Program-made: the position numbers and the translations under genes | Notes under the pieces: generated by a model | What the model was told of the DNA's origin: nothing | The model's input: the letters and a program-made list of their open reading frames with translations, nothing else | The model's database searches: none | In this document: positions 1-64,000 of the stretch, one piece after another | Position numbering within the stretch: position 1 is the stretch's first letter | How the letters are laid out: every line of letters starts with the position of its first letter | Sequence record: LR756511.1 | Length of the DNA stretch: 64,000 nt | Reading direction: 5' to 3' (one strand)

Positions 1-6
1 CAACGC

Positions 7-267
7 TCAGCTTGAGCTTATATTCAGCGATATAGATGAATTCACGCCACTTGCGCGACCCATCCGTTTGTTCAGGACCACACTTCTGAAATTGAAGAAT
101 GCCCTTATCAAACATAATTGCGGCACTATCAAACTTGGTGCCAGGGGGTGTTTGCCAACCTGAACCTTAAGGACAGGATTATAAAAAATCATGCACTCAA
201 TGTCGCCATCCCACTCTTCCCAATCAAAAATTTGGCACTCAATGGTCTGCTTTTCGGTTGCATTCAT
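7..267 (-). CDS. Hypothetical phage protein
   Basis: ORF with AAGGAG SD 5' of ATG 267; CAGCTGTAC motif 36 nt upstream. Confidence 0.6.
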   Translation of the reverse strand: MNATEKQTIECQIFDWEEWDGDIECMIFYNPVLKVQVGKHPLAPSLIVPQLCLIRAFFNFRSVVLNKRMGRASGVNSSISLNISSS

Positions 268-303
268 GGTATCTCCTTTGTTTTCTTCGTTCATTCGTTG
301 TTT

Positions 304-312
304 GTACAGCTG
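304..312 (-). promoter_or_regulatory. CAGCTGTAC motif copy 1
   Basis: Exact 9-mer, intergenic, context AAATTCCCAGCTGTACAAAC. Confidence 0.7.
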
Positions 313-331
313 GGAATTTGTGTTCTAGGAC

Positions 332-337
332 TAGATA
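332..337 (+). promoter_or_regulatory. Late-type TANATA box (TAGATA)
   Basis: 5 nt before ATG 343, no SD. Confidence 0.6.
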
Positions 338-342
338 GAAGT

Positions 343-717
343 ATGTTAAACTTCAAAGAATATTGCGAGGCTATGGCTGGCGGTAGAGCAGATGTTTATA
401 AGATCAGACATGATCTACCCTCTAGTGTGGCTGCACCGCCACCACAAATGGGACAAAGAAGCAAGCCATTGGAAGACACTCTTGATTATTCAAAGTTAAA
501 AGCTAGCGATATTGGCAAATATGAAAACGCTTTAACAGCAATCGCCAATTCAATTGTTGCCCCACCTTCTTTTGCTCCTAAGCCTACCAAGATGGGAGAA
601 ATAAGGGAGTTAGAACCAGCCGACATTGCTGCAACTCACGCAAAGGCAGCAATGGCATGGCTAGGTAATTATGCTAGGTATCGCGCAACATCGCATTTGC
701 GCTATGGTACTTATTAA
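343..717 (+). CDS. Small protein with capsid-targeting-like N-terminus (MLNFKEYCE)
   Basis: Start reassigned from track start 118 to ATG 343; the extension overlaps the opposite-strand gene. Confidence 0.6.
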   Translation: MLNFKEYCEAMAGGRADVYKIRHDLPSSVAAPPPQMGQRSKPLEDTLDYSKLKASDIGKYENALTAIANSIVAPPSFAPKPTKMGEIRELEPADIAATHAKAAMAWLGNYARYRATSHLRYGTY

Positions 718-901
718 CGCTTAAACTATAGAACACGTAGGTCGAACCAGTCGTCAGCATTTGCTGTATATTTGGCGAGTGTTGGATTGTTTGGCCACCA
801 ATGACAAAAATACCTTAATGCGTGCCGCTAAGTATGCTGGAATTGATGAAAAGGATTTGGATGCAGCAATTCGCGCATTGGGGAATAGAATTATGCATAG
901 C

Positions 902-1294
902 TTAACGCTCCACCTTCTGTCTCATAATGCCATATTCTTCGTAATTTGGTTCGCCGTTTATAAGCCTAGTAGGTCCACCAAATGTAAATTCAACCTTATG
1001 TAAAGTTTTAACGCCTTGAGTATTGGTAATACGAAATGTTACATTTAACTGGACTTTCTCAAAAAGGCACCCGTCGCAATAACGATATTCCTTTTCCTTG
1101 AAATCCACTTGGTTAGGATCGTCAAAATGATTGTCAATCCATTCCATCACCTTTTCCATATACTTCTTGTCTTCCTCTTCGGACATATCATACTTCTTAT
1201 AAGTATAATCACGCCCCTTTACAGGCATCGTATCTGGCTCTTTTTCATATTTACAACCCGCAAACACCAACATAATTAAAGCTAGCTTTCTCAT
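902..1294 (-). CDS. Putative lipoprotein
   Basis: MRKLALIMLVFAGC signal peptide with lipobox-like Cys. Confidence 0.55.
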   Translation of the reverse strand: MRKLALIMLVFAGCKYEKEPDTMPVKGRDYTYKKYDMSEEEDKKYMEKVMEWIDNHFDDPNQVDFKEKEYRYCDGCLFEKVQLNVTFRITNTQGVKTLHKVEFTFGGPTRLINGEPNYEEYGIMRQKVER

Positions 1295-1614
1295 ACATAC
1301 ACCGTCCTGTAATAATGGGAAACAGGCATACATCCCAACGCCGTCAGTAATGCCTTTATATCTTCACGATTAAAAACAACAACATCTTCCATCCACCTCC
1401 ACCGATATCCGCATCGAGCAAATCTCCTAAAAGGAATCAATTCGCTAGGCAACCTTGTACGTAAAGCTACTATCTGTTCGTATTTGGCGAACAGATAGCA
1501 GTATGGTTTACCGATTTCGCGTTGGCAAAAGCCACGTTCCTCAATATAATCGCACATAACTAGCAATTCATCTATTGGAACGGACTTTGGCTTACGTGGT
1601 TTAACCTTTATCAT
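1291..1614 (-). CDS. Hypothetical protein
   Basis: ORF track; 4-nt overlaps with both neighbours. Confidence 0.55.
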   Translation of the reverse strand: MIKVKPRKPKSVPIDELLVMCDYIEERGFCQREIGKPYCYLFAKYEQIVALRTRLPSELIPFRRFARCGYRWRWMEDVVVFNREDIKALLTALGCMPVSHYYRTVYV

Positions 1615-2576
1615 TTCACTTTAAACCCAAGCTCTCTCATTCTGTTTCTATCCCAAAGTTCAGAATTAGGGTATAATAAATGAAACTCGTCCCATTTATC
1701 CTTCGATATTTGTTGCCTCCACCATCCTTTAATCTCTACATAAAGGTCTTTATCTTTTAAATAAAGATCGCAGTAATAGGTTCCGCAACTCAAATTAAAT
1801 GCCACTTGCCAATCGAAATCAATTTTGTTTGCATTCAAATATTCTACCACTTGCTTCTCGTACCCACCACAGCAAAATAGTTGGTCGCCCGTTTTCCAAT
1901 GTGTAAATTTGCATGTTTTGCGTGCGCTTTGTTTGCTTTTTACCAGAAATTCTCTTTTCAGCATTACATGCTCAACGCCGTATCGTTCTAAGCAAGTTTG
2001 CTTTCGTTTTTCTTTGGCCCGTTCATAACAGCCGTATCCCACAAAAATTGAATTAGGAGTTGTTTCGAACTCTCCGTAATCCCGATCTATAAATTTGCAT
2101 TTTATCTGAGTGTCCACAAAACTATCTTCTACAATTGTAAGCTCTGGCGGTAGTCGAGTCTTAATTTCCTCAAGAGTTAATAGACTGCCGCCACGCTTTT
2201 CGGTTAACTGTCTCTTCCTGTGTTTTTTGAATTTCAACACGTCTCTTGGTTTTGCAATAAATTCCCCATAATCAGCATCAATAAATGTTGCTTCATTTTG
2301 TAGTGAAGTATATGTTTCTTCTTTGATTTTTAAGTATAAAGGCAAACGACTGGCTAGTTCCGCCACGGTCGTTGTCGCACTTTCAGCCTGCTTCTTAATT
2401 CCTCGTTTTCTATGTCCGTGCCCCTTCCACACATCCTTTGGCACCGCCCAAAACTCACCATACTCATTGTCAATGAATTTTGCCTTTTTATGCGTGTTTA
2501 CATAAGTGGATTCGTCTAGCGTAATAAAAGACGGCAAACGTTGTTTTGCTTTGTCAATCGAAATTGGTTTTTTCAA
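1611..2576 (-). CDS. Putative homing endonuclease (repeated DNA-binding modules + PD-(D/E)xK nuclease)
   Basis: Three FIDxxYGEFxxxP repeats, KQTCLERYGVEH segment, C-terminal CDLYLKDKDLYVEIKG; TTG start with GGAGAG SD. Confidence 0.75.
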   Translation of the reverse strand: MKKPISIDKAKQRLPSFITLDESTYVNTHKKAKFIDNEYGEFWAVPKDVWKGHGHRKRGIKKQAESATTTVAELASRLPLYLKIKEETYTSLQNEATFIDADYGEFIAKPRDVLKFKKHRKRQLTEKRGGSLLTLEEIKTRLPPELTIVEDSFVDTQIKCKFIDRDYGEFETTPNSIFVGYGCYERAKEKRKQTCLERYGVEHVMLKREFLVKSKQSARKTCKFTHWKTGDQLFCCGGYEKQVVEYLNANKIDFDWQVAFNLSCGTYYCDLYLKDKDLYVEIKGWWRQQISKDKWDEFHLLYPNSELWDRNRMRELGFKVK

Positions 2577-2577
2577 A

Positions 2578-2618
2578 TTACTCTCCTATATGTATTGGTG
2601 ATACATATAGGAGAGTAA
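2578..2618. promoter_or_regulatory. Perfect 18-bp inverted repeat covering the endonuclease SD
   Basis: TTACTCTCCTATATGTAT-tggtg-ATACATATAGGAGAGTAA. Confidence 0.85.
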
Positions 2619-2624
2619 AAGGTT

Positions 2625-3752
2625 TTAATAGTTCGGGTTAATTATTTTTAATTTAACCCTACCAACTCGTTCATCCCATCGTTCCTTGACAGGAGTAACG
2701 ACGATGCCCTCAGCAATATGGTGCGTAAAATCTCGCATCTGACTGTTTCTGTTAGCCATTACAATCAGTTTGTCGAAATCAAACGCCATATTCTCTTCAA
2801 TTACAGGAACATGCGGAATTTCATACTTATTACAAGTCGCAAGAAAGTCAGGAAAATCCATCCACGTTCCGTCAGGCTTTAATATATCAAAACAAGCAAA
2901 GGTATGCTTGCCTTTACAGCCAAAATCCCATCCTTTTACCATACCATACGCCTCTCCGTAAAGCGTATGGTTCGGATTTGCCACGCAGAATTCCCGAATT
3001 GCAGGAGTATTCTCCAGAACGATCCACCAAAGATTCTTCTTTGGTTGCCAATTCTGAATCTTAACCATTGCCCGCTCAGCCTTCTCTTGAGCCTTTTCTG
3101 GTTCTTTTCCTGTTTTAAAATGGGCAATCAGTTCTTCCATCGTTGCCGTAGGCTTCGTGGGGTATTCACGCTTCCATTCATCGCGGGAACCACAGAAAAG
3201 CTCTCCATCCTTAAAAAGATATTTTGAGGATGCTCCGTGAATCTTCTCAGTTACAGCAACTTGCTCCCCATCAATATAAACCATCCGCCCCCATTTAAGA
3301 AAAGCGTCTACGTCATATTTCGGATAAATGCCAGAAGGCGGCTTAGTCGCTTCCCCGCCAGTCAGGAAATGCGAAGCCTCAATTGCTGGTTGCCAATGTT
3401 CAACCCCCAACTTATCAGCAATATTATCCCCAACCTTAGACCCAGCGGGAGCGGGGACTAACAGCCCATATGAAACATAACCGCGAAGTTTTTCAGTCCT
3501 AATACGAACCTTGCCATCCTTAGCCTTGGGAGCAAGAAAAGCAAATTCTGGCCTACTTACATCTACTTCGCTATCTGGCGGAACCCATGCGGCAAGATCG
3601 CCTACCTTCCATGCGCTTAATTGAACGCAAGAGGAATAATCATAAATATCGACTAACCCAAGTTTATCGGCATTGGGGTGAGTTCGAATCTCTTTAATTT
3701 CCAGAACTTCAACCTTATGGGTTGACTTCTCCACTGTCATTGTGCTTTCCAT
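2625..3752 (-). CDS. RNA ligase, DRB0094/Rnl2-like family with N-terminal OB fold
   Basis: HPNADKL and WKVGDLAAWVPPDS OB region; TEKIHG motif I, LYGEAYG, FACFDI, EGIVV, LKIIN. Confidence 0.85.
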   Translation of the reverse strand: MESTMTVEKSTHKVEVLEIKEIRTHPNADKLGLVDIYDYSSCVQLSAWKVGDLAAWVPPDSEVDVSRPEFAFLAPKAKDGKVRIRTEKLRGYVSYGLLVPAPAGSKVGDNIADKLGVEHWQPAIEASHFLTGGEATKPPSGIYPKYDVDAFLKWGRMVYIDGEQVAVTEKIHGASSKYLFKDGELFCGSRDEWKREYPTKPTATMEELIAHFKTGKEPEKAQEKAERAMVKIQNWQPKKNLWWIVLENTPAIREFCVANPNHTLYGEAYGMVKGWDFGCKGKHTFACFDILKPDGTWMDFPDFLATCNKYEIPHVPVIEENMAFDFDKLIVMANRNSQMRDFTHHIAEGIVVTPVKERWDERVGRVKLKIINPNY

Positions 3753-4200
3753 TACTTCCCTCATTAAAGTTAAAGCCTTTCCAGCGTTCTTTTTGTTCCT
3801 TTGTTGCGTACAGCTGGAATTCCGCATAGGAGGCTGGATGTTCCGTATAGCCGCTATAATACAGCCACGGAACCCCATAATTGTCTACAATCTTAGTTGT
3901 AGCTTCACCTTTGTCTAATGCGTCTTCTAGCCTATCGGCACAATCTACTAATTCCCTATGCAATTCACTATTTTGTCCGTCAATGCAAGGGATGCGACAC
4001 CTACGCAACCGCGATGCAACTTCACTCGCCGCTTCACGCAATACTTCTATTTCGGTATCACGCATCAACAAGCTTTTGACACAATCCGCTTCCATCTGGT
4101 TCAGGGTTTCTTGCGACAATCCTGAATTTTCTAGCAACATTGTGCCTTGCGTCATGCCGACAAGGAACTTTGCTTTTTCTATCGCTTCTTTAATGGTCAT
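3715..4200 (-). CDS. Hypothetical protein
   Basis: ORF track; carries CAGCTGTAC copy 2 at 3808-3816. Confidence 0.55.
   Translation of the reverse strand: MTIKEAIEKAKFLVGMTQGTMLLENSGLSQETLNQMEADCVKSLLMRDTEIEVLREAASEVASRLRRCRIPCIDGQNSELHRELVDCADRLEDALDKGEATTKIVDNYGVPWLYYSGYTEHPASYAEFQLYATKEQKERWKGFNFNEGSNGKHNDSGEVNP
3808..3816 (-). promoter_or_regulatory. CAGCTGTAC motif copy 2
   Basis: Exact 9-mer 55 nt upstream of the RNA ligase ATG, inside the preceding ORF. Confidence 0.55.
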
Positions 4201-4250
4201 GACTTAATCCTTAACCCCATATTTGCGAACAGTGACCAAAATCAACCTCT

Positions 4251-4598
4251 TTAGGGCGCAATGCCTTCATCATAGCTGTAATCATATTCGCCAGTTTTTT
4301 CATTGAAACCCTTCATTTCTTCTACCCAATCCAAGTATGCCTTGGATGGTTCACCAGTGGAAATTCGATATTCTTTGGTTCCATTCTCCCAACGTGCCTG
4401 AACCACCTTAACAGGAGTTCCATTAAGGATTCTGGAAACTTGATCTAAAACCCAAAGCTTATGATGAGCGCCGTCAGTTTGCCCATAACGACCAATAAAT
4501 TCCATCGCCCATTCCTTCGGGCCAAATCCCTCAAACGGTGTTCCAACCAAAGATTCGACAGGAAACGTACCAAGATAACCGTGCATTTTAGTCTCCAA
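4251..4598 (-). CDS. Hypothetical phage protein
   Basis: GGAG SD; YGQTDGAHHKLWVLDQV segment. Confidence 0.65.
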   Translation of the reverse strand: METKMHGYLGTFPVESLVGTPFEGFGPKEWAMEFIGRYGQTDGAHHKLWVLDQVSRILNGTPVKVVQARWENGTKEYRISTGEPSKAYLDWVEEMKGFNEKTGEYDYSYDEGIAP

Positions 4599-4639
4599 AT
4601 AATGTTGCGTAATTTGCTCGGAAACGATATTTTGTTGCC

Positions 4640-4912
4640 ATGTATAACATACTACTTATTTTCATAATAACAGTATCATTGATCGACCAATACTGTCTAG
4701 TCCATTACGTCAGTTATGAAACTGAACTTAACCCTATTGGGAAAGCTTTGATAGCATTCGGCGGGGTGCCATTGTTTGCTCTTGCTAAAGCAGGAGGTAC
4801 AGCTCTAGTAGCATGGCTGTTACTTAGATTTAGACATGCTAAGTTTGCCATGCCAGTTGTGGTTATTTTAGCGGTATTCCAGCTTTGGTTGCTTTTCTTT
4901 ATGCTGTATTAG
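4640..4912 (+). CDS. Small membrane protein, DUF5658-like
   Basis: Hydrophobic helices with D...ELNP...K pattern. Confidence 0.55.
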   Translation: MYNILLIFIITVSLIDQYCLVHYVSYETELNPIGKALIAFGGVPLFALAKAGGTALVAWLLLRFRHAKFAMPVVVILAVFQLWLLFFMLY

Positions 4913-4959
4913 ATATCACCCGAATCACCGATGTTTTAATCATTTATATATTATAATTC

Positions 4960-5841
4960 TTACATTCTTTGCCGTTGTAACCACCAAATAGACGCGCCAG
5001 CATCAAATGAGACAAGCAATGCTAAGGGAATTTCAAAATTACCCAACCAATTACGGGCGCATGTAAAAACAAACACAACCAAGACGATTATTGCTTGCGC
5101 AAATATTAGATACATTTTAGTAGTCGTTTTGAGGCTCATTGTCATCACCTAGCATAACCCTAAGTTGTCTATCAAGCTCCATTTCCTCTTCCCGCGTCAT
5201 TAATACAGGCGGAATCGCTTCAAACTGGATCGCTACATCACCGTCTATATCAACGGTTTGGCACTTAAAGCGACGGTTTTCATAAATGCCATGCTCAGCT
5301 AACTTGTCAGCTTCGTAACGCCCCCAAAGGGTATCGCCATGCTCACTTTTCAAGGTTACATAAGCAATACCATTACGAATTCCATCTACAAATCCTTCAA
5401 ACCGTTCTAGCACTTCCATGTTAGTCCTGTTCGTAAGTGACCATTTGCCCGTTATTGAACACCTTGAGCATATAGTAGCGGCATTTGTCGTCTAGTTCGT
5501 TCTCCTTTAGATACTCGATTTGATCCATCGCCTCTTCTGCTGTCTTATAAGGGCGAACCGTGTCCCCATCCTGTCCAAACTTAATCAAATCCTGTTGGGG
5601 GGTTACTTCAACCGCCCACCACCCCACAACCTTCGGTCGAGCCTTCTTAATCTTAGTCATTCCAAAATCCTTCCAATTGTTCATCATATGGAGAATAGGC
5701 TTCGTCCATATGAGAAGTATAATTAGGCCACACATAACCCTTGCAGAAACTAATAACGTCTTGATTTCCTGAGTCTTTTGCAGCCTCAAGAATCTTTTTA
5801 AATTCCTGCGCCGTCAGCCAGTGTTGCGTTTCGCTTATCAT
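4960..5841 (-). CDS. Block of four short hypothetical ORFs (4960-5148, 5117-5419, 5421-5660, 5653-5841)
   Basis: Tightly packed co-directional ORFs; starts approximate. Confidence 0.5.
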
Positions 5842-7219
5842 ACCCATTAGCAATCTCCTGCAACCATCGCTGAACAATGAGACGGAACAAGTAATCCTGC
5901 AAATCTCGGCTCATATCGGTGGCGCCCGTCGTATGGTGTGCTACCTCTTCCAATGCCGCCTTGAGAAGCATCGGACTCATCACGCCGATATCCGTATGAT
6001 AATAGACGGTCTTATCCTTATACCGTCCCAACACCTGTCCTTCGCCCGACATAATGCTCACGAATCCCTTAACGACAGGCTTTTCGCGGCCATTAAGCAA
6101 ATTCATTTCGGCAAGGAAATCCCAAACCATTTCCGTAGCCACAACCATATCAGGCGTCGGATCGCAAACATTAAAGCCATCGCGTTCCAGCCCGCTCAGA
6201 ACTTCATTCTGAGTCGCAACGCCATTCTTTTCGAGCGCCTGGAACCAGTTACCTTCGATAACGACAGGCTTAAATCCCTTCCCCTTAACAAACTCATTAA
6301 TCGGATTCTTGCCAGAGCAAAGAACCGAATTATCGCCCGCCGCTACCTTGAAAGCGGCCTGGAAACGTCCCTTACGTTCCGCCTTCTTATCTTCGGAATC
6401 GTATTCGTTGAACAAAGCAGAACTATCCAAATTGCTCTCAAAGACCTTCTTGCCTTCAATTTGAGCATTCAGAACCTTCACCAAATCCCCAGCGTCTGCA
6501 TTACTAATCGCCTTTGCACACGCCCAGCGGACATCCCAATATTGAGCATTACGAGATTCGTCCAGCGTCAATTCGCTACCCAAATTGTAGTCGAAAACGC
6601 TATCCTCGTCTACCTTACAAACCAGAACACCGTTCTTGTAAATCAGCGTTCCCTTATCCCTGAGCTTAGGCAGAAGCTTCTTATTGAGCAAGTGAGAATT
6701 CGAAAGATGAAGGAACAGAGTTCCAGCCACATCCCAGCATTCCTGCACTTCGGGAACCAACGGAAGGAAGACGGCGGTATAACCAGCCTTTGCACGCGGC
6801 TTATCCACAACCTCAATTTCAATGTCCTTATGGGTGCCACCAGAGATGATAGCTCCATCAATGGCATTAGCAACAAATTCGCGGAATGCCATCGTTAACT
6901 TCGTCCAATCCTGAACGCCCCACTGGAGAGTAAATCCAAGGTCTTTGGGAGCCTTTGCGCCATTCCTAACGCAAACCTGATCGAATCGCTGCCCCTTGAC
7001 AAACATAGGCTTGCTAAAGAATTCAAGCTTGTCATTAGTGCCGCAATAAATGGTGACAGGAATGTTCTTGCGGAGGAAAAGCGCTACGGCATTCTTGCTA
7101 CCAGAACCATATTGGCCGATAGTGCCAGATTGACCAGCATCGCGGGTAGTGGAAACGCCCAAAAGGGTGAACGCGGCGGCATCGGCAACACCAGGATTGC
7201 GGATCATCAGGTAAGACAT
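5798..7219 (-). CDS. GHKL/HSP90-like ATPase with C-terminal zincin-like motif
   Basis: LGVSTTR...IGQYGSGSK lid, REFVANAIDG N-box, C-terminal LEEVAHH. Confidence 0.65.
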   Translation of the reverse strand: MSYLMIRNPGVADAAAFTLLGVSTTRDAGQSGTIGQYGSGSKNAVALFLRKNIPVTIYCGTNDKLEFFSKPMFVKGQRFDQVCVRNGAKAPKDLGFTLQWGVQDWTKLTMAFREFVANAIDGAIISGGTHKDIEIEVVDKPRAKAGYTAVFLPLVPEVQECWDVAGTLFLHLSNSHLLNKKLLPKLRDKGTLIYKNGVLVCKVDEDSVFDYNLGSELTLDESRNAQYWDVRWACAKAISNADAGDLVKVLNAQIEGKKVFESNLDSSALFNEYDSEDKKAERKGRFQAAFKVAAGDNSVLCSGKNPINEFVKGKGFKPVVIEGNWFQALEKNGVATQNEVLSGLERDGFNVCDPTPDMVVATEMVWDFLAEMNLLNGREKPVVKGFVSIMSGEGQVLGRYKDKTVYYHTDIGVMSPMLLKAALEEVAHHTTGATDMSRDLQDYLFRLIVQRWLQEIANGYDKRNATLADGAGI

Positions 7220-7258
7220 GATATTCTCCGTTGGTTTTGGTTTCGTCTGGTGTTGTTA

Positions 7259-7267
7259 GTACAGCTG
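7259..7267 (-). promoter_or_regulatory. CAGCTGTAC motif copy 3
   Basis: Exact 9-mer 39 nt upstream of ATG 7219, followed by an A/C-rich leader and GGAG. Confidence 0.7.
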
Positions 7268-7269
7268 CA

Positions 7270-7419
7270 TCATTGATAGTTCAGCATGTAGACCTGATAA
7301 TTAGTGAGTCTATCAGGGTCCATACGCCGTTGTTCTGCCAATACCTGAATCTTCATAGGAAGATTCGGGCTAACGCGACACAAGCCAGCGATAATCTCAC
7401 GCTCTGTTTTAAGCTTCAT
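7270..7419 (-). CDS. 49-aa ORF not in track (MKLKTEREII...)
   Basis: AAGG SD, ATG 7419, TGA 7270. Confidence 0.45.
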   Translation of the reverse strand: MKLKTEREIIAGLCRVSPNLPMKIQVLAEQRRMDPDRLTNYQVYMLNYQ

Positions 7420-7440
7420 TTTTTACCTTAATTTCGTGGT

Positions 7441-7547
7441 CGGTGTCCTGTTTCGATTAGACGATGCCCGCCACTGGCAATAGGGTTACGCTCTTATAGG
7501 CTCTGTCCGTCTATGTGGCTGGCTACGGCGTTGGCCTACTCCCCTAT
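7441..7547 (-). ncRNA. Candidate structured RNA or leader
   Basis: Nested helices ATAGGG/CCCTAT, GTAGGC/GCCTAT, CCGT/ACGG, then a tRNA-5'-like segment; no family recognised. Confidence 0.3.
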
Positions 7548-7882
7548 GTCTCCGATCTGATTCCGTTTGTACAGCTGCAATCTGCCGCGTGTGCTAGCTC
7601 TGGACTAGAGTTTATTCTATGGAATAACTCTTCTGGCGAGTAGCCTGGAAAAGATTTGCCTGTCGCATGAAGATGTTCCGCCTTCCAATGACAGCCCTTG
7701 ACGATATCACAAAGCGTTATGCCGTTTTCTTTTACATAACCGCCATTGGGGAAGCAAGATCGGTCAATAATGTGGTGGCAATCCAGCTTGCAATCATTTC
7801 TACCACACATGACGCAGCGGTAGCCGTCCCGCTCAAACACGGCGGTTCGAAATGCTTCACGGACTTCCTTCTTGTTCTTCAT
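7544..7882 (-). CDS. HNH endonuclease
   Basis: VFERDGYRCVMCG, CHHI, NGITLC...CH. Confidence 0.85.
   Translation of the reverse strand: MKNKKEVREAFRTAVFERDGYRCVMCGRNDCKLDCHHIIDRSCFPNGGYVKENGITLCDIVKGCHWKAEHLHATGKSFPGYSPEELFHRINSSPELAHAADCSCTNGIRSET
7569..7577 (-). promoter_or_regulatory. CAGCTGTAC motif copy 4
   Basis: Exact 9-mer in the HNH 3' end, just upstream of the structured segment. Confidence 0.55.
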
Positions 7883-8078
7883 GCCTTGGCCTTATGCAAT
7901 ACTTTCTATCCTCTGGCGGTATTTGATCCCACGGCACATGGGGATGAAACATCTCGCCATACTTAAAATACTCTTCAAACGAATCAAAACCGCCAAATGC
8001 CAATCGACGTAATCCTTGTGTTACGTCGATTGATTTGAACAATTCATCTAATTCTTTTTTAACTTCGTCGTCTGTCAT
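7857..8078 (-). CDS. Hypothetical protein
   Basis: ORF track. Confidence 0.5.
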   Translation of the reverse strand: MTDDEVKKELDELFKSIDVTQGLRRLAFGGFDSFEEYFKYGEMFHPHVPWDQIPPEDRKYCIRPRHEEQEGSP

Positions 8079-8088
8079 TTGTATTGTC

Positions 8089-8751
8089 TCATCTGCCCGC
8101 TATTGGATAAGTCATACCAATTCCTAATGGGTAGGACTCATACAATAGATCACCGTAAACCTCTTTCTCAACCGAAGCCCACAATGGATTATTTTTGTAA
8201 ATAATCTTTATTTCGTCGGAAGTCCAATATTTACTTATTTCATGATCGTAGCTATTAAAGTCTTTAACATGGATTGGTTCTAACATTTCCTTTATTTGCT
8301 GGCGTGAATAATCCACCCAATCTACAATAAAGTCTGTAAAATCTTCTAATATATTTTCACATCGTAGCCATTTTGAAATTTTAAGCTTACGGTCGCCAAA
8401 GGATGTCATTGCTAACAAAGTGGTATCGGCATAAGTAGAATAATCAATATTTGAATTGTCAGGGTTGGTTTTTTCAAGAATGTCTTTTTTAAAATCAATT
8501 ATATTTGCCCCATCATAATTTATCTTATGGTGAACGACGCTAAGAATCAGCGATGGCAGTCTTCTTATATTAAGAAGTAAAATCCTTGAATCGTCAATAT
8601 TGCGCATCGCAAAATAATCATGCTTATTTGGAAGACCAAGATTATCAATCTCTAATTTCAACTGAGTTTGAAATTGTGAGAAATACGCATGAGTAATATC
8701 GCCGCCAGTTTTCGGAATATGTCCCCATGCAAGCCTATCTGAAATGACCAT
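8089..8751 (-). CDS. Sulfotransferase-like protein
   Basis: N-terminal GHIPKTGG 5'-PSB-like loop, NIRRLPS segment, late Y...I..IY pattern. Confidence 0.6.
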   Translation of the reverse strand: MVISDRLAWGHIPKTGGDITHAYFSQFQTQLKLEIDNLGLPNKHDYFAMRNIDDSRILLLNIRRLPSLILSVVHHKINYDGANIIDFKKDILEKTNPDNSNIDYSTYADTTLLAMTSFGDRKLKISKWLRCENILEDFTDFIVDWVDYSRQQIKEMLEPIHVKDFNSYDHEISKYWTSDEIKIIYKNNPLWASVEKEVYGDLLYESYPLGIGMTYPIAGR

Positions 8752-8764
8752 AAGCTATAAATAG

Positions 8765-9001
8765 TTATTTTGTATACAATCCACCAATATATCCAGCTAC
8801 ACCACTACAAAAACACGCCCATAATCCCATCATGCCGCCGTTCCAAGCGGCATAAAACCATCCTGAAAGGATCACAAATATAATAGCAACCTTAATTAAG
8901 GTTCGCTTATTTGCTTCTGCGAAGCCAAGGGCGAGTTGTCCATTAGCCTTCACAGCAGACCCAACCGCATGAAGGGATTCATTAAGCTTTTGAGTATCCA
9001 T
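8765..9001 (-). CDS. Small membrane protein
   Basis: Two hydrophobic segments. Confidence 0.55.
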   Translation of the reverse strand: MDTQKLNESLHAVGSAVKANGQLALGFAEANKRTLIKVAIIFVILSGWFYAAWNGGMMGLWACFCSGVAGYIGGLYTK

Positions 9002-9003
9002 AC

Positions 9004-9293
9004 TTATTCCTCATCCAGTTTCATGTTATCGACAAGTTTTGCCAGCACTTCCTTTAAAAACTTTCGCCCCATACCCTCGTCATCACACCGAAGCGTTCCA
9101 TCCTTCTTAACCCATACTGACATTTCACCAAAACCAGCACTTTTTGTTCCCCAACGAACAATAAAGTCGCCTCTACGACCGTAAAATCAGGGTTTGCCAT
9201 ATTAATGCGAGCTAACGCATTAGGATTGGCAAATTCTATTCTGCCTTCTTTTGCGCATTTGCGAATGATTTGGCTAGCTTCTTCTGGCGTCAT
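9004..9293 (-). pseudogene. Hypothetical phage gene with apparent 1-nt frameshift (or sequence error)
   Basis: Adding one T to the T4 run (plus strand 9183-9186) joins MTPEEAS...NPDF to YGRRGDFIVRWGTKSAGFGEM...KLDEE*; 290 nt. Confidence 0.5.
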
Positions 9294-9299
9294 ATAGCA

Positions 9300-9305
9300 T
9301 ATATA
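9300..9305 (+). promoter_or_regulatory. Late-type TANATA box (TATATA)
   Basis: 5 nt before ATG 9311, no SD. Confidence 0.6.
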
Positions 9306-9310
9306 CCTTT

Positions 9311-9550
9311 ATGGACTTCAAGGGTTGGTTTTACACAGAAGGCACACGCACACCATATAAATTAGGACTTTATCCTGATCTATATGACTTTGTTGGGCAA
9401 TATCCACCATTATACGCCGCACCGATTTCAGCCGATTTTGCCTATTACTATTACACTTATTTCGGCCCAAATGGAGCGCCAAGCAAAGATGGATTAGTTT
9501 GGTATAAGCCAATGCACGCGGCTAATGCGCCATATAAGCTACCTCGTTAA
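9311..9550 (+). CDS. Tyr/Pro-rich small protein with capsid-targeting-like N-terminus (MDFKGWFYTE)
   Basis: ORF track; isolated plus-strand gene. Confidence 0.7.
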   Translation: MDFKGWFYTEGTRTPYKLGLYPDLYDFVGQYPPLYAAPISADFAYYYYTYFGPNGAPSKDGLVWYKPMHAANAPYKLPR

Positions 9551-9735
9551 GCTTGCCAGTTATCACGCCAAATATGGAGTTGGATATCGCAGTTGTCACC
9601 CCACTGCTTCTTGAGATTGCGCACAAACACGTCAATATTATTACACTCTTGAGGATCATCCATACGATCTTCAAGCGTAATGGTAGGTTGGCCAGCTACA
9701 ATACCTTGCATCGTGACTTTAAATGAAATGTACAT
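9547..9735 (-). CDS. Hypothetical protein
   Basis: ORF track. Confidence 0.45.
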   Translation of the reverse strand: MYISFKVTMQGIVAGQPTITLEDRMDDPQECNNIDVFVRNLKKQWGDNCDIQLHIWRDNWQA

Positions 9736-9755
9736 TAATCTACTCCAAGCGATTG

Positions 9756-10202
9756 TTATGCGTCTCCAGTAAAATAGACTGAGAAATGCATTCGATTTGC
9801 AAGCTTAACTGACTTCCCAGGCGTTAATATGCCGCTTCTCTCAGAATCGCCTTCGCCTTTGGCGTGATAGGTGATACTTTGTAACGGCACATCCAGCTTG
9901 CCATAAGCCATCTTAACTACGTCGTCGTAGGATAGCTCCTGTTCCTTAATATGAAAACTTTTGCCATTAAGCTTAATATCAAAGCCAAATTGCTTGTCCA
10001 AATCCTTTTCCATCATTTTGCGGAGAATTCCCTCGCAATAATATTTGCCTGGAATTGAGACATGCATTGTGCCTTCCAGTGGACTATCGCTCATTACAAG
10101 ACCATTGCACTTTACACAAAGGAAAGAGGTTGCTAAGAACTTCTCTTCATCCGCCTTGGCCTGTTCTGACGTAATGTTCGAAACGTCGATGAAGTCTTCC
10201 AT
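9756..10202 (-). CDS. Multi-ubiquitin (PF14452-like Ubl) domain protein with N-terminal Cys/His segment
   Basis: IKLNG...ELSYDDVVKMAYG...SITYH...SGILTPGKSVKLANRMHFSVYFTGDA fits the Multi_ubiq beta-grasp pattern. Confidence 0.75.
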   Translation of the reverse strand: MEDFIDVSNITSEQAKADEEKFLATSFLCVKCNGLVMSDSPLEGTMHVSIPGKYYCEGILRKMMEKDLDKQFGFDIKLNGKSFHIKEQELSYDDVVKMAYGKLDVPLQSITYHAKGEGDSERSGILTPGKSVKLANRMHFSVYFTGDA

Positions 10203-10212
10203 TACTTGTTTC

Positions 10213-10398
10213 CTATGGCTTCTTGGGTTCTGGATATGGAAATCGCATCGGCTTAATTTTGTGCATCATTGCTTCGATATTCATGGTGTCATATGCGCCT
10301 TCAAGCCGTGGCATTTTCAAAATGACTTCCCATAGCAATTGGACCTGATCTTCCAGTGCCTTAATCTTTTGGGCGATGCGTTCATCTTCAGCAGTCAT
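10213..10398 (-). CDS. Hypothetical coiled-coil protein
   Basis: ORF directly behind the promoter at 10415-10442. Confidence 0.55.
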   Translation of the reverse strand: MTAEDERIAQKIKALEDQVQLLWEVILKMPRLEGAYDTMNIEAMMHKIKPMRFPYPEPKKP

Positions 10399-10414
10399 TT
10401 TTCACCCTTTCTTT

Positions 10415-10442
10415 ACTTTACTACAGATTGTTGAATTGTTAA
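10415..10442 (-). promoter_or_regulatory. Sigma70-like early promoter
   Basis: TTAACA-N16 (ending TGTAG)-TAAAGT. Confidence 0.65.
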
Positions 10443-10684
10443 GTGATTTTCTTGATTGGCGTGCCAGTCCAGCCGTAAGCGGTTTGCCCGTCAGCCAATC
10501 GCAAATAGTAAAAATCAATTGCAAAAACTGAATTTGGGTTCTTTGTTATACTGGTAACGTGTGCGGCTCTGTCTACACCACCCTCGCAATTGTCTACCGC
10601 ACAATAATCTCGACAGCCTGTTGCGCATTTCTGTTTGATTAAGTCTCCGACTCTGATTTCTTCGATTGGGACGTATTGTTCCAT
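10439..10684 (-). CDS. Small Cys-insert protein, paralogue A
   Basis: IEEIRVGDLI-CATGC..C...C-..VTSI...YLRLADG..YGWTGT. Confidence 0.6.
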   Translation of the reverse strand: MEQYVPIEEIRVGDLIKQKCATGCRDYCAVDNCEGGVDRAAHVTSITKNPNSVFAIDFYYLRLADGQTAYGWTGTPIKKIT

Positions 10685-11460
10685 TGTTTCCTTTGTTCTG
10701 GCGTAGATGAAACCCACAATACTTCGCTATCTTGCCAGATTGTGTATTTAGTTACACGGAATTGATATTCTGGCTTAGCTTTCGTCATTAAGTTGAACAT
10801 TTTAAGAGCGTGACGCACATCAAAGGTGCCATGCACGCCAGTAGACTGCCAGCACTCTCCACTGGCAGAAAAGTCTTTATACGGCTGATCGTCCGTTAAA
10901 GCGCAGAAATCCATATTATATTGAAACCAATCGCCTTCGCCCTTGGCTTCAATAACATAAACTTCATACTTTCCGTCGTTTCTTAGCACGTCGCCGCTCC
11001 ATTTCTTTTTTATGTTCGGCTTCAACTCTAGCGTGTCTATAAGTCTTATTATATAAGTCTTTAGGGTGAATCCAGCTTTTATGGTCTGGTGGCGTATAAG
11101 ATAAAGCTATATTCTTCCATTTAGGGTCTTTATCGTTCTTATTTTTCCATTGAACCAGAAAACCTTCGCCATCATAGCTCCAGTGCGGACCTTCGTGCTT
11201 GCAGCAGCCTTGACAGGTGACTTCATACAATATGGGCTTAGATGGACATTGCCGTATCATTTTCTTCCTTTTAGGTATTCCTCAACAGTGTCATATAAGA
11301 CATTCTCCAGTTTGTCATAGTCATCGACAGATAATTCTTCTAGAATATCCGCCAGTTTTGGGAATTTGGACATAGCTTTTAGGACTTCTTCAACGATTTC
11401 GTCTGCGAAGATCATCTTTAACTCCATTTGAAAAGGGCGGTCTGTCCCCAGCCGCCCCAT
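10639..11460 (-). CDS. Three hypothetical ORFs (10639-11025, 10964-11260, 11257-11460)
   Basis: Overlapping co-directional ORFs; starts uncertain. Confidence 0.5.
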
Positions 11461-11726
11461 TCGTGATCGTTCGTTAATTCAAGATAAATCCACGTTCCAT
11501 TAACCGCTGGTTGATAGCGGATTTGCACCACTTGTTCCCAATGACGCGGGGTTGGTGGGCATTTGAATACAGAATTTGTTCCACATGCCCCGCAACCTGA
11601 GTTTCCTTGACATCCAGACCCACAAAATGAACAATTTAAATTGGTTGTGCTACGACAGCCTGAATCGCAACTGCAACTGATAACATCGCCTAATTTAACT
11701 TGATCTGCTGTAATAAGTGTTTCCAT
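11418..11726 (-). CDS. Small Cys-insert protein, paralogue B
   Basis: ADQVKLGDVI-CSCDSGC...nine Cys...-VVQI...YLELTND..WGGWGQT. Confidence 0.6.
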   Translation of the reverse strand: METLITADQVKLGDVISCSCDSGCRSTTNLNCSFCGSGCQGNSGCGACGTNSVFKCPPTPRHWEQVVQIRYQPAVNGTWIYLELTNDHEWGGWGQTALFKWS

Positions 11727-11730
11727 ACAC

Positions 11731-12212
11731 CTATTTAGTGGCGAGCAGCTTCTTTATCTCTGCAATCGCCTTCTCACGCATCGGCCATTCAATCTGAGAA
11801 AGTGTATCCAATTTACGCAAATGATCTTGCGTCATATACTCTTCAAGACTACTATAAACCCTTTGACGCAAACCAACTATGTATTTTTCAGATGCTTCCA
11901 ACGCATTTAATGCCAGTTGTAACACTTCTTTTTCGGTCATAATATCTTTTTCCATTCCTCTTGAATAATATCTTCGTCGCCATTCCAACCAGCAAAACCG
12001 TATGCATCAAGACCTTCAACGTTTAATTGAAGAAATAAATCGCTTGCCATCAATCCAGCCACCGTAAACACTTGACCGAGGACACAATCTTTCCATAGTC
12101 TAAGGTTTAGTCTATCTTTATCAACCTTGCTACGCCAGTCGGGAGCGTTGGCATCAAGCCATGCTTTGCCTTTTTGGACTCGTTCCCCTGGAAGCTTCTC
12201 GAAAAAAGTCAT
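11731..12212 (-). CDS. Two hypothetical ORFs (11731-11940, 11937-12212)
   Basis: ORF track, coupled stop/start. Confidence 0.5.
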
Positions 12213-12215
12213 ATT

Positions 12216-12830
12216 TTAATTCCCATAATAGGGATAGGGCTTTCCCCATTTACCTTTTTGCCAATCTTCATATTCTCCACCTTCTCTTGGTGGATCAAAA
12301 CTCTTAATCCTGAGATTTTTAGTTTTATAGTATTGGCCCATCAAACTCTCTACCTGTCCCCACGAATCACCAACAATATAATAATCGTATTCGAATGCTT
12401 TGGGACCATACGCCCGATATAATTGTGTTCCACCATCTTTTAATTCGTGAATGCCTGGAGTAAGGTTTGTAACCTTACACAGCGAGTATTTCCTTCCGTA
12501 TGTAAAAGTTCTAATATAGTCAATGATATAAACATCATAAACTGGCACTATATGTCCTAAAGTCGCGCCGTGCGGGTTAGTTTTTTCATCATACGTGGTT
12601 GGAAACGATACAATCTTCGTGCGTGAAAGAATGTTTGGTTTGTCCTTCGCCCAATTTAAAAAGTATTGTGCAGTCCAAGCACAGTTGCCAGAACCAGGAT
12701 TTTCTTTGCTGGTTCCCGCAATGCCCAATTCGCATTTCGGAAATTGACCCTTCATGTAGTCATAAAATGCGTCGGCTACTTGCATAGGCTTACTCTGTAA
12801 ACCTTCCAACCATGTGCTGAATGTTATCAT
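12216..12830 (-). CDS. Putative Cys-His-Asp (papain/transglutaminase-like) enzyme with capsid-targeting-like N-terminus
   Basis: MITFSTWLE; GNCAW, GHIV, IIDY spacing; TAAATA box 4 nt upstream. Confidence 0.5.
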   Translation of the reverse strand: MITFSTWLEGLQSKPMQVADAFYDYMKGQFPKCELGIAGTSKENPGSGNCAWTAQYFLNWAKDKPNILSRTKIVSFPTTYDEKTNPHGATLGHIVPVYDVYIIDYIRTFTYGRKYSLCKVTNLTPGIHELKDGGTQLYRAYGPKAFEYDYYIVGDSWGQVESLMGQYYKTKNLRIKSFDPPREGGEYEDWQKGKWGKPYPYYGN

Positions 12831-12834
12831 ACAT

Positions 12835-12840
12835 TATTTA
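12835..12840 (-). promoter_or_regulatory. Late-type TANATA box (TAAATA)
   Basis: 4 nt before ATG 12830. Confidence 0.55.
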
Positions 12841-13347
12841 ATGTACCACGTTCATAATTCCCCACTTGACTTCTACGTTATTCTCGCCGTAATGCTTCCG
12901 AAGAATCTTTAATTGTTCTTTGAATTGCTCTACAAATTCGATGATTTCAAGCTGCATTAAATTGAGTGTAATTTCTTGTGCGAAGAATTCAGTGCTATGA
13001 GGATCGAACGACCATTCTCTACCTTTGTTCCGAAGATTCGATACCCAAATATCAATGTTATTCTTTTTCCTCCAATAATGGTAATAGTCCCCCATAGGAG
13101 ATATCAGAGCTTCATCCAATTCTTCATACAATTCATATTGGTCAATTTTGAGAACATTTTGTTTGTATTCCACGTCCCCAATTGGTGAACCACAGTCAGC
13201 GCAGAATTTCGCCTTTGGGTTATGATACTCCTTTTTATGTTCAGGACATTTCTTACTAGTGCAAGAACGGCGCGTTAGCACCGCTTCAGCCTTTTCGTTC
13301 TTGCACACAACATAAGGGCCAGCATGGACAGTATAATCAGTACCCAT
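12838..13347 (-). CDS. Zinc-ribbon-containing hypothetical protein
   Basis: CTSKKC...FCADCG. Confidence 0.6.
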   Translation of the reverse strand: MGTDYTVHAGPYVVCKNEKAEAVLTRRSCTSKKCPEHKKEYHNPKAKFCADCGSPIGDVEYKQNVLKIDQYELYEELDEALISPMGDYYHYWRKKNNIDIWVSNLRNKGREWSFDPHSTEFFAQEITLNLMQLEIIEFVEQFKEQLKILRKHYGENNVEVKWGIMNVVH

Positions 13348-14070
13348 TTATTCCCCCATTTTATCAGGAACGATACCCGAAATTTGAGCCTTTAATTCTG
13401 CTTCCTGAACAATAGCCTTTAGCTGAGCCGTTTGAGTCTTGAGCATTTCAATCTTAGATTCCAATTCTGGAATCTTTTCAGGCTTGACCATCTTGAATGC
13501 TTCCATAATTTTCGGGATAGCATTCGCATTCTTGTGAATCTTGTCGTAGTGGGGCGCCAGCTTTTCCTTTGCTCTATTCAAAGCAATAGTAGAACGATAA
13601 TCGCGATATGCGGGGAAAAGCAATTTCTTCAACGTCTCCAGAGGAAGATCGTCGCTTTCCATTTTGAGGGAATTGCAATGGTAGCACATCGTTTGCAGAT
13701 TGTCCAGGGTGTCTTCTCCACCCTTCGACGGCGGAATGATATGCCCCTTGACCATCAGCGTTAAAAATCGCTTACCGCTGTCCTTGTCGCGGTTCTCAGC
13801 ATAGAGATTGATATGGTAGGATGGGCACCCCATGTCATCCGTTAAATCCTTGCTATAATCAAGGAAGACGCGGGTGCCGATGATGCCGCAACAAGCACAG
13901 ACGCGGGAACGCCTAAATAGCTTGTATCGCATTGCACTAATGTTGACAGAATATTCCTTATTGCCGACACTGAATACTCCTGGCATCATTTCGAATACAT
14001 CAGGTGTATATTCGGCAATTTGAACATCGCGTTGCTGCACTGGCGCAATAATGTATCCATCAAGATTCAT
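13348..14070 (-). CDS. HNH endonuclease domain protein
   Basis: CACCG, GHIIPPSKGGEDTLDNLQTMCYHCN. Confidence 0.8.
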   Translation of the reverse strand: MNLDGYIIAPVQQRDVQIAEYTPDVFEMMPGVFSVGNKEYSVNISAMRYKLFRRSRVCACCGIIGTRVFLDYSKDLTDDMGCPSYHINLYAENRDKDSGKRFLTLMVKGHIIPPSKGGEDTLDNLQTMCYHCNSLKMESDDLPLETLKKLLFPAYRDYRSTIALNRAKEKLAPHYDKIHKNANAIPKIMEAFKMVKPEKIPELESKIEMLKTQTAQLKAIVQEAELKAQISGIVPDKMGE

Positions 14071-14090
14071 GTTTCTTTACTCCAAAATGA

Positions 14091-14125
14091 AATGGTCATA
14101 GCTCCACCACGGAGCTATGACCATT
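14091..14125. promoter_or_regulatory. Perfect 15-bp inverted repeat (leader hairpin or terminator-like)
   Basis: AATGGTCATAGCTCC-accac-GGAGCTATGACCATT. Confidence 0.8.
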
Positions 14126-14127
14126 CC

Positions 14128-14136
14128 GTACAGCTG
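14128..14136 (-). promoter_or_regulatory. CAGCTGTAC motif copy 5
   Basis: Exact, intergenic, immediately 5' of the hairpin. Confidence 0.7.
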
Positions 14137-14138
14137 TG

Positions 14139-14999
14139 TTAGATGGGGGATGTATCGTAGCCTAAACGAGTCAGCCGCGCCTTGACCACTCGCTTATGGC
14201 GTTCGGGTTCGCCGCCCTTAATTTCGGCCATGTTACGGGTATAGAGCGTCAGCGAACGCTTCCATCCGCGCATCTTGTCGAAATCCCGTAATGCCGCTGG
14301 ATATGCTGCCAGCAGCGTCGGCAAATCGAAGGAGGGTTTGGGTTTCATGTCAGTTCCTTTCTGAAGTTTGGGTTCTGTGACCACAGGTTTCCTACGCAAA
14401 ACCTTAGTTAAAGCGGTTGATTCCAATGTAAACAATAACATTGGATTCTGATTGTCTTGATAGCGGAAATAAGCCTTGTTCGCGTATGGAACAAACCTAA
14501 TCTTCAATTCATCAAATAGTTCTTCAAAGATTGTAAAATATGTTCCAATTCGGTAATCGCCATCGCAAGGATAGTTGAGCGAAGTATCGAACAGCTTCCT
14601 TGACTGTTTATACTGCGCACATTTACGCTTGAGCAAAGGAATATCGGGGCGCCAAGCATAGTTAAAACAAAAGCTAACCCTGAATGGCGGAATAAGACTA
14701 GGGATAAGTTGATCCCTGATCCAATCATATAATCTATCATCCATCGACCCAATAAAGTCTAGGAACGCAAAGTCAATCCTGTCTTTAATTTCTAATTCGT
14801 GCGCCTCCCCAATATGCAAATCCGCATTAGGAAACCGCCGAGCCTGTATCTTAATTAATTTGGCTAGAAGTTTATCCTTTTCGATTAAGTACAGGTGGTG
14901 GTATTTAGAGATTGTTCCATTCTCTAAGGCTAGCTTAACGCAGTTGCATTCTGCTCCAGGTAAGAAGATTGCGCCATGCATGGACTTGAAATCATCCAC
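14139..14999 (-). CDS. SAM-dependent methyltransferase-fold-like protein
   Basis: IFLPGAE motif-I-like loop, LYLIEKD, DLHIGE, IDFAFLDF strand pattern. Confidence 0.45.
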   Translation of the reverse strand: MDDFKSMHGAIFLPGAECNCVKLALENGTISKYHHLYLIEKDKLLAKLIKIQARRFPNADLHIGEAHELEIKDRIDFAFLDFIGSMDDRLYDWIRDQLIPSLIPPFRVSFCFNYAWRPDIPLLKRKCAQYKQSRKLFDTSLNYPCDGDYRIGTYFTIFEELFDELKIRFVPYANKAYFRYQDNQNPMLLFTLESTALTKVLRRKPVVTEPKLQKGTDMKPKPSFDLPTLLAAYPAALRDFDKMRGWKRSLTLYTRNMAEIKGGEPERHKRVVKARLTRLGYDTSPI

Positions 15000-15024
15000 G
15001 GCAATTTGACGCGCAATCTTCTTT

Positions 15025-17247
15025 TCATCGCCGTCCCACTGTCATATTCTCGTCATTTTCATTCTCTTTCTGTAGGAAGTGATTGTTGAACATGCTCGCG
15101 GGCTTCGCAATGATTGGAGCATCTGGATTCGTATAGATTTGCTCATAAAGAGCAAGTTCGATGCACTTAATGTTCCCCATACGGTCAAAGTGAATGTGCG
15201 GTTCAATACCGCGTGCCTTTGCGCCGCTCTGTTTAATAGAGGTGGTTTTACGGCTACTACGAACGCGGCCAATGACAGCAGTATCTTCCTTCATGGTTCG
15301 GAAGGCAAAGAAGATCAACCCCTTATTCTTTCGCTTTCCAATTTGAAAACGGAAGGTGTCTTTCTTGCTTGCGTCCGCGTCCTGATACTCCTTTTCGAAA
15401 TACTTAGGAATCTCGCCAGGTCGCAAAATCCTGAACCCCTTATAATCGTAGCTCTTTTCAATCGCCGCCAAAATTGGCTCTGGAAAAACCACTTGCGGCG
15501 CCACCCATCTTCCAGTGGGGCGACTCTTTCTTTTAAGACGGATTTGTGCCGCTTGCCAGCGAATATCACGACCAAAGGCAATGTTGATAATATCGAACAG
15601 GGGCTTCGCCTTTTCGTCTTCGTCGGTGAACGCCCAATACTTCTTGAATTCCATGCCATTCTGAGTGGCACGAATATGTGGCGCGATAGCCCTGCCATTT
15701 TCCTTCTTATAAGCCCTGCCAAATGTCTTGATATAGGTTTGAAGAATATCGTAATTATCCTCGCTGAGAACCACGATACGCTGTCCGAAATAGCCAGCAG
15801 CACGACCGACCAAGCCTTGAACCAATGCCGTCGCGGAGGAATACGTTTTCGTGAAGTCAATAAAGACTTCTACGGACTTCGGGAAACGATTGGACATGCG
15901 ACCTTTGGCACTAACTGCAATGATAAAGAATCTTCCCATATTAACGCAGGCGTCAATCTGAGTAAGAAGTTCTTTATATTCCATGCCGCGATAATACTTA
16001 ATAATCGCAACCTTTTCCTTGATCTTCTTCTCAAGTTCAGTCTTCATTTCATCCAACAGCCAATCGGATTGCTCATTATTGCAAACCAATCGCGTGCAAA
16101 TACCAGTCTTCCCTTCTTTCTTATAATGGGCGAGAATGGTGCAAATTTGTTCAACCAAAACTGGTTGATATTCCTTGGCAGTTTCAATGCCATTGACAAA
16201 TAATGAATCGTCCTTTTTGTAAACTTTGTTGAAAAGCTTGGAGCTATAAGCCATCTTTGGAAGCAAAGGCACTACGGCCAAGCCGAGTCGTCGTTGCAGC
16301 ATGGGGAATGATTCGATGATGGGGGTGACAATCGGAACGCCTTTGTCAATAATGACGCCATTAAAGAAGTTGAAACCAACATACCCTGGACCTAGCTTGA
16401 GATAGATTTTCTCAATCCAGTCCGAGCAAATGTAGGTGAATGGCGTAGCAGAAACGAAAATGATTTGGTGATTGTTGTTGACGACTTCCCGCTTGATTTC
16501 TGGCCCGAAAATCTGAGCGGCAATTGAACCCTCATTCTCCGCGTAATGGGTTTCATCCCATACCGTAATCAGGGTCTTTCCTTGCGCGGTCAGATTCTTA
16601 ATGCGATCCTTTAACTTAGTCTTAATCTCGCGCTTGCTGGTCATGCTCCAAATCTGAGGCGCATAGCAACCATGCTCGTTCTCATCACTCTCGCCATCCT
16701 TGACCAATTCCTCATAGGTGGCCTGATGAACACTATTCTTGAAAATAATCATCTTCAAGAAATGAATCATCAAATGATACGTGGTCGCGGTCATTTGCTG
16801 AATTGTGGTATCGCCTGGACACACATACAGGAATTCACAATGCTGACCGTGAAGGCGATACCACAACCGCTTGAGGAGAATGTAAAGAACACAGGAGCCG
16901 TTTTTGCCGCTTTGCACGGCACCAATAGCGGCAAACATACCTTTTTGCTGATCGGCAACAGGCTTTGTGAGAATGTTGCGACGGATTAGCGCGGCATTGT
17001 AGGGAGCGAGATTGCGGTCAATCGCACGGTCTACATGACCGAAGGTAGTCTTAATGAGGAGGAGAACAGCCGATTCGATTTCATTGCTGTGAATTTCGGG
17101 AGGGATTTGCGTGCAAAGACGGCGAACTTCGTCTTCCGTAATCTTCGGCGCAATCGCGGAGAGAGGCAAACCATGCTTCTTGAACATGGCGTTGAATTTA
17201 TCGCATACATCGGTATACCAGTCGCTTAATGCTTTGACGGTGAACAT
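15025..17247 (-). CDS. Superfamily 2 helicase-like ATPase (QSGK, DExH)
   Basis: AVQSGKN Walker A, WDETHY, VSATP, VQGLVGRAAGY. Confidence 0.8.
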   Translation of the reverse strand: MFTVKALSDWYTDVCDKFNAMFKKHGLPLSAIAPKITEDEVRRLCTQIPPEIHSNEIESAVLLLIKTTFGHVDRAIDRNLAPYNAALIRRNILTKPVADQQKGMFAAIGAVQSGKNGSCVLYILLKRLWYRLHGQHCEFLYVCPGDTTIQQMTATTYHLMIHFLKMIIFKNSVHQATYEELVKDGESDENEHGCYAPQIWSMTSKREIKTKLKDRIKNLTAQGKTLITVWDETHYAENEGSIAAQIFGPEIKREVVNNNHQIIFVSATPFTYICSDWIEKIYLKLGPGYVGFNFFNGVIIDKGVPIVTPIIESFPMLQRRLGLAVVPLLPKMAYSSKLFNKVYKKDDSLFVNGIETAKEYQPVLVEQICTILAHYKKEGKTGICTRLVCNNEQSDWLLDEMKTELEKKIKEKVAIIKYYRGMEYKELLTQIDACVNMGRFFIIAVSAKGRMSNRFPKSVEVFIDFTKTYSSATALVQGLVGRAAGYFGQRIVVLSEDNYDILQTYIKTFGRAYKKENGRAIAPHIRATQNGMEFKKYWAFTDEDEKAKPLFDIINIAFGRDIRWQAAQIRLKRKSRPTGRWVAPQVVFPEPILAAIEKSYDYKGFRILRPGEIPKYFEKEYQDADASKKDTFRFQIGKRKNKGLIFFAFRTMKEDTAVIGRVRSSRKTTSIKQSGAKARGIEPHIHFDRMGNIKCIELALYEQIYTNPDAPIIAKPASMFNNHFLQKENENDENMTVGRR

Positions 17248-17286
17248 GCGTTTGTCTCCGCGATGGGTCGATTGTTCCGATACTTC

Positions 17287-17314
17287 ACTTTACTGACGAA
17301 AACCGCTTTGTCAA
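17287..17314 (-). promoter_or_regulatory. Sigma70-like early promoter
   Basis: TTGACA-N16 (ending AG)-TAAAGT. Confidence 0.8.
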
Positions 17315-17425
17315 ATGGATTGCGAATTTTTTTTTTGCAGGCAACAAATGCGAACTGCTCGCAAAATTTCGACCTGACGCAAACCATTGTCTGACAGGAG
17401 GATAAAACTTGCAGCAGCCTACAGA

Positions 17426-17710
17426 TCACTTTCCATTGTATGTCTCCCACGGATAGTCAAATCCAAACTCTTCGTAGGAATTTGTGCAAAAACTTACGTC
17501 CTCTGGATCATATTCGGGTGCGGGTTCAGTAAGAGCATCATTCAGGCAGCGCGGGCAAAGATCGACTTCCTGCAAACCCTGACCACGCTTGTACTTCTGT
17601 TTACAGTCCTGGCATGTTACTTCAACCGAACAAGAATCGCAAAGCTTGTCCCATGCCTTAGAAGCATTGCCGCAACCATTACAGATAGGGGGTGGTAGTT
17701 TATTGTCCAT
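17426..17710 (-). CDS. Cys-rich zinc-finger hypothetical protein
   Basis: Four CxxC pairs. Confidence 0.55.
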   Translation of the reverse strand: MDNKLPPPICNGCGNASKAWDKLCDSCSVEVTCQDCKQKYKRGQGLQEVDLCPRCLNDALTEPAPEYDPEDVSFCTNSYEEFGFDYPWETYNGK

Positions 17711-17725
17711 AGTAAATCCTTGTTA

Positions 17726-18259
17726 TTAAAGAAACCGATATTTAGAGTTAAAGTAGTGAACGTGAGCGACAGGCTCAGAACAGCCAGTTTCGACAATATG
17801 TGACACAATTGTTTTTTCTGGCACTTCCACACCAATATACGTTGGGTCCGTTCTATTAACCTTAACTTTACGGCGAGAAAGGGTTGTATTTTTAACTTCC
17901 ATTGTTAAGTCTAATACCTTGCCATTCACGACATTCCATGCATGGTGATAAGGAATCATTCCTTCGTGGCAAAACCCTTCATAATACTTAATTTGAGACG
18001 CCTTATCAGCGTAAACAAGAAGCATTTGAGCATTATAGAAGCACCGCTTAATCTTCGGTCGCTTGGTCCTCTTATATTCTTTCGCAACAATAAGCTCGCG
18101 GGACCGCATCATATCTACAAACGTTTCCCCTTGCTCCAGCATTAGTGTATAATACTTAGCTTGCTCTGGCGCCGTAGCCTTGAGGAGATCGCCCATTGCC
18201 GCGATATAATTGCGAAGATGCTCCAGATTTTCTTTCTGTTGCTTGTTCATATCACCCAT
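17726..18259 (-). CDS. Transglutaminase-like (Cys-His-Asp) protein
   Basis: RCFYNA, YEGF, HHAWN, VLDLT; start may be ATG 18250. Confidence 0.6.
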   Translation of the reverse strand: MGDMNKQQKENLEHLRNYIAAMGDLLKATAPEQAKYYTLMLEQGETFVDMMRSRELIVAKEYKRTKRPKIKRCFYNAQMLLVYADKASQIKYYEGFCHEGMIPYHHAWNVVNGKVLDLTMEVKNTTLSRRKVKVNRTDPTYIGVEVPEKTIVSHIVETGCSEPVAHVHYFNSKYRFL

Positions 18260-18261
18260 TC

Positions 18262-18270
18262 GTACAGCTG
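18262..18270 (-). promoter_or_regulatory. CAGCTGTAC motif copy 6
   Basis: Exact; occupies nearly the whole intergenic gap. Confidence 0.65.
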
Positions 18271-19607
18271 TTACTTCCCACCCATTTCTTCTTCAAAAAT
18301 GGTAAGAACCTGTTTCTTGAGTCTAACAAAACGACAGCCGACAGGTCTAAAGAATGACCGATCATGCGTTCTGCTATAGCCATAAGTCTTTGAGGGTCTG
18401 TAATATAGAATACGGCTTTTCTCTACAAGCTTCAAGCCTGCTCCAGTCGCTGCCTTCTCGGAGTAGATAATGTAGTCTACTTCTGGCTCAGCCGCAAACT
18501 TAGCATTAATCTTTAAGCCTTGATGGGTTGTGCCTAAATGCGGATGCCCTCTGATATACAGCTTATCCTTGAAAATTCTAGTAAGCTCCGCGATTAAATA
18601 GGCATCGTAAATAAAAAGCCATTCACGACGTTCATCTTCTGGTAGTGAAAGTCGTTCTTGCAATTTAGGTCTTAGGGACGGATCAAAATTTGGTTTAATC
18701 GCTTGCATTACTTCTGCTCTGGCGGATTTTGTTCAAGAAACTCCCGCTTACATTCGTCGTAAGCTTCGTGAAGTCGCACTTGCCGACCGTCCTTCTCCCA
18801 CAAAGAAGTGTCAACTTGCGTCCAGCCAAATTTCTTGAGAATGTATCCTTTGTCTTGGCGAGAAGGCTTTTCATTTGCGAAGGATTGCCGCAAATTGCGA
18901 ATGTCTTCTTGCTTGTGGTCATAGTCCCAAATCGCCTGTTCGATTTCCTGTTGAACCTTATGGAAGGCATGAATTACTTTACGCCAGTATATAATTCGTT
19001 CCTCTGTCGCTTCAACAGTGGAATCGCCGCAACCCTTCTTTAGCCCTACGCCATAACAAGGATAAAGTTCATTTTCATTAACATAAGCTTTCATACTATC
19101 GTCCTGTAACTAACTTTTCCCATTCTATAAAGCAATCTTTACAGCCAGCAAAATCTTCATTTATTTCTTTCGGTGGATCAACCGTATGATCTATCCCATG
19201 AACGCTCCCAAGCCATAGTGGGCCAAATTTGCCGCATTTGTCACAATCGCCAATTGTGTCATGCGGCCAATTGGTATAGCTGTCCATTAGAACATCCCAT
19301 CAATAACACTTTTTTGCCGAATGCTCATGAACTTGTTAGCAATTTTTTCCGCTTCTTCTTCGCTCATGCAATTCATTCTTGCAAGACGTTTGCACGCGGC
19401 GAACACAGACAGTTCCCGAACATCGGGACTCATTGTGTTGTTAAGTAGTTCGTGGAACAGAACCGTCAGAACCATCAATTCCTTCTTTAATGATTCTAAT
19501 TCGGTCTGTGTTGTAAGGGGAGCAGCAACCAGCCCCAAATGCTGGCGCGATTTCCCACCCTGTTTGACTAAGGATGTACTCGAAGATTCCGCATTCGTAT
19601 CGGCCAT
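18271..19607 (-). CDS. Four hypothetical ORFs (18271-18708, 18708-19094, 19096-19287, 19287-19607)
   Basis: Coupled stop/start ORFs. Confidence 0.55.
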
Positions 19608-19746
19608 CTTTATCCCTCTGTAATGATTCGCATTGTTTTAATTCGTGGCTCCATCTTCCGAATTGGCAAGCACTTTTCTTACAACAATATCCGCTTCTAA
19701 CGCATGGTCGCGCGCCTGGGTATAACTGTAATGGCTGTCTTTCCAT
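19441..19746 (-). CDS. YkgJ-like Cys-cluster (Zn/Fe-chelating) protein
   Basis: CVRSGYCC...C...C...CGI...CC. Confidence 0.55.
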   Translation of the reverse strand: MERQPLQLYPGARPCVRSGYCCKKSACQFGRWSHELKQCESLQRDKDGRYECGIFEYILSQTGWEIAPAFGAGCCSPYNTDRIRIIKEGIDGSDGSVPRTT

Positions 19747-20327
19747 TTTTTTGCCCATTTTCCATGAACGCGACACATCCAATCGGCAAATTCCGCCTGG
19801 GTCATTGTCCCTTTTGCCATGTTGCATATTTTACAACATGGAACACAATTTTCGCTTATATAACCTTTAGTGTTATCCACTCTATCAATGCCATTGTATC
19901 TATAATTCTTATATTTGGTAAATCTATAACAACAATTTGGCAATGTCCCGCAATAGTAACACGGTAGCTGAGTTTTGGCTTTAAATTCATCTAATGATAT
20001 TTCAAAAACTTTATTTCGATCCCGTGCTGATAGTTTATAAGACCTATATACAGCCCGTGCAGGAGAATCAGGAGATTTATTATACCCGCCACGCAACTTT
20101 CCTAACTTGACTTTTGTTTCTACATCCAAACAACCACAACTTTTAGTATTTCCTTTCAAGAGGCTGCGACTTGCGACAATCTTTTTACCACCACAGTCAC
20201 ATTTACACAGCCATGCTGCATTTCTTTTGGTGCTTTTTTGCAAGTTCTTTAATTCTTGATCTAAAATTAGTTCGACAGCAATCAATTTCCCAAAACGTAT
20301 ATCCTTTAAATTTCTAAATTTTCCCAT
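19638..20327 (-). CDS. HNH homing endonuclease with N-terminal RFGKL/WLCKCDCG module
   Basis: RFGKLIAV, WLCKCDCG, SCGC, CYYCG, GIDRVDNTKGY, NCVPCCKICN; GGAG SD before ATG 20327. Confidence 0.85.
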   Translation of the reverse strand: MGKFRNLKDIRFGKLIAVELILDQELKNLQKSTKRNAAWLCKCDCGGKKIVASRSLLKGNTKSCGCLDVETKVKLGKLRGGYNKSPDSPARAVYRSYKLSARDRNKVFEISLDEFKAKTQLPCYYCGTLPNCCYRFTKYKNYRYNGIDRVDNTKGYISENCVPCCKICNMAKGTMTQAEFADWMCRVHGKWAKKWKDSHYSYTQARDHALEADIVVRKVLANSEDGATN

Positions 20328-20351
20328 GATATCTCCATTTGGAAATATCAT
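20326..20351 (-). promoter_or_regulatory. 11-bp hairpin covering SD and start codon
   Basis: AUGAUAUUUCC-aaau-GGAGAUAUCAU, one G-U pair. Confidence 0.65.
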
Positions 20352-20367
20352 AGTAATTAATAGGGTT

Positions 20368-20553
20368 TTATTGCTGTTTTTGTTTGTGTTCGCAGCAACA
20401 TCCCCTTAATGCGCGCCTTTCTGGAATAGCTTCGGTCCAGCCATTCCACCACCATTCCCAATCCTTCGATCCACACATATGCGGACAATATTCATCCCCA
20501 TTTAAACAGGCTTGATAGCCCGCATCACGCGCTTTCTGATACTTGTTTCCCAT
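20368..20553 (-). CDS. Hypothetical protein
   Basis: ORF track. Confidence 0.45.
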   Translation of the reverse strand: MGNKYQKARDAGYQACLNGDEYCPHMCGSKDWEWWWNGWTEAIPERRALRGCCCEHKQKQQ

Positions 20554-20785
20554 TTTTTTTCTTTGCTTCTTTTGCGGTTAGTTTCCGTTTGAATAGGTAC
20601 CGCCGCATGTTATCACTTACCCACACTATTTCCCAGCCTTCTGCTCCAATTGCATTCAGAATCTCTTCCATACTTTCTTCTGGATTAATAGAGCGGGGAT
20701 CGCTTGGCGGTTTTACAGCAACAAGGGTGCCGTTGCGCCAAAACATATCCTTATTATCAAAGCAAACAGCTTTATATTCCCACAT
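20525..20785 (-). CDS. DUF4177-like protein
   Basis: MWEYKAV...EEILNAIGAEGWEIV...YLFKR. Confidence 0.75.
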   Translation of the reverse strand: MWEYKAVCFDNKDMFWRNGTLVAVKPPSDPRSINPEESMEEILNAIGAEGWEIVWVSDNMRRYLFKRKLTAKEAKKKNGKQVSESA

Positions 20786-20953
20786 ACTAACCCCCAATTT
20801 CATAGCCGTAGAACGGCGGGGCTACCTTTTTCTGAAATTGTTCGTAAAGAGCATTATTTACTTCATGTAAAGCCAAGCCTTCCGCTTCGGAATAACTGAT
20901 TTCTTCCTCCGTCTTAACCTCAATTGTAACCTTAACCTCTATGAATTGAGATT

Positions 20954-21948
20954 TCATTTACCTCTCCCACACTTGCAGCCAGCGGTCATTAGAACCTGAA
21001 TGTCGCAAACGCATCCTTTTGGTTCAGGTTTTACGAAAGCTTCATAAATTCGTTTCAATTCGGCCATCGTTAATCCGCTAACACACGTTTGATGATAAGG
21101 ATGCCACGTATTACCACTTATATAACCACTGACGCTTCCTTTAACATAAAGCTCGCCGTCGTCGCCCAATCCCCAATGCCAATTTGCCTCGCCAGTTTTA
21201 TAAAATATCGCGTAAGACCTGGATTTGGCAAACTCTTTATCTTCGAATTCCTTTACAATCTTCATAAAGATTCCTTAAATGTTATACACGTTGGTCAATG
21301 TATAATCAATAAGCAATGCAAGACCATCCGCCGCCGCATTAGCGATGTCGGGTCGTTCATGCTCTCTGAACATCCTGGCAAATTCGTGATAAAATGGCAG
21401 AACGCTTCGAATAATGCCGTCATTCATCATTCGGTCTAGAATTTCCAGTCGAGCGCCGTTATCTATGCTTTTATATTCATCGCAATAAGGGTCAAAAAGA
21501 TCACGAAATGCTACCATTGAGCTACGGCGAACGGGATCGCCAAGCTCATAGTTGACAAGACATTTTTCGCGGATTTCATTTATATCGCTCATCGTGAATC
21601 TCCCGTATATTCGGGCCAAACCCCGCCATCTTCCCGTCGCCCTTTGTTAAACTCTTCGCAAAGTCGTTCCAATTCTTCTCTTTCTGCTGGGGTTAATTGC
21701 GGCGGGTCGCCATCAAGGTTTCGCACACGTCCCTTGCTAGCGGGACCGTAGGCGATAGCCAAATGAAAGAACCAATCAAGGTGAAACCATTTGCTATTGC
21801 TACAGGGAATATCATCTATCGTATCAAATTGCCACTTGGGATACCAAGATGGTAGATGATATTCCCTGTTCCATTGCGGTGTGGTAATTGAAATCCACAT
21901 CCCGAAGAGATACGCATTCAATTCCACCGAAAATAATGGCTCTTTCAT
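20954..21948 (-). CDS. Three hypothetical ORFs (20954-21265, 21275-21592, 21589-21948)
   Basis: ORF track. Confidence 0.5.
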
Positions 21949-22367
21949 CGCCGCGCCTTTGCCTTATTCTTAGCCTTGACCTTGATAGGCTTCTTTGCCT
22001 TAGCCTTGGGCTTAGTCTTAAGCTTGGTTTTCTTGGGCGCCACCTTAGCCTTAGACTTCGGCTTAACCTTGCTCTTGACGACAACCTTCTTCGGCGCCAC
22101 CTTTTTCTTGGCTTTTGGGACGGAATTCTTGACTACGGCAGCGGCGGGAGCAAGAGGAGCCGTGACGACTGGTTGAGTGGGCTTGAATGGGTTCAAACCT
22201 TCGGCCTCTTCCATGTTCATATTTTGAGCATAGCGAACCGTAGTATCCTCAACAACGAATGCACGCCTGCCCTCGAAAACAAGCTTGAGAAATTCAGCGG
22301 CCTTTTCAACAGTGGCGGTAGTGCCTTGTCGCAAGCTAGTGCCAGCTTCCACAAAGAACTTAATCAT
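21945..22367 (-). CDS. Histone H1-like Lys/Ala/Pro-rich protein
   Basis: C-terminal half of repeated KAKKK, KPK, VAPKK. Confidence 0.7.
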   Translation of the reverse strand: MIKFFVEAGTSLRQGTTATVEKAAEFLKLVFEGRRAFVVEDTTVRYAQNMNMEEAEGLNPFKPTQPVVTAPLAPAAAVVKNSVPKAKKKVAPKKVVVKSKVKPKSKAKVAPKKTKLKTKPKAKAKKPIKVKAKNKAKARR

Positions 22368-22409
22368 GATCTTTCACTTTCTTTTCGGTTGTTTATGGGT
22401 TCATGCGAC

Positions 22410-24513
22410 TCATGTACAGCTGTAAACTCCACCTAGCCTTAGAAACAAGTCGAACACTTCCTTTGGGACACTATACCACCGCAAGCCATCCCAAACTTCA
22501 TGTTTGTCTCTATTGCCAACCTTATCTTCAATGATTTGTGCTTTGCAAGCTTCCTGAAAAACCCATTGTTTTATCTTGTAATTAGGGTTTGGTGAATCGA
22601 ACTCCGTAAATATCATTCCGCCTCCTGCTAGTTAAATCTGCTGACTAATAGCGTCTACTCCGAATTGAATGCTTTGTAGACCGCTCTCAATATCCTGCAC
22701 CCCTGTATCCAAATCTTCCAATAGGGATTCAAGGTCATGGTAAAGCTCACGTATTGCATCCCTTGTCTTTGCCAATTCGTTCTTCTTGGCTTCAATTTGC
22801 GTACAAAGGGACTGCACCTTTTTAAGCTGAATCTTGGTCATTAGTAGGTCCAGTTAGCGGACTTAACCTCTGTAGATTCTGGATAGAATACTACATGAAA
22901 TTCCGCTCGTTGTGAAGGCTTATCGCCACGATCAAAGAAAAATACGATTAAATAGTAATTTGGTCCCACTCTCTCAATGCCGCTACGATCTTTCACGGTT
23001 TGAGAAATGAAGTTAAAATTACTGAATACATTATCAACAATTTCGTGTCGCTCGTCATTCAGGTTCATGTTAATCCTTAGTAATTATAGGCATAACAAGC
23101 CCAACAAATAACCCCAATGATGGGCACCAAAATAGTCAAATAGCCAGCGAACAATCGCAGGAGATTGTAGGGCACCATGTCCAAATTATAGCTACCTGTC
23201 AGACGGAGTATCAAACAGATAACCCCATGCCACAAGCCGCCAACAGCATAGGCAATTGCGCCAATGTATCCGTCAATCATCTCCCAACTCCCATTTCAAA
23301 AAGGCTTCAAGACCTTTCATAAATTCGTCTCGTCCGTAGCGATACTTAATCTTAACAACGCCATCCTCAATTTCAGCCCACCAGTCATTGCCAGAATTAA
23401 GCTGCCACTTATAACCGCCACCGAATGAAGTATCCTTGGAGAAGACGCCTTCATCCGTATCGCAAACAATACGGGCGATACGCTTCATGAGCGATTCTTC
23501 TTTGTCTGGTTTGACCCAGCGACGGTGTAACTTGAAGCTAATTTCCATCTTTCTTCTCCACCATTGGCCAGATAATACCATACTTCCGAAGAACGACACG
23601 CGCTTCAGGGGAATTGTTCACGAATTCCGTGAACATTTGGATTGCGATGGTATTAGGAATCCTGGCGCGGACAGGAACCGTGGCAGGATCATAGCCATGA
23701 GTCATTACTAGCTCGTTGCCAAGCTCCATGAGTACAGCTTTAAGATTCACTTTTCCTCCAAAGCTGGTAGCTATCCCACACTTTTGTTAAGTAATTAACG
23801 ATTCCAACAAAGGTTTTGCGCGATCCTTTACCTTTAAGCCTGAGAACAGGACTATCGCCTTTATAGATTAGGAATTCAATTTGGGAATCGGTAAGGTCGG
23901 CCATATCCGACTTAGCCCTTTTAACCATTTTACCTACGTCTTCGACAGAAAGCTCCCACTCTCTTCCTGCTGTTTCGAGCATGAAGGCTTGGCTTGCTGG
24001 TCTAAACGTTAGACGGAAGTTGATTAGTTTCATGGGGTTTTGCGAATTTGCAAGTGTGTGTTGTCAGTGGTTGATTGCAATACTGACATAGCCCTCGCCG
24101 TTTACATTCCCAGCGACGTTGGATTTCTTTATGAAGTTCCGCGTCCGTGTATTCATCCAGGTCTTTTGGATAGCCCATTATGCACTCTTCTGGCAAATTG
24201 GATTGGTGGTGTACAAAAACTCCGTAAGCTCAGGATCAAGACTGGCAAGCCAGTCGCATTGATTTTGGCTTAGCTCAAATTGCCCATACTTGTTTTTACC
24301 TGAAGTAATTTCGAGTGCGCTTTCGCCCATTGCGCACCAGTAAGTTGAGCTTGCCTCAAACTGACGGCACTTGTAGTATACCATCGCTGGCGTATCGGCG
24401 CCAGGATCATCGGGAACCACGCGCTGACGATCAAGAACAACGCGCAACCCACGATACTCCCAAATCTTGTAGCGGTCGTCAGAGTGAACCAGCTTGCTTC
24501 GTGTGAATTTCAT
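22410..24513 (-). CDS. Block of about nine short hypothetical ORFs
   Basis: Tightly packed 64-117 aa ORFs from track; variant motif AAGCTGTAC at 24539-24547 precedes the block. Confidence 0.5.
22414..22422 (-). promoter_or_regulatory. CAGCTGTAC motif copy 7
   Basis: Exact; 46 nt upstream of the histone-like gene. Confidence 0.65.
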
Positions 24514-24546
24514 AGTTTTGCCCTCCTGCACCGCTGTTGTACAGCT

Positions 24547-24705
24547 TCAACGGTCACGGTCATCGTCCTGATAAGGCAAATAATCGCTATCGTAGCGATG
24601 CTGTTTGTTGATTTGTCTACGATAAGCCTCCAATTCAGCCCGAAGGGACTTTATTGTAGCTTTCAATTGCTCATTCTCTTTCCGAAGCTGGTCTAGTTCA
24701 TCCAT
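24547..24705 (-). CDS. 52-aa coiled-coil ORF not in track (MDELDQLRKENEQLK...)
   Basis: Starts 8 nt after the -10 at 24714; heptad pattern. Confidence 0.55.
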   Translation of the reverse strand: MDELDQLRKENEQLKATIKSLRAELEAYRRQINKQHRYDSDYLPYQDDDRDR

Positions 24706-24713
24706 CTTGCTCT

Positions 24714-24741
24714 ACTATACTACAAAATCTCTACTTGGAAA
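24714..24741 (-). promoter_or_regulatory. Sigma70-like early promoter
   Basis: TTTCCA-N16 (ending TGTAG)-TATAGT. Confidence 0.65.
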
Positions 24742-24749
24742 GCGGTTTT

Positions 24750-26408
24750 CTAGAACACGTCCTCAAACTTGCATTGCATATGCTCCCGTACAAATTTCTC
24801 CCAATCAGAGAAGTCAGCCAGATCACCGAACGCGCCATTAACGATTTTCTTCTTAATGAGTGGAATGCCGCTCTCGATCATTTTTTTCCAGTGAAAGACA
24901 TGAGGATTTTTAGGAGGATTTTCCTTTTCGTCTGCTGGCATATAGGCTCCCATCTTAATACGTTCCTTCATAATATTACTAAGTCTTACTTCTCCCTCAA
25001 TCAAAGTTGCAACTCGCTGCACAAATGGCATTGCCGTGGTGTGAATTTTGTAATGTTTGAAGAAATTATGGAGTAGTACAATCGCTGGTTTTTCTGCAAC
25101 AACAAAATAGCTCTGTATGTGGCGTTCCGTATTTCTTAGTATCTCTTCCCAACGTCTCTCCCTGTCAGGCCAAATCTTATCAAAACCATTCGGCTTCTCC
25201 CGCGACTCCGTTAAACCCCAAAACTCGTATTTATTCTCAGCGGCCCATTGAAAAATATTGCTTAGTGAACCAAACAAAATAGCACTATCGTTAACCAAAC
25301 CAATTCGATGATATTTCTCTGGCAATGTACTTAATCGTTTCTTCCACATGCCAAAATCTAAACCATTATTCTCCACCATTGTTACCTTCCAGTCGCATTT
25401 ATCCATGTGCCTGTAATTAGTAACAATTTCCACTTCGTCAAACTGTCTAGACAATTCTTCTAAATAGAAGCGAACATATTTTGGTAATCTTGGCTCATTT
25501 GAAAAATGACTAAATAAACAAATAGACTTGTCACCAATCTGCGGTTGCCATCCATAGTCTTCTGGCGGCTCATGCGGCTTGTCCCTTGGTTGAAGTTCAG
25601 TGAATTCGCCCTTTGTTGGCAATCCAACCGTTCGTAAACCAACTGCTCTACCAATATCGCTGTAAGTTCGCTCAAAAAAGTGAGCAAGCATTCCATCTTT
25701 GCCGTCCTTGACTTCTTGAGGCGACTCATGTGTTACATTTGTGTCAAACTTAAACACTTCATTGGATACATTCGCCTTCTGCAAGTATTCAAAGATTTCA
25801 TTCCTGCCCCAAAACATTGTGCCGCCGATAAATTCGCAGCGAATCATATTAAATGGAATTCGCAATAAGCCACACAAATAATGATATCCATTGTTAACAC
25901 AACCATTTAAATTATAAGAAATGCAACTCTCTGGACCTACTAGACCAATATCAGGATTATCGCGCATCAAGGTCAATATTTCTTGAATCTTCTCTTTTGA
26001 TCCCAGGAGAGACTCAAGAAGTTCTTTTTTCCAAGCCTTATTCTTTTTTGAATGTACCTTACAAACATATTTAATTCCACTTAAATTGGCATGGCGAAGT
26101 ATATTAAGTGTCCCGCCCATGTCCTGCCCGACATTATCAGAAAAATACACTTCCGAATAGGGAACTTGACTTTCTATTTTCTTTTTTAGATAATCAGCGT
26201 ATAATTTGTTTTTTGGGGTGACAACGACATTAACAAACAGCTTATATGGCTCCGATATGTTGCAAATATAGCTATATAATTCATCCCACATCTCTTGATA
26301 ATAGACATGGGCGAGTACGGCAACTTTAATATTGGACGGTTTTTCGATTGGAGTTGTGCTTACAACCGACGATGCCGCCTTGCCTTTTCCAAAATTTCCA
26401 ATTTTCAT
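24750..26408 (-). CDS. Two-domain rhamnan synthesis F (RgpF)-like glycosyltransferase
   Basis: VLAHVYY...NVGQD...CKVHSKK and ICLFSHF...ENNGLDFG...LVNDS...FWGLT...HIQSYF. Confidence 0.75.
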   Translation of the reverse strand: MKIGNFGKGKAASSVVSTTPIEKPSNIKVAVLAHVYYQEMWDELYSYICNISEPYKLFVNVVVTPKNKLYADYLKKKIESQVPYSEVYFSDNVGQDMGGTLNILRHANLSGIKYVCKVHSKKNKAWKKELLESLLGSKEKIQEILTLMRDNPDIGLVGPESCISYNLNGCVNNGYHYLCGLLRIPFNMIRCEFIGGTMFWGRNEIFEYLQKANVSNEVFKFDTNVTHESPQEVKDGKDGMLAHFFERTYSDIGRAVGLRTVGLPTKGEFTELQPRDKPHEPPEDYGWQPQIGDKSICLFSHFSNEPRLPKYVRFYLEELSRQFDEVEIVTNYRHMDKCDWKVTMVENNGLDFGMWKKRLSTLPEKYHRIGLVNDSAILFGSLSNIFQWAAENKYEFWGLTESREKPNGFDKIWPDRERRWEEILRNTERHIQSYFVVAEKPAIVLLHNFFKHYKIHTTAMPFVQRVATLIEGEVRLSNIMKERIKMGAYMPADEKENPPKNPHVFHWKKMIESGIPLIKKKIVNGAFGDLADFSDWEKFVREHMQCKFEDVF

Positions 26409-26462
26409 GTTCAGATCACTTTAAGACGAATGTAATCTAAAATAGTAGTCAAAATGAAAATT

Positions 26463-26723
26463 TCATGCAAGTCGATTTCGCAATCTTTCCTTGAGCCACG
26501 CCCTATCGACTTCTTGTGCCCCTAAAGACAAAGCGAGCTTCCTCCGCTTAGCCGTAAGGTCATAGTGGGGAAGCTTCCTATTTTGAAACCACGCCTTTTT
26601 CATACCGATTTTGGCAGCAAATTCGTGTAATTCCTCAACACTGTCCGCAAACATATGGCAAAATTGGTTCCATCGCCAACCCTTCTTTGGCGTGCAATCT
26701 TGGAGAGCGTCAATGTATATCAT
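26463..26723 (-). CDS. DUF4031 family protein
   Basis: IYID...CHMFADSVEELHEFAAKIG...WFQ...PHYDLT. Confidence 0.85.
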   Translation of the reverse strand: MIYIDALQDCTPKKGWRWNQFCHMFADSVEELHEFAAKIGMKKAWFQNRKLPHYDLTAKRRKLALSLGAQEVDRAWLKERLRNRLA

Positions 26724-27667
26724 GAATAATAATCGTGCAGCAGCTTTTTAAAGATGCGAAGATGCTCCTCTAGCTCATCCTCTGGCATCTTATCCAAATC
26801 CTTGCCCTTCGTCGTTCGCACGTCCTTATGTGCATAATCCGCCTCCCACGGCTCTCCATTTACCATAACCGTATATGTGGTGGTCAATGGGGTGACTGAG
26901 TGCCACGTCAGCGGAGTAACAATCTCGTATTTGCTACCCTTTTCAAGAACCAATTTCAACACATGCGCTGGCGGTTCTGTCCGATTGGTCGAATAGCCTA
27001 CCTCCATTTCATAGGCGCCGTGTAGAATGACAAACGCCCCAGGCCAAGGATGCGGGTGCAAGAATGATTCATGGGTATCACATGGATTAAACTTATGCAA
27101 GCATAGCCTTAATCCATTTGGCAACTGAGTATGAACACGATAGGTATGCGGCTTGCGACGGTTGACAATCAGCGAATCCCACTTCGACCGATCATCAAGT
27201 AAAGGCGACAAATCCTTCAAAGCAGCTTCAAGTTCTTTCAGCATATAAGTCTCCTCATAATAATGAGAGTTTGTTGAAGCTGGAATTAGTTCTCGGTGTG
27301 CTTTGGTAGAGAAGTTGTCTGGAAATACATGAACGATCTTACGCTTGTCATCTTTTCGCAAGCAGAAAGAATTATACCATGCTTTTCCAGGGGTTAAAGG
27401 ACTGCCAACATGCCAACCAGCATACTTCTCCTTAAACATCTTGGCAACATCTGGCATGTATTTCTCCAGAACTTCTATGCCCTGCAAAACTTTAATTTCT
27501 TGTGGAAACATTAGGTCATGCTTCTTGCAAAGGAGTTGAGCTATCTCGTCTCTTAGAATGTTGGGATATAACGTTCCAACCATCTGTTCTAAAAGCGTTT
27601 CTCTGGATTTAATTTCCTCATCAATGGTCTTCAAATCCATTTTTCTAAGGTCAGTATCACGTATCAT
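26720..27667 (-). CDS. Hypothetical protein with C-terminal cupin domain
   Basis: LCLHKF, LHPHPWP, GAYE, TWHSV; internal GAGGAG-N6-ATG at 27244. Confidence 0.65.
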   Translation of the reverse strand: MIRDTDLRKMDLKTIDEEIKSRETLLEQMVGTLYPNILRDEIAQLLCKKHDLMFPQEIKVLQGIEVLEKYMPDVAKMFKEKYAGWHVGSPLTPGKAWYNSFCLRKDDKRKIVHVFPDNFSTKAHRELIPASTNSHYYEETYMLKELEAALKDLSPLLDDRSKWDSLIVNRRKPHTYRVHTQLPNGLRLCLHKFNPCDTHESFLHPHPWPGAFVILHGAYEMEVGYSTNRTEPPAHVLKLVLEKGSKYEIVTPLTWHSVTPLTTTYTVMVNGEPWEADYAHKDVRTTKGKDLDKMPEDELEEHLRIFKKLLHDYYS

Positions 27668-27672
27668 TAAGC

Positions 27673-27996
27673 TTACCTTTTACGGGGTCTTGGTATTGGT
27701 GGAGTTTCAGGCTTGTCCGATGCTATATCACGCTGTAATTCATAATCCCAATGCACTGACCAATACGTGCCATTTTCTAGTAAGAAACCAATTTTTGAAT
27801 AGCCCCGATAAAGGCTATATGATTCACCACCCTTCCAACGTCCTTGAGAAACCCAATAAATGCCATGCTCCTGCGTCTTGTCAAGGACTGGACCTTCCAT
27901 TTCTGGTGGAATTATCGTCGCCAATGTCAAAACAAGTAAATAAGTCATAATTAGATCATGTAACGAGACATGCCCAATCCAGCCTTGCGTGCCCAT
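27673..27996 (-). CDS. Hypothetical protein
   Basis: ORF track; start uncertain. Confidence 0.4.
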   Translation of the reverse strand: MGTQGWIGHVSLHDLIMTYLLVLTLATIIPPEMEGPVLDKTQEHGIYWVSQGRWKGGESYSLYRGYSKIGFLLENGTYWSVHWDYELQRDIASDKPETPPIPRPRKR

Positions 27997-29315
27997 TCGC
28001 GGAGCCAGTGTTTATCGCTCTCAGTAGCAATGGCATTATATTTGCCGCGTGCCTGGATGATCGTTCTTTCTTTGTTGCTAACTTCGATGGTCAGTCTCTT
28101 CTCGGTTCCGCCTCTGGTAATCTCTTCAAACTTCCAAATAGAAACACGTCCCGTTGCACAGGAATAAGAATACGAACCAACGCAATGTCGCATGGTGCGA
28201 CCTTCCGCAACAAGATCGGCTTGCGTGCAAATCTCAGAGATACGATGAATCGTCTTCGTTTCCTTGTTTTCGTGGTAAAGCCCACTAATTCCACAAGGGT
28301 TCCAATTGGTGAAATTAGCTGGATGATTATTATGACGACGTTCCCGACCAATTTGAGGGTGCCAGTTTTCAACCTGACGTAATAGAGATTCAGGATCGCG
28401 GCCTTTCATGGTCATATTCGGCTGCGGTGCAACCATTCTTCCCTCTTCATCAACGATAGAAGGAACGTATTTCTGATTATAAATGAAATCAACAATTGGA
28501 CCATAATGGTGAGCATCCAACATAGGATTCTGTTGGAACCAACGGAATAGGCTCATCCAGAAATCGTTATTGTTGAAATCAACAGCAATACGGGTGCGAA
28601 GGATTTGACGAACAAAGTGTTCGTTGCCGCCCATGTTGAGAACTTGTCCGTAACGGAAAGCCTGTTGGACATTGAAATCCTTTGGGGCTTGCATTACGAA
28701 ATGGGCTTCTTTTTTAGTTAGAGGAATTGGCAAGGTTTCAGCGGTTCGAATATTTGCGCCCTGAGCCACATGGATAAACCACCGATGATGAAGATTTACG
28801 TTCGTGAACCAGACAGAATCAAAGAAAGCAGGAACGTGATATTTCCCATAAAGATGCCGTGCGAAGGAAGCAACTTGGCGGTTGATATTGTGGGTATTTG
28901 GCTTCCAGTCCTCAACAGGACGAACAGCATATTGAGCATAAAGAGAAAGATGCTTTAATGCATCTACAGCCCCAGCCGATCTACGACCGTAGGCATCAGG
29001 CGCCGCCCCTGAAATATCAATTCTTAAATTAGCAAAATGAAGGAGTATTTGCTTAAAAAAGTCTCGGTTTGGCGCAACTTTGATTACGTCAACGATATGT
29101 CGAATGCTACTTTCGCAGCTTTCGAACTTTTCTCCATTAAAGGCGGCTTCAATTGCGGCTGGAAGATTACGGACTTTCTGCGCTAGGATATAGACCTTTG
29201 GCTTTTGCTTACGGCGTTCCGCCTCCGCTTCCGCAGCCTTACGTGCCTCTTCCTTTTTGGCTTGTAACTGCGCCTTTTTCTGCTTATTCGATTTTGGAAT
29301 CTTAAACTGCTTCAC
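27951..29315 (-). CDS. PcfJ domain-containing protein
   Basis: LVAEGRTMRHCVGSY...SIW...LTIEV...IQARGKYN. Confidence 0.8.
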   Translation of the reverse strand: MKQFKIPKSNKQKKAQLQAKKEEARKAAEAEAERRKQKPKVYILAQKVRNLPAAIEAAFNGEKFESCESSIRHIVDVIKVAPNRDFFKQILLHFANLRIDISGAAPDAYGRRSAGAVDALKHLSLYAQYAVRPVEDWKPNTHNINRQVASFARHLYGKYHVPAFFDSVWFTNVNLHHRWFIHVAQGANIRTAETLPIPLTKKEAHFVMQAPKDFNVQQAFRYGQVLNMGGNEHFVRQILRTRIAVDFNNNDFWMSLFRWFQQNPMLDAHHYGPIVDFIYNQKYVPSIVDEEGRMVAPQPNMTMKGRDPESLLRQVENWHPQIGRERRHNNHPANFTNWNPCGISGLYHENKETKTIHRISEICTQADLVAEGRTMRHCVGSYSYSCATGRVSIWKFEEITRGGTEKRLTIEVSNKERTIIQARGKYNAIATESDKHWLREWARKAGLGMSRYMI

Positions 29316-29452
29316 TTGTCTCTTCCTTCTTTTCTTCTTTCTTCTCTAATAGCCTCTTCGCCAATTCCTCAAGCCTATTAAACGAATAATCAAAGACTTC
29401 CCTGATTTTCTTGGCTTCGCCAAGGATTTCTTTGACTAATTCCTGTTCATAC

Positions 29453-30055
29453 TCATTCATCTTCGCCCGCCTTCCAATATCGCTTTTTGTAAGGATAATG
29501 CTGAGAAATAAACCAAACAGCTTTACCCAAAGATTCGAACTTCGCCCGTTCGTGATAATGACTGTATCGGCGTAGACCTAATACATATTCAGTATCAGAA
29601 TAAATTCGGAGACTCCAAATGCCGCCTTCTCCGCAACCTGCCTCACTAACCTTAATCATCTTAGCTGGCCTATCGAAATCCAGCTTTACAGGCTTAATAT
29701 GCGGTACCCACATCCGCAACTCTTCAATTTGCGGCTCTAATGGTTCCTTTTCATAAGCTCCAAAATGAACTGTACTTTGTTCATTTTCGGGACAATAACC
29801 GCTTACGTGAACAACCTGGAAACAACCCCACATGGCATTGCTCCAAGAACTGAACACATTTTGCGGCGCCCGATTCTCCCCATAGCCATCAGGCACATAG
29901 ACATTCATCCACCAATGTACCAAAGCTTGCTTATCGAATTCAGGGTCAATCTTCTTGAATTTAGTCTGTCTTAATATAATATCAGCATCAGGAAAAAGCA
30001 ACTGTTGTCCTTTTAAAGTAGCTTCATATTTTTCTACGATTAAGTTGCTGTCCAC
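29453..30055 (-). CDS. Hypothetical protein
   Basis: ORF track. Confidence 0.55.
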   Translation of the reverse strand: MDSNLIVEKYEATLKGQQLLFPDADIILRQTKFKKIDPEFDKQALVHWWMNVYVPDGYGENRAPQNVFSSWSNAMWGCFQVVHVSGYCPENEQSTVHFGAYEKEPLEPQIEELRMWVPHIKPVKLDFDRPAKMIKVSEAGCGEGGIWSLRIYSDTEYVLGLRRYSHYHERAKFESLGKAVWFISQHYPYKKRYWKAGEDE

Positions 30056-30372
30056 GTTAAAACCTCATTTATTTCGTATAAAGCCCACTTCTTAGCGGGT
30101 TCGGGCACCTTTTGCTCAATCAAAACTTTATATTTGTCCGCTAGCCTTTTAATTTTACTTTTTAGCTTTTCTGGCTTGCCTGCAATTTTACCATGAATCG
30201 CCGCATACATTGCTGAAATCTTTGATCGTTCCCGATTGCAATGATCGCAACACTTCACTACAGCACTTCGGCGGATGTCATGCAAAACGAATCGTGCGCA
30301 TATTGATCTAGCGACAATATGATCGCGTGTCAGTCTATCATGCTCAGTGTCGCACCAAAAGCACTTTCTCAT
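30040..30372 (-). CDS. Small HNH endonuclease
   Basis: CFWCD...LTRDHIV...CCDHCN. Confidence 0.75.
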   Translation of the reverse strand: MRKCFWCDTEHDRLTRDHIVARSICARFVLHDIRRSAVVKCCDHCNRERSKISAMYAAIHGKIAGKPEKLKSKIKRLADKYKVLIEQKVPEPAKKWALYEINEVLTWTAT

Positions 30373-30478
30373 ACCTTTTTCCAAAAATAGGTTGCACTTA
30401 CCTTCTTCTTGTGCTAAGGTTCTAACACTCGCAATAAGCCATCTAGTATAATTCCCTAACTCCAACGAAGGAGTTAAG

Positions 30479-30916
30479 ATGCGTGCAGGACTACGCACAC
30501 GATTGTATTATGACCATAAAGGTAACATTCTTGGTAGCGGGATTTCCTTTCAGGAAGCCTGCAAGCTATCTTATCGAAATCCGACCAAATTATTGATCGT
30601 GGTCGAAGAAGGATTCTTGCCCCAATCCCTAGCCCTAGTCGATCTCGTCAGCTATTGCCATCTTTTAATTCTCGGCGGGGATGCCTTCTTTGTTTGCAAC
30701 ACAGAGCCAGCTTATCGAAGCTGGATATTCAAAGAGTCGGTCCAGTGCGAAGTCATCTCCCGCGAGCGAGCCAAACAATTAATTAAAGACGCCAATCGCC
30801 CAAAAACTGATTTCATCATGCCAACGGACGAAAGCTCGATTAACCTTGCTGAAAAACGCTCCAGCAAAACCGATACATTTGGATGCCAAAGTGACGAAAG
30901 CCTTAACGGGTCGTAA
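30479..30916 (+). CDS. Hypothetical protein
   Basis: AAGGAG SD and AG-TATAAT upstream. Confidence 0.55.
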   Translation: MRAGLRTRLYYDHKGNILGSGISFQEACKLSYRNPTKLLIVVEEGFLPQSLALVDLVSYCHLLILGGDAFFVCNTEPAYRSWIFKESVQCEVISRERAKQLIKDANRPKTDFIMPTDESSINLAEKRSSKTDTFGCQSDESLNGS

Positions 30917-31463
30917 GATCGCCGCCGCCCTCGCTAAAAAGTGATTGCAGCATCTGACGACTAAGCAAATTGGGCGAGAACTTCTGACGATCCTTCATAA
31001 TAGCCCGCAACATCTTGCGATGTCGTAAGTTCTTATGACGCTTTGTTTCTCTTCCAAATACACCTTCTGTAAGAGCTAATTGCTTGAACGTGTAGAAATC
31101 ATTATCATTCTGAATGACTCCAGGCGCCGTAAAAACAGGGTCTTTAAGCGTTTGACACTTCCTATTAAGATAACGCGCCAATTCCATAATGATAATGCCG
31201 TCCAGATATCTAATGAATAGCTCCGTTCGGTCGCTTTTAAAGCAATATTCGCAACAGCACATTGCAAAAGGAGTTACACCCTTTTGCTCATAGAACTTAT
31301 TAACTCGTTCATAGGTGACTGGAACGCATCGCACATCATGTTCAAAACAAAATGCACAAGTTGCAATATAGGCATTACGCTCTTTGGTGAGCCTAATTCC
31401 GCCACCCAACATCAATCTGTCCCCAATGTCTTCGGGGATTTCATCTAAATTAAAGTCGCTCAT
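30903..31463 (-). CDS. Hypothetical Cys-rich protein
   Basis: GGAG SD; CAFC, CCCEYC. Confidence 0.55.
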   Translation of the reverse strand: MSDFNLDEIPEDIGDRLMLGGGIRLTKERNAYIATCAFCFEHDVRCVPVTYERVNKFYEQKGVTPFAMCCCEYCFKSDRTELFIRYLDGIIIMELARYLNRKCQTLKDPVFTAPGVIQNDNDFYTFKQLALTEGVFGRETKRHKNLRHRKMLRAIMKDRQKFSPNLLSRQMLQSLFSEGGGDLTTR

Positions 31464-31472
31464 GGGTCACTC

Positions 31473-31772
31473 CTAAATAAGCAAACGACAAACGGGAATA
31501 TCCACATATCCAGAAGCGACAAAACGATCCGTTCGCTCCACAATTCCCTCCGCAACCAGGAAATCGACCATTCCTTCATTTTCGGAATAATCCTTAATGA
31601 AGACTTCATCGGGAGCCAGCGGTTGCTCTGGAATATTGACACTGCACGTAGCAACAGGTTCGCCCTTGTCCGACAAAAAGATTGCAACCCTATTGCCCTT
31701 ATGATAATGGGTCTTCCAAATCTCGCAGTCTTCGCCCTTGTAGAAAGCCTTCTTGATAAGTGTAGGAGACAT
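31473..31772 (-). CDS. DUF4313-like phage protein
   Basis: EPVATCSVN...EVFIKDYSENEG...SGYVDIPVCRL. Confidence 0.65.
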   Translation of the reverse strand: MSPTLIKKAFYKGEDCEIWKTHYHKGNRVAIFLSDKGEPVATCSVNIPEQPLAPDEVFIKDYSENEGMVDFLVAEGIVERTDRFVASGYVDIPVCRLLI

Positions 31773-31776
31773 AGAC

Positions 31777-32165
31777 CTAGCCTTTCTTTTGACGGGTTAA
31801 AGGCGCTTCGCTGAGAGTGAATACAATGAATTCCTCGCCAGTTATGGTACTCATATCGTGGTGAAAGCTTACAACTTTAATATTCCCAATGATTTTCTTG
31901 AGCATTTCCTCTAAAACAGGTCTTGCTATTTCAAGCAATTGAGTCCGCACATCCTTGAGTAAAATCCTACTTTTTTCAAGGGGTAAGGCTTTCATCAATT
32001 GTTGCTCAGCAGGAGTTAAAACCCCATCAATGCGGACGACAATTACATCCCCCAAAGAAGGGTTTTAATATGCTTGGGACCGCGACCCATGTATTCCTGC
32101 TTAAAAGCCGTGATTAAGTTGCAAATCTCACTTTCCAACTGGCCTTGCGTTTTAGCCTCTTCCAT
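31777..32165 (-). pseudogene. DUF2294 family gene with 1-nt frameshift (or sequence error)
   Basis: KTQGQLESEI...EYMGRGPKHIKT (ATG 32165) continues in the -1 frame as GDVIVVRIDGVLTPAEQQL...HHDMSTITGEEF; break at G5 run, plus strand 32049-32053. Confidence 0.75.
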
Positions 32166-32188
32166 TTCAACCCCTTCAATGAGGAAGT

Positions 32189-33040
32189 TTACTCCTGCAA
32201 CCATCGTTGCAAGTGTGGAACGACGCTAGGATCAAAATGCCGAATACGGGCATAATTATGTCCGTTCAGCATTTTACGAACTTCCTGACGATGAAACTTT
32301 TGAGGCTTTTCGGTTTGCTCAGCTATATTCCATACCATTAAGACTTCTTTTTTCGTGTCTTTATCGTGTTGACTCCAAATATACCAGTCGGAGTCATGCC
32401 ACCGTGACAGTGCCATTTAATTCTCCGAATTCATAATGTCACTAAACACATTGCCGCGAGCAATCTGAATCGGAATGTTCTCTGGCGTTAGCGTAGAATA
32501 ATACGCATATAACCAGGATCGAACATTGGCAACCATCATCCAAGAGCTAAGGGTAATGATTGCGATAATCGCCGCCGCAAACGTCCAACCTGTCATAACC
32601 AGAAAAACCGTAAGCATGATGTTGTTAAAGTTGGCGAAATAAACACCCAGCTTTCCCAGCATCTTTTGCGGACCCATGAAACTAAGAAGGTGAGTCATAT
32701 ACTCATGCATGTCATCGCTATGCCTACGACAATCTTCTTCCTTATGTTCAATAGCAAGCTTAGTAATCCAGCCCAAAAACCACATGACCATATTGAAAGT
32801 GATGGAGATGCTTTCAATCAGAATACACCACCAAATCCCAAAGGTAACAAAACGATCAAAGACCAGCGGCGTTTCTGCATACCATTGTGCCGCCAATCCC
32901 AGCCAACTAAAGAAAAACGTAACCCGAAGGAATATGTTAAACCAAGCCAAGGCAGGAAGCGATTCGCGCCGCTCCTCAGCTTTGACAAGACCCTTACGCA
33001 CCGCTTCACGCTGGAATTCGTCAAGACTAAGCAAATTCAT
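32189..33040 (-). CDS. Hypothetical ORF (32189-32416) and multi-pass membrane protein (32417-33040)
   Basis: ORF track; about four hydrophobic helices in the second ORF. Confidence 0.6.
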
Positions 33041-33056
33041 AGATTTCTCCTTCTTT

Positions 33057-33084
33057 ACTTTACTACAAATTTTAGGAAAGGAAA
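33057..33084 (-). promoter_or_regulatory. Sigma70-like early promoter
   Basis: TTTCCT-N16 (ending TGTAG)-TAAAGT. Confidence 0.6.
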
Positions 33085-33085
33085 A

Positions 33086-33253
33086 TTAGTGCATCAATCC
33101 TGAACAGATGTATATTAGAAATATGAAAAACAAACCTGAGCCAAGATAAATTAGACATCCAGATGGAGTCTCCTGGCCAAGCGGTTCGCCACAATGTAAG
33201 CAAATTGGAGCGTTTGGAGAAACTTCGCCGCCACATTGAGGACAGTTAATCAT
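33086..33253 (-). CDS. Zinc-ribbon plus transmembrane small protein
   Basis: CPQCG...CLHCG followed by a hydrophobic helix. Confidence 0.65.
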   Translation of the reverse strand: MINCPQCGGEVSPNAPICLHCGEPLGQETPSGCLIYLGSGLFFIFLIYICSGLMH

Positions 33254-33854
33254 GTTTGTGCCTTCTTTGGGGGTTGCCCGTAATCGCGGAAGCCGCACTT
33301 CGACTTCGCAAGTGTCTTGTACAGCTGTGAATCGCCCCGTAGGGTAACTGTATATGGGTTCCCTAATGGACGACTGTACTCGTCTGGTGCCGATGGAGGC
33401 ATCCCATCCCAATATTCCTTAATATACTTGTCCCGATGGTCCTGAGACAAATGAAGGCTAAAACCATCGGGACGGGCGCCCCACCCTCGTTCACTTTCTT
33501 CCCAAAGCTGAACAAATACCTTCGGCATTATTCACCTTCCTTTACAAGCTTCAAAGAAGCTGCCTTACTACCCCAATCGCAACCAGAAATGTCTTTAAGG
33601 TCTTGCAAATCCAAGACGCCCCTTTTAATCAAAATTTCTACTAAACGACCTAAAGCCTCGCAGACGACTTTAGGCTGATTTTCAAGGAAGACCCTCTTTT
33701 CGTCGCTGTCGTAAAGGATGGAATCATACATGAATCGTTGAATGCTGTCCCTTTCCTTACCGACTTCGCCCTTCCAAGTAACCTTGTCGTATTCAACATC
33801 CACAAGCCACCTCCTTAAACCGCATAACGCAACGGATGAGCGTGTTCGCCACAC
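33250..33854 (-). CDS. Two hypothetical ORFs (33250-33528, 33528-33854)
   Basis: ORF track. Confidence 0.5.
33319..33327 (-). promoter_or_regulatory. CAGCTGTAC motif copy 8
   Basis: Exact; 65 nt upstream of ATG 33253, inside the preceding ORF. Confidence 0.5.
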
Positions 33855-34141
33855 TTCGGGCAGAAATACTCGCCATCCTTTTGAACAGGCTTTTCGCCAG
33901 TTACAAACCCTTGCCAGTTACAGTGCAAACCAGACTTCTTAACTTCCTCAATGTGCTTACAATACTTGCCCTTGCCAAACTTAAATGAATCGCAAGTGCA
34001 TCGGTAATCATGTTCATACGGACCACGCGGAGTAGGACCGTAAGTGACCGTATAATGCTTACCCTTACTTCCTTCTACCTTCGTAGAGAAGTGTTCCGCA
34101 GAATCGCAATGAAAATGAACCTCAAGAGTGAAATCGGGCAT
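33815..34141 (-). CDS. SWIM-type zinc-finger protein
   Basis: YTVT...YRCTCDSF...YCKHI; GGGAG SD. Confidence 0.75.
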   Translation of the reverse strand: MPDFTLEVHFHCDSAEHFSTKVEGSKGKHYTVTYGPTPRGPYEHDYRCTCDSFKFGKGKYCKHIEEVKKSGLHCNWQGFVTGEKPVQKDGEYFCPKCGEHAHPLRYAV

Positions 34142-34162
34142 GATGTGTCTCCCTTGTAAATG

Positions 34163-34194
34163 ACCAATGCCTATGTGACAACATAGGCATTGGT
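34163..34194. promoter_or_regulatory. Perfect 14-bp inverted repeat in the SWIM gene leader
   Basis: ACCAATGCCTATGT-gaca-ACATAGGCATTGGT. Confidence 0.8.
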
Positions 34195-34201
34195 ACAGCT
34201 G
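34193..34201 (-). promoter_or_regulatory. CAGCTGTAC motif copy 9
   Basis: Exact; overlaps the hairpin arm by 2 nt. Confidence 0.7.
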
Positions 34202-34275
34202 CAAGAAGTGAAGTGGGTAGCCCCAACCCCGCGCCCACTAAACTCAGCAATTCTACTGAGTCTAACCATGCTATA

Positions 34276-34578
34276 CTAGACGACCTTAACCTTCTTGGTC
34301 TTGAAATACCGCTTGCACCGCTCCGTGAATTCCTTCACGTTGTCCCTAATAGACGGCGGAACTTCATGCCCATCCCGCTCCTCGTTAAGAAATGCATGGA
34401 TACGACCATTAGCAATATCCTTGCCGCGCTCAACGTCGAAGGTATCGGGATGCCCGCCAGTCAGCTTACACTTGCTCCAGCCGACAAGCACCTTGCCCTT
34501 CACCTTCTGAGCAACCAGCACGCCGCTCTTAACAACCTTGCCACCACGCCGCTTACGAAGATACTGGAAAAGGTCCAT
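34276..34578 (-). CDS. Hypothetical phage protein
   Basis: AGGAG SD; VLVGWSKC...DTFD..RGKDIA. Confidence 0.65.
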   Translation of the reverse strand: MDLFQYLRKRRGGKVVKSGVLVAQKVKGKVLVGWSKCKLTGGHPDTFDVERGKDIANGRIHAFLNEERDGHEVPPSIRDNVKEFTERCKRYFKTKKVKVV

Positions 34579-34614
34579 AAATCTCTCCTAATGTTAGAAA
34601 TTTGTCAAAAAAGC

Positions 34615-34642
34615 ACTATACCCACAATTACTATTTGGTCAA
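34615..34642 (-). promoter_or_regulatory. Sigma70-like early promoter
   Basis: TTGACC-N16-TATAGT. Confidence 0.7.
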
Positions 34643-35472
34643 GACACCTTTTTCTTGAAAACTGGCCCCTCACCCTTCATCCACAACTCAAGTTCCTCAA
34701 CCGTATAATAGCCAGATTCTTGCGTTTCAAAGTTGCGGGGATTCAGCCAATACATGACCCGATACTTGCTAGTTCTACTCGCCCCCAACCATTTCGGACT
34801 AAGACTCAAATAGCCACACGGCGGTTGAAATCGACTATAGAACTCATTATTATGCTGCTTAGCATACTCCTCATTAAAAGCATCAATCCGCTCACGAATA
34901 TCAATTTCGGCAGCAGCTTCCTTCAACTTTTGACGGTCAATATGGACATCATACATTTCTTTCCTTAAATGCTCAGGAATTTGCTTAATGATGCCAATAA
35001 CCAATCCAGCATTTTGAAATACCCAACCACCGCCCAACCAAATTGCCGCCTCTCGATTCATAATCGCCTTATGAATCTGCTTTAGCTTTTTAATGTTCTT
35101 TGGCTTCTTAACACGAATCCCTAAACTATCCTTGCACCACGCCGTCACCAACTCATCATTCACCGACATGCTTAGTTCTTGAAATTCGCCTAACTTCTTA
35201 CCTACAAGATACTTAGCATCATAATCACGAACAACGATTAGTGCGGCATTATTTTTGTTTTCTTCAATAAGGAAGACGCAATCATCCTTTGGGGTTCTGA
35301 TGCGATAACGTTCAATTCCCATGATACTTTCGTCATTTTCGATGCCGAAAGTCTGCATTAAGCCTTCAATGCCCCATTCATGTTCGGCACAGAAATCGGC
35401 GCCGAGATTAACGCCGATGGTATGCTCCTCATTCATGAGCCAATCAGACTTATAACCACGTCGCATACCCAT
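34639..35472 (-). CDS. Hypothetical phage protein
   Basis: 277-aa ORF with GGAAAG SD. Confidence 0.65.
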   Translation of the reverse strand: MGMRRGYKSDWLMNEEHTIGVNLGADFCAEHEWGIEGLMQTFGIENDESIMGIERYRIRTPKDDCVFLIEENKNNAALIVVRDYDAKYLVGKKLGEFQELSMSVNDELVTAWCKDSLGIRVKKPKNIKKLKQIHKAIMNREAAIWLGGGWVFQNAGLVIGIIKQIPEHLRKEMYDVHIDRQKLKEAAAEIDIRERIDAFNEEYAKQHNNEFYSRFQPPCGYLSLSPKWLGASRTSKYRVMYWLNPRNFETQESGYYTVEELELWMKGEGPVFKKKVS

Positions 35473-35591
35473 ATTAGCTTTCCTTCTTCTAGGGACTTAA
35501 TTGCTTCGTCCGTATCCCCATAATAGGGGGTAATCTCATACTCATCGTGGTCTTTGTAGACCAGCCAGCCGCTAGGTTGTTCGATTTTCAT
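35433..35591 (-). CDS. 52-aa ORF not in track (MKIEQPSGW...)
   Basis: ATG 11 nt after motif copy 10. Confidence 0.45.
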   Translation of the reverse strand: MKIEQPSGWLVYKDHDEYEITPYYGDTDEAIKSLEEGKLIWVCDVVISLIGS

Positions 35592-35602
35592 AAACGGTGT
35601 TT

Positions 35603-35611
35603 GTACAGCTG
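35603..35611 (-). promoter_or_regulatory. CAGCTGTAC motif copy 10
   Basis: Exact, intergenic, context AAATTCACAGCTGTACAAAC. Confidence 0.7.
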
Positions 35612-35633
35612 TGAATTTTAGTTTTGGCCAAAC

Positions 35634-35639
35634 TACATA
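35634..35639 (+). promoter_or_regulatory. Late-type TANATA box (TACATA)
   Basis: 5 nt before ATG 35645, no SD. Confidence 0.6.
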
Positions 35640-35644
35640 CTAAC

Positions 35645-36106
35645 ATGGATTTTAGAGGATTCGTACTGAACGAACTAAACACTGGCTATTATTATGCTGT
35701 GCTTGACCCGCACGGACAACTAGAAATAAGTCCTAAATTCCCCAATCCACAAGAACGAGATATGGATATGGGAGAGCGACAAGGACGGAAAATTAACATT
35801 CCACCTAATGCTTTTCAGATGGAGATTCCTGGTTTAACACCAGCCGATGATGAATATGAGCAAATTCAAACCGCATTCTGGAATAGATTAGGCTTTGGTC
35901 ATCGTGCTGGTGGCAATGCACCACCAGCATCCGTTAGCGGCGCCACTATCTACCCACAAGACTTTAGCGGCGATTATTGGAACAAGGTAGCCGCCAAGCA
36001 AAACGCTCAGCGGCTACCTTTTAAGACCAAAGAAGGCGGAACATTCAATTTAAGACCTAGAAAGCCGCAATCGGGTGATGAGACGATTGACTATCCAGCC
36101 CCTTAA
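35645..36106 (+). CDS. Protein with capsid-targeting-like N-terminus (MDFRGFVLNE)
   Basis: Start reassigned to ATG 35645. Confidence 0.65.
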   Translation: MDFRGFVLNELNTGYYYAVLDPHGQLEISPKFPNPQERDMDMGERQGRKINIPPNAFQMEIPGLTPADDEYEQIQTAFWNRLGFGHRAGGNAPPASVSGATIYPQDFSGDYWNKVAAKQNAQRLPFKTKEGGTFNLRPRKPQSGDETIDYPAP

Positions 36107-37177
36107 AGACCAGCCATTGTTACCGATTTCTTTGGCGTAAAATCAATCTTTTTCATATTGATCGCCTCAGTGAGCAATGCAATCGCTTGATCCTTCGTGG
36201 CATTAATACCCTGAATGCCTCCATTCGGCGTTAGCTGGCTTTCCTCGTCCAAAAAGATCATGGAAATATCGGCTTTCTTGTTCTCCAAGGTAATCAAAAC
36301 ACGTCCAGCCGATCCCCACATCATTGCAACAGCCTTCGATGGAAGTGTGAAATGATGCCCACGATCATCGGATTTGTTCCAATACTTCTTAATGTATCGG
36401 AGCCAATGATCCTCTTCGAACTTCCTGACCAGCTTCTCAATTTCATCCGTGGCAGAAGCAATTTCAAGCAAAGTATCCCTATTACTTCGCTCAAAATTGG
36501 CAACTTCCGCACGGAGACTATTCAAATCATCACGTTCGAAGTGAATCCGTGCCATAACTGCCTGAGTCATAAGACGGGTGGCAATAATGCCACTCTTCTT
36601 ATACTCATTTACCGAATCAACGCGGTCGCAGACGTAGCAGATGTTTTCCTTGATATTGCCCTTGGAGTCATAGACATTTACAGTCCAGCCATCCAAGTCT
36701 GCCTTGCAACGATCACACTTCTGCATCTTCCACATCTCCTTCTTCATCGTCTTCATCTTCATCAGTGTCTTCGGCTTGACCACTGACTTTCAGATAAAGC
36801 GTATTACCATTGGCAAAAAGAACATCATAATCTATTTCAGCAAGACCGATCACGTCGCCCGTCGCTCGCGTAGAAATCTCACTTAATACACCATCCAGTG
36901 CATCGTCATCGAGCCTTCCGATAACTTCGTGCAAATCAATCGACACGACCGTTTCGACCTTGCCATTTTCGGCCAAGTCTTCGGAAATTTGTTCTTCGGT
37001 AAGAGGAGCTTTCTTGTTCAGAATCGGCTGCAAATCGCTCCAGCACTTCGTAGCACGGTTCAGAACCGCTTTGACCTTTTCAAAATCGCCAAGCTTTTCG
37101 ATTTGAGTAGCCGTCAGACCAGCCGTATTCAGGCCATCGAGAATACGAACAAATTGCACGAAATCGGTTTCCGTCAT
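36103..37177 (-). CDS. Two hypothetical ORFs (36103-36726 with N-terminal CxxC pairs; 36713-37177 with acidic tail)
   Basis: ORF track with adjusted starts. Confidence 0.55.
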
Positions 37178-37245
37178 CTTTCCACTCCTTGAAGATGGTG
37201 TTTGTCCGCACAAACCACTTTACCACAAAATTTGACTTTGGTAAA

Positions 37246-38925
37246 TCATCCTTTCACGATTGGCAATCTTCGCCCAATTCCAAACGCAACTGGCGTAATC
37301 TTGATCCCAGGTGCCGCTTGCCGACGCTTGAATTCGTTATTATTGATTTTGCGGATCATTTTCTCGTAATCCGCTTTCGCACCCTCAGATGTAAGCCATG
37401 CCCGAATGAAATCCCGATTCGTAGAAGTGCCTTTATAAGAGTCAAGGAACCATCCGCCAAACGCTTCAAAATCGCCAACATATCCTTCCACATATCCATT
37501 AACAATCGCATCAAGAATAGGATATGGAAGCAAGCTAGCCTCGTCCGTTTGTCCAGGCGCCAATTCAGCACTCGGAGCCTTCGTCAGAATGTTTTCTGGA
37601 ATAACAGCTTTCGCACCATGCCGAGCATTATATTGATTGGCAAGCTTGTAGACTTCCATCTTATAAAGGTCATTAATCGGACAGAAACCACCGTTCATAT
37701 CACCGTAAAGTGTGCAATATCCCAATGCTAGCTCAGTCTTATTGCCAGTAGACAGCAATAGAGCGCCGTAAGCATTGGAGAAATACATGAGAATTAGACC
37801 GCGTAGGCGAGCCTGAATGTTCTCATTGGCAATAGGATAAGGACGACCCATCTCCAAACTAGTTTGAATATGATTTACCCAGGCTTCGTGGTCAAATCCA
37901 ACCCGATGATCGTGGCATCCCAAATTTGCATGTAACTGTTTAGCATCATTAATGGAATGCTCGCTACTGATAGCGGACGGCATACGGATACCATGCACGT
38001 TATCAGGCCCAAGGGCATCGCACGCCAGAGCAAGCGTTAAAGCACTGTCAATACCGCCGCTACTGCCGACAACAACTGTCTTAAAACCACTCTTGGTTAC
38101 ATAGTCCCGCAATCCCATCTTGAGCATTTCATAAACATCATCGTATGGAGCGGACGGAGGGGGAGAATTCCAGCTATTGTTAAAGAACAAATGATCGCCA
38201 AGCTGATTGCATGTTCTTAATCCGCCGTCATTAGCAATGAAACTGTTTCCATCAAAAACAAGCTCATCCTGCCCGCCAATTTGGTTGCAGTAGATAATTT
38301 CGCCGCCTCTCTCACAGCTATGACAAATCATCTGCCGTCGTTTTGCGGGTTTTCCCTGGACATACGGAGAGCTATTAATGCTAATGATCTTTGTTACACC
38401 AACATCACGGTATTGCTGGAGCGGATTGGTGTTATAATTGTAATCGTCGCTATCCTTGTCATTCCATAGGTCTTCGCAGATACAAATGCCCCACTTCTCA
38501 CCCTTAATATTAAGAACGGTTAGTTCCGTCCCAGGTTGAAAGTAGCGACCTTCATCAAAAACGTCATAGAATGGGAGAAGGTGTTTCTGATAAGTTGCCA
38601 CAATTGCGCCACGGCGAAGAACAGCCGCCATATTACGGAAAGGCTTACCGTAACCACAGTGGTTATGGTCCACATAACCAACAACAATATAAGCATTCGA
38701 ATGTTTGGAGCTTCCTTGTATAAAACTCAAGAATCTAAGATTATCTTCAATAAACCCCTTACGAAACATCATATCCTTACAGAGATATCCAGGGATGGAC
38801 AACTCTGGAAAGACGATTAAATCTGCCCCTTCTTTGTCACCTAGAATAATCCCCTGTGTAATCTGCTGGTAATTACCCTCAAAATCACCAGGAGTCGTAT
38901 TAATCTGGCATAACAAAGTCTTCAT
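37246..38925 (-). CDS. nadE: Glutamine-dependent NAD+ synthetase
   Basis: Nitrilase triad FPE/YQKHLLP/ICEDLW; SSGGIDSA, ENIQARLRG, TGNKTE...YCTLYGDM, KAPSAEL, EFKRRQ. Confidence 0.95.
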   Translation of the reverse strand: MKTLLCQINTTPGDFEGNYQQITQGIILGDKEGADLIVFPELSIPGYLCKDMMFRKGFIEDNLRFLSFIQGSSKHSNAYIVVGYVDHNHCGYGKPFRNMAAVLRRGAIVATYQKHLLPFYDVFDEGRYFQPGTELTVLNIKGEKWGICICEDLWNDKDSDDYNYNTNPLQQYRDVGVTKIISINSSPYVQGKPAKRRQMICHSCERGGEIIYCNQIGGQDELVFDGNSFIANDGGLRTCNQLGDHLFFNNSWNSPPPSAPYDDVYEMLKMGLRDYVTKSGFKTVVVGSSGGIDSALTLALACDALGPDNVHGIRMPSAISSEHSINDAKQLHANLGCHDHRVGFDHEAWVNHIQTSLEMGRPYPIANENIQARLRGLILMYFSNAYGALLLSTGNKTELALGYCTLYGDMNGGFCPINDLYKMEVYKLANQYNARHGAKAVIPENILTKAPSAELAPGQTDEASLLPYPILDAIVNGYVEGYVGDFEAFGGWFLDSYKGTSTNRDFIRAWLTSEGAKADYEKMIRKINNNEFKRRQAAPGIKITPVAFGIGRRLPIVKG

Positions 38926-38956
38926 TTCTTCCTCTTTTCACCTTACGCGACAGATT

Positions 38957-39520
38957 TCATAAAGCGAACCTGAAACCAAAACTATACCTATCAACCTCCG
39001 TATACACGCAATGCCAATATAGGTGAGTCTTTTCTACTTTAAATGCTCTAAAGTTCCACCCCTTTTTTTCCCACTCCGTTATAACTTTGTTGCCTTGAGC
39101 ATAACGAAAAAAGCTTTTATCATCTTCGTCTACATAACTCGCATATACCCGCCAGCCATGCATGTTTGAGTTACTATGCCAACCCATGTAACCCATATAT
39201 TCTTTGCCAGTAGATTCGTCCTTATACTTCTTTGGATAATGAAAGCTGCCTGAGACAGAAATTAGTTCACTGTTCGGGAAAAGTCCAGCCGCCCATCGCC
39301 GTACAGCTTTTGGATCGTAGTGTTCTAACCAGTATGTAAAAACGTCTGGAGCTACAACTACATCCCCTTTTTTCCTAATGTCAAGTAAATCCGCTTCAGA
39401 TAACTTAGGATTATCGTTCGGCTCACCTACTTGGCGTCCAGGGGGTTTATAGTCTGAGATAACCTTGTCTAATGCGGTCGCTAGTGATTTTACTCTTGAG
39501 TTTATAGGCAATTTAATCAT
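38957..39520 (-). CDS. Putative 2OG-Fe(II)/cupin-like oxygenase
   Basis: YMGWHSN...WHCV...RYSFGF; TAAATT box 5 nt before ATG. Confidence 0.55.
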   Translation of the reverse strand: MIKLPINSRVKSLATALDKVISDYKPPGRQVGEPNDNPKLSEADLLDIRKKGDVVVAPDVFTYWLEHYDPKAVRRWAAGLFPNSELISVSGSFHYPKKYKDESTGKEYMGYMGWHSNSNMHGWRVYASYVDEDDKSFFRYAQGNKVITEWEKKGWNFRAFKVEKTHLYWHCVYTEVDRYSFGFRFAL

Positions 39521-39889
39521 GCACTAATTTAGTGTGTCATGACCAAATATAAAGCCTACAGCCTCACTAACAGAATGCCGCCAATGGCAAGCAACGCGAA
39601 AAGTTGTGCTAATCCGAACATTAAAGCATACGCCCAAATCTCAACAGAAAACTCCGTGTCATACTTTTTCCATCGTCCAAGCAGCCATGCCGCAGGATAT
39701 CCCAGCAACGCAATCCACCTTAGAGCCGTCCACATTTATTGCTTCTCCTTTTGTCTCTCTTCACACATAGACCGTTCGGTATTTTCCCATTCCTTAATCG
39801 GGTACTCTGCGTAACAATTCATACACTTAATCATGCCTTTAGCATAATCAATTGTATTATAATCCTCTTTGCAATAAGGGCAATAAGCT

Positions 39890-40825
39890 TCACGCACCAT
39901 TGAAAAACTCCTGTTGATCGACATACTTAAATCCGCAACGCTTAGCAAACGTTTCATCCGTCGTTTGATCGCCAACCATAATGCATTGAGAAGCATCTAA
40001 TTTATACTTCTCAATGAAATGAACCCCAATTCCGCAATGAGGCTTTCTACAATAACAAACGACTGGCGGAATTGAATGTGTACAGAAGAAATACTCAATA
40101 TCGTGTCCCAACTGGCGATTTGTCTCTTCAAAACAATCAACCGCCTGTTGAACGGTTAGCTTTCCCTTCGCAACACCAGATTGATTGGACGCACCAAGCA
40201 ACCTGTAACCTTTTTTGACGTATTCATCAATCTTTTCTTTACGCCCAGGAAGAATCTTAACTTCATTAGGCTTCGTAGGATAGCCATACTCGTTCTCCGT
40301 TACTCGTAAGGTATCATCGTAGTCCAGAATCAATGCTTTATTCTTGTAAGCTGGGTCTTTCTTACGAACAAATGGCACCACTTCCACCGAAGCAAAACCT
40401 TCAGCAGTTGTCGGCTTCTGGAATTTCTTCTTGTAATTAAACAACGCAACAGGCGGGAATAGATTTGGATTCTTTTCGGTCTTGAAGTCGGCAGGATCAA
40501 GCAACCGACCCTTTAATTCAATCATTCGTTTGCAAGCATTGAATTGGGCATCTTCGAAAGACGTATCAAGCAAAACAGCCTTAATGGGAAGCTTCAGTGT
40601 TTTTGCGGCAGCAATAATGCTTTTACGACTAGCAACGTCCATGTAGGTATTATCAAGCACGAACTTCTCAATCCCCTTCTTAAAGAGATTAAGAACCAAT
40701 TCCGCCTGTTGGTCAAGTGTGCCACCGTCCATGTCGCGGTTTAGGCGATGATAGCCTTGATCGACATATTTCTTGACGCATGTGGTCTTACCCGCTGCAT
40801 TGTAGCCAAGTAAAACGATAATCAT
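39890..40825 (-). CDS. Polynucleotide kinase-phosphatase (P-loop + HAD-IIIA)
   Basis: GYNAAGKTT, VLDNT; DYDDTL, ASNQSG, CRKP, MVGD...D. Confidence 0.85.
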   Translation of the reverse strand: MIIVLLGYNAAGKTTCVKKYVDQGYHRLNRDMDGGTLDQQAELVLNLFKKGIEKFVLDNTYMDVASRKSIIAAAKTLKLPIKAVLLDTSFEDAQFNACKRMIELKGRLLDPADFKTEKNPNLFPPVALFNYKKKFQKPTTAEGFASVEVVPFVRKKDPAYKNKALILDYDDTLRVTENEYGYPTKPNEVKILPGRKEKIDEYVKKGYRLLGASNQSGVAKGKLTVQQAVDCFEETNRQLGHDIEYFFCTHSIPPVVCYCRKPHCGIGVHFIEKYKLDASQCIMVGDQTTDETFAKRCGFKYVDQQEFFNGA

Positions 40826-41561
40826 TTGTATCGTTCCAAAAAAGTTGTTTCCACCCAAATGTAAGAACCAGTACCATGCCCGCGACGGTGTTTGGTTCGA
40901 ATTCTTAGGTTATGATCTTTTAACAGCCCGTTAATGACTTTAATAAGGTCTACAACGTAATGGGTATCGGTATAGCGTGCCGATTCTGGCACGCCATTGT
41001 CTCTACACCATTGTTCGTCTGATTTAGAGGGCACGCCAATCTACCTCTTTATGTTTTTCAACTGTCCAATTAGCATTTTGAAGGTCTTTGTCGCTTAGAC
41101 ATTGGACAGTCGTATAACGGTCATCAACGAATAGAAACGTGCAAACCTGTTCTTCTCTGGCGTCGAGATATTCAGTCCAGTCTTCCTCTTCGTCATACTG
41201 AAGACCGTGAACCTCTTCGCCGTCAACAAATATATGATACCCTTTTGATTCTAGCTTTGACAGCTTTTTAAAATCCTCAACTGTTATCATTCCCTAATCC
41301 TTATTTTGCAATCTCTTCAATTTGAATGTCAATCTCGCCCCCAAAGAGCGAATTAGAAATCCGCAGGATTTTATTTTCGTCCAGTTTGACAAGCACTGGC
41401 GATCCTTTAAAACCACAACTGTCAGCTAGCTCTTTTTTAGCAGCCTTTAGCGATTCGTTACTTTTGAAGCTCTCTTGTAACAATTTGTTAGCAACTGTGC
41501 TAACGTCACTATGGACTTTTAATGCCTTAAAGTAATTTTCTATTGCAGTCGCTTTAGTCAT
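40822..41561 (-). CDS. Three hypothetical ORFs (40822-41034, 41024-41290, 41301-41561)
   Basis: ORF track. Confidence 0.5.
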
Positions 41562-41571
41562 TTCTTAATCC

Positions 41572-42111
41572 TTATCTACGATTCCTTTTAACCTTCTCAA
41601 TAACGTCTTCAAGTTCCTTCGCCATCTCAAGGTCTGCATTCCTGCAAATCTCCAGAAGCGTATAAGACTCATCCACGGTCTTCTGAACGAGCTTATAAGG
41701 CGCGTTCTTCATATCGAGAAGGTTATCCCAACGATCAACCATCTTGATACGCTGTGCATCAGAACTCATTTCCCGCATATGCTGGAAACGAACCTTATTC
41801 TTTTCCGCTCGCGGACGCCCTGCCCATTACGCACCTTCCGTTGGGAACGTTAATTCCTTCACCAGAAGGTAGCAATCCAGCGGGAAATTATCCTTAACTT
41901 CCGCCGCGAATTCGGGTGCGCAGTCTTCAATAACATCGTGCAACCATGCCGCCGCAATATGAACATCGCGGATATAACGCAACGATGCTACTTTGTTCGC
42001 AACTCGTTCAGGGTGAACAATATACGCAACACCTTCGGACCACTTTCGGGTCTGTCCCGCGTGTGCCCGCCGTGCTAAATCCGCAGCCTGTGCAATCATT
42101 TCCTGATCCAT
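41572..42111 (-). pseudogene. RelA/SpoT-type HD hydrolase (Mesh1/SAH-like) interrupted by in-frame TAA
   Basis: AHAGQTRK..YIVHP..VA..AAWLHDVIED, TAA at 41827-41829, then the same frame continues to IKMVDRWDN. Confidence 0.75.
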
Positions 42112-42120
42112 ATTTAACTC

Positions 42121-43966
42121 CTACCGCCTTGGACTTCCAGGGTAACGATTACCCTGCATTTTCATATATTTTGCCAATGGCATTCCAGCATCGGGATGAA
42201 CCCACATTGCTAAAGAGGCACCAGCAAAATGCCAATAGTCTCTTCGAACCTTTTCCAGCTTCTTTTTTGCGGCACTTAACCGATAATACGTGATGGGACT
42301 TTCTGATCTTGTTGGGTCGCCAAACTTGACCGCAACTTCACTTTGGCTGTAATAATAGTATGCCCCTTCCTTGTTAAGCAAAACTATTATTATACCGCCA
42401 ACAGGATGCAATTCTCTTGCAACCTGATTTATTTCGCGCGAGTCTTCATCTTCCGCACGGAATAGGCAGTAGTGTTCCATTGTAGTCCCTTTCACACAAG
42501 AATCACTTCTGTATGCGGGCTAATGTAAGCCTTAACCTCACGGGAGCCTTCCTTACGGCTAACGCAAACACGTCGGCGGTCGCCATGCATATAGGCTTTA
42601 GTCCAGAAGACACGCCCATTCTTTACGCAGAAACGCTTAAACTTGACGCCAGGACGAGTTAATTCATGTGCTTTCATTTGTTCCTCCTTCGTACAGCTGC
42701 ATCAACCAACCAGACGAACAGCATGGTTATTATAACATAGGCCCGCTGCCAGCCCAGGATTCTCTGCTTCCCACTTATCATCAAGGTCTATCCAGTCCAT
42801 TACCTGTCATCTCTTGCAGCCTGTGAAGCTGCCTCTAATTGTCCCCTAATATCCGCTAAACCAGCGCCTAATTCACCTTCCCACAATTTATGATTCTGAA
42901 CATCATGAGCTAATTGCTTCGCTTTTGCTGCTATTAGCTCCAGCCGTATCGCTACTTCCTGATCGTTTCTCATCCCATTTTCTCCTATTTTCGATATACT
43001 TATCTAAATCCATCCGCACTGATGCACTTGCCCTTTCTAAAAGAAGGTGCAAATGCTCGTAAATATAATGAATTTCACCATGAAAGCGAAAGGTCTTTCC
43101 CGTTTCGTCTACAGCAAGAACGGGATTGTTATTCTCTTTTCTAACCGCATGAACGGCAAGTGAGTTGGTTGCGGCTACAATCTCTATCTGATCGTCCACA
43201 TAGCAAAGACATGGCGTATCATATGGCATCCAGCAACCAACATAGGCTTTTAATGCTAGTTCCCTATTGGGTTCGCCAATGGTATGTGCAATGAATCGAC
43301 AAAGATTAGGAAAGTTTGTCATTTCCCTTCTTCTCCATTTCTTCCTTTACCCATTGGTCGTTCTTGACATTGACATAGATTGCCATTGCAACAATACCTA
43401 TTATGGATACAATAGCAACGACACTACGATACTCCTGTGGGAGCCAGTCCGCTAATTTGAGCGTAATGAATGCCCAAGGAAGAAACACATAAAGAAAAAA
43501 CTTGATAAATTTGCCTGTTATTATCATTTCCCAAGAATAGCCTCAGCTTCTTTGGAAGGAACAGGGACTTCATCTTTATAATTATCTAACGCCCACTTTA
43601 GAAGGCGATTAGCATAAGCGGAAGCGTTCTTGGCGTTACCGCTTTTCATGCTTTCGCTTGCCTGAGTGAGCAGGCGTGCCGCTACTTCGTCGTCCACAGA
43701 AAAAGAAACAGGATATTTTGCACTCATAAATTGCACCGTTGTCATGGGTTAAACCTCTTCGTCTTGTTCATCATCGCACTCAATGGCATAATCAAGAATT
43801 TCTGGCATTAATTCGCTATACTCGTCCAAGAACTCCATATGGGCGAATGTTCCATCCGCACCGCCCTCGTCAATGAAATAGCCTGGACATTCCCGCACTT
43901 CGGAAATGATCTGCGTAGGGTCATAACCGAATTTTGCTATCTTTTCTTTAAGCTTCCGTTCTGCTT
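42121..43966 (-). CDS. Block of short hypothetical ORFs
   Basis: ORF track plus two small unlisted ORFs in 42700-42975; one membrane ORF 43306-43527. Confidence 0.5.
42691..42699 (-). promoter_or_regulatory. CAGCTGTAC motif copy 11
   Basis: Exact; followed directly by GAAGGAGG SD and ATG 42677. Confidence 0.7.
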
Positions 43967-44157
43967 CACTCATTGGCAATTTGACTCCATCTCTTAATTT
44001 CTTTGATGGAATAAACCTGTTCGCCACAGCTTGTGCAGCGATGCCACTCAGCATTAGGCACAACAATGTTCTTGCCGCGCCATTTTACTTTGTGGATTGG
44101 CTCAACATGGTGAACAATCGTTGGTTTACCACAGGTCGGACAAGTACGTTGTTTCAT
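43966..44157 (-). CDS. YgiT-type zinc finger (MqsA N-domain-like) protein
   Basis: CPTCG...KWRGKNIVVPNAEWHRCTSCGEQVYS; no HTH. Confidence 0.75.
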   Translation of the reverse strand: MKQRTCPTCGKPTIVHHVEPIHKVKWRGKNIVVPNAEWHRCTSCGEQVYSIKEIKRWSQIANE

Positions 44158-45347
44158 TCTTCATACGAGTAAAACTCGTATTCTTGGTCATCCCGCCATC
44201 CAAGCGGAGTATCATCTTTAACACGAACGGTTGCGAATTGCAATCCCATCAAGTCTTTCAAAAATTCTGTTTCCGCAAGCGCATCTCTTTCATCATCGCA
44301 CTCAACGATTTCTGCGCCGTAAAAGGAACTTTCACGGTAAATATCCACTTGCGGATCATGTGCAATTACAGCATACTTTGGCATAGGTTAAAAGAACCTA
44401 GCCCCCATTGCTGGGGGCTAGGTTGGATTGTTTAGAATTCATCCGCATATCGCGGACGCGCCTGCTCAGGCTTGACGTAACGGGGAAGTCCCATTAAGGT
44501 GCCCTGGAGTTGCTTGATAAAGCAAACCAGCGCTGGGGAGACTTGCTGTTGGACCATGAAGTTGCTTAGAAGCTGGCTAAGCTCAAAAGCGAATTCGCGG
44601 TCGCAAGAAATGGTAAAGACATGCTTGAAGCGATTGAGAAGATAATCTTCTCGCTCAGGCGGCTCATCCGTGGTATCGGAAAGCTCCAGCAGGAAATCCA
44701 TTTCGCTTAGGAATGGTGCCAGTGGGTCACGGAGCTTCGTCTTGCCGTTTACCGTACTCAGAACGTTTCGCAGACGACGGGCGAATTCCAGGTTGAAGTT
44801 AAAGGTTAGGACGGTGCCGTACGGCTTTTCGGCAACGCTAAACCCAGGCTTCGGTTCGTAGGGCGGCGCATTACGTTCAACAAACCCATTTTCCATTGCT
44901 ACACCTCTAATTCCCGCAAAATTTTATAACAGGAAGTTTAGCGGGGTCGCTTCGCTGTTAATATTAGCCAAATAGAAAGGCTATTTTATCCGAAACATTA
45001 AATGAAAAGAAAACTATCTCGTCTGTCCCTTTGGACTCTATCTCTTTAAGAATGCTATGCCCATCTAACAATCTACCAGAAAAACTAATGGCGACGGTCG
45101 GATGCTCCCCTTTCTTCCTCTTGGAAGGTTTAGCTGCCACCTTCCGTAAGTCAAACGAATTTTTCACAGATTCCAACAGTTCTGCCGCCATCTCAGGCGT
45201 GACCAGCACTGGTTCCGCGTAGTTTTCTAGGCTTTTGACGTAGCGAAACCATTTGTCAGCCCCACCATCTGCCCGCTGTTCAGACAGATAGTAGTCAGCG
45301 TTTTCGCTTGCTTTTTTGGTCAAATCCATCTTGGCAACCCGTTTCAA
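44154..45347 (-). CDS. Three hypothetical ORFs (44154-44384, 44432-44896, 44964-45347)
   Basis: ORF track. Confidence 0.5.
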
Positions 45348-45364
45348 GTTTTTTCGTCTACTTC

Positions 45365-45392
45365 AACTTACTACAGATTTTCCCATTGTAAA
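45365..45392 (-). promoter_or_regulatory. Sigma70-like early promoter
   Basis: TTTACA-N16 (ending TGTAG)-TAAGTT. Confidence 0.6.
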
Positions 45393-45479
45393 GTGGGAAC
45401 ATTTGTTCAGTACAAATGAACTTGTGTTTAGTGGTAAAAAGAGCAAAATCTTACTACCTTATTTTCGAGAGGATTACGA

Positions 45480-46034
45480 ATGGCTATTCTTGAAAGACTT
45501 AATTTAACAAAAGCAGATGTTGAAAAGATTGAACAGACCATAAGCCAACAAAGACAAGTTGAGCGATACTGTATGCTCCGACAATGGTGCTATGGGAGGG
45601 TGCTTGACTTTGGCTGTGGCTGCGGGTATGGAAGTTGGATAATTTCTAGAAACCCCGATGTTAAGTTTGTAAAAGGATATGATATCGACATCCCGACCCT
45701 GGATTGGGCTAGAAACAATTTCACAAATCCCAATTTAGAGTACAGTAACAAGGCTGAAGAAACGTTTGATGTAGTGTTAGCAATTGAAGTTATTGAACAT
45801 ATTGAAGACAAGCATTTTTTACCCTCATTCATCCTTAAGACTAAAGCTAAGGAAGTAATTATTTCTTATCCATCAAGAAAGACTACTCATTATAACAAAT
45901 TCCACTATTATGATTACACGACCCAAGAAATCCTTGACTTATTTCCAGAATATTTCCTGTTTAAAGAAATGAATTACCGCGAGGAATCTAACATCCTACA
46001 TCTCCAGCGCGAAGGGCATTCTAGTGTTAAGTAA
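45480..46034 (+). CDS. Class I SAM-dependent methyltransferase
   Basis: RVLDFGCGCGYGS, GYDID, FDVVLAIEVIEH. Confidence 0.9.
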   Translation: MAILERLNLTKADVEKIEQTISQQRQVERYCMLRQWCYGRVLDFGCGCGYGSWIISRNPDVKFVKGYDIDIPTLDWARNNFTNPNLEYSNKAEETFDVVLAIEVIEHIEDKHFLPSFILKTKAKEVIISYPSRKTTHYNKFHYYDYTTQEILDLFPEYFLFKEMNYREESNILHLQREGHSSVK

Positions 46035-46854
46035 TTTAGGCATATGTGCCGTAATCAAAGACGAAAGAGAAGATTATCTACGGGAATGGGTTAACTACCA
46101 TTTAGGCATAGGTGTTGAGTTTGTTCATATTTATGATAACAACAGCGCAATACCTATAGGCGAACTACTAGCCGATATTCCCCAAGTTCAAGCCGAACAA
46201 TTTCCTTGTCTAGATGGTCGGAAGCATATGATTGCGTATGATGATTTCATTGAAAAATACAGCAACAAAGTTAAATGGACCGCCTTTATTGATCCAGACG
46301 AGTATATCGTCATTCGAAATCCACCACACCAACTGGACGTATTTCTAAAGGATTATGAGGAATTTGGTGGGGTTGGTCTAAATTGGTTAATTTTTGGTTC
46401 TAATAACCTCATAGACAATCCTTCTGGCTCTCAAATAAAGGCGTTTACACGCCGCTGTCCTGACGGTTCGGTTGTGAACCAACATATTAAAACAATCGTT
46501 CAAATGTGTCATGTGGTGAAAAGTTGCGACGGACATCATTACATTTATAAAGACGGTAAATATTGTGTAAATGAATTAAAAAATAGGGTGAATGGTGCGT
46601 TCTCACCATTGTCATACACTCTAGCTTGCATACATCATTACCAACATCGTAGCTTCAATGATTATTTACAAAAAATCAAACGAGGCGCGTCTAGCGGTTT
46701 AAAACACGTTTACCACGAACACCATTTCCGCAATAACGATCCAACATGCAATATGGTGGAGGACTTAACGCTTTATAAAATAGCCGAGGAGAAAAATCTT
46801 GTATACAACAATAACGTGTCCAATTCGAATATCACTAGTGGGCGGATCGAGTGA
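46024..46854 (+). CDS. GT92/GT2-like glycosyltransferase
   Basis: ICAVIKDE...EWVNYH...IYDNNS, FIDPDEY, NWLIFG, IHHY. Confidence 0.8.
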   Translation: MLSNLGICAVIKDEREDYLREWVNYHLGIGVEFVHIYDNNSAIPIGELLADIPQVQAEQFPCLDGRKHMIAYDDFIEKYSNKVKWTAFIDPDEYIVIRNPPHQLDVFLKDYEEFGGVGLNWLIFGSNNLIDNPSGSQIKAFTRRCPDGSVVNQHIKTIVQMCHVVKSCDGHHYIYKDGKYCVNELKNRVNGAFSPLSYTLACIHHYQHRSFNDYLQKIKRGASSGLKHVYHEHHFRNNDPTCNMVEDLTLYKIAEEKNLVYNNNVSNSNITSGRIE

Positions 46855-48175
46855 TTTAGATGAATATATAGAAAAACATGGCAGAGGCTCAGTTATTTCT
46901 TTTACTCCTCAGCTTAACACGTATCTAACCATATCCAAGTCTATCTTGGGTAAGAACAATTTTGAAAAGAAGTATATCGTAAATTATTCAAAGAGAGAGG
47001 AAGTCTCAAATATCGCTAATATCGAAAACGATCTAGTCCGTGTTTTCTTCGAAGAATTCAAAGTCGCTCCCTGCTCCGTCCATATGACTAGCGATGTTTT
47101 CTCAAGCGGCTCTGGCTTGGCTGTATCGTCCTCTTACGCTTGTTGTTTAGCGAAGGCGTTGGCAGAAATGCAAGACAAAATACTGAGCAACGTTGAATGC
47201 GGCAACATTGCTCATAAAATGGAGAAAAAAGTAAATCCACTACTAGGGATGCAAGATGTATTTGGCTGTTGTGTTGGAGGCTTTAAGAAAATAGAATTCA
47301 GTAAAAATGGCCCTCCAAAATATACATTTTTACCAACGACCATTTTTGATTCATTCAACATTTGTCTTTATTTTACGGGGCTTACCAGAAGTTCCACAGA
47401 GGTCTTAAAAACCGTTTCTGTGCCAAATCAGGATACTTTTAATCCACTTGTTGATGAAGCTGAAAGATGTCTCGTAGTCAATGATTATCGTTCCTTTTTG
47501 AAAATGGTTAGAGAAGGCTGGGAAAAAAAGAAAGCAACATCGAAGAAAATTCTTAATTTCGAGTTGGTTAAAATGGACAATTGGATTAATGGTTTACATG
47601 GACATCTTGCGCATAAATTGTGCGGTGCAGGTAGTGGTGGTTTCTTTCTAGTTTTTTTTGAGAAAGATGCTTATATTCCTCCTGGCTTCTGTCCAATCTC
47701 CCTCTCTCCAACGGGCATTAGAACAATATTACACATTCCTGGCTCCCCCGCCACGAATACTAGTATTCGTGGCATTGTCGCTGGTGCGTTTGATGTTATT
47801 CATCCTGGCTATTGTCGAATGTTTAAAGAATGCAAAAATCATTGCAGCCATCTTACTGTTGCATTACATGATGATCCTTCAATAGAAAGAAATAAAATAA
47901 AACCCATTCATACTTTACAGGAAAGAGAGGAAATCCTATTGTCTCTAAACTACGTAGATGAAGTTATTCCATACCAGTATGAAAGCGACTTAGAAAAATT
48001 ACTACAAAAGGGATTCGATGTAAGATTCCTTGGAGATGATTATAAAAACAAAAATTACACTGGCGAGCAACTAGACATACCAATCGTCTATATTAGTCGT
48101 GACCACGAATATTCTACTACAAATTTGAAAAAACTAATTTGGCAAACATTTGATAATTCTCAGGGACAATCTTAA
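46799..48175 (+). CDS. Fusion of GHMP sugar kinase (HddA-like) and cytidylyltransferase-family domain
   Basis: PIRISLVGGSSD, GSGLAVSS, GMQD, KLCGAGSGG; then GAFDVIHPGY...ERE...VDEV...GDDY...STT. Confidence 0.85.
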   Translation: MYTTITCPIRISLVGGSSDLDEYIEKHGRGSVISFTPQLNTYLTISKSILGKNNFEKKYIVNYSKREEVSNIANIENDLVRVFFEEFKVAPCSVHMTSDVFSSGSGLAVSSSYACCLAKALAEMQDKILSNVECGNIAHKMEKKVNPLLGMQDVFGCCVGGFKKIEFSKNGPPKYTFLPTTIFDSFNICLYFTGLTRSSTEVLKTVSVPNQDTFNPLVDEAERCLVVNDYRSFLKMVREGWEKKKATSKKILNFELVKMDNWINGLHGHLAHKLCGAGSGGFFLVFFEKDAYIPPGFCPISLSPTGIRTILHIPGSPATNTSIRGIVAGAFDVIHPGYCRMFKECKNHCSHLTVALHDDPSIERNKIKPIHTLQEREEILLSLNYVDEVIPYQYESDLEKLLQKGFDVRFLGDDYKNKNYTGEQLDIPIVYISRDHEYSTTNLKKLIWQTFDNSQGQS

Positions 48176-48758
48176 GAGGACAACACACTTCTCTTATCAT
48201 TTCTAATTGCGATTCAGAAATGTCAATTTTTTCATTGGTAACTTCATTCATATAAATTAAATTAGGAATTGGAATATTAATCATTTTATTAAGTTTCCAA
48301 AATAAATTCTCTAGATGGTTGACTTCAATGAGAATTAGTTCTTTACATACTACTTGTTCGCCGTTTCTATTTAGAAGTAAATTTTCTGGAGAATGGTTAA
48401 ACCATTCAAAACCACCTTTCCAATCACTCCAATTTATCCCACAATAATCGCCTCTATAATCTATGCCTTTATTTAACACAAATTTGTCAAACGATATTTT
48501 CCCCGCATGTTCAGGAAAGTCCAGTTTGAATTTAGAGTAACAAGACGTAACCCACTGTTTGAGCGGTCGGTACGGAAGGAATATAGTGTGCGAACTGAAA
48601 TCAAAATCTACTTCTGATACTTTTACATGATGAAAGGAACGAGGTGTAGATATTAATTTACCTTCATTTGAAACTGATTCTACCATTTGTATAATAGAAT
48701 TAGACGCACACCTTGGGGGCAAAAGGATTGTTACATTGTATTTGGTGAAAATTATCAT
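48117..48758 (-). CDS. Sulfotransferase-like protein (divergent)
   Basis: LPPRCASNSI loop, FLPYRP, ISFDKFV. Confidence 0.4.
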   Translation of the reverse strand: MIIFTKYNVTILLPPRCASNSIIQMVESVSNEGKLISTPRSFHHVKVSEVDFDFSSHTIFLPYRPLKQWVTSCYSKFKLDFPEHAGKISFDKFVLNKGIDYRGDYCGINWSDWKGGFEWFNHSPENLLLNRNGEQVVCKELILIEVNHLENLFWKLNKMINIPIPNLIYMNEVTNEKIDISESQLEMIREVCCPLKIVPENYQMFAKLVFSNL

Positions 48759-48790
48759 AAATTATCATAATAATTAACTAATTAAAATTA

Positions 48791-49696
48791 ATGAGAATAT
48801 TAGTAACAGGCGGCAATGGTTTTATTGGTAGTCATGTTGTGGATCAATTGCTAGAACATGGTCACGACGTTGTGGTAGTAGATGATTGTTCTGCAAATAA
48901 TGAGCAATTTTACTTCAATCCTCTCGCTGAAACCTATAAATTCAGTATATGTGACTATACAAACTTACTTGAAGTCAGCAAGGATTGTCAATTTTGCTTC
49001 CACTTGGCAGCTGAATCTCGCTTACAAGCAGCTATTGAAAATCCATATCGTGCCATAACCGTTAACGTGCTTGGAACCCACTCCGTTCTGGAAGTTTGCA
49101 GGAAACATGAAATGGGGCTTGTATTCTCTTCAACTTCCTCCATTTATGGCTTGAACAACAATGTGCCATTAAAAGAAACAGAACCAGAAGATTGTTTAAA
49201 TCCATATGCTTCTACGAAATATGCCGCAGAACTTTTAATTAGAAATTATGTTAAATTACATGGCGTGAAAGCGTCGATCCTACGATATTTCAATGTTTTT
49301 GGCGAGCGATCACCCTCAAAGGGTCAGTACGCTCCTGTTGTGGGTATATTTCTCAATCAAAAAAAACGAAACGAACCATTAACAGTGGTTGGAGAGGGCA
49401 CGCAAAGACGAGACTTCATTTATGTTGGCGATGTTGCAGCGGCAAACATTGCTTGTATAAAACATTGGAAAAAAGTTAATGATGGTTCTGTATTTAACAT
49501 TGGATCAGGAACAAATATTGCTGTCATCACGCTCGCTAAAATAATTTCAAAAGAGATAAAATTCCTCCCGCCACGTTTAGGCGAGGCTAATGATAATCTT
49601 TGTAGTAATTATAAGTTCTGCGAAATAACAAGTTGGCATCCAACAACAACAATAACAGATTGGGTTGGTCAACAAGTTTCCCAATTGCAACAATGA
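48791..49696 (+). CDS. NAD-dependent epimerase/dehydratase
   Basis: VTGGNGFIGS, FSSTSS, YASTK, LRYFNVFG, RDFIYVGD. Confidence 0.9.
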   Translation: MRILVTGGNGFIGSHVVDQLLEHGHDVVVVDDCSANNEQFYFNPLAETYKFSICDYTNLLEVSKDCQFCFHLAAESRLQAAIENPYRAITVNVLGTHSVLEVCRKHEMGLVFSSTSSIYGLNNNVPLKETEPEDCLNPYASTKYAAELLIRNYVKLHGVKASILRYFNVFGERSPSKGQYAPVVGIFLNQKKRNEPLTVVGEGTQRRDFIYVGDVAAANIACIKHWKKVNDGSVFNIGSGTNIAVITLAKIISKEIKFLPPRLGEANDNLCSNYKFCEITSWHPTTTITDWVGQQVSQLQQ

Positions 49697-50520
49697 ACTT
49701 CAAAACGTTCTGTATTGTCGATATGTTTAAACCATTTTAAAGGAGCGATAATCCTTCGGCCTTCATTGGTGCCAAGCCATGCACCCCACCAGCTAAAACT
49801 GCTGCTGCAAACGATTCCATGATCGCATTGACGCATTATTTCTAACTGAGCAGAGATATTAACTACATTCGCAGGCTCTTGATGTATACTCAAGTCAGTA
49901 ATATATGGGCAAAAAGTAACATTTTCCTCAATAAAGTTAGCTTTACACCAATCAATATCATCGGCAACGACCACCAGATGCACTTCTCCCAATTTCTCCC
50001 TGGCTTTTCTATAAAAGGACAAAGGTTGGATATAATGGAAAGGACTTCTTTTATAATCATCCCCAACTCTGAAGCTAGCAAAAGCAATGGGCATTTTAAC
50101 CTTGGCACGCAAATCCGCCAAGAAGTTCCCAGCCATTTCAACGTATTGTGGACGCAGGGAAAACTCTTTGAGTATTTTGTCTCTAGATTTAATGAAATAG
50201 TTCTGACTTTGAAAATAGCCGTAAAAATCCGTGCCATCTTCAACTTCAAACACTTCATGGTCTAGAGATATACCACTACAAATTCGCGGGTCTTCCTTTT
50301 CGTGATAACGTTTAGTAACTGGCATACCCGAACTATCTTTAGCACTTAGACCTGGAAACATCTGTGGCATCATGAACGATACCCATTTATGCCAAAATTG
50401 ATTTGAATAAGGAACGCCAAATTCATAACCCTTACTATCAGCTATAGCCAGCACGGTCGCATATTCAAACAATTGATTCCCTAAACTCCCGATTCTGCCT
50501 ATTTCTTGATACGTTAGCAT
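49669..50520 (-). CDS. GT11 (alpha-1,2-fucosyltransferase-like) glycosyltransferase
   Basis: GSLGNQLFEYA, GYFQS, RVGDDY, SSFSWWGAWL. Confidence 0.85.
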   Translation of the reverse strand: MLTYQEIGRIGSLGNQLFEYATVLAIADSKGYEFGVPYSNQFWHKWVSFMMPQMFPGLSAKDSSGMPVTKRYHEKEDPRICSGISLDHEVFEVEDGTDFYGYFQSQNYFIKSRDKILKEFSLRPQYVEMAGNFLADLRAKVKMPIAFASFRVGDDYKRSPFHYIQPLSFYRKAREKLGEVHLVVVADDIDWCKANFIEENVTFCPYITDLSIHQEPANVVNISAQLEIMRQCDHGIVCSSSFSWWGAWLGTNEGRRIIAPLKWFKHIDNTERFEVHCCNWETC

Positions 50521-51032
50521 TGTCTCAATACTCCTAATATTAAGTTGTTTACATATTTGTCCTTCTTAAAGATTGCATCGCGTTGTTTACCCTCAATGAC
50601 AAAACCAGCTGCTTCGGCACATTTTAAAGAAACCTTGTTAGTTTCAAGTATTTGAGCATCCAAACGGCGTAAATTCATTATTTCAAAACAAAAATCAACA
50701 CCCGCTTTAACAAGCAGTTTCCCTTTTCCTTTACCTCGAAACTCTTTAAAGACATCCCAGCCCACTTCCGCACGACGACTCTGCCAATCTACATTAAATA
50801 ATTTAAAAATTCCAAACTCGCTATCAGTAGCAGCAATCAACACAAGGTTACGAGGACAATGAGTTTCGTAGCTAATAGACTCAAGCCACTTTTCTTGGCT
50901 TGTTAAATTTGCCAGCGTTACAGTGTGAGTGCCAAAATGACTTTCATTTTTTAGAGATAGCAAAACAGTCGCATCTGCTTTATCAGTTTTCCTAAACTTG
51001 ACACCATTGGAATGTTCATAAATATAATCCAT
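50514..51032 (-). CDS. GNAT N-acetyltransferase (PseH/RimJ-like)
   Basis: AEVGW, FRGKGKG, ILETN..SLK...GFVIEG. Confidence 0.85.
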   Translation of the reverse strand: MDYIYEHSNGVKFRKTDKADATVLLSLKNESHFGTHTVTLANLTSQEKWLESISYETHCPRNLVLIAATDSEFGIFKLFNVDWQSRRAEVGWDVFKEFRGKGKGKLLVKAGVDFCFEIMNLRRLDAQILETNKVSLKCAEAAGFVIEGKQRDAIFKKDKYVNNLILGVLRQC

Positions 51033-52154
51033 TTACCAACCTTTCCTAATTACATCCACAACATATTCTCTTTCCTCCTTAGAAACCCACCACCCACAAG
51101 GTATGCAACAATAATGTGGGTCCAACCTGTCCATTCCAGGTAAAAATGATTGGAATTGTCGAACGCAAGTATGAATGTCGCATCGTTTGTGAACTTGGCT
51201 TGCCTCAATTCCATGTGCCTTTAGATGCTTGATAAAATTTGGTCTATTTTCAACTTTTAGAGTATAAAGCCAATAAGAGGACTCAACATTTGATGGTAAT
51301 TCAAGCATCTCTATTCCTTGAACATTTTTCAACGATTCGTTATAAAATGCAGCATTTTCTTTATGAGTCGCAACGTTCTTGTCTATAGAAGGAAGATTCG
51401 ACAAGCCCATTGCCGCCATAATGTCGGTTGGCTGATATTTAAATCCTGATTCTTTAATATCCTGCATACATCGGAACGACGCGCCTGCATCCCTATCAAG
51501 ACCAAACCATCGTAATAATTTCGCTCTGTGGTGAATTTCGCCATTAGGTGATATCAGTATTCCTCCATCTGCGGTCGTTAAGAATTTTATTGCTTGTAAA
51601 CTGAAGCAACAGTAGTTTTTACTATTTCCTATTAACTCACCATTATACTTGCTGTCCCAGCAATGAGCGCAATCTTCAATAATTGGTAAATCCAACCCAT
51701 AAGTGGCTAAGTATTTCTTTTTTATCTCTTTGATATGGTCTAAATCGCAAGGAGTCCCTCCCCAATGCACTAACATGATTCCGCGAGTATTTGGACCAAC
51801 TTTTCGCTCAACATCATAAGTGTCAATATTGCAAGTTTTTGGGTCCACGTCAGCCCACCGTACTTTGAAACCGCTATGAATGATTGAAGAAATCGTAGCA
51901 AAGCAAGTTAGAGGGGTGACGATAATTTCACTATCGGAGTTGTAATTTTCGTCTTTAATCAAATATGCTGCGAGCGTCAAAGCACTCGTACAAGAATTCA
52001 TGACAATGATATAATCATTGTTGAAATGCTTTTTAAGCTCGCCTTCGAATTGTTCAGTTTTTGGGCCTTGTCCTATAAAACCACTGTTTAATACTTTGGT
52101 AACTTCATCAGCAGCATCCGCTGACATGAATGCTTTAAATAGATCAATTTTCAT
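51033..52154 (-). CDS. DegT/DnrJ/EryC1/StrS sugar aminotransferase
   Basis: NSCTSAL, VHWGG, IEDCAH, SLQAIK. Confidence 0.92.
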   Translation of the reverse strand: MKIDLFKAFMSADAADEVTKVLNSGFIGQGPKTEQFEGELKKHFNNDYIIVMNSCTSALTLAAYLIKDENYNSDSEIIVTPLTCFATISSIIHSGFKVRWADVDPKTCNIDTYDVERKVGPNTRGIMLVHWGGTPCDLDHIKEIKKKYLATYGLDLPIIEDCAHCWDSKYNGELIGNSKNYCCFSLQAIKFLTTADGGILISPNGEIHHRAKLLRWFGLDRDAGASFRCMQDIKESGFKYQPTDIMAAMGLSNLPSIDKNVATHKENAAFYNESLKNVQGIEMLELPSNVESSYWLYTLKVENRPNFIKHLKAHGIEASQVHKRCDIHTCVRQFQSFLPGMDRLDPHYCCIPCGWWVSKEEREYVVDVIRKGW

Positions 52155-52177
52155 TTTATTCCAATCGTTGTTTCTCC

Positions 52178-52183
52178 TATCTA
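52178..52183 (-). promoter_or_regulatory. Late-type TANATA box (TAGATA)
   Basis: In the gap between the kinase and DegT genes, 23 nt before ATG. Confidence 0.45.
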
Positions 52184-52212
52184 TAAAAGTATAAATCTGC
52201 TTAATTTTCAGC

Positions 52213-53784
52213 TTATTTGTCTAAAACTAACTCCATCTGAGAAATGGAAAAGCTGCCAGAAAAGGCAATGATAATCATGTCTTTCTTTGCTGCCTTTTCG
52301 CCTTTTCTATTCATGCCATTAAACCATAGATGAGTAACCATCAAATGCTCTGTCGGACCTTCATATCTGTAAAGTTGCTCATTATCAACACTAACTTTAA
52401 CGCTGTTCTTTTTAACAATAAACTCTATTTGACTTTCCTTGTTGATCGCTAAAGTTTGCTTGTTTACAGGAGTGACCGCCGATTTACTCCCGCCAAATGG
52501 AATGCCAACAGAGCTTTCCATGCCATTTAAATCTCCAAAAATGGCACTACACATAGCCTTATCAACAATAAAACCAACAACAAACTCAGAACCGCTTAAT
52601 CGCTTAACCTTCATGCGAAGAGTATAATTACCAGAAACCTTATAAGGAATTTGCAGTCGCGCCGCAAGACCAGCACCAATAAGGTTTCCATCTACTTTGG
52701 TCCAATCGCCCCAAAGCTTATCTTTTTCAGGATCAATTAACTGCAAAAGATTCTTGGTTTCGGTTTTTGCTTCCTCGATCTTTTTAGGCTCAATTTTCGG
52801 CTTTTGTGCCACGCTTTGTTTTGAACCGAAAAGGAAATATCCAGCGATACAAGCCAGAACAATCGCAGAAATTAAAAAACTAGATAAAATAACAAGAAAA
52901 AGCTTCTTGCGATGTGGCTTTTTAACTAACTTCGTCTTTTGCTTTACAAAAGGTTGTAAAGCCATAGCTAGCTCGGCAGGAGTTTGATAACGGTCGGCGG
53001 CATTTTTGGCAAGCATCTTTTTAACCACACCGCCCAAAGCTGGAGCTATGTCCTTGCGAATTTCTGTAATTACTCTCGGCTCCTCAAGAACTCTAGCACT
53101 AAGACGTGCCAACATATCCTTGCCCTCAAAGGGCAGTGAGCCTGTAAGAAGATAAAACAGTGTACAACCCAAACTATAGATATCACCACGAATATCAACC
53201 TTGCGAGAATCGGTAGCTTGTTCGGGCGACATATAATCAACAGTGCCGACGACATTGCCAACTTGAGTTAAACGAGTGTTTCGGTCCTTCTCGTCTTCAA
53301 CAAGCGTCAGACCAAAATCCAGCACTTTAACCATTTCCCCCTTGTCCGTTTTGGCCAAGAAGAGATTGGCTGGCTTGATGTCTCTGTGAATTAAACCCTT
53401 TTCAAAAGCGTGTTGCAATCCAAGAGCGGCTTGGCGGATATATTCGCAGGCTTGTGGAATTGGTAGCGGACCTTTCTTCTTTACCAAATTACCAAGATCA
53501 GTACCTTCCATATATTCCATTGCGATATAATTAATCCCATCTACTTCCTCTGCGTCGTAGATAGCAACGATATGCGGGTCGGAGAGTTTGGCAGCGGATT
53601 TGGCTTCTCTTTGAAATCTAGCTAAAGCTTTCTTATTGGAGATTTTCTCGTTTTTGATTATTTTCAATGCGACGATACGATCCAGCTTGCGATGGCGGGC
53701 TTTGTAAACAGTGCCCATGCCACCTTCACCAAGTTGTTCGATTAGTTCATAGCTGCCAATAGAATTTGAAACTTCACTGGACAT
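52213..53784 (-). CDS. Hanks-type Ser/Thr protein kinase with TM helix and C-terminal domain
   Basis: LGEGGMGTVYKA, VALK, HRDIKPAN, DFGL, GTVDYMSPEQ, DIYSLG; hydrophobic helix near aa 295-320. Confidence 0.95.
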   Translation of the reverse strand: MSSEVSNSIGSYELIEQLGEGGMGTVYKARHRKLDRIVALKIIKNEKISNKKALARFQREAKSAAKLSDPHIVAIYDAEEVDGINYIAMEYMEGTDLGNLVKKKGPLPIPQACEYIRQAALGLQHAFEKGLIHRDIKPANLFLAKTDKGEMVKVLDFGLTLVEDEKDRNTRLTQVGNVVGTVDYMSPEQATDSRKVDIRGDIYSLGCTLFYLLTGSLPFEGKDMLARLSARVLEEPRVITEIRKDIAPALGGVVKKMLAKNAADRYQTPAELAMALQPFVKQKTKLVKKPHRKKLFLVILSSFLISAIVLACIAGYFLFGSKQSVAQKPKIEPKKIEEAKTETKNLLQLIDPEKDKLWGDWTKVDGNLIGAGLAARLQIPYKVSGNYTLRMKVKRLSGSEFVVGFIVDKAMCSAIFGDLNGMESSVGIPFGGSKSAVTPVNKQTLAINKESQIEFIVKKNSVKVSVDNEQLYRYEGPTEHLMVTHLWFNGMNRKGEKAAKKDMIIIAFSGSFSISQMELVLDK

Positions 53785-53837
53785 TAGTTCACCTTATCGT
53801 CAGAGTTGTTGCCTCCAAAAGCATAGCTCACGATTAC

Positions 53838-53865
53838 ACTTTACTGCAAATTTCTTCGTTGGAAA
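53838..53865 (-). promoter_or_regulatory. Sigma70-like early promoter
   Basis: TTTCCA-N16 (ending TGCAG)-TAAAGT. Confidence 0.65.
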
Positions 53866-53897
53866 ATTACTTTATGTTACTGAACAAGCGTTCCCTA

Positions 53898-54881
53898 TTA
53901 CTCACGACTTCCTTTAAAGTGTTTTAGCCAACTGTCTATCATCTCATCTAACATGGCTTCAAAAGTATAAGTTGTCGCCCATCCCAAAACACTCTTGATT
54001 TTACTTGCATCGCCCTTAAGATATTTTAACTCTTCTGGTCTGCAATACTTTGGATTCTCGACAACATGCGACAAATCCAGGTCTAATTTCTTGAAAACAT
54101 AAGCACACAAATCACTTACCGAATGAGTATCTCCTGTTGCTACAACAAAGTCATCAGGAACTTCATGATTTAGTATTAAATGCATTGCTTTTACATAATC
54201 TTTGGAGTGCCCCCAATCACGATAGGAATGCAAATTTCCTAATTCTAGCTTGTCGCACAGCCCCAATTTTATCATAACGGCTGTTTTTATCACTTTAGAC
54301 GTGACAAAATTTGACCCCCTTCTTGGCGATTCATGATTAAACAAAATCCCATTAGACGCAAACATGCCATAAGATTTTCTGTAGTTCCTAATAAGTGAGT
54401 ACCCAAATAATTTAGCACAACCATAAGGACTTACAGGATGCATAGGCGTGGACTCTCTTTGATAGCCGTCAGCATCAACAGAGTTTCCAAACATTTCTGA
54501 TGAGCTTGCTTGATATATTCTTGCAGTTGGATGCGATTGTCTAACCGCTTCCAATACGTTTAAAACGCCTACAGCATTTACTTCGGCAGTATAATTTGGT
54601 ATTTCAAAACTTATTCTGACGTGACTTTGTGCGGCAAGATTGTAGATTTCGTCAGGCTTAATTAGATTTATCAGACTGACCAATCGTGGATAATCTGTAA
54701 CATCTCCATATTCTACATTTATACAACCTTTTACGTTCTCCAACCTTGACTGCTGATGTTCACTAACGGAGTTTCTTCTAATTATACCATATACGCTATA
54801 ATCTTTATCTAATAAATGTTCTACCAAGTAACTGCCGTCTTGACCATTTATTCCAGTTATGAAAGCCTTTTTTTTATTCAT
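53898..54881 (-). CDS. gmd: GDP-mannose 4,6-dehydratase
   Basis: ITGINGQDGSYL, YNLAAQSHV, QASSSEMFG, SPYGCAK, FNHESPRRG, RDWGH. Confidence 0.95.
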   Translation of the reverse strand: MNKKKAFITGINGQDGSYLVEHLLDKDYSVYGIIRRNSVSEHQQSRLENVKGCINVEYGDVTDYPRLVSLINLIKPDEIYNLAAQSHVRISFEIPNYTAEVNAVGVLNVLEAVRQSHPTARIYQASSSEMFGNSVDADGYQRESTPMHPVSPYGCAKLFGYSLIRNYRKSYGMFASNGILFNHESPRRGSNFVTSKVIKTAVMIKLGLCDKLELGNLHSYRDWGHSKDYVKAMHLILNHEVPDDFVVATGDTHSVSDLCAYVFKKLDLDLSHVVENPKYCRPEELKYLKGDASKIKSVLGWATTYTFEAMLDEMIDSWLKHFKGSRE

Positions 54882-55902
54882 TAGTAATTATTATCCTACA
54901 AATATTTTCAATATCATTCTCGGTTAAAGTTAAGGATGAAGGCAAATAAACACAGTTATTAAAAGCTCGTTCAGACTCCTCATACACTAAACCATCCTTG
55001 TACATCTCGTTATGGTTTATTGGTCTGTAATATTTTACAGCTTGGATTTCGTTGTCTTTTAGCTTATCAATGATCTTGTCAGAATTTTTAGTCTCGTAAA
55101 TTACCATCCAGGTAGAATCATACCCAAAATCTTTTATCCTTAAATACTTGCGATAATGATTGAAAATATTCTTCCTTTTTTCCAAAAGCTCTGGCAGCTG
55201 TGTTAGCTGTACCAAGCCAAACGCGGCTAGAATGTCATTAAACTTTAAATTTATCCCTAAATGATCGTGAAGCCTTCTACCTCTCCAATTATCGCCATGA
55301 TCCCTTACTTGCCTGCACCGCTCGTATATTTGTTTGTTATCGGTTATGACAACCCCGCCTTGACCAGTGGTAATGATTTTTGGCACAGAAAAGGAGAAAA
55401 TACCAAAATCTCCAGTCCTGCCTGCTTTATGAATTCCAAGTGCTTGAGCCGAATCCTCAATGAAGGCAATGTTATAACTATCGCAAATAGCTCGTATAGC
55501 TTGTAAATCTTCACCTGCGTAACCATTATGATTTACAAACATTACAGCACTAACATCATCGGATAAAACTATTTTATCGGGATTCATACACATGGTTTCT
55601 GGCTTAATGTCAACTAGTTTTATATTAAATCCCAGAAACCTTGCAGCATTAGCTCCCGCTAAAAAGCTATATGCGGGAAATAGAATTGTTGATCCTGCGG
55701 GTAGGTTTAGACTATAAATACCCATCATAATCGCCACGGTTCCACTTGTTGTGGCGATACAATGACTTGAACCTGTTAGCTTGCAAATTTCTTCTTCAAA
55801 TTCTTCTGTTTTTTTAGATGTGCCAATCCAGCCAGAGCAGATTTGTTGACTAACCGCATCAATGTATTCTTTTTTAATGAGAGGCTCATATTGTGGTATC
55901 AT
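54874..55902 (-). CDS. DegT-family aminotransferase (perosamine synthase-like)
   Basis: TSGTVA, IEDSAQALG, FSFSVPKIITTGQGG. Confidence 0.9.
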   Translation of the reverse strand: MIPQYEPLIKKEYIDAVSQQICSGWIGTSKKTEEFEEEICKLTGSSHCIATTSGTVAIMMGIYSLNLPAGSTILFPAYSFLAGANAARFLGFNIKLVDIKPETMCMNPDKIVLSDDVSAVMFVNHNGYAGEDLQAIRAICDSYNIAFIEDSAQALGIHKAGRTGDFGIFSFSVPKIITTGQGGVVITDNKQIYERCRQVRDHGDNWRGRRLHDHLGINLKFNDILAAFGLVQLTQLPELLEKRKNIFNHYRKYLRIKDFGYDSTWMVIYETKNSDKIIDKLKDNEIQAVKYYRPINHNEMYKDGLVYEESERAFNNCVYLPSSLTLTENDIENICRIIITNE

Positions 55903-56420
55903 TAATATCCCATCTCTCTAGCATATTCAATAGCTTTATCTCTGTTTCTTTTTTTAATTGGCTTTGCTGGACTGCCCACGTAGACTGTCCAGGGTTCCGT
56001 ATTTTTAGTGACAACTGAATTAGCCCCAATGACCGATCCCTCAGCCAGCACTACATTCGGCAATATTGCACAATTTACTCCGCATCCAGAATATCTTTTA
56101 AATATGTTTGTGCCTAATATAAGCGTTCTATACTTTTTGGGGATTACCGCTCCGATTAATCCGCTGTTGATATAGTCCTCGCTTCCGCATACTATTTTGG
56201 TTCCTGCCGCCACGAAAGTAAAGTCTTCCAATATTAGCGAACTGTCCACGCCCCCTATTACCACCACATAAGGAGAAATATGAACATAATCTCCTATTTG
56301 CAGCTTCGTAGAACAAGTAAATCCGTTATCAATGGCCACATGACTACCAATGGTAGTCATGTCTGGATGCTTTATTATCGTGTTGGAATGTATAATAACA
56401 TCCTCACCAATTTTTTTCAT
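55902..56420 (-). CDS. Hexapeptide-repeat (LbH) acyltransferase
   Basis: IGEDVII, IGSHVAI, IGDYVHI, VIGANSVV, YVGSPAK. Confidence 0.9.
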   Translation of the reverse strand: MKKIGEDVIIHSNTIIKHPDMTTIGSHVAIDNGFTCSTKLQIGDYVHISPYVVVIGGVDSSLILEDFTFVAAGTKIVCGSEDYINSGLIGAVIPKKYRTLILGTNIFKRYSGCGVNCAILPNVVLAEGSVIGANSVVTKNTEPWTVYVGSPAKPIKKRNRDKAIEYAREMGY

Positions 56421-56827
56421 ATGAAAACCTTATCCATTTTTTGCCCTAGATATGGGCCAGTTTTATATTCATAGACAACCGTGTTGTCTTGGAGGCACAG
56501 ATAATTATGACCTCCCCTAAAAGTAATAGAACAGTCACCCTCGTCCAGTATGACTTCCTCTAAAATCTTATCATCAATATCGTATAATATAGCTTTGATT
56601 TTTCCCTTGATGACCACCCACGACTCTTGAGTAACGTTTGTGTGCCTGTCCAGGGTTAAATGCTTATGACTTCTAAATGTTTTGTTTTCGTTAAGCTTGA
56701 AACAAGAAACTTGTAAAAATTCATTTTCAGGGGATAAATCAACTCTGTTTTCGCTAATTTCAGCAAAACGGTTTACCACATGAAGCAACGTGCCGTCAAT
56801 TTTAGAATATATTTTATGAAATCCCAT
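56417..56827 (-). CDS. WbuC-like cupin
   Basis: HKH...QESWVVIKG...GGHNY...YEYKTGPY. Confidence 0.75.
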   Translation of the reverse strand: MGFHKIYSKIDGTLLHVVNRFAEISENRVDLSPENEFLQVSCFKLNENKTFRSHKHLTLDRHTNVTQESWVVIKGKIKAILYDIDDKILEEVILDEGDCSITFRGGHNYLCLQDNTVVYEYKTGPYLGQKMDKVFI

Positions 56828-57461
56828 GTATCCTCTTGTTGTGATGCATCATAACTCCGTTTTTTTGTAAAAACTTAACGCCATGAGTTACACAATATAA
56901 ATAGAATATTCTTTCGATGACATGCGAAATGGCTCTACGGTGTTTGTTTTCAATTACAAAATCTTTTATCCAGTGATAAAAAGATTTTATAATCTCCGCT
57001 CTCGTCGTTAAAAATCCAAAGGAAAACCAGACATTAACATTAATGTCTGCAATTCCTTTTTCACGCATGAAATCTTTTAGTACAAAGTTTTCACTAAAAC
57101 AGTCATAAAAACAATTTTGGTGATTCATGTAAGCTAAAACATCATAGCTTTTCAACTCTTCAATCTCTAAATTGGCGTCAAAATTCATGAAATTAAAATC
57201 ATATTCAAGAATTCTGTAAAGTCCGTCGCCTAACAGATTGTTCTCTACCAACGCATAAAATCCAGTAAACGTCAACAAGGACTTATATTCCTCAATGTTG
57301 AGTTTTTGATTTTTACATATCAAACTATTGGGAGAATCCTTAAATGCGTCATCCCCCAAGCATACCCATTGGTAATCCTCTTTTTTCAACACCTCAAGTG
57401 TTGCCGAATCAAACGAGTCAATCAAGTGTTGCCTGGGAACAAATATTAGCGATGAAATCAT
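56814..57461 (-). CDS. Hypothetical glycan-pathway protein
   Basis: First gene of the coupled operon; LEYD and HVIER motifs. Confidence 0.55.
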   Translation of the reverse strand: MISSLIFVPRQHLIDSFDSATLEVLKKEDYQWVCLGDDAFKDSPNSLICKNQKLNIEEYKSLLTFTGFYALVENNLLGDGLYRILEYDFNFMNFDANLEIEELKSYDVLAYMNHQNCFYDCFSENFVLKDFMREKGIADINVNVWFSFGFLTTRAEIIKSFYHWIKDFVIENKHRRAISHVIERIFYLYCVTHGVKFLQKNGVMMHHNKRIHGIS

Positions 57462-57473
57462 CGCTAATATTTA
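57441..57473 (-). promoter_or_regulatory. TAAATA box embedded in a perfect 14-bp inverted repeat spanning the start codon
   Basis: AAATATTAGCGATG-attt-CATCGCTAATATTT; box 57468-57473, ATG 57461. Confidence 0.8.
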
Positions 57474-57501
57474 GAGCATTCAAGAGATTTTTCATACAGC
57501 T

Positions 57502-57738
57502 TTATTCATTCGATGCCCGACTTACCTGAGTTTGCGAACAAGAGTCCCTGTGTACATGTCCTAAATGGTCACTCCATTCTACATACACCGTGTCTGACCC
57601 ATATACATCATATGTTACCATCATTTTAGGCCCGCCACAATGAGAATAAACAAGATCGCCTCTTTTATAAACAGGCTCTCCTATTCGCGGGGAACGACAA
57701 CCGACAAGAAACACGATAACTAAAAATAACTTTTTCAT
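57502..57738 (-). CDS. Small lipoprotein with YodC/DUF2158-like domain
   Basis: MKKLFLVIVFLVGC; GDLV..HCGGPKMMV. Confidence 0.6.
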   Translation of the reverse strand: MKKLFLVIVFLVGCRSPRIGEPVYKRGDLVYSHCGGPKMMVTYDVYGSDTVYVEWSDHLGHVHRDSCSQTQVSRASNE

Positions 57739-57938
57739 TAATCCTCCAACATAATTCGTAATAACGGCCACGCAAATGAAATCATTACAATACCAAAAAC
57801 AACAGCCAATAGCGTTTGGATAGGATGAAATATACTACCCCTATTAATTACAGCGGGAATGAGGATTAAGGCTTGAATGATCCAAAATCCCCATTCCCGC
57901 CATTGCACAACAAAATAAAAACCATATTTCTTTATCAC
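57738..57938 (-). CDS. Small membrane protein
   Basis: Two hydrophobic helices. Confidence 0.5.
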   Translation of the reverse strand: MIKKYGFYFVVQWREWGFWIIQALILIPAVINRGSIFHPIQTLLAVVFGIVMISFAWPLLRIMLED

Positions 57939-59620
57939 GGTTTCCTCATCGCAATAGAGTATAGTGCATTATCCTTAGCAAACATTGCCGTAGCCGCCCG
58001 ATGATATAGCATCATACCATTATCAATCGCTGGATCGGTGACAACCTTAGCACTGCTAAGCTTGTCAACATGGAAGAGTTCGATGTTCTCGTCCTCGTCA
58101 ATATGGACGCAAACACCATTATCCAGCACGGTAAAGTTCAAACCCATATAAGTAACATTCTTCTTATGGGCAACTTCGTAGTTTTTCCAATCCTTAAAGG
58201 CGAAGGTGAAGCGGTTATATTCGCCCTTCTTATCCACCGCAACCACCATCAGAATCTTGCTCTCATACTTCGCATCAATTACCCTGTAACCATCCAATTC
58301 CCGCAGAGCAATCTGCTGGCATTGCTTGCTTTCAGGGAAAACCGAAGCATAATAAGCATCAAATAGATTCTGAATGACAACGCCTGGATAGAACTTCGTC
58401 GCCTGTTCCAACACGTTACCAACCACATGCGGAGATGCCAGAATCTTATTCCCGATTTCCGTTAGCATGATTTCAAGAACATTCATGCCGTTCTGGACAT
58501 ACAGCCGCCCATCATAATCCATGACCTTTTCACCAGCACAGGTGAATTCAATTTCCTTATCGTTCTTAAGATCATAGAGTTTGACGTTATGGTTATCCAA
58601 CCATGCTATCACTGGATCATTGGAGCGAGTAAAACCCACCCACACCTTTTCGGCCTTGTTGTCATACTCTCTCTTATCCACGAAAATGCTCTTGCTGGTC
58701 ACGATTACTTCCTTGCCGTAGGAGTAATAGTAACCAATCACGTTGGAGTCAAATTCTCGCAGTTTGTCGATGCTCAAGGTCTTACCGCCCACCATTTTAA
58801 CGGTAGGAACAACAACGTGAATCAACGCAACCGTGTCGCTTGGAGGCGCAATCCGTTCGCCTTTCTCTAGAACCGCCTTATACCACTGTAAATAAGCGTC
58901 TGGAATAACCGAGAATGGCTGGCACGCCGCAACAGGATAGCCCACTTCCTTGCTGAAAATGGTAACATTATGCTTCATCCTGCTGTCTAAATCCGTATAA
59001 ACAGGATGCTTACCCTTATAAGGGTGAATACCAATGAACATCTGGAAGGAAACAACCGCAAATGAGAACCAATCGCTTCCCTTCGTGAACTTGCCGCCAC
59101 AATGACGGTCATGAATGCTATCCATAATCGCCATCGCTGGATAGTGTGGCGTCTGGTAGCTGTTCACGTCGATAAAGAACACTTCTTTGAAGTCTTTATC
59201 CAGCAAGAAGTTAAATTCATTTAGATCGACAACCAAGATGCCATTGTTATGAACATGGTGGATTGTCTGCTGCATCTGGCGAACAAGATCAAATACTTGT
59301 TCTGGTTTGATATTGTTTCTTACTCGGAAGGCTTTGGTAAAGATTTGGCAGAGGGTGTACGTATCCTTTAAATATCGCATGGTAAAACCTACGCGACGAT
59401 CTTTCATATCAAATAGTGTGTCCTCTGGTTTGATAATGTGACTATCCGAAAGTAAAGAAAGTTCATTAAACTTTCCTTCGGGAATCATCTTTGCTGGATC
59501 AGCATAGAGCTTGTATGCCGTATTCCCTTTAATGAATATTTTACCTTCTCCACCCTGCGCTAGAAAGTCAGCATTGCTTAACTCGACAACCTTGTTGGTC
59601 CCTTGTAATCTGACTTTCAT
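57935..59620 (-). CDS. YegI-like protein kinase with C-terminal beta-rich region
   Basis: LAQGGEG, AYKLY, GFTM, VVDLNEFNFL, FIDVNSY, DWFSFA, HPYKG. Confidence 0.8.
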   Translation of the reverse strand: MKVRLQGTNKVVELSNADFLAQGGEGKIFIKGNTAYKLYADPAKMIPEGKFNELSLLSDSHIIKPEDTLFDMKDRRVGFTMRYLKDTYTLCQIFTKAFRVRNNIKPEQVFDLVRQMQQTIHHVHNNGILVVDLNEFNFLLDKDFKEVFFIDVNSYQTPHYPAMAIMDSIHDRHCGGKFTKGSDWFSFAVVSFQMFIGIHPYKGKHPVYTDLDSRMKHNVTIFSKEVGYPVAACQPFSVIPDAYLQWYKAVLEKGERIAPPSDTVALIHVVVPTVKMVGGKTLSIDKLREFDSNVIGYYYSYGKEVIVTSKSIFVDKREYDNKAEKVWVGFTRSNDPVIAWLDNHNVKLYDLKNDKEIEFTCAGEKVMDYDGRLYVQNGMNVLEIMLTEIGNKILASPHVVGNVLEQATKFYPGVVIQNLFDAYYASVFPESKQCQQIALRELDGYRVIDAKYESKILMVVAVDKKGEYNRFTFAFKDWKNYEVAHKKNVTYMGLNFTVLDNGVCVHIDEDENIELFHVDKLSSAKVVTDPAIDNGMMLYHRAATAMFAKDNALYSIAMRKP

Positions 59621-59817
59621 GGATATCCTCCACGGCAATAATGCCGTCATGAATCTCGCCGTGACAATTTGCACAAACGAGAATGCACTTGTCTAGTTCT
59701 CTTTGCACAACTTCCCAATTCCGCTGGCGGTTCTGTGATATACTAAAATCTTTTTGTGTCGGGTCCAAATGGTGAAAGCATGAAGATTTTCATGGTTCGC
59801 CATTTGTTGACTGTCCA
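59568..59817 (-). pseudogene. Truncated and frameshifted HNH endonuclease remnant
   Basis: FHHLDPTQKDFSIS...ELDKCILVCANCHGEIH lacks an in-frame start and the N-terminal CxxC. Confidence 0.65.
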
Positions 59818-59818
59818 T

Positions 59819-60493
59819 TCAGGGTATTGCCTGTTGGTAATCGTAATCTTCGAAATCCTGGGCATAAATTTCACGTATAGTCGCTTTTAATTTTATATTG
59901 TAAAAATCTTCATAAGCTGGAATTTTTGGAGGAAAAACTTTATAAAACTTCCTGTCCCCTATAAATTTATGTAATGGCACTTTAACATGATGATGGTCGC
60001 TTGTTAAATCAGTCTTAAATTTACTTCCAGTAAGCTTATTAATCTTTTTAATCTCTTCTGTAAGATTTTCCACCTTTACTATTTTGTACTTGTCATTATG
60101 TTCGTCGCTTTGATATTTCCAATGTGGATTGCAATAATTCAAATCTTCTGTTTGTAAAAACTTAACAAAATCTTCGAATGAAAATGATAAAGCATCAAAT
60201 GCTTTATGCTTTTCCTTAAGAAAAATATCAAACCCGCCAATCGACCTGTGGTATGGATTCCTGACTATTTTAAACTTAAAAAACTCAGGATTATCAAAAT
60301 CTTCTGGTGATGGTTCACCAAACTCAGAATAAAAAATAAGCTCTCTAAATTCATGAACCCAAGGATGATACTTCAAGGCTCGATCTAAAATACCCATATT
60401 ATCAAAGAACATTTTAATTGCTGTTGTACATGCCGCCTTCGGCGTCCAACCCATAATTATTTTATTTTTGCGGTCAATTAAAGGGGTTATCAT
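59819..60493 (-). CDS. Sulfotransferase family 2-like protein
   Basis: WTPKAACT, KFKIVRNPYHRSIG, FEDFV, HWKYQ, YAQDF...YDY. Confidence 0.8.
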   Translation of the reverse strand: MITPLIDRKNKIIMGWTPKAACTTAIKMFFDNMGILDRALKYHPWVHEFRELIFYSEFGEPSPEDFDNPEFFKFKIVRNPYHRSIGGFDIFLKEKHKAFDALSFSFEDFVKFLQTEDLNYCNPHWKYQSDEHNDKYKIVKVENLTEEIKKINKLTGSKFKTDLTSDHHHVKVPLHKFIGDRKFYKVFPPKIPAYEDFYNIKLKATIREIYAQDFEDYDYQQAIP

Positions 60494-61743
60494 ATCCTAC
60501 TACAGTAATTATAAACCAAATTTTTTCCTTAAATCCTTCAAGGCAAGCCTCATTTTGTTGTCCAGTTGATCTTGGCTTATTGTCTATGCTATACTTCGTA
60601 AAAACTTTCCTTGCAGCTAAATATTTTTTTCTATATTCGTGAAATAATTTGTCTTTTATTTCCTTGAAGTTACTGTAATGAGCAAAGGCATAATCGAAAC
60701 CTTCCTGCTCAATCACTTGTCGGACCTTCGACAAGCCCTCTTCCTTCATTTTCCTCTGGCTCATACATGATTTCCTTCCGCAAATCCTTGCCACTGCAAT
60801 TCGGACACATTGCATGGCGAGATATCTTCATTCTGTCCTTGATTTGATCGGCAGGATCAAACCCGCCGCCAACCATTGTATCGCAATTATTGCATATAAT
60901 TGCATACATTACCATATCATCTGCGCCAAAAAATACGTCAATATAACCATCGACGCACTCGGAGCATCCAGACTGACATTTTGGACACTTTGCCTTGAGT
61001 TTTGTTCCTGGTTTCATTTTTTCCCTCCGAATCAACGCACCAAGACAGTTGAGCCGTCTTCAAATGTTACTTTTGCATATAAGTAACCATTCTCACACGT
61101 AATCTCGCTCTTTTCAGGCTTAATACCACGCCAGATTTTATACTCATATTTCAGAGATTCTTTCCATGCAGGAGTTGGGTCACTAAACCCCATGAATGCT
61201 GAGCATATTCGCTCTGGCAGTTCTATTAAGCAAACAATAAAGCAAAGAGGAACAACATACAAGAAAAACCTAAGCGTCTTCATACAATTGATATCCGTTT
61301 TCAGAAGTAAAACGAACTTTAATTACATCTGGTTTCTCGCCAGGAAACAAGGCATTTAATTCTTTGGTTTTCGCAGAACATTGATCGGGCCACAGCGTCT
61401 CTTCCGTGTTAAACCCATAGTAAAGGCCGATAATCTCAAGATACTGGTATATCCTACCAGTTTTAGAACTTTGAAAATAACATATTCCTGGTTTAAACTC
61501 TCCCTTTTTACCAAGGGCAACCTCTACACCAATGATACGCCATTCAGGCTTGATAAGTTCCCAAAGCTGTATTTCCGCAGCTTTGAACGAATATAAATCA
61601 GCGTGTTCGCCTTTGGAGTATTTGTCGTCTTTATTTTCGTCTAGCTCAAAGGTCCAGCCATGTTTAAGCAAAAACTCATGGTCGATTTTGTGCTGCTTTT
61701 CGTGTTCTTCAGCGAGCCAAGCCAAACCTTCTGTAGTGCCCAT
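60474..61743 (-). CDS. Four hypothetical ORFs (60474-60749, 60709-61017 Zn-finger, 61032-61283, 61270-61743)
   Basis: ORF track with adjusted starts. Confidence 0.5.
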
Positions 61744-61744
61744 G

Positions 61745-61909
61745 TTATTTCTTCTGTTTCTTCATTTTTTGTGGATACGGCTTGCCATTTGGCTGTGCGC
61801 CCCACACATTTGCATTTGCCTGAACATCTTTTGGCACTTTATTTCCAATAATACCAGGAGCCGCACCGCCCATTTCCTTTAATTGCATCCAATCTTTAAA
61901 TGTTTTCAT
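61745..61909 (-). CDS. 54-aa protein with capsid-targeting-like N-terminus (MKTFKDWMQLKE)
   Basis: TAAATA box at 61915-61920, 5 nt before ATG. Confidence 0.65.
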   Translation of the reverse strand: MKTFKDWMQLKEMGGAAPGIIGNKVPKDVQANANVWGAQPNGKPYPQKMKKQKK

Positions 61910-61913
61910 ACCT

Positions 61914-62105
61914 TTATTTAGAAGCATCAACTACAAAATCTGGCTTAACTTCTTCATCAAAGTTGTTACAATAGCCCCATACATTTATCCACATCTCGTT
62001 CATCATTTTCTCTTGGTGCTTCAGCACATACTTCTCGTACGATTGCAGCATATGCAATCGCACTATATCATAAGGATATTCTCGCACTTTGTCAATCATC
62101 TGCAT
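61914..62105 (-). CDS. Hypothetical protein
   Basis: ORF track. Confidence 0.45.
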   Translation of the reverse strand: MQMIDKVREYPYDIVRLHMLQSYEKYVLKHQEKMMNEMWINVWGYCNNFDEEVKPDFVVDASK

Positions 62106-62925
62106 GGATCACTCCCATCGAAAAGTCATCTGTGTGTCGAATGCCCTTGGCAGCGTAATCTCTCATAACCTTCTGGCACCGACGATGGACAAACTGCCCT
62201 GTTGCACTTTTAAACCCAACCAAATCCTTAACAACATCCATGTATTCAATCGACTGGTTCTGGATACTGGTTGTCCCCTTGACTTGCTGGACGAAGGACT
62301 TCAATCCATCTGAGACAACCGCAACCATATCATATTCATCCACAGGGAATACATAATGAATAAACTTTGCTTCATCTAGTGGCTTAGAAGTAACAAAAAA
62401 CTGATGCCCGCCACCGCCAACGATCCTATTTTCTACCTCAAACTTTCCTGTTCCGAAATTATCAAAATAACTTTTACGAAGTCCTTCGTTCAAACTGTAG
62501 TACAAATAATATGGCGCTCCTGTTTCATAATTATGAAACATTACCATAAGGTTATCAGCTTTCTTATGATGAGCGATAATGAAACCGTCGCCAGTAATGA
62601 AAGCGTTGATAACGTTCCCTTTGTCAGACTTATAAGCGCAGAGAAGGGTTGCTGCCAAACAATCTTGATTCAAGTCAAGTGTCTTAACATAGCTGTTCGC
62701 TAGTGTTAAAACCGCGTCCTTGAGAACGGGGAAGTCCATTGAGAGCGGTTTACTACGCTCTTTGATTACATTATGACACGCTTTGACGAGCAGCCTAGCT
62801 CCCCAATCCGATTGTTCGGCGGATGAGCAACCGTCTGCTAAAATGACAAATTCGCCGTTAGCCACGGCGAAATCTTGGCAGACATGGTGGGTTGAGCCAA
62901 TCGCATAGAATACATCAGCGGCCAT
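62092..62925 (-). CDS. PP2C-family protein phosphatase (YegK-like)
   Basis: HHVCQDFA, ILADGCSSAEQSDWGA, ATLL, GDG, VSDGL, DDFS. Confidence 0.85.
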   Translation of the reverse strand: MAADVFYAIGSTHHVCQDFAVANGEFVILADGCSSAEQSDWGARLLVKACHNVIKERSKPLSMDFPVLKDAVLTLANSYVKTLDLNQDCLAATLLCAYKSDKGNVINAFITGDGFIIAHHKKADNLMVMFHNYETGAPYYLYYSLNEGLRKSYFDNFGTGKFEVENRIVGGGGHQFFVTSKPLDEAKFIHYVFPVDEYDMVAVVSDGLKSFVQQVKGTTSIQNQSIEYMDVVKDLVGFKSATGQFVHRRCQKVMRDYAAKGIRHTDDFSMGVIHADD

Positions 62926-62943
62926 TTTTGCACCCCAAGTTTG

Positions 62944-62949
62944 TATATA
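62944..62949 (+). promoter_or_regulatory. Late-type TANATA box (TATATA)
   Basis: 5 nt before ATG 62955, no SD. Confidence 0.6.
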
Positions 62950-62954
62950 CTTTC

Positions 62955-63731
62955 ATGAATCTAGCGATCTGTGCAATCATTAGAGACGAACGCGAAGATT
63001 ACTTAAAAGAATGGATAAACTATCACCTTGCAATTGGCGTTGATTTTATCCACTTTTACGATAACAATAGCAAAATCCCTGTTCAACCCTCAAATCGCGT
63101 GTTAGTAACACCATTCCCATGTATTGATAGATGCAGACAAATGATTGCCTACGATGACTTTATATCCAGACTCAAAGGGAAAGTCAAATGGACCGCGTTT
63201 ATTGATCCAGATGAATTCATTGTAATTCGCAACTCGCCGCACCGACTCGACACCTTCTTAGAGAACTATGAAAATTACGGCGGCGTTGGACTAAACTGGC
63301 TCATTTATGGCTCAAGTGGCGTTATTGACAACGCTAGCGGTTCTCAGATTCATGCATTTACTAAACGATCAAACTATACAGCCGCCATCAACAACCATAT
63401 AAAGACAATTACACAGCTTGAGCATGTATTGTGTGCAGTTGAAGGCCATTCTTACAGGTATTTAAATGGTCAATATTGCGTAAATGAAAAGTATCAACGT
63501 GTAGACGGTGCGTTCTCGCCTTTCTCCTGTGAACAAGCTTACATCAACCATTATACTATCCGTAGCAAAGATGACTATGCCGCCAAAATAGAAAAAGGCG
63601 TCGTTTGGGGCGATCCGTTAGTGTATAACTGGAAGAAATTTAATTTTAACGAAGCTTTCTGCAATGAAATAGAAGATAAAACATTAATTGAAATACACAA
63701 TCACCTTAATCCCCCTTCTGTACGCCAATAG
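62955..63731 (+). CDS. GT92/GT2-like glycosyltransferase, paralogue of 46024-46854
   Basis: ICAIIRDEREDYLKEW, KVKWTAFIDPDE, GVGLNWLI blocks shared with the paralogue. Confidence 0.8.
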   Translation: MNLAICAIIRDEREDYLKEWINYHLAIGVDFIHFYDNNSKIPVQPSNRVLVTPFPCIDRCRQMIAYDDFISRLKGKVKWTAFIDPDEFIVIRNSPHRLDTFLENYENYGGVGLNWLIYGSSGVIDNASGSQIHAFTKRSNYTAAINNHIKTITQLEHVLCAVEGHSYRYLNGQYCVNEKYQRVDGAFSPFSCEQAYINHYTIRSKDDYAAKIEKGVVWGDPLVYNWKKFNFNEAFCNEIEDKTLIEIHNHLNPPSVRQ

Positions 63732-63936
63732 CAATCTTGTTAAGGTTGACCAGCTTATCTTTGGTAAAATCAATAAGTTTGCAATTGAATCGACGCAGAT
63801 CATCCACATCATCCTGAGTAATAACATCTGGCGTCTCCACCAACTCAGCATAACGAGCGCCAGAACCCAACAAGATTAGCGTATCGTGCAGAAAATGAAA
63901 ATAAGCTCTTGCGTTGTCAGACATTTCACACTTCAT
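63706..63936 (-). CDS. Hypothetical protein
   Basis: ORF track. Confidence 0.5.
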   Translation of the reverse strand: MKCEMSDNARAYFHFLHDTLILLGSGARYAELVETPDVITQDDVDDLRRFNCKLIDFTKDKLVNLNKIAIGVQKGD

Positions 63937-64000
63937 ATTCGTAGCTCACCTTAAGTTTGAAACCAGGAGGAATTGGCGGGAAGGCCCAGCCCAAACGCCA

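What the first reader, a model, noticed from the sequence alone, without database searches (positions are those of the whole stretch)
304..42699. Oriented 9-mer CAGCTGTAC marks a probable phage-specific regulon
Seen: 11 exact copies found by eye (304, 3808, 7259, 7569, 14128, 18262, 22414, 33319, 34193, 35603, 42691), all on the minus strand, plus a variant AAGCTGTAC at 24539-24547. Ten lie within 65 nt upstream of a minus-strand ATG. The two fully intergenic copies at the head of gene blocks share AAATTC(A/C)CAGCTGTACAAAC. No sigma70 -10 follows them, and at 42691 the SD comes straight after. A rough estimate at about 40% GC is well under one copy per strand by chance. Inference: a core promoter for a phage sigma factor or RNA polymerase (a middle class distinct from the early and late signals here), an activator/operator box, or an mRNA processing site. 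I do not recognise it as a described element.
Basis: partly seen in the sequence, partly recalled or inferred. Interest (0 to 1): 0.75.

Follow-up and report, generated by a model that had tools for sequence, protein, structure and literature searches.

The report
Phage sigma-factor promoter motif AGCTGTAC
The repeated word CAGCTGTAC is part of an invariant 8-base signal (AGCTGTAC) that marks about 130 gene starts in a 595-kb uncultured giant phage and is most likely the promoter read by one of the phage's own sigma factors: a new example of a known kind of phage gene switch, not yet backed by transcript data.

Summary
All 11 CAGCTGTAC copies are real, on the minus strand and far above chance (0.24 expected). 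The 9-mer is only a subset. The invariant unit is the 8-mer AGCTGTAC, usually preceded by A or C. It occurs 16 times in the window and 134 times in LR756511.1, the 595-kb uncultured huge phage that holds the window. Of the 134 copies, 126 are co-oriented with genes, 59% are intergenic (genome 9%) and 107 lie in the first 105 kb. One block of about 50 small genes has a copy per gene, often 12-30 nt after an intrinsic terminator. No -35 or sigma70 -10 element accompanies it. Start codons sit 10-11 nt after it, mostly without a Shine-Dalgarno (SD) sequence, or at least 22 nt after it. This fits a single-element, -10-like promoter with a start site about 10 nt downstream. No RNA polymerase gene was found, but there are several sigma factors. 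A divergent 333-aa sigma is itself preceded by the motif plus a sigma70-type promoter. Six related huge-phage contigs keep this arrangement, and two use AATTGTAC instead. Best reading: the promoter class of a phage sigma, a new member of a known kind (compare phiEco32 gp36/AATGTA, T4 late TATAAATA). No transcript data exist, so this is unproven.

The parts
304..312 (-). CAGCTGTAC copy in the roughly 50-nt gap between divergent genes (minus gene ATG at 294, plus gene ATG about 343); heads a minus-strand block
3808..3816 (-). CAGCTGTAC copy 55 nt upstream of the RNA ligase gene (2625-3752, minus)
4797..4804 (-). AGCTGTAC core preceded by G, inside coding sequence by my crude calls; function doubtful
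7259..7267 (-). CAGCTGTAC copy 2 nt after the upstream stop codon and 39 nt before the ATG of a 473-aa ORFan (5798-7219)
7569..7577 (-). CAGCTGTAC copy near the 3' end of an upstream ORF; no ATG within 80 nt
14128..14136 (-). CAGCTGTAC copy 2 nt after a stop codon, 57 nt before the HNH-endonuclease gene (13348-14070)
14089..14127 (-). Strong hairpin followed by a T-run, starting right after the 14128 copy (-30.7 kcal/mol, z -7.1). It looks like a terminator for upstream transcription. A start site about 10 nt after the motif would fall inside its 5' arm (inference).
17287..17314 (-). Sigma70-type promoter TTGACA-N16-TAAAGT in front of the 740-aa gene; a member of a separate promoter class (about 25 intergenic copies genome-wide)
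18262..18270 (-). CAGCTGTAC copy directly after a TAA stop; in-frame ATGs 2 and 11 nt downstream (177-aa gene 17726-18259)
22414..22422 (-). CAGCTGTAC copy 46 nt before the ATG of a 140-aa gene (21945-22367)
23732..23740 (-). AAGCTGTAC copy with an ATG 2 nt downstream
24539..24547 (-).
33319..33327 (-). CAGCTGTAC copy 65 nt before an ATG preceded by an SD
34193..34201 (-). CAGCTGTAC copy, intergenic, 51 nt before an ATG
34161..34197 (-). Hairpin starting within or just after the 34193 copy (-22.7 kcal/mol, z -3.8), followed by a weak T-run
35603..35611 (-). CAGCTGTAC copy in a divergent intergenic gap (plus gene ATG about 35640); ATG 11 nt downstream without an SD
39301..39309 (-). AAGCTGTAC copy inside coding sequence by crude calls; function doubtful
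42691..42699 (-). CAGCTGTAC copy, the last one in the window; GAAGGAGG follows at once and the ATG is 13 nt downstream (61-aa gene 42492-42677)

Best explanation
AGCTGTAC, with weak flanks T-W-R-[A/C] before it and W-A-A after it, is the core of a phage-specific promoter class. It works as a single -10-like ('extended -10') element, AGCTG-TACWAA, with no -35 partner. It is read by host RNA polymerase core carrying a phage-encoded sigma factor. Transcription would start about 10 nt downstream of the core. Some genes would then be expressed as leaderless or nearly leaderless mRNAs (ATG 10-11 nt after the core). The rest would have leaders long enough for a Shine-Dalgarno (SD) sequence.

The most likely cognate factor is a divergent 333-aa sigma at record 152574-153575, outside the window. 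It appears to be expressed first from a host sigma70-type promoter and then from its own AGCTGTAC promoter. This would drive a delayed-early/middle regulon of about 130 sites, mostly small ORFan and RNA-repair genes in the first 105 kb.

Shown here: the statistics, the layout, the conservation and the presence of sigma genes. Inferred: that the motif is a promoter, where the start site lies, which sigma reads it, and when the class is active.
For: (1) Counts. There are 134 cores genome-wide, and it is the most over-represented 8-mer in the genome and in gene-upstream windows. Of these, 126/134 are co-oriented with local genes and 79/134 are intergenic, against 9.3% intergenic sequence.

(2) Regional restriction on one continuous gene strand. 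Observed versus expected: 58 vs 0.5 in 0-19.3 kb, 49 vs 2.3 in 19.3-105 kb, 24 vs 5.3 in 105-300 kb, and 3 vs 8 in 300-595 kb.

(3) Terminator-then-motif cassettes. 22/77 A-type copies have a GC hairpin plus T-run ending 12-30 nt upstream, against 43/1059 control windows (sequences).

(4) Some copies sit in about 50-nt gaps between divergent genes, where no upstream sense transcript exists.

(5) The distance from core to ATG is bimodal. There is a sharp peak at 10-11 nt (16 sites, mostly no SD), nothing at 15-21 nt, then 22 nt or more. The same 10-12 nt peak appears in a relative that uses a different motif (9/18 sites).

(6) There is no second conserved block and no -10 downstream. One-mismatch variants are at chance except AGCTTTAC.

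(7) No RNA polymerase was found. Sigma genes were found: 333 aa, 165 aa and a gp55-like one.

(8) The sigma333 gene is preceded by CAGCTGTAC. Its operon head carries TAGCTGTAC plus TTGACA-N16-TAAGAA. All six orthologous loci have a TGTAC-type motif 35-55 nt upstream of the sigma ATG. Four use AGCTGTAC and two use AATTGTAC.

(9) Relatives found through the RNA ligase carry TTAGCTGTACAAG (6 vs 0 on the other strand), TTTAATTGTACCAAG (17 vs 1) or AGACTGATGTAAG (7 vs 0) upstream of genes.

(10) GTAC and CAGCTG are counter-selected elsewhere in the genome (44 of 56 CAGCTG sites lie inside the motif), so the motif is kept by selection.

(11) There is a precedent: phiEco32 gp36 promoters have the single element AATGTA centred at -11.5 (PMC12276001).
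Against: There are no transcript 5' ends, no protein-DNA data and no cultured host.

About 40% of cores lie in coding sequence by my crude gene calls. Some are probably internal or non-functional.

Several genes with the ATG 10-14 nt after the core also have a good SD between core and ATG (for example window 42691, GAAGGAGG). That SD would be useless if transcription started about 10 nt downstream, so the start site could be at or inside the core.

Two window copies (14128, 34193) are followed at once by terminator-like hairpins.

The link to sigma333 rests on conserved gene-upstream placement only. The sigma333 residue differences between AGCT- and AATT-type phages are confounded by phylogeny (7 sequences).

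An essentially invariant 8-mer is unusually strict for a sigma-type promoter.
Confidence: 0.7

Rival explanations
1. It is an RNA-level signal: a cleavage or processing site, or a protein-binding site in polycistronic early mRNAs (CAGCUGUAC), that creates or marks the 5' ends of individual cistrons.
For: The motif is strictly on the sense strand and usually lies between cistrons, often directly after the upstream stop codon. Most C-type copies have no terminator upstream, so they would be transcribed from further upstream (2/44). A fixed 10-11 nt distance to the AUG could also arise from processing that makes short-leader mRNAs.
Against: About 20 copies follow intrinsic terminators by 12-30 nt. 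Some head divergent blocks where no upstream sense RNA is expected. There is no conserved secondary structure or flanking sequence and no Rfam family. Placement in front of a sigma gene next to a sigma70-type promoter, conserved in 7 phages, is typical of promoters.
Confidence: 0.08
2. It is the binding site of a phage transcription activator or repressor that works with host sigma70 polymerase, like the T4 MotA box at -30.
For: It is short, highly conserved and oriented. It contains palindromic halves (AGCT, GTAC; AATT, GTAC in relatives) that a DNA-binding protein could read. At three sites a sigma70-like promoter lies 20-30 nt downstream of the motif.
Against: No -10-like element lies at a fixed distance downstream. 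In about 20 cases the ATG is only 10-14 nt after the motif, leaving no room for a -10 element and a start site. The almost perfect strand bias argues against a symmetric operator.
Confidence: 0.08
3. It is the promoter of a phage-encoded RNA polymerase, either single-subunit T7/N4-like or split multisubunit phiKZ-like, possibly delivered in the virion.
For: The layout is AT-rich, then an invariant 8-bp core, then AT-rich (TTATAA-AGCTGTAC-TTAA). Near-invariance of the core resembles T7-type promoters. The motif serves early-type genes.
Against: No catalytic signatures (NADFDGD/DFDGD, T7 motifs A/B/C) were found in six-frame translations. The only motif-B-like hit is a family A DNA polymerase. 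The 19 largest proteins have no RNA polymerase domain. The phage is T4-like (gp20 portal, gp55-like sigma), a group reported to lack RNA polymerases but to encode sigma factors (PMC7824862). Not every protein was scanned, and very divergent polymerases could be missed.
Confidence: 0.07
4. It is a promoter read by a host alternative sigma factor or by unmodified host holoenzyme, with no phage factor involved.
For: The motif precedes genes that look early (small ORFans, RNA repair), which in many phages are read by host polymerase alone. The TG-TAC-N-A-A layout keeps the T-12/A-11 positions of a -10 hexamer.
Against: A separate, canonical sigma70-like class (TTGACA-N16/17-TAAAGT) exists in the same genome. 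Related phages use different 5' halves (AGCT, AATT, CTGA), which suggests a factor that evolves with the phage. The motif is tied to a conserved phage sigma gene.
Confidence: 0.07

Closest known systems
phiEco32 gp36-dependent middle/late promoters (single element AATGTA centred at -11.5; PMC12276001)
   Same: One short conserved element near -10 with no -35. It shares the TGTA core (AGC-TGTA-C; relatives AAT-TGTA-C and CTGA-TGTA-A). It is read by host core polymerase carrying a phage sigma made from a sigma70 promoter. Placing TGTA as in phiEco32 predicts a start 8-9 nt after the core, close to the 10-11 nt ATG peak.
   Different: There is no detectable sequence homology between gp36 and any ORF of this phage. 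The conserved core is longer (8 invariant bases) and GC-containing. There are about 130 sites in a 595-kb genome. The start site is not mapped.
T4 late promoters (TATAAATA) read by gp55 with gp33/gp45 (my knowledge; gp55 annotation)
   Same: A nearly invariant 8-bp single -10 element without a -35, phage sigma-directed, in a phage with a T4-type portal.
   Different: This phage has its own gp55-like sigma. It also has a separate AT-rich TATATA/TATAAATA-like class concentrated in the 300-595 kb region, where the portal and baseplate-type genes lie. AGCTGTAC is virtually absent from that region (3 copies vs 8 expected), so it is a different class.
Bacillus phage SPO1 gp28 (middle) sigma cascade and ECF-type autoregulated sigma factors (my knowledge)
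   Same: A host sigma reads early promoters and a phage sigma gene. The phage sigma then redirects the polymerase to a new class. The sigma gene carries its own promoter type (positive feedback).
   Different: Those promoters have two blocks (-35 and -10). Here only one block is conserved.
T7-type single-subunit RNA polymerase promoters (my knowledge)
   Same: A very strict, oriented core flanked by AT-rich sequence, with lineage-specific variants in related phages.
   Different: No such polymerase gene was found. The conserved stretch is about 14 nt rather than 18-23.

Membership tests
Phage sigma-dependent single-element (-10-like) promoter (T4 late / phiEco32 gp36 type) | Located upstream of genes and co-oriented with them, enriched in intergenic DNA | tested here: met
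   126/134 co-oriented; 59% intergenic vs 9.3% of the genome
Phage sigma-dependent single-element (-10-like) promoter (T4 late / phiEco32 gp36 type) | Single conserved block with no -35 partner | tested here: met
   Information content and k-mer enrichment show nothing beyond positions -5 to +3 around the core
Phage sigma-dependent single-element (-10-like) promoter (T4 late / phiEco32 gp36 type) | Phage encodes a sigma factor and no RNA polymerase of its own | tested here: met
   Sigma70_r2/r4 proteins of 165 and 333 aa and a gp55-like protein; no polymerase signatures. Not all proteins were scanned.
Phage sigma-dependent single-element (-10-like) promoter (T4 late / phiEco32 gp36 type) | Transcripts start at a fixed short distance downstream of the element | not testable with these tools
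   Only indirect: ATG peak at 10-11 nt and a gap at 15-21 nt
Phage sigma-dependent single-element (-10-like) promoter (T4 late / phiEco32 gp36 type) | A specific sigma binds or initiates at the element | tested here: inconclusive
   The motif is conserved upstream of the sigma333 gene in 7 phages, with a lineage-specific variant. This is correlation only.
phiEco32 gp36 family (homology) | The sigma is homologous to gp36 | tested here: not met
   BLASTP and phmmer of gp36 against the phage find nothing
Canonical sigma70 -35/-10 promoter | TTGACA-like and TATAAT-like hexamers 16-18 bp apart | tested here: not met
   No such blocks around the motif. A separate class with them exists elsewhere.
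T4 MotA-box middle promoter | Box at about -30 followed 11-13 bp later by a sigma70 -10 element | tested here: not met
   No -10 at a fixed distance. The ATG is often only 10-14 nt after the motif. MotA/AsiA homologues were not searched genome-wide.
T7/N4-type phage RNA polymerase promoter | Cognate phage RNA polymerase gene present | tested here: not met
   Regex in six frames plus Pfam on the largest proteins
RNA processing site (RNase III / RegB-like) | Conserved RNA structure or cleavage-generated 5'-monophosphate ends within read-through transcripts | tested here: inconclusive
   No conserved structure. Hairpins follow only 2 of 44 C-type copies. The chemistry of the ends cannot be tested here.
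Oriented genome-maintenance motifs (Chi, KOPS) | Strand-biased along the replichore, not tied to gene starts or intergenic DNA | tested here: not met
   Strong intergenic and start-proximal enrichment, and restriction to the first 300 kb of a single gene-strand block

The most novel reading that the evidence does not exclude
A family of huge phages carries a self-contained sigma/promoter pair: a divergent 333-aa sigma plus one strict 8-bp element. The pair exists in at least two specificity 'alleles' (AGCTGTAC and AATTGTAC) that co-vary with residues of the sigma. It initiates right at the start codon of many genes, making leaderless mRNAs. Expression of more than 100 takeover genes would then be independent of both the host sigma70 and ribosome-binding sites.
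Probability: 0.3. Interest if true: 0.7.

Novelty: new member of a known kind. Interest (0 to 1): 0.55.

Why it matters
Huge phages known only from metagenomes have essentially no mapped regulatory signals. It also assigns about 130 mostly unknown genes to one co-regulated class.

The conserved pairing with a very divergent sigma, and the natural AGCT/AATT variants, give a directly testable sigma-promoter specificity pair. Such a pair could serve as an orthogonal expression part.

If the leaderless reading holds, it would show a phage bypassing both host promoter and ribosome-binding-site recognition for its takeover genes.

Tried and rejected
1. Searching the 17-mer TATAAAGCTGTACTTAA in IMG/VR gave 10 single, chance hits.

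2. Searching two AAGCTGTAC copies 200-230 nt apart in IMG/VR gave over 100 loci. The copy-rich ones were unrelated: 78-bp tandem arrays in AT-rich contigs (L039, L057), coding repeats (L028, L085, L096) and iteron-like inverted ACAAAAGCTGTACC repeats (L036).

3. The RNA ligase as a query in IMG/VR found no relatives. GenBank phages hold no close relative: the best portal match is 31% identical.

4. Looking for a phage RNA polymerase by catalytic motifs and by Pfam on large proteins found nothing. One motif-B-like hit turned out to be a split family A DNA polymerase.

5. I first read a 'split sigma' at record 190.4-191.3 kb. The C-terminal ORF is a free-standing sigma70 region 4, but the N-terminal ORF has no sigma homology, so that idea is dropped.

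6. A phmmer search with T4 gp55 gave only sub-threshold hits (best E 0.045; the ORF later confirmed as gp55-like scored E 0.64). A gp55-like protein was recognised by eye among those hits and confirmed with PHROGs.

7. phiEco32 gp36 has no homologue in this genome.

8. A literature search for the motif returned only primer noise, and Rfam found nothing in the window.

9. The sigma54, ECF two-block, sigma28 and extended -10 consensus sequences were compared by eye and do not fit.

10. The Chi/KOPS and uptake-sequence ideas were rejected because of the tie to gene starts.

Full report
**Origin of the window**

The window is bases 62001-126000 of LR756511.1, an unannotated 595,163-bp 'uncultured phage' genome. 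I fetched the whole record in twelve pieces. It is a bacteriophage. It has a T4-type portal (gp20 family, carrying an intein), a DnaE-type polymerase, a split family A polymerase and an intein-bearing ribonucleotide reductase. GenBank phages contain no close relative; the best portal match is 31% identical.

**Checking the observation**

- One search finds exactly the 11 listed CAGCTGTAC copies, all on the minus strand, against 0.24 expected.
- The AAGCTGTAC variant at 24539 is real.
- Ten of the 11 copies have an ATG within 65 nt downstream.
- Copies 304 and 35603 share 20 nt of sequence.
- Both of those copies lie in roughly 50-nt gaps between divergently oriented genes.

**The real unit is an 8-mer**

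- A one-mismatch scan showed that AAGCTGTAC occurs 77 times in the genome (4.7 expected), more than CAGCTGTAC at 44.
- The invariant core is AGCTGTAC, with 134 copies (the same total on the untouched loci).
- It is the most over-represented 8-mer in the genome under a maximal-order Markov model. It is also by far the most enriched word in gene-upstream windows.
- Single-mismatch versions of the core are at chance, except AGCTTTAC.
- The flanks are weak: T-W-R-[A/C] before the core and W-A-A after it. No other conserved block lies within 45 nt on either side.

**Distribution along the genome**

- Of the 134 cores, 126 are co-oriented with the local gene strand. The motif switches strand exactly where gene orientation switches, near 19.5 kb.
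- 79 cores are intergenic, although only 9.3% of the genome is intergenic by my crude gene calls.
- Gene orientation stays mostly minus from 20 to 440 kb, but the motif is regional:

| Region | Copies observed | Copies expected |
|---|---|---|
| 0-19.3 kb (about 50 small genes) | 58 | 0.5 |
| 19.3-105 kb | 49 | 2.3 |
| 105-300 kb | 24 | 5.3 |
| 300-595 kb | 3 | 8 |

The last region holds the portal and baseplate-type genes. So the motif marks a class of genes rather than a strand.

In the window, the marked part (1-42.7 kb) holds ORFans plus an RNA ligase, a polynucleotide kinase/phosphatase, an NAD synthase and an HNH endonuclease. The unmarked part (43-64 kb) holds sugar-modification enzymes, protein kinases and a PP2C phosphatase.

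**Evidence that it is a promoter**

1. In the 0.7-19 kb block almost every gene is preceded by the same cassette: GC-rich hairpin, T-run, TTATAA-AGCTGTAC-(T/A)(T/A)AA, a short leader, an SD, then the ATG. A terminator-like hairpin ends 12-30 nt before the core at 22 of 77 A-type copies, against 43 of 1059 control windows. Transcription ending there has to restart, and the core is the only invariant sequence available.
2. Copies at the heads of divergent blocks cannot be processing sites in an upstream sense transcript.
3. The distance from the core to the first ORF-opening ATG is bimodal. There is a sharp peak at 10-11 nt (16 sites, mostly without an SD), nothing at 15-21 nt, and then 22 nt or more.
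   - This pattern is expected if transcription starts about 10 nt after the core. Genes are then either leaderless or have a leader long enough to hold an SD.
   - Read this way, the element is AGCTG-TACWAA, a -10-like hexamer that keeps T-12/A-11 with an adjoining TG.
4. GTAC is three-fold depleted in the genome, and 44 of the 56 CAGCTG sites lie inside the motif. The motif is therefore maintained against a general avoidance of these palindromes.

**Points that do not fit neatly**

- Several short-spacing genes have a good SD between core and ATG, for example window 42691. The start could therefore lie at the core itself.
- Copies 14128 and 34193 are followed at once by strong hairpins. If the start is about 10 nt downstream, it falls inside the 5' arm. 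Upstream transcripts would then terminate while new ones escape. This is inference.

**Other promoter classes**

- A canonical sigma70-like class, TTGACA-N16/17-(TCGTAG)TAAAGT/TAAGAT, has about 25 intergenic copies between 36 and 520 kb. One is in the window at 17287-17314.
- AT-rich TATATA/TATAAATA-like words are enriched upstream of genes in the 300-595 kb region.

**What might read the motif**

No RNA polymerase signature was found in six-frame translations or in the 19 largest proteins. The one motif-B-like hit is a DNA polymerase. This agrees with a published survey reporting that T4-like jumbo phages lack RNA polymerases but encode sigma factors (PMC7824862).

The genome encodes four sigma-related proteins:

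- **A gp55-like late sigma**, record 464287-464820.
- **A 165-aa sigma with regions 2 and 4**, record 299705-300202. It is a conserved core gene next to PhoH, behind a conserved TATATA-type upstream sequence.
- **A free-standing sigma70 region-4 protein**, record 190451-190825.
- **A divergent 333-aa sigma**, record 152574-153575. Sigma70_r2 scores E 4e-5, and nearly all its PDB matches (19 of 21, including the best) are sigma factors aligned over regions 2.2-2.4.

The 333-aa gene lies 47 nt downstream of a CAGCTGTAC copy. Its operon begins with TAGCTGTAC followed by TTGACA-N16-TAAGAA. The next large gene, an AAA ATPase, has another CAGCTGTAC.

**Relatives**

Homologues of the window's RNA ligase led to three related contigs:

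- L139 uses TTAGCTGTACAAG: 6 copies on the gene strand and 0 on the other.
- L140/L141 use TTTAATTGTACCAAG: 17 vs 1, with the ATG 10-12 nt downstream in 9 of 18 sites.
- L138 uses AGACTGATGTAAG: 7 vs 0.

In our phage and in L138, L139 and L140, a copy lies upstream of the RNA ligase gene or its operon.

Orthologues of the 333-aa sigma (43-66% identical, about 38 clusters) occur on contigs up to 543 and 623 kb.

- The six contexts I fetched keep the order DUF6166, sigma, SpoU methylase, AAA ATPase, ArdC-like.
- In all six, the sigma gene has a TGTAC-type motif 35-55 nt before its ATG: CAGCTGTAC twice, AAGCTGTAC, TAGCTGTAC, and CAATTGTAC twice.
- All six also have a sigma70-like promoter at the operon head, preceded by another motif copy in four of them.
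- The two AATT-type sigmas differ from the five AGCT-type ones at a few positions of the region 2.4/3.0-like stretch (WRC to WQC/WQA; IV.. to IFD.). With seven sequences this cannot be separated from shared ancestry.

**Interpretation**

The best-supported account is a sigma cascade:

1. Host sigma70 polymerase reads the TTGACA-type promoters, including the one before the 333-aa sigma gene.
2. That sigma then directs the polymerase to AGCTGTAC promoters, its own among them. This turns on about 130 sites, mostly takeover and RNA-repair genes.
3. A gp55-like sigma handles the late class.

The closest described analogue is phiEco32. There the phage sigma gp36 reads a single AATGTA element centred at -11.5 (PMC12276001). 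The TGTA core is shared, but gp36 has no detectable homologue here. So this system works like phiEco32's without belonging to that family.

My confidence is about 0.7 that the motif is a sigma-type promoter. I put roughly even odds on the specific sigma and on the start-site position. The rivals each get less than 0.1: an RNA processing site, an activator box, a phage RNA polymerase promoter, and a host alternative sigma.

**Limits**

- Gene calls for the whole genome came from my own simple codon-usage caller. They are approximate and were checked only locally against database gene calls.
- In some scripts the single N of the record, which lies outside the window, was replaced by a placeholder letter only so that translation would run. 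The motif totals match counts made on the unmodified loci.
- There are no transcript or binding data.

Noticed in passing
whole record LR756511.1, window included (window: CCGG 0 copies): Extreme restriction-site avoidance. CCGG is completely absent from 595 kb (about 1,000-1,150 expected). 19 of the 64 six-base palindromes have zero copies, among them GGATCC, CTGCAG, CTCGAG, CCATGG, GCATGC and GAGCTC. GTAC is three-fold and GGCC two-fold depleted. CCGG is also absent from all six related loci L146-L151.
   Followed up: partly
window 17287-17314 (-); about 25 further intergenic copies at record 36-520 kb: A separate, well-conserved sigma70-type promoter class, TTGACA-N16/17-(TTCGTAG)TAAAGT/TAAGAT. 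At several places it lies 20-30 nt downstream of an AGCTGTAC copy, forming tandem promoters of two classes (record 138282, 154042, 437814).
   Followed up: partly
record 190451-190825 (-), outside the window: A free-standing 124-aa protein that is essentially sigma70 region 4 alone (E. coli RpoD region 4, E 5e-10). It lies behind a sigma70-like promoter at record 191954. It could compete with host sigma70 for the beta-flap or for -35 elements, which would favour -35-independent promoters. That is speculation.
   Followed up: partly
record 700-19000 (+), outside the window: Between the motif and the SD, many cassettes share a second conserved leader element, (T)TTACCTCTAAC, 9-20 nt after the core. 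Its function is unknown; it may partly reflect duplicated cassettes.
   Followed up: no
record 153576-153622 and L146-L151 upstream of the sigma gene: The 5' leader of the 333-aa sigma gene is conserved across seven phages: a CA-rich run (AAACCCAAACCCAAA) followed by GAAGGTAGG and the ATG.
   Followed up: no
record 464287-464820 (+) and 302796-302844: A gp55-like late sigma (phrog_234) and exact T4-type TATAAATA / TATATA words upstream of genes in the 300-595 kb region. This suggests a T4-like late transcription system in a 595-kb phage.
   Followed up: partly
window 2625-3752, 37246-38925, 39890-40858 (all -): An RNA-repair / NAD set in the motif-marked region: RNA ligase, glutamine-dependent NAD synthase, and polynucleotide kinase/phosphatase. 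Elsewhere in the genome are NAPRTase, an RlaP-like nucleotidyltransferase and a CCA-adding/poly(A) polymerase-like enzyme.
   Followed up: no
window 44000-64000: A motif-free cluster of sugar-nucleotide and glycosyltransferase genes (two DegT aminotransferases, GDP-mannose dehydratase-like, epimerase, GT2/GT11/GT92), two Ser/Thr protein kinases and a PP2C phosphatase.
   Followed up: no
record 444162-448055 (+) and 531014-533587 (-): Inteins with homing-endonuclease domains in the ribonucleotide reductase large subunit, and an intein in the T4-type portal protein.
   Followed up: no
IMG/VR loci L036, L039, L057: Unrelated contigs that happen to repeat AGCTGTAC. L036 has about 14 copies of ACAAAAGCTGTACC on both strands in 600 bp, iteron- or origin-like. 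L039 and L057 (AT-rich contigs of 210-260 kb from one sample) have long arrays of a 78-bp tandem unit.
   Followed up: no

What the first reader, a model, noticed from the sequence alone, without database searches (positions are those of the whole stretch)
343..61909. Five unrelated small proteins share a T4 capsid-targeting-like N-terminus, and all five have the late box
Seen: MLNFKEYCE (343), MDFKGWFYTE (9311), MITFSTWLE (12830), MDFRGFVLNE (35645) and MKTFKDWMQLKE (61909) share M-x(1-2)-F-[KRS]-x-[WFY]-x(1-4)-E and are otherwise unrelated. Each has TANATA 4-5 nt upstream. Established: T4 internal proteins carry an N-terminal capsid targeting sequence (MKTYQEFIAE type) removed by prohead protease cleavage after Glu, and are injected with the DNA (IPI* inhibits the GmrSD nuclease). 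Inference: a dispersed set of head-packaged, ejected effectors that can be picked out from sequence by the box plus motif.
Basis: partly seen in the sequence, partly recalled or inferred. Interest (0 to 1): 0.75.

Follow-up and report, generated by a model that had tools for sequence, protein, structure and literature searches.

The report
Capsid-targeting tags on huge-phage proteins
A 595-kb uncultured phage with a T4-type head puts the same short N-terminal tag, very like the T4 signal that loads proteins into the capsid for injection, on about 56 otherwise unrelated small proteins, five of them in this window, so its likely injected proteins can be read from sequence.

Summary
In the window only 5 of 2,534 ATGs fit the peptide pattern, only 8 have TANATA 4-5 nt upstream, and all 5 pattern hits have the box.

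The window is part of LR756511.1, an unannotated 595,163-bp uncultured phage. Genome-wide, 56 genes carry the tag (consensus M-[KL]-T-F-[KR]-E-[WF]-[LF]-E..E). Their bodies are unrelated by BLAST.

Thirty-seven of 53 called tagged genes have the box 4-6 nt before the ATG, against 42 of 1,018 other genes (p = 7e-34).

The genome has a T4-type head module: Gp23 capsid protein, gp20 portal, a Peptidase_S77 (gp21) protease whose aligned His, Ser and Asp are kept, and a gp55-like small sigma factor.

T4 IPI starts MKTFKEF. A model trained on this phage ranks T4 ipI, ipII and ipIII as the best annotated starts in 81 kb of T4.

Distant orthologues keep the tag and its Glu. Synonymous codons vary freely, and tagged genes with ordinary ribosome-binding sites keep the tag. 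The tagged bodies are basic.

By T4 late-promoter geometry, the box puts the transcript start on the A of ATG, so most tagged mRNAs are probably leaderless.

Packaging, cleavage and ejection remain inferred.

The parts
332..337 (+). Late-promoter-like box TAGATA, 5 nt before the ATG at 343
343..717 (+). Tagged gene 1, 124 aa (MLNFKEYCE...). Orphan: no homologue and no family hit
9300..9305 (+). Box TATATA, 5 nt before the ATG at 9311
9311..9550 (+). Tagged gene 2, 79 aa (MDFKGWFYTE...), rich in Tyr and Pro; no family hit
12835..12840 (-). Box TAAATA, 4 nt before the ATG at 12830. Its first three bases are the stop codon of the upstream gene 12838-13347
12216..12830 (-). Tagged gene 3, 204 aa (MITFSTWLE...). 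Four homologues (53-60% identity) all keep F4 and W7 of the tag; C50 and H93 are invariant. No significant fold match
35634..35639 (+). Box TACATA, 5 nt before the ATG at 35645
35645..36106 (+). Tagged gene 4, 153 aa (MDFRGFVLNE...). Three distant homologues (33-45% identity) keep M1, F3, R4, F6, L8 and E10 unchanged
61915..61920 (-). Box TAAATA, 5 nt before the ATG at 61909; it overlaps the stop codon of the upstream gene 61914-62105
61745..61909 (-). Tagged gene 5, 54 aa (MKTFKDWMQLKE...), with a basic C-terminus

Best explanation
The shared N-terminus is a T4-type capsid targeting sequence. Each tagged protein is made late in infection. The roughly 10-residue tag (consensus M-[KL]-T-F-[KR]-E-[WF]-[LF]-E..E) recruits it into the scaffolding core of the assembling prohead. 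The phage's gp21-type (Peptidase_S77) protease then cuts the tag off after a Glu. The mostly basic mature protein stays in the head with the DNA and enters the next host cell with it.

The phage applies this to about 56 unrelated proteins, roughly 5% of its genes, scattered on both strands across the 595-kb genome. Five of them are in this window. Some have recognisable enzyme domains: NADAR, a 2',3'-cyclic phosphodiesterase, an RNA-repair HAD domain and a C39-like cysteine peptidase. Most, including the five here, have no known relatives.

The TANATA box is the -10-type element of a T4/Aeh1-like late promoter, (A/C)TAAATA. Placed 4-5 nt before the ATG, it makes transcription start at or next to the A of the start codon, so most tagged genes are expressed as leaderless mRNAs from their own promoter.

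Shown here: the motif, its statistics, the unrelated protein bodies, the T4-type head genes, the similarity to the T4 tags, and conservation of the tag at the protein level. Inferred: late timing, leaderless transcripts, packaging, cleavage, ejection, and any action on the host.
For: **The motif and its link to the box**
- In the window, all 5 pattern hits among 2,534 ATGs have the box. Genome-wide a position-specific model finds 56 tagged genes.
- 37 of 53 called tagged genes have the box 4-6 nt upstream, against 42 of 1,018 other genes: odds ratio 54, p = 7e-34.
- The protein bodies are unrelated.

**T4-type head genes**
- Pfam gives Gp23 291 bits, Portal_T4 248 bits, Peptidase_S77 96 bits, and terminase domains. 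phmmer against T4 gives gp23 1e-35, gp20 3e-34, gp21 4e-23 and gp17 1e-28.
- The protease aligns with T4 gp21 and keeps GELDHP, SSRG and DAV, which correspond to T4 His85, Ser140 and the Asp. The triad and cleavage after Glu are described in PMC5694885.
- An acidic 310-aa coiled-coil protein sits between the protease and capsid genes, in the position of gp22.

**Similarity to the T4 tags**
- T4 IPI starts MKTFKEF and IPII/IPIII start MKTYQEFIAE. One tagged gene here starts MKTFKEF.
- The model trained on this phage ranks ipI, ipII and ipIII as the three best annotated starts in 81 kb of T4.

**Selection acts on the protein, not the DNA**
- The invariant Phe uses TTT 34 times and TTC 19 times, matching genome usage.
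- 12 of the 16 tagged genes without an adjacent box have a Shine-Dalgarno motif.
- Orthologues at 33-60% identity keep the tag. In the 153-aa family, F3, R4, F6, L8 and E10 are invariant.

**Features expected of internal head proteins**
- A Glu lies 4-9 residues after the first aromatic in 33 of 38 tags that were defined without reference to Glu, against 37% background (p = 3e-10).
- Mature bodies are basic: median pI 8.8 against 6.3 (p = 2.5e-8). That T4 internal proteins are also basic is my recollection, not checked here.

**Evidence that the box is a late promoter**
- TAAATA also lies upstream of the capsid gene, there with a Shine-Dalgarno leader.
- Untagged box genes include a head-tail adaptor and a tail protein.
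- A gp55-like small sigma factor is present: Sigma70_r2 31 bits, phrog_234 'late sigma transcription factor' 3e-7, hhalign 76%.
- The T4 late promoter occupies -13 to -6, and the Aeh1 variant is CTAAATA starting at -12 (PMC1524935). A 5-nt spacer therefore puts +1 on the A of ATG. Only 4 of 79 box genes have a Shine-Dalgarno motif, against 50% of ordinary genes.

**Beyond this genome**
- 62 tagged ORFs lie in 1.08 Mb around closely related capsid genes (78-92% identity) in IMG/VR.
- The exact DNA pattern for MKTFxEWLE matches 29 times in IMG/VR, where I estimate fewer than one by chance. Many of those genes have CTAGATAGGGC-ATG.

**Literature**
Against: - There are no virion, transcript or cleavage data for this phage or its uncultured relatives.
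- The position of the Glu varies (+5 in 26 tags, +8 in 11, others in between, none in 5). The residue two before it is often Trp or Phe rather than the Leu/Ile of the T4 rule, so the cleavage site cannot be placed with confidence.
- No sequence homologue of T4 gp22, gp67 or gp68 was found. None was found for gp45 or gp44, nor for gp55 by simple phmmer.
- The gp55-like assignment rests on modest scores.
- A 41-kb stretch around the head genes of the cultured relative XacN1 has no tagged gene, so the tag is not universal among T4-like jumbo phages.
- An A/T-rich patch 15-20 nt upstream of the box is not a feature of classical T4 late promoters.
Confidence: 0.72

Rival explanations
1. The conserved start is a nucleotide- or codon-level element needed to translate leaderless mRNAs (a 'downstream box' type enhancer). 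On this view it is not a protein signal.
For: Thirty-seven tagged genes have the box 4-6 nt from the ATG, and box genes lack a Shine-Dalgarno motif. Position 2 is often Lys.
Against: - Forty-two other box genes without a Shine-Dalgarno motif have quite different N-termini.
- Sixteen tagged genes are not adjacent to a box, and 12 of them have a Shine-Dalgarno motif.
- Synonymous codons at the invariant Phe follow genome usage.
- The conserved residues are aromatic and acidic amino acids, encoded by different codons.
- T4 internal proteins have the same tag on mRNAs with Shine-Dalgarno leaders.
Confidence: 0.04
2. The tag is a protein sorting or turnover signal for some destination other than the capsid: a phage-made compartment, the membrane, a chaperone, or an N-terminal degron.
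For: No direct evidence places these proteins in the capsid. The tag is predicted to be helical, at low confidence. The protein bodies are functionally diverse.
Against: - The tag is nearly the same as the experimentally defined T4 tag.
- The matching machinery is present: S77 protease, Gp23 capsid protein, gp20 portal.
- Tagged genes sit inside and next to the head module here and in relatives.
- The enrichment for Glu fits a protease that cleaves after Glu.
- The protein bodies are basic.
Confidence: 0.12
3. The tagged genes are one old paralogous family. Their bodies have diverged beyond recognition, and the N-terminus is simply the slowest-evolving remnant with no targeting role.
For: All share a start and often a promoter. 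One weak body match exists between two members (E = 3e-4).
Against: - Lengths range from 52 to 1,076 aa.
- Several bodies belong to unrelated Pfam families: NADAR, HAD_SAK_1, tRNA_lig_CPD, Peptidase_C39 and DUF5661.
- Strong conservation of about 10 residues within orthologues that are 33-45% identical elsewhere indicates selection on the tag itself.
Confidence: 0.04
4. The tag does target proteins to the prohead, but most tagged proteins are assembly or structural components of a very large head (core, scaffold or inner-body parts). On this view they are not ejected effectors that act on the host.
For: In T4 the prohead core also contains gp67, gp68 and gp22, which are degraded (PMC5694885). 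A tagged gene of 100-130 aa is conserved inside the head module of relatives. A 595-kb genome needs a very large capsid.
Against: Many tagged proteins are orphans or poorly conserved, which is unlike structural parts. Several carry enzyme domains typical of host-directed or counter-defence functions, such as NADAR, RNA-repair phosphoesterases and a cysteine peptidase.
Confidence: 0.2

Closest known systems
Capsid targeting sequence of phage T4 internal proteins IPI, IPII and IPIII (Mullaney and Black 1996; reviewed in PMC3012670 and PMC5694885)
   Same: - A short tag at the very N-terminus with nearly the same consensus: T4 has MKTFKEF... and MKTYQEFIAE.
- The tag sits on otherwise unrelated, mostly basic small proteins.
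- The genome has a gp21-type protease (a family that cleaves after Glu), a Gp23 capsid protein and a gp20 portal.
- The tagged genes are scattered rather than in one operon.
   Different: - T4 has 3 such proteins (plus Alt, with a different propeptide); this phage has about 56.
- The second aromatic is mostly Trp here.
- The Glu sits at variable distance, often directly after W-L.
- Most genes here are fused to a late-type promoter with no room for a ribosome-binding site, whereas the T4 ip genes have Shine-Dalgarno leaders.
- Nothing here has been shown experimentally.
Polymorphic internal-protein loci of T-even phages ('diverse defence proteins sharing only the CTS', PMC3012670)
   Same: The idea that a constant tag is attached to an exchangeable, fast-evolving set of injected counter-defence proteins. 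Here too many members are orphans.
   Different: There it is one or a few loci per genome. Here the genes are spread over the whole 595 kb on both strands.
Ejection and inner-body proteins of phiKZ-like giant phages (phiKZ, 201phi2-1, SPN3US)
   Same: A giant phage with many internal head proteins processed by a gp21-related protease that cuts after Glu. Both also have a second, diverged protease paralogue without the aligned catalytic His (PMC5694885; here).
   Different: Those phages use long propeptides of about 80-270 residues with no common short tag. Their capsid and portal proteins are only remotely T4-like, whereas here they score strongly against the T4 families.
T4-family late promoters: TATAAATA in T4, CTAAATA in Aeromonas phage Aeh1 (PMC1524935)
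   Same: The box consensus (A/C)TA(A>T>G)ATA. It occurs upstream of the capsid gene and other virion genes. A gp55-like small sigma factor is present.
   Different: Here the box sits 4-6 nt from the start codon in 79 genes, implying leaderless mRNAs. The third base of the box is variable. An A/T-rich patch lies upstream. No gp45 or gp33 homologue was identified.

Membership tests
T4-type capsid targeting sequence (CTS) proteins | Short tag (about 10-20 residues) at the extreme N-terminus | tested here: met
   The tag starts at Met1 and spans about 9-12 residues in all five window genes and all 56 genome-wide.
T4-type capsid targeting sequence (CTS) proteins | Sequence resemblance to the T4 IPI/IPII/IPIII tags | tested here: met
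   T4 record: MKTFKEF... and MKTYQEFIAE. The model trained on this phage scores them 5.2-7.7 bits. They are the three best annotated starts in 81 kb of T4.
T4-type capsid targeting sequence (CTS) proteins | The tag is the only feature shared by otherwise unrelated proteins | tested here: met
   All-against-all BLASTP without the first 14 residues gives one weak pair among the 56. Members hit several different Pfam families.
T4-type capsid targeting sequence (CTS) proteins | The tag ends at a Glu, where the prohead protease cuts | tested here: inconclusive
   A Glu is present in 33 of 38 tags against 37% background, and is invariant in the 153-aa family. Its position varies and the T4-type Leu/Ile at P3 is not the rule. 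Cleavage itself is not testable here.
T4-type capsid targeting sequence (CTS) proteins | The genome encodes a gp21-type (Peptidase_S77) prohead protease with an intact catalytic triad | tested here: met
   Peptidase_S77 scores 96 bits against a cut-off of 27. His, Ser and Asp align with T4 His85, Ser140 and the Asp.
T4-type capsid targeting sequence (CTS) proteins | T4-type prohead: gp23 capsid protein, gp20 portal and a gp22 scaffolding core that receives the tagged proteins | tested here: inconclusive
   Gp23 (291 bits) and Portal_T4 (248 bits) are met. gp22, gp67 and gp68 have no sequence match. Only an acidic coiled-coil 310-aa protein occupies the gp22 position.
T4-type capsid targeting sequence (CTS) proteins | The protein is present in virions without its tag and is ejected with the DNA | not testable with these tools
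   The phage is uncultured, and no proteomic data were found.
T4-family late promoter (gp55-dependent) | Consensus TATAAATA or CTAAATA at about -13/-12 to -6 | tested here: met
   The box logo is (A/C)TA(A>T>G)ATA. Compare PMC1524935.
T4-family late promoter (gp55-dependent) | Found upstream of virion (late) genes | tested here: met
   Found upstream of the capsid gene, terminase and a 616-aa head-module gene, and upstream of a head-tail adaptor and a tail protein.
T4-family late promoter (gp55-dependent) | The phage encodes gp55 (small sigma), gp33 and the gp45 sliding clamp | tested here: inconclusive
   A gp55-like ORF lies at record 464260-464820: Sigma70_r2 31 bits, phrog_234 3e-7, hhalign 76%. 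No phmmer hit for gp45 or gp44. gp33 was not searched.
T4-family late promoter (gp55-dependent) | Late timing, and a transcription start 6 nt after the box | not testable with these tools
   No transcript data. Geometry alone predicts +1 on the A of ATG.
phiKZ-type ejection proteins with long propeptides | N-terminal propeptides of roughly 80-270 residues, with no common short tag | tested here: not met
   The tags here are about 10 residues with a strong common consensus. Several whole proteins are only 52-79 aa.

The most novel reading that the evidence does not exclude
A portable cassette of late promoter, start codon and capsid tag (about 45 bp) turns any captured open reading frame into a leaderless, late-expressed protein that is loaded into the capsid and injected. 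A whole clade of uncultured huge phages with T4-type heads uses it to carry an arsenal of 50 or more fast-evolving pre-made proteins into the cell. That injected proteome could then be listed from sequence alone, giving a direct catalogue of candidate counter-defence proteins.
Probability: 0.45. Interest if true: 0.8.

Novelty: new variant of a known kind. Interest (0 to 1): 0.66.

Why it matters
Proteins that travel inside a phage head act before any phage gene is expressed. They are prime candidates for inhibitors of restriction and other host defences; T4 IPI*, which blocks GmrSD, is the model case.

For uncultured huge phages nothing is known about what is packaged. If the tag works as in T4, about 5% of this phage's genes, and similar sets in hundreds of related metagenomic contigs, can be named as head-internal or injected proteins from sequence alone. 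That gives a focused list for testing anti-defence activity.

It would also show that the T4 capsid-targeting mechanism is old and scales to dozens of cargo proteins. It would be an example of T4-type late promoters fused directly to start codons to give leaderless mRNAs.

The tag could also be useful as a packaging signal for engineering large capsids.

Tried and rejected
- **Is the shared GTTTGTACAGCTG upstream of 343 and 35645 part of the cassette?** No. It is a separate over-represented motif, AAGCTGTAC(A/T)AA (14 against 2.5 expected in the window). It reads on the other strand and precedes the divergent neighbouring genes. It is dense in the first 45 kb of the record.
- **A loose pattern M-x(1-3)-[FW]-x-x-[WFY].** Too unspecific: 2.3% of internal in-frame ATGs match. 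I replaced it with a position-specific model.
- **Homologue searches.** The 153-aa and 124-aa window proteins find only themselves in the word-indexed search. Exhaustive phmmer found three distant relatives of the 153-aa protein.
- **Structure prediction.**
  - The 204-aa protein gave a mediocre model (pLDDT 66) with no significant PDB match. The best hits were faint ones to N-terminal glutamine amidohydrolase, a Cys-His hydrolase fold, at probability 0.1-0.16.
  - The 153-aa model was unusable at pLDDT 46.
- **Family searches.** Pfam found nothing for any of the five window proteins, and PHROGs found nothing for the four checked individually; the 54-aa protein was only in the pooled scans, which do not say which members hit.
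- **T4 late-transcription and replication proteins.** T4 gp55, gp45 and gp44, and XacN1 gp55, gave no phmmer hit in this genome. A profile comparison then found one gp55-like candidate.
- **Cultured relative.** A 41-kb head region of phage XacN1 has no tagged gene.
- **Transmembrane segments.** Their content does not distinguish tagged proteins: 3 of 56 against 10% background, not significant.
- **Literature.** No paper in the library combines 'huge phage' with 'capsid targeting', and none mentions LR756511.

Full report
**1. The observation**

Each has TANATA 4 nt (12830) or 5 nt (343, 9311, 35645, 61909) before the ATG.

On both strands of the window there are 2,534 ATGs. Eight boxes is about what base composition predicts (my estimate is roughly ten). 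The signal is therefore the co-occurrence, not the box count.

All five are picked as genes by a codon-usage score and fit between their neighbours. Three lie on the plus strand among minus-strand genes. The two minus-strand ones have a box that overlaps the stop codon of the gene upstream.

**2. Where the window comes from**

The window is identical to positions 62001-126000 of LR756511.1. This is an unannotated 595,163-bp 'uncultured phage' assembly. From its accession range I believe it belongs to the huge-phage metagenome survey of 2020, but I did not verify that.

I fetched the rest of the record in overlapping pieces and analysed it piece by piece. The window itself holds auxiliary genes: RNA ligase, NAD synthase, two Ser/Thr kinases and sugar-modifying enzymes.

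**3. Genome-wide picture**

The strict pattern occurs at 28 of 21,968 ATGs, and 19 of those have the box. Among 74 box-ATGs that open an ORF of at least 35 codons, about 40 start with M-x(1-3)-[FW]-x-x-[WFY].

A position-specific model built from these finds 56 tagged genes. The consensus is M-[KL]-T-F-[KR]-E-[WF]-[LF]-E..E. The proteins range from 52 to 1,076 aa and occur in every 50-kb bin. Twenty-four are on the plus strand and 32 on the minus, whereas the genome as a whole has 222 plus and 849 minus.

Without the first 14 residues the 56 proteins show no BLASTP similarity to each other, apart from one weak pair.

Pfam and PHROGs recognise only a few:
- NADAR (record 522461-, directly downstream of the capsid gene)
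- a 2',3'-cyclic phosphodiesterase domain (411782+)
- an RNA-repair HAD domain (582920+)
- a C39-like cysteine peptidase (429897+)
- DUF5661 (441022-)
- a sigma region 4 / HTH protein

Pfam found nothing for any of the five window proteins, and PHROGs found nothing for the four checked individually.

**4. The box**

Relative to called gene starts, TANATA shows a sharp peak ending 4-6 nt before the start codon: 79 genes, against a background of 2-3 per position.

| Gene class | With box 4-6 nt upstream | Total |
|---|---|---|
| Tagged (called as genes) | 37 | 53 |
| All other genes | 42 | 1,018 |

The odds ratio is 54 and p = 7e-34.

The logo is (A/C)TA(A>T>G)ATA, with an A/T-rich patch 15-20 nt further upstream.

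The same hexamer occurs further upstream, followed by a Shine-Dalgarno leader, in front of the capsid gene, the terminase gene and a 616-aa head-module gene. Untagged box genes include a head-tail adaptor and a tail protein.

According to Nolan et al. (PMC1524935), the T4 late promoter TATAAATA occupies -13 to -6, and Aeromonas phage Aeh1 uses CTAAATA from -12. With that geometry a 5-nt spacer puts +1 on the A of the ATG.

Only 4 of 79 box genes have a Shine-Dalgarno-like motif, against 50% of ordinary genes. The simplest reading is that the box is a late promoter and that these mRNAs are leaderless.

A gp55-like small sigma factor exists at record 464260-464820: Sigma70_r2 31 bits, phrog_234 'late sigma transcription factor' 3e-7, and hhalign 76% against T4 and XacN1 gp55. 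gp45 and gp44 were not found by phmmer.

**5. The head machinery**

T4 proteins taken from the T4 record hit a head module at record 523-537 kb.

| T4 protein | phmmer E-value | Pfam family, bits |
|---|---|---|
| gp23 capsid | 1e-35 | Gp23, 291 |
| gp20 portal | 3e-34 | Portal_T4, 248 (with an intein) |
| gp21 protease | 4e-23 | Peptidase_S77, 96 |
| gp17 terminase | 1e-28 | Terminase_6C, 33; Terminase_6N, 23 |

The protease aligns with T4 gp21 and keeps His (GELDHP), Ser (SSRG) and Asp (DAV). These correspond to T4 His85, Ser140 and the Asp of the triad. The triad and cleavage after Glu are described in PMC5694885.

The capsid protein has about 68 residues ahead of the Gp23 domain, similar to the 65-residue T4 propeptide (PMC5694885).

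A 310-aa acidic coiled-coil protein sits where gp22 sits in T4, but has no sequence match.

A second S77 paralogue (record 242240-243133) lacks the aligned His. This parallels SPN3US gp117.

**6. Is the tag the T4 tag?**

From the T4 record, IPI starts MKTFKEF and IPII/IPIII start MKTYQEFIAE. One tagged gene here starts MKTFKEF.

I scored all 877 ATG-ORFs in 81 kb of T4 with the model trained on the huge phage. ipI, ipII and ipIII rank 4th, 7th and 8th. Everything above or between them is an internal ATG of a longer gene, so they are the three best annotated starts.

**7. Selection on protein or on DNA?**

- The invariant Phe is encoded by TTT 34 times and TTC 19 times, matching genome usage of 57:43.
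- Sixteen tagged genes lack the adjacent box, and 12 of them have a Shine-Dalgarno motif.
- Homologues of the 204-aa window protein (53-60% identical) all keep F4 and W7 of the tag.
- Homologues of the 153-aa protein (33-45% identical) keep M1, F3, R4, F6, L8 and E10 unchanged.

So the tag is under selection as a peptide.

**8. Features expected of internal head proteins**

A Glu lies 4-9 residues after the first aromatic in 33 of 38 tags. These tags were defined without reference to Glu, and the background is 37% (p = 3e-10).

The Glu is most often at +5 (W-L-E) or +8 (L/A-K/N-E). All characterised gp21-family proteases cut after Glu (PMC5694885).

Without the tag the proteins are basic: median pI 8.8 against 6.3, and 71% against 34% above pI 8 (p = 2.5e-8). 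To my knowledge this matches the T4 internal proteins, which are also basic; I did not check that here.

**9. Beyond this genome**

IMG/VR holds 388 stretches encoding close relatives of this capsid protein; the 80 best that were kept are 78-92% identical and sit on contigs of up to 532 kb.

In 1.08 Mb around those genes the model finds 62 tagged ORFs. One is a conserved gene of 100-130 aa inside the head module, with a Shine-Dalgarno leader.

The exact DNA pattern for MKTFxEWLE occurs 29 times in IMG/VR, where I estimate fewer than one by chance. The loci it brings in, with GC content from 30 to 54%, hold further tagged genes. Many of these have CTAGATAGGGC-ATG or CTAAATAG-N3-ATG.

The nearest cultured phages by capsid protein (about 33% identity) are Microcystis phage Mel-JY01, Xanthomonas phages Xoo-sp13 and XacN1, and T4-like cyanophages. 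A 41-kb head region of XacN1 has no tagged gene.

**10. Interpretation**

This is a T4-type capsid targeting sequence on a large, scattered set of cargo proteins, expressed from T4-family late promoters.

Rao and Black describe the T-even internal proteins as a diverse set of defence proteins sharing only the targeting sequence (PMC3012670). Ali et al. note that T4 tags are 10-20 residues, whereas phiKZ-like giants use long propeptides (PMC5694885).

Three things are new here:
- the scale: about 56 proteins, or 5% of the genes
- the spread over the whole genome and over a clade of huge uncultured phages
- the fusion of the promoter directly to the start codon

I found no paper that describes this.

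**11. Limits**

Late timing, leaderless transcripts, packaging, cleavage, ejection and any effect on the host are all inferred. The exact cleavage site cannot be placed. The gp55-like assignment is modest. The gene calls are my own simple ones.

Rival readings are listed in the report with their evidence: a translation element, another sorting signal, decayed paralogy, or assembly parts rather than effectors. The last of these is the only one with real weight.

Noticed in passing
window 303-312, 7568-7577, 22413-22422, 33318-33327, 35602-35611 and 9 one-mismatch sites; record 1-45 kb: A second promoter-like motif, AAGCTGTAC(A/T)AA as read on the strand of the minus-strand genes, occurs 14 times in the window against 2.5 expected. 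It precedes many small genes, often followed by TCTCTAAC and a Shine-Dalgarno motif. In about a dozen cases it lies 11-12 nt from an ATG. It probably marks an early or middle promoter class. It explains the GTTTGTACAGCTG upstream of 343 and 35645, which belongs to the divergent neighbouring genes.
   Followed up: partly
window 11418-11726 (-) and 62955-63731 (+): These are the only two other box-ATG genes in the window, and neither has the tag. The first starts METLITADQ, faintly like the N-terminus of T4 Alt (MELITELF in the T4 record). This may be coincidence.
   Followed up: no
LR756511.1 531014-533587 (-), locus L011:31014-33587: The gp20-type portal gene is 857 aa and contains an intein splicing domain (Pfam Intein_splicing, residues 151-330).
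   Followed up: no
LR756511.1 242240-243133 (-), locus L005:24240-25133: A second Peptidase_S77 paralogue (34 bits) keeps the Ser and Asp but has Gly-Met where the catalytic His aligns. This resembles the diverged protease paralogue gp117 described for SPN3US.
   Followed up: partly
LR756511.1 464260-464820 (+), locus L010:11260-11820: A small sigma factor with region 2 only, resembling T4 gp55 (Sigma70_r2 31 bits; phrog_234 late sigma 3e-7). It is a candidate recogniser of the TAAATA box.
   Followed up: partly
window 52213-53784 (-) and 57935-59674 (-): Two eukaryote-type Ser/Thr protein kinase genes (Pkinase E = 6e-52 and 2e-6) lie a few kb apart, next to sugar-nucleotide and aminotransferase genes.
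   Followed up: no
window 2625-3878 (-), 37246-38925 (-), 24750-26408 (-): Auxiliary genes: an RNA ligase with an OB-fold domain, a glutamine-dependent NAD synthase, and an RgpF-like rhamnan synthesis protein.
   Followed up: no
LR756511.1 521964-522461 (-), directly downstream of the capsid gene: The tagged NADAR-domain protein sits next to the capsid gene. XacN1 also has a YbiA/NADAR-like gene between its protease and capsid genes. This suggests that a packaged enzyme processing ADP-ribose is an old part of this head module.
   Followed up: no
window 12216-12830 (-): The 204-aa tagged protein and its homologues share invariant GSGNCAWTA and GHIVPVY motifs (Cys50, His93). This hints at a Cys-His hydrolase. 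Fold search gave only faint hits to N-terminal glutamine amidohydrolase.
   Followed up: partly

What the first reader, a model, noticed from the sequence alone, without database searches (positions are those of the whole stretch)
45480..57473. Twelve-kb glycan-building cluster, largely behind late-type boxes
Seen: methyltransferase, GT92-like, sugar kinase/nucleotidyltransferase, sulfotransferase-like, epimerase, GT11, GNAT, two DegT, Gmd, LbH acyltransferase, WbuC cupin. The coupled runs 57461-53898 and 52154-49669 start behind TAAATA and TAGATA boxes, as does the GT at 62955. Established: Gmd plus a DegT plus an acyltransferase yields N-acyl GDP-perosamine-type sugars; a second DegT/GNAT pair gives another acetamido sugar. 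No GDP-fucose synthase is visible, so the GT11 donor may not be fucose. Inference: late timing points to glycosylation of the virion (or of the infected cell surface) with a methylated/sulfated amino-deoxy glycan, rather than to replication-coupled DNA modification.
Basis: partly seen in the sequence, partly recalled or inferred. Interest (0 to 1): 0.7.

Follow-up and report, generated by a model that had tools for sequence, protein, structure and literature searches.

The report
Huge-phage sugar-building gene island
A 595-kb uncultured phage carries a low-GC island that makes three unusual activated sugars and the enzymes to link them, probably to coat its own particle or its host's surface; similar islands are known in large marine phages, so this is a rich new example, not a new kind of system.

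Summary
The window is bases 62001-126000 of LR756511.1, a 595-kb uncultured phage with T4-like head genes.

**Gene calls.**
- ORF 48117-48758 ("sulfotransferase-like") is an orphan that could not be tested.
- A 523-aa Ser/Thr protein kinase at 52213-53784 splits the two sugar operons and was not mentioned.
- The first gene of the 57461 operon is a GT-A-fold glycosyltransferase.

**Three sugar modules.**
1. Gmd, DegT, an AntD-like N-acyltransferase, a cupin and a GT make an N-acyl amino-dideoxy GDP-sugar.
2. A CalS13-like DegT, a GNAT and a GT11 form a second module; the DegT-GNAT pair recurs in five other viral contigs.
3. A methyltransferase, GT92, a kinase-nucleotidyltransferase fusion and an SDR form a trimmed NDP-heptose module, known complete in T4-like marine phages.

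**Boxes.** The TA(A/T/G)ATA boxes are real. Genome-wide they are the most enriched upstream hexamers after Shine-Dalgarno. They precede the capsid and terminase genes, and a gp55-like sigma factor exists. "Late" is therefore plausible but unproven.

**Acceptor.** No export machinery, no hydroxymethylase and no mannose-1-phosphate guanylyltransferase (ManC) were found in the genome. An Fcl-like GDP-fucose synthase lies 180 kb away. The acceptor is unresolved: virion protein about 0.45, host envelope about 0.33, DNA about 0.07.

The parts
45480..46034 (+). SAM-dependent methyltransferase (184 aa), first gene of the heptose module
   Evidence: Methyltransf_12/23 hits. 60% identical to a methyltransferase beside GT92 in a 390-kb viral contig, L002. 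A methyltransferase also precedes the kinase in stand-alone phage heptose modules. Overlaps GT92a by 11 nt.
46024..46854 (+). GT92-family glycosyltransferase 'GT92a' (276 aa), soluble
   Evidence: Glyco_transf_92 and GT2_4 hits. 57% identical to the paralogue at 62955-63731. Same GT92-fusion-SDR order in L004. No TM segment.
46799..48175 (+). Fusion of an HddA-like GHMP sugar kinase (about residues 1-315) with a cytidylyltransferase-fold nucleotidyltransferase (about residues 320-458); proposed heptose-phosphate kinase / heptose-1-P nucleotidyltransferase
   Evidence: GHMP_kinases_N + CTP_transf_like; best NCBIfam hits are HddA, TagD and RfaE domain II. The kinase part is about 60% identical to hundreds of 311-aa proteins. 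Only one other fusion was found. In T4-like phages the separate genes sit with a SIS isomerase, a HAD-nucleotidyltransferase and an SDR.
48117..48758 (-). Orphan ORF (213 aa) between the fusion and the SDR; function unknown, may not be a real gene
   Evidence: No family, PDB or homologue hit. AF2 pLDDT 36. Lowest GC (32%) and a weak coding score. In L004 the SDR follows the fusion directly.
48791..49696 (+). Short-chain dehydrogenase/epimerase (301 aa), counterpart of the SDR that ends phage heptose modules (HldD position)
   Evidence: Epimerase E 2e-56. GalE 153 bits; heptose 6-epimerase 121 bits against a cut-off of 274.6. 61-64% identical to the module SDRs of L006 and L004, and 48% to the cyanophage gene annotated as a heptose 6-epimerase. 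Reads STSSIYG where 4,6-dehydratases have Asp-Glu (sequence; own knowledge of the family).
49669..50520 (-). GT11-family glycosyltransferase (283 aa), last gene of operon B
   Evidence: Glyco_transf_11 E 2e-14. phrog_2644 E 4.5e-47. 30% identical to the GT11 coupled to the heptose kinase in L006.
50514..51032 (-). GNAT N-acetyltransferase (172 aa), PseH-like
   Evidence: Acetyltransf_3/4/1 hits; PseH 45 bits. Adjacent to the DegT1 homologue in L009-L013.
51033..52154 (-). DegT-family sugar aminotransferase 'DegT1' (373 aa), first gene of operon B
   Evidence: DegT E 7e-75. AtmS13/CalS13 at E 7e-97 and 7e-85. 40-62% identical homologues in six viral contigs and 45% in Flavobacterium phage immuto.
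52178..52183 (-). TAGATA box, 29 nt before the DegT1 start, followed directly by AGGAGA
   Evidence: Sequence. Member of the distal class of the genome-wide TA-N-ATA signal, as before MCP (-39) and TerL (-30).
52213..53784 (-). PknB-like Ser/Thr protein kinase with one TM helix and an about 200-aa C-terminal outer domain; separate unit between the sugar operons
   Evidence: Pkinase E 6e-52; PknB model 303 bits; phrog_2361. TM at residues 292-322. 113-nt and 58-nt gaps on either side, with its own upstream motif AAATTTGCAGTAAAGT.
53898..54881 (-). GDP-mannose 4,6-dehydratase (327 aa), last gene of operon A
   Evidence: GDP_Man_Dehyd E 1e-111; gmd model 374.9 bits against a cut-off of 415. 42% identical to Caballeronia gmd.
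54874..55902 (-). DegT-family sugar aminotransferase 'DegT2' (342 aa)
   Evidence: DegT E 9e-72. PDB relatives include ArnB, perosamine synthase and 3-aminotransferases with no clear winner. Only 24% identical to DegT1. Closer than DegT1 to the DegTs that follow cupin homologues in bacteria.
55902..56420 (-). Left-handed beta-helix N-acyltransferase (172 aa), AntD-like
   Evidence: Hexapep hit; NeuD/PglB/VioB subfamily. Best solved relative is 3VBK/3VBI at E 3e-27. By own knowledge this is AntD of the anthrose pathway.
56417..56827 (-). WbuC-family metal cupin (136 aa); proposed to act on the 4-keto sugar before transamination
   Evidence: TIGR04366 43.6 bits against a cut-off of 42. H54, H56, E68 and H107 are invariant. 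Homologues lie directly upstream of a DegT in three bacterial polysaccharide loci. No match to FdtA/QdtA.
56814..57461 (-). GT-A-fold glycosyltransferase (215 aa), first gene of operon A
   Evidence: 87 remote homologues. AF2 pLDDT 93. Foldseek matches GT6 blood-group transferases, LgtC and WbbM with probability 1.0 and TM about 0.6. Invariant E57, D88, E183, R184.
57468..57473 (-). TAAATA box, 12 nt before the ATG of operon A; no Shine-Dalgarno between them
   Evidence: Sequence. Member of the start-proximal class: 58 genes, first T at -10 to -13, 91% ATG starts, 9% with SD.
57935..59674 (-). Atypical kinase-fold protein (579 aa); role unknown
   Evidence: Weak Pkinase (E 2e-6) and RIO hits. 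LanKC-type kinase domain at E 1e-6.
59819..60493 (-). Sulfotransfer_2-family sulfotransferase (224 aa)
   Evidence: PF03567 E 2e-10, 41.8 bits against a cut-off of 22. A 47% identical paralogue lies at record 433555-434184.
62092..62925 (-). PP2C-type protein phosphatase (277 aa), divergent from GT92b
   Evidence: PP2C_2 E 1e-13. Shares the palindromic TATATA box with GT92b.
62944..62949 (.). Palindromic TATATA box in the 29-nt gap between PP2C and GT92b (-11 from GT92b, -27 from PP2C)
   Evidence: Sequence. TATATA is 8.7x enriched upstream of genes.
62955..63731 (+). Second GT92-family glycosyltransferase 'GT92b' (258 aa)
   Evidence: Glyco_transf_92 E 5e-16. 57% identical to GT92a.

Best explanation
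**What it is.** Window 45480-63731 is a horizontally acquired, low-GC accessory island of a 595-kb phage whose head genes are T4-like. It is a cytoplasmic glycan workshop with three nucleotide-sugar branches and at least four soluble glycosyltransferases.

**Branch A (57461 to 53898).** Host GDP-mannose is dehydrated by Gmd to GDP-4-keto-6-deoxymannose. The metal cupin may rearrange this intermediate. DegT2 aminates it and the AntD-like beta-helix enzyme N-acylates it. The product is a GDP-N-acyl-amino-dideoxyhexose, either perosamine-type or its 3-amino isomer. The GT-A enzyme encoded first in the operon transfers it.

**Branch B (52154 to 49669).** A CalS13-like aminotransferase and a GNAT convert an NDP-4-keto sugar into an acetamido sugar. 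The keto sugar could come from the host, from Gmd, or from the RmlB-like enzyme encoded elsewhere. The GT11 enzyme adds a GDP-6-deoxyhexose, possibly fucose made with the distant Fcl-like gene.

**Branch C (45480 to 49696).** A kinase-nucleotidyltransferase fusion and an SDR activate and probably epimerise a glycero-manno-heptose. The starting heptose phosphates come from the host, because the isomerase and phosphatase of the complete phage module are missing. GT92 transfers the heptose and the methyltransferase tailors it. A sulfotransferase and a second GT92 lie nearby.

**Shown versus inferred.** Shown: the gene identities, coupling, synteny, the dependence on host precursors, and the lack of any export machinery in the genome. 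Inferred: the exact sugars, and the acceptor.

**Acceptor.** My preferred acceptor is one or more phage structural proteins, glycosylated in the cytoplasm late in infection. Two of the operons start behind the same TA(A/T/G)ATA box that precedes the capsid and terminase genes.
For: **Enzyme identities:**

**Coupled operons:**

**Heptose module**
- The kinase part is about 60% identical to proteins that sit in GT11 - kinase - SIS - (HAD+nucleotidyltransferase) - SDR modules. These occur in T4-like phage contigs and in Synechococcus phage SynMITS9220M01.
- The window SDR is 61-64% identical to the module SDRs.
- The GT92 - fusion - SDR order recurs in L004.

**Other modules**
- The DegT1-GNAT pair is conserved in L009-L013.
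- The cupin-DegT pair is conserved in Gmd-type bacterial loci.

**Host dependence:** no SIS, HAD-type GmhB or ManC homologue is found in the genome.

**No phage-encoded lipid-linked route**
- No TM segment in any sugar enzyme.
- No ORF with 8 or more TM helices in the genome, and no Wzm or priming-transferase homologue.

**Late-type signal**
- Boxes enriched 5-9x upstream of genes with sharp positions.
- Boxes present before MCP, TerL, gp13-like and gp15-like genes.
- T4-like MCP, portal, protease and TerL.
- gp55-like ORF at record 464260-464820, profile E 1.4e-8.

**Foreign origin:** the island has the lowest GC in the genome.

**Precedent**
- Mycobacteriophage capsid and tail-tube glycosylation, as cited.
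- Giant-virus self-made capsid and fibril glycans (own knowledge).
Against: - No expression data exist. The box could instead be a non-SD translation signal, because its main peak is only 10-13 nt from the start codon and it also occurs in tightly packed genes.
- The gp55-like hit is weak, and no gp45 homologue was found with the T4 query.
- Only 4 of 8 recognisable structural genes carry a box, against a 21% baseline. The sample is small.
- The island lies about 400 kb from the head module.
- Branch C, the SDR and the sulfotransferase have no box.
- The closest bacterial relatives of the cupin-DegT pair are in exported polysaccharide loci.
- The literature on similar phage islands favours host-surface change.
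- C3 versus C4 amination, the acyl group and the nucleotide used by the fusion are all undetermined.
Confidence: 0.45

Rival explanations
1. Host-envelope remodelling. The same nucleotide sugars and soluble transferases act at the inner face of the host membrane on the host's own lipid-linked LPS, O-antigen or capsule intermediates. The host's flippase or ABC exporter and ligase then carry them out. The cell surface changes during the long infection cycle of a huge phage. This could block superinfection or keep released progeny from sticking to the cell.
For: - Heptose, perosamine-type amino sugars, methylation and sulfation are typical O-antigen and core features.
- Cupin-DegT homologues sit in bacterial loci with a priming transferase, an ABC transporter, sulfotransferases and methyltransferases.
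- Peripheral transferases of ABC-dependent pathways also lack TM helices (own knowledge).
- This is the published reading for similar islands in P-SSM2 and in pelagimyophages.
- The trimmed heptose branch needs a host that already makes heptose phosphates.
Against: - The phage encodes no initiating, flipping, polymerising, exporting or ligating protein.
- Two operons carry the box class shared with capsid and terminase genes. Surface exclusion functions are usually made early (own knowledge).
- No experiment supports this reading for any of the marine phage islands.
Confidence: 0.33
2. DNA hypermodification. One or more of the sugars, especially heptose from the kinase-nucleotidyltransferase branch, are attached to hydroxymethylated pyrimidines in phage DNA to evade restriction.
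For: - A phage gene cluster with a kinase-like enzyme, a cytidylyltransferase and a glycosyltransferase was shown to put mono- and di-heptose on 5hmC.
- GT-A enzymes also act on DNA in that study.
- In L009-L013 the DegT1-GNAT pair lies among DNA polymerase, helicase, PNK/HAD and SLOG genes.
Against: - No ThyA-family hydroxymethylase, dCTPase-type partner or T4 alpha/beta-glucosyltransferase homologue in the genome, by tblastn or phmmer at E<=1.
- No replication or base-modification genes were seen in the island.
- The heptose module also occurs in cyanomyoviruses, which by own knowledge lack hmC.
- N-acyl amino sugars, methyl and sulfate tailoring are not known on DNA.
- TET/JBP dioxygenases and C5-methyltransferases were not searched.
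Confidence: 0.07
3. Partly decayed cargo. The island is a recently captured set of bacterial or phage sugar genes with incomplete pathways. The heptose branch lacks its isomerase and phosphatase, an orphan ORF is inserted, and a kinase interrupts the operons. On this reading it makes no defined glycan.
For: - Lowest GC in the genome.
- Missing SIS and HAD steps compared with the complete module.
- The orphan ORF breaks the fusion-SDR junction that is intact in L004.
Against: - All 13 family-assigned genes are full length, with the family's catalytic sequence motifs intact in those read by eye (both DegTs, Gmd, the SDR).
- Tight translational coupling is preserved.
- Paralogues (GT92 x3, GT11 x2, sulfotransferase x2) and complementary genes (Fcl-like, RmlB-like, HldE-like) are kept elsewhere in the genome.
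- The missing steps are ones a heptose-making host supplies.
Confidence: 0.05

Closest known systems
'LPS' / cell-wall synthesis gene clusters of large T4-like marine phages (Prochlorococcus phage P-SSM2, Synechococcus phages SynMITS9220M01 and S-SCSM2R, pelagimyophages)
   Same: - Multi-gene islands of nucleotide-sugar enzymes and glycosyltransferases in lytic myoviruses with T4-type head genes.
- The heptose kinase, nucleotidyltransferase and SDR are direct homologues at 46-61% identity.
- A GT11 of the same PHROG is present.
- Function is untested in every case.
   Different: - Here the kinase and nucleotidyltransferase are fused, and the isomerase and phosphatase are absent.
- The island adds a Gmd/cupin/DegT/AntD-like branch, sulfotransferases and protein kinases.
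- The genome is three times larger.
Bacterial GDP-perosamine / N-acyl-perosamine pathway and the Bacillus anthrose pathway (AntC aminotransferase, AntD N-acyltransferase)
   Same: The reaction logic is 4,6-dehydratase, then PLP aminotransferase, then beta-helix N-acyltransferase. The LbH's best solved relative is AntD. Perosamine synthase is among the DegT2 relatives.
   Different: - The nucleotide is GDP (via Gmd), not dTDP as in anthrose.
- A metal cupin sits in the operon.
- The C3/C4 position and the acyl donor are unknown.
- No ManC is encoded.
Cupin-DegT gene pairs in Gmd-type polysaccharide loci of Caballeronia pNK83, Bradyrhizobium and Neorhizobium plasmids
   Same: A homologous cupin (27-29% identity, same His-His-Glu-His set) lies immediately before a DegT. 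Gmd, Fcl, methyltransferases and sulfotransferases are nearby.
   Different: The bacterial loci carry a priming transferase or an ABC exporter, and the phage has none. The cupin's reaction is uncharacterised in both.
Virus-encoded particle glycosylation (mycobacteriophage capsid/tail-tube glycans; chlorovirus capsid and mimivirus fibril glycans)
   Same: Virus-encoded soluble glycosyltransferases work in the cytoplasm without a lipid carrier. Giant viruses also make their own amino-dideoxy and methylated sugars (for mycobacteriophages; own knowledge for giant viruses).
   Different: No acceptor is identified here. The island is not beside the structural genes. No direct sequence relationship to those systems was tested.
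Phage DNA sugar hypermodification clusters (Pyle et al.)
   Same: A kinase-like enzyme, a cytidylyltransferase-fold enzyme and a glycosyltransferase deliver heptose.
   Different: Those clusters sit beside a C5-methyltransferase/dioxygenase or a ThyA-like enzyme, and the heptose-installing cluster there uses a GT-B transferase like T4 beta-GT. None of these partners was found here.
T4-type late promoters (TATAAATA read by gp55)
   Same: An AT-rich -10-only box is enriched before genes, including those for the capsid and terminase. A gp55-like ORF and T4-like head genes are present.
   Different: - The consensus is the shorter TA(A/T/G/C)ATA. Only 5 full TATAAATA copies lie upstream of genes.
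- Most copies sit 10-13 nt from the ATG with no Shine-Dalgarno, which implies leaderless or near-leaderless mRNAs.
- No gp45 homologue was found with the T4 query.

Membership tests
GDP-perosamine / N-acyl-perosamine type pathway | GDP-mannose 4,6-dehydratase | tested here: met
   Pfam E 1e-111. gmd model 374.9 bits, just under the 415 cut-off. 42% identical to an annotated bacterial gmd.
GDP-perosamine / N-acyl-perosamine type pathway | PLP sugar aminotransferase coupled to the dehydratase | tested here: met
   DegT2 at E 9e-72, with an 8-nt overlap with Gmd.
GDP-perosamine / N-acyl-perosamine type pathway | Amination at C-4 (as opposed to C-3) | not testable with these tools
   PDB relatives include both 4- and 3-aminotransferases at similar scores.
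GDP-perosamine / N-acyl-perosamine type pathway | Beta-helix N-acyltransferase | tested here: met
   Hexapep hit and NeuD/PglB/VioB subfamily. AntD structures at E 3e-27.
GDP-perosamine / N-acyl-perosamine type pathway | Own GDP-mannose supply (ManC) | tested here: not met
   No hit to a bacterial ManC in any ORF of the genome at E<=0.01. GDP-mannose must come from the host.
FdtA/QdtA 3,4-ketoisomerase route to 3-acetamido-3,6-dideoxy sugars | Small cupin next to the aminotransferase and beta-helix acetyltransferase | tested here: met
   Gene order is cupin - LbH - DegT2 - Gmd. The cupin-DegT pair is conserved in bacteria.
FdtA/QdtA 3,4-ketoisomerase route to 3-acetamido-3,6-dideoxy sugars | Sequence membership of the cupin in the FdtA/QdtA family | tested here: not met
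   No Pfam FdtA hit. Neither the single sequence nor the 5-sequence profile finds these structures in the PDB; only generic metal cupins appear at E about 0.05.
WbuC-family cupin | Score above the curated model cut-off, with metal ligands present | tested here: met
   43.6 bits against 42. H54, H56, E68 and H107 are invariant. The family has no established reaction (one search shows only annotation use).
NDP-glycero-manno-heptose pathway | Sedoheptulose-7-P isomerase (GmhA, SIS) | tested here: not met
   Three phage SIS queries give no hit in the window or the genome.
NDP-glycero-manno-heptose pathway | Anomeric heptose-phosphate kinase | tested here: met
   Best NCBIfam hit is HddA, though at 72 bits it is far below the cut-off. 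46-60% identical to kinases that sit beside SIS genes in phage modules.
NDP-glycero-manno-heptose pathway | Heptose bisphosphate phosphatase (GmhB/HAD) | tested here: not met
   Stand-alone phage nucleotidyltransferases carry an N-terminal HAD part. Only their C-terminal part aligns to the fusion, and no other hit exists in the genome.
NDP-glycero-manno-heptose pathway | Heptose-1-P nucleotidyltransferase | tested here: met
   CTP_transf_like domain. RfaE domain II 55 bits. 52-60% identical to the module enzymes. The nucleotide used is unknown.
NDP-glycero-manno-heptose pathway | 6-epimerase-type SDR | tested here: inconclusive
   Same position and 61-64% identity to the module SDRs. However, the heptose-epimerase model gives 121 bits against a cut-off of 274.6, and GalE scores higher.
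T4-type late transcription | AT-rich -10-only box enriched before genes, including virion genes | tested here: met
   Enrichment of 4.8-8.7x; ranks 4, 6 and 13 of 3971 hexamers. Present before MCP, TerL, gp13-like and gp15-like genes.
T4-type late transcription | gp55-type sigma factor | tested here: inconclusive
   The T4 protein alone finds nothing. A six-sequence profile hits the ORF at record 464260-464820 at E 1.4e-8, 31.8 bits.
T4-type late transcription | Sliding-clamp co-activator gp45 (and gp33) | tested here: not met
   T4 gp45 finds no ORF. gp33 was not searched.
T4-type late transcription | Expression late in infection | not testable with these tools
   The phage is uncultured and no transcript data were available.
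Wzx/Wzy- or ABC-dependent surface polysaccharide locus | Priming polyprenyl-phosphate transferase, flippase/polymerase or ABC exporter, ligase | tested here: not met
   No TM helix in any island enzyme. No ORF with 8 or more TM helices in 595 kb. No Wzm or priming-transferase homologue. The only ABC pair looks like an importer.
Phage DNA sugar hypermodification cluster | Enzyme making 5-hydroxymethyl pyrimidines (ThyA-like) | tested here: not met
   T4 gp42 gives no hit by tblastn at E<=0.01 or phmmer at E<=1.
Phage DNA sugar hypermodification cluster | C5-methyltransferase plus TET/JBP dioxygenase | not tested
Phage DNA sugar hypermodification cluster | T4-type DNA glucosyltransferase fold | tested here: not met
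   No homologue of T4 alpha-gt or beta-gt. The island's transferases are GT92, GT11 and a GT6/GT8-like GT-A.
Sulfotransferase (claim for 48117-48758) | Detectable sulfotransferase domain or fold | tested here: inconclusive
   No hit in Pfam, NCBIfam, PHROGs or PDB. No BLAST similarity to the real sulfotransferase at 59819-60493. The structure model is unusable.

The most novel reading that the evidence does not exclude
A huge phage builds its own complex, bacterial-O-antigen-like heteroglycan and attaches it directly to virion proteins in the cytoplasm, as giant eukaryotic viruses do. The glycan would contain an N-acyl amino-dideoxyhexose made with a new cupin step, an acetamido sugar, and a methylated and/or sulfated heptose. 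The operons would be transcribed as leaderless late mRNAs from a TA-N-ATA box read by a gp55-like sigma factor.
Probability: 0.3. Interest if true: 0.75.

Novelty: new variant of a known kind. Interest (0 to 1): 0.45.

Why it matters
Sugar-gene islands have been seen in large marine phages for twenty years, yet none has an experimentally known product or target.

This island is unusually complete and easy to dissect:
- It has three separable branches.
- Its needs from the host are clear: GDP-mannose and heptose phosphates.
- It has no export machinery.
- It carries a promoter-like box shared with the capsid genes.

That combination turns 'virion coat or host-surface disguise?' into a set of cloning and mass-spectrometry experiments that need no cultured host.

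It also offers three specific enzymology leads:
- a metal cupin that travels with a DegT aminotransferase in Gmd pathways;
- a kinase-nucleotidyltransferase fusion seen only twice among the scored hits of a 5.8-billion-protein search;
- a GT-A family with no Pfam model.

Tried and rejected
1. **Box test in the window only.** It gave 5 hits against 3.1 expected, and I first judged the boxes to be chance. The genome-wide test reversed this. The window test was underpowered.
2. **gp55 with T4 alone.** T4 gp55 as a single query found nothing. A six-sequence profile then found a candidate, so the early negative was a sensitivity problem.
3. **Sigma-70 promoter and terminator scan.** Counts were no better than in shuffled sequence.
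4. **ORF 48117-48758.** Family, PDB and homologue searches and a single-sequence AF2 model all failed.
5. **Cupin as an FdtA/QdtA ketoisomerase.** Not supported by sequence or by a profile search.
6. **SDR 48791-49696 as a 4,6-dehydratase feeding DegT1.** Rejected, because it lacks the Asp-Glu pair and is the counterpart of the heptose-module SDR.
7. **Viral-contig scans.** Scans with the GT-A protein and with DegT2 found no relatives.
8. **Genome-collection scan with the fusion.** It returned one irrelevant hit.
9. **Looking for the island's continuation.** The next 30 kb after the window holds AAA ATPases, ArdC-like and VWA-like genes. The only sugar genes there are a third GT92 and a split DegT-like ORF at record 154-156 kb.
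10. **PDB entry codes.** Codes 7B0M, 8VR3 and 9BGP could not be traced in the paper library.

Full report
**Source and setting.** The stated region is 100% identical to LR756511.1, an unannotated 595,163-bp 'uncultured phage' record. Window position x is record position x+62000. I fetched the rest of the record in pieces to put the island in context. With T4 proteins as queries, the genome has clear homologues of:
- the major capsid protein (record 523506-524981);
- the portal, the prohead protease and the large terminase (535401-537242);
- gp25-, gp13- and gp4-like proteins.

The phage therefore has T4-type morphogenesis genes. They lie about 400 kb from the island. The window has no tRNA genes and no N.

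**Checking the gene list.** Pfam and NCBIfam confirm nearly every call (coordinates in the parts list). There are three corrections.
- ORF 48117-48758 ('sulfotransferase-like') matches nothing in four libraries even at E<=10. It has no homologue in the 5.8-billion-protein search, does not resemble the true sulfotransferase nearby, and gives an unusable structure model. It also interrupts a junction that is intact in a related contig.
It has one membrane helix and separates the two minus-strand sugar operons.
- The first gene of the upper operon (56814-57461) has no family hit, but an exhaustive HMMER search found 87 remote relatives. Their alignment gave a confident model (pLDDT 93). That model matches GT-A glycosyltransferases of the GT6, GT8 and WbbM types.

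The cluster also extends past the stated end. It includes an atypical kinase-fold protein, a Sulfotransfer_2 enzyme (59819-60493), a PP2C phosphatase and a second GT92 that is 57% identical to the first.

**Branch A: Gmd operon (57461 to 53898).** The order is GT-A, cupin, LbH, DegT2, Gmd.
- The LbH's best solved relative by a wide margin is entry 3VBK/3VBI (E 3e-27). By my own knowledge this is AntD, which N-acylates dTDP-4-amino-4,6-dideoxyglucose in anthrose synthesis.
- DegT2 keeps the Schiff-base lysine (sequence). It is roughly equidistant from 4-aminotransferases (ArnB, perosamine synthase) and 3-aminotransferases, so the position of amination is open.
- The cupin just passes the WbuC model. 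In the literature that name is only an annotation label.
- tblastn found cupin homologues on Caballeronia, Bradyrhizobium and Neorhizobium plasmids. In all three it lies immediately upstream of a DegT. Neighbours there include gmd, fcl and manC, or sulfotransferases, methyltransferases and an ABC transporter.
- A His-His-Glu-His set is invariant in the cupin alignment.
- Neither the cupin alone nor a profile of it finds FdtA/QdtA ketoisomerases in the PDB.

I therefore treat the cupin as an uncharacterised enzyme acting on the 4-keto intermediate, not as a member of that family. The genome has no ManC, so GDP-mannose is taken from the host.

**Branch B: second amino sugar (52154 to 49669).**
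- DegT1 is strongly related to AtmS13 and CalS13 (E 7e-97 and 7e-85).
- DegT1 and the GNAT recur as an adjacent pair in five IMG/VR contigs.
- A 45% identical homologue sits in a 10-kb transferase/methyltransferase/epimerase cluster of Flavobacterium phage immuto.
- No dehydratase accompanies the pair here. The keto substrate could be the Gmd product, a host intermediate, or the product of an RmlB-like gene at record 296072-297115.
- Next to that gene is an Fcl-like GDP-fucose synthase (253 bits; E 1e-51 to a bacterial Fcl).

Fucose remains a candidate donor for GT11.

**Branch C: a trimmed heptose module (45480 to 49696).**
- The kinase half of the fusion is about 60% identical to hundreds of 311-aa proteins.
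- On T4-like phage contigs these sit in the order GT11, kinase, SIS isomerase, HAD+nucleotidyltransferase, SDR.
- In the cultured Synechococcus phage SynMITS9220M01 the same genes are annotated as heptose 7-phosphate kinase, phosphoheptose isomerase and heptose 6-epimerase.
- The window SDR is 61-64% identical to the module SDRs. It lacks the dehydratase Asp-Glu pair.
- A related contig (L004) has GT92, fusion and SDR in the same order.
- The fusion lacks the HAD part, and no SIS or HAD homologue exists anywhere in the genome.

The branch therefore depends on host heptose phosphates, which suggests a host that makes heptose itself. A separate HldE-like bifunctional enzyme is encoded at record 358053-359471.

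**The boxes.** My first test, limited to the window, found no enrichment, and a sigma-70 scan was uninformative. With all 681 ORFs of at least 100 aa in the genome the picture changed.
- TATATA, TAAATA and TAGATA are 8.7x, 6.2x and 4.8x over-represented in the 40 nt before starts. Only Shine-Dalgarno hexamers rank higher.
- Positions are sharp. There is a main peak with the first T at -10 to -13 (58 genes). Of these, 91% start with ATG and only 9% have a Shine-Dalgarno, against 37% overall.
- A second hump lies at -21 to -35, and those genes do have a Shine-Dalgarno.
- The operon A box belongs to the first class. The DegT1 box belongs to the second, as do those before the capsid (-39) and terminase (-30) genes.
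- A profile of six gp55 proteins finds a candidate late sigma factor at record 464260-464820 (E 1.4e-8).

It is still untested for these reasons:
- The start-proximal class could equally be a translation signal.
- gp45 was not found.
- Only half of the eight recognisable structural genes carry a box.
- Branch C, the SDR, the kinases and the sulfotransferase do not carry one.

**Where does the glycan go?** None of the sugar enzymes has a membrane helix. The whole genome has no ORF with eight or more helices, and no homologue of a Wzm permease or a priming transferase. The phage therefore cannot export a polymer by itself. That fits direct cytoplasmic glycosylation of phage proteins. It also fits soluble transferases working on host lipid-linked intermediates, which is the usual published guess for such islands.

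DNA as a target became more credible with the demonstration of heptosylated 5hmC made by a kinase/cytidylyltransferase/GT cluster. However, I found no ThyA-type hydroxymethylase and no T4-type DNA glucosyltransferase. TET/JBP enzymes remain unchecked.

I rank the options as virion protein about 0.45, host envelope about 0.33, DNA about 0.07 and decayed cargo about 0.05.

**Novelty and limits.** The kind of system is known, and its function is unknown everywhere. The new elements are:
- the combination of three branches in a huge phage;
- the fused and trimmed heptose branch;
- the cupin-DegT unit in a Gmd pathway;
- the link to a genome-wide box.

There are also limits to this analysis:
- Gene sets for the genome-wide statistics come from a greedy longest-ORF call, not a trained gene finder.
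- Hexamer enrichment partly reflects AT-rich spacers, though the rank and the positional peaks argue for a real signal.
- Sugar identities are inferences from homology.

Noticed in passing
whole LR756511.1 genome; in the window e.g. 57468-57473, 62944-62949, and upstream of 11418-11726 and 12216-12830: A class of 58 genes has a TA(A/T/G/C)ATA box whose first T lies 10-13 nt before the start codon. 91% start with ATG and only 9% have a Shine-Dalgarno. The box is often followed by RGGY and then the ATG. This looks like leaderless or near-leaderless mRNAs from a -10-only promoter, or else an unusual translation signal.
   Followed up: partly
record 464260-464820 (+), outside the window: A 186-aa ORF matches a profile of six gp55 late sigma factors (E 1.4e-8) and three of them singly. 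T4 gp55 alone missed it.
   Followed up: partly
window 52213-53784 (-), with upstream motif at 53838-53852: A PknB-like Ser/Thr kinase with one TM helix and an outer C-terminal domain sits between the sugar operons. Its upstream region carries AAATTTGCAGTAAAGT. The same motif precedes window ORF 32417-33040, and a close variant lies just upstream of 36713-37213, so it may be a second promoter class. Only a handful of copies exist genome-wide.
   Followed up: partly
window 57935-59674 (-) and 62092-62925 (-): An atypical 579-aa kinase-fold protein and a PP2C phosphatase are interleaved with the sugar genes. Whether they act on proteins or on sugars is unknown.
   Followed up: no
window 57502-57771 (-): A small ORF whose internal start reads MKKLFLVIVFLVGC. 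This is a lipoprotein-type signal with a lipobox cysteine, plus a weak DUF2158 hit. It is a possible envelope-targeted protein just upstream of operon A.
   Followed up: no
record 294191-297115, 358053-359471, 246658-247449, 433555-434184 and 154653-157879 (all outside the window): Further sugar genes are scattered through the genome: an Fcl-like and an RmlB-like SDR side by side; an HldE-like bifunctional heptose enzyme; a second GT11; a second sulfotransferase (47% identity); and a small group with a split DegT-like ORF, a third GT92 and an MBOAT-like membrane acyltransferase.
   Followed up: partly
loci L009-L013 (IMG/VR contigs of 35-94 kb): The DegT1-GNAT pair sits there among DNA polymerase A, a helicase, PNK/HAD, a cpYpsA SLOG protein and UvdE, with no other sugar gene nearby. 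That is an odd neighbourhood for a sugar aminotransferase.
   Followed up: partly
window 57028-57049: A perfect 9-bp-stem palindrome (CAGACATTAACATTAATGTCTG) lies inside the GT-A gene and was picked up on both strands by the terminator scan.
   Followed up: no
window 48759-48790: Only 32 nt, almost pure A/T, separate the divergent starts of the orphan ORF and the SDR. There is no recognisable box of either class.
   Followed up: no
window 24750-26408 (-): A 552-aa protein without family hits shares 25% identity with a 324-aa protein conserved between the related contigs L004 and L002, next to their sugar genes.
   Followed up: no
window 2625-3878 (-) and 37246-38925 (-): An RNA ligase and a NAD synthetase are encoded upstream of the island. 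Related contigs L002 and L004 carry an RlaP-type RNA-repair nucleotidyltransferase beside their sugar genes.
   Followed up: no
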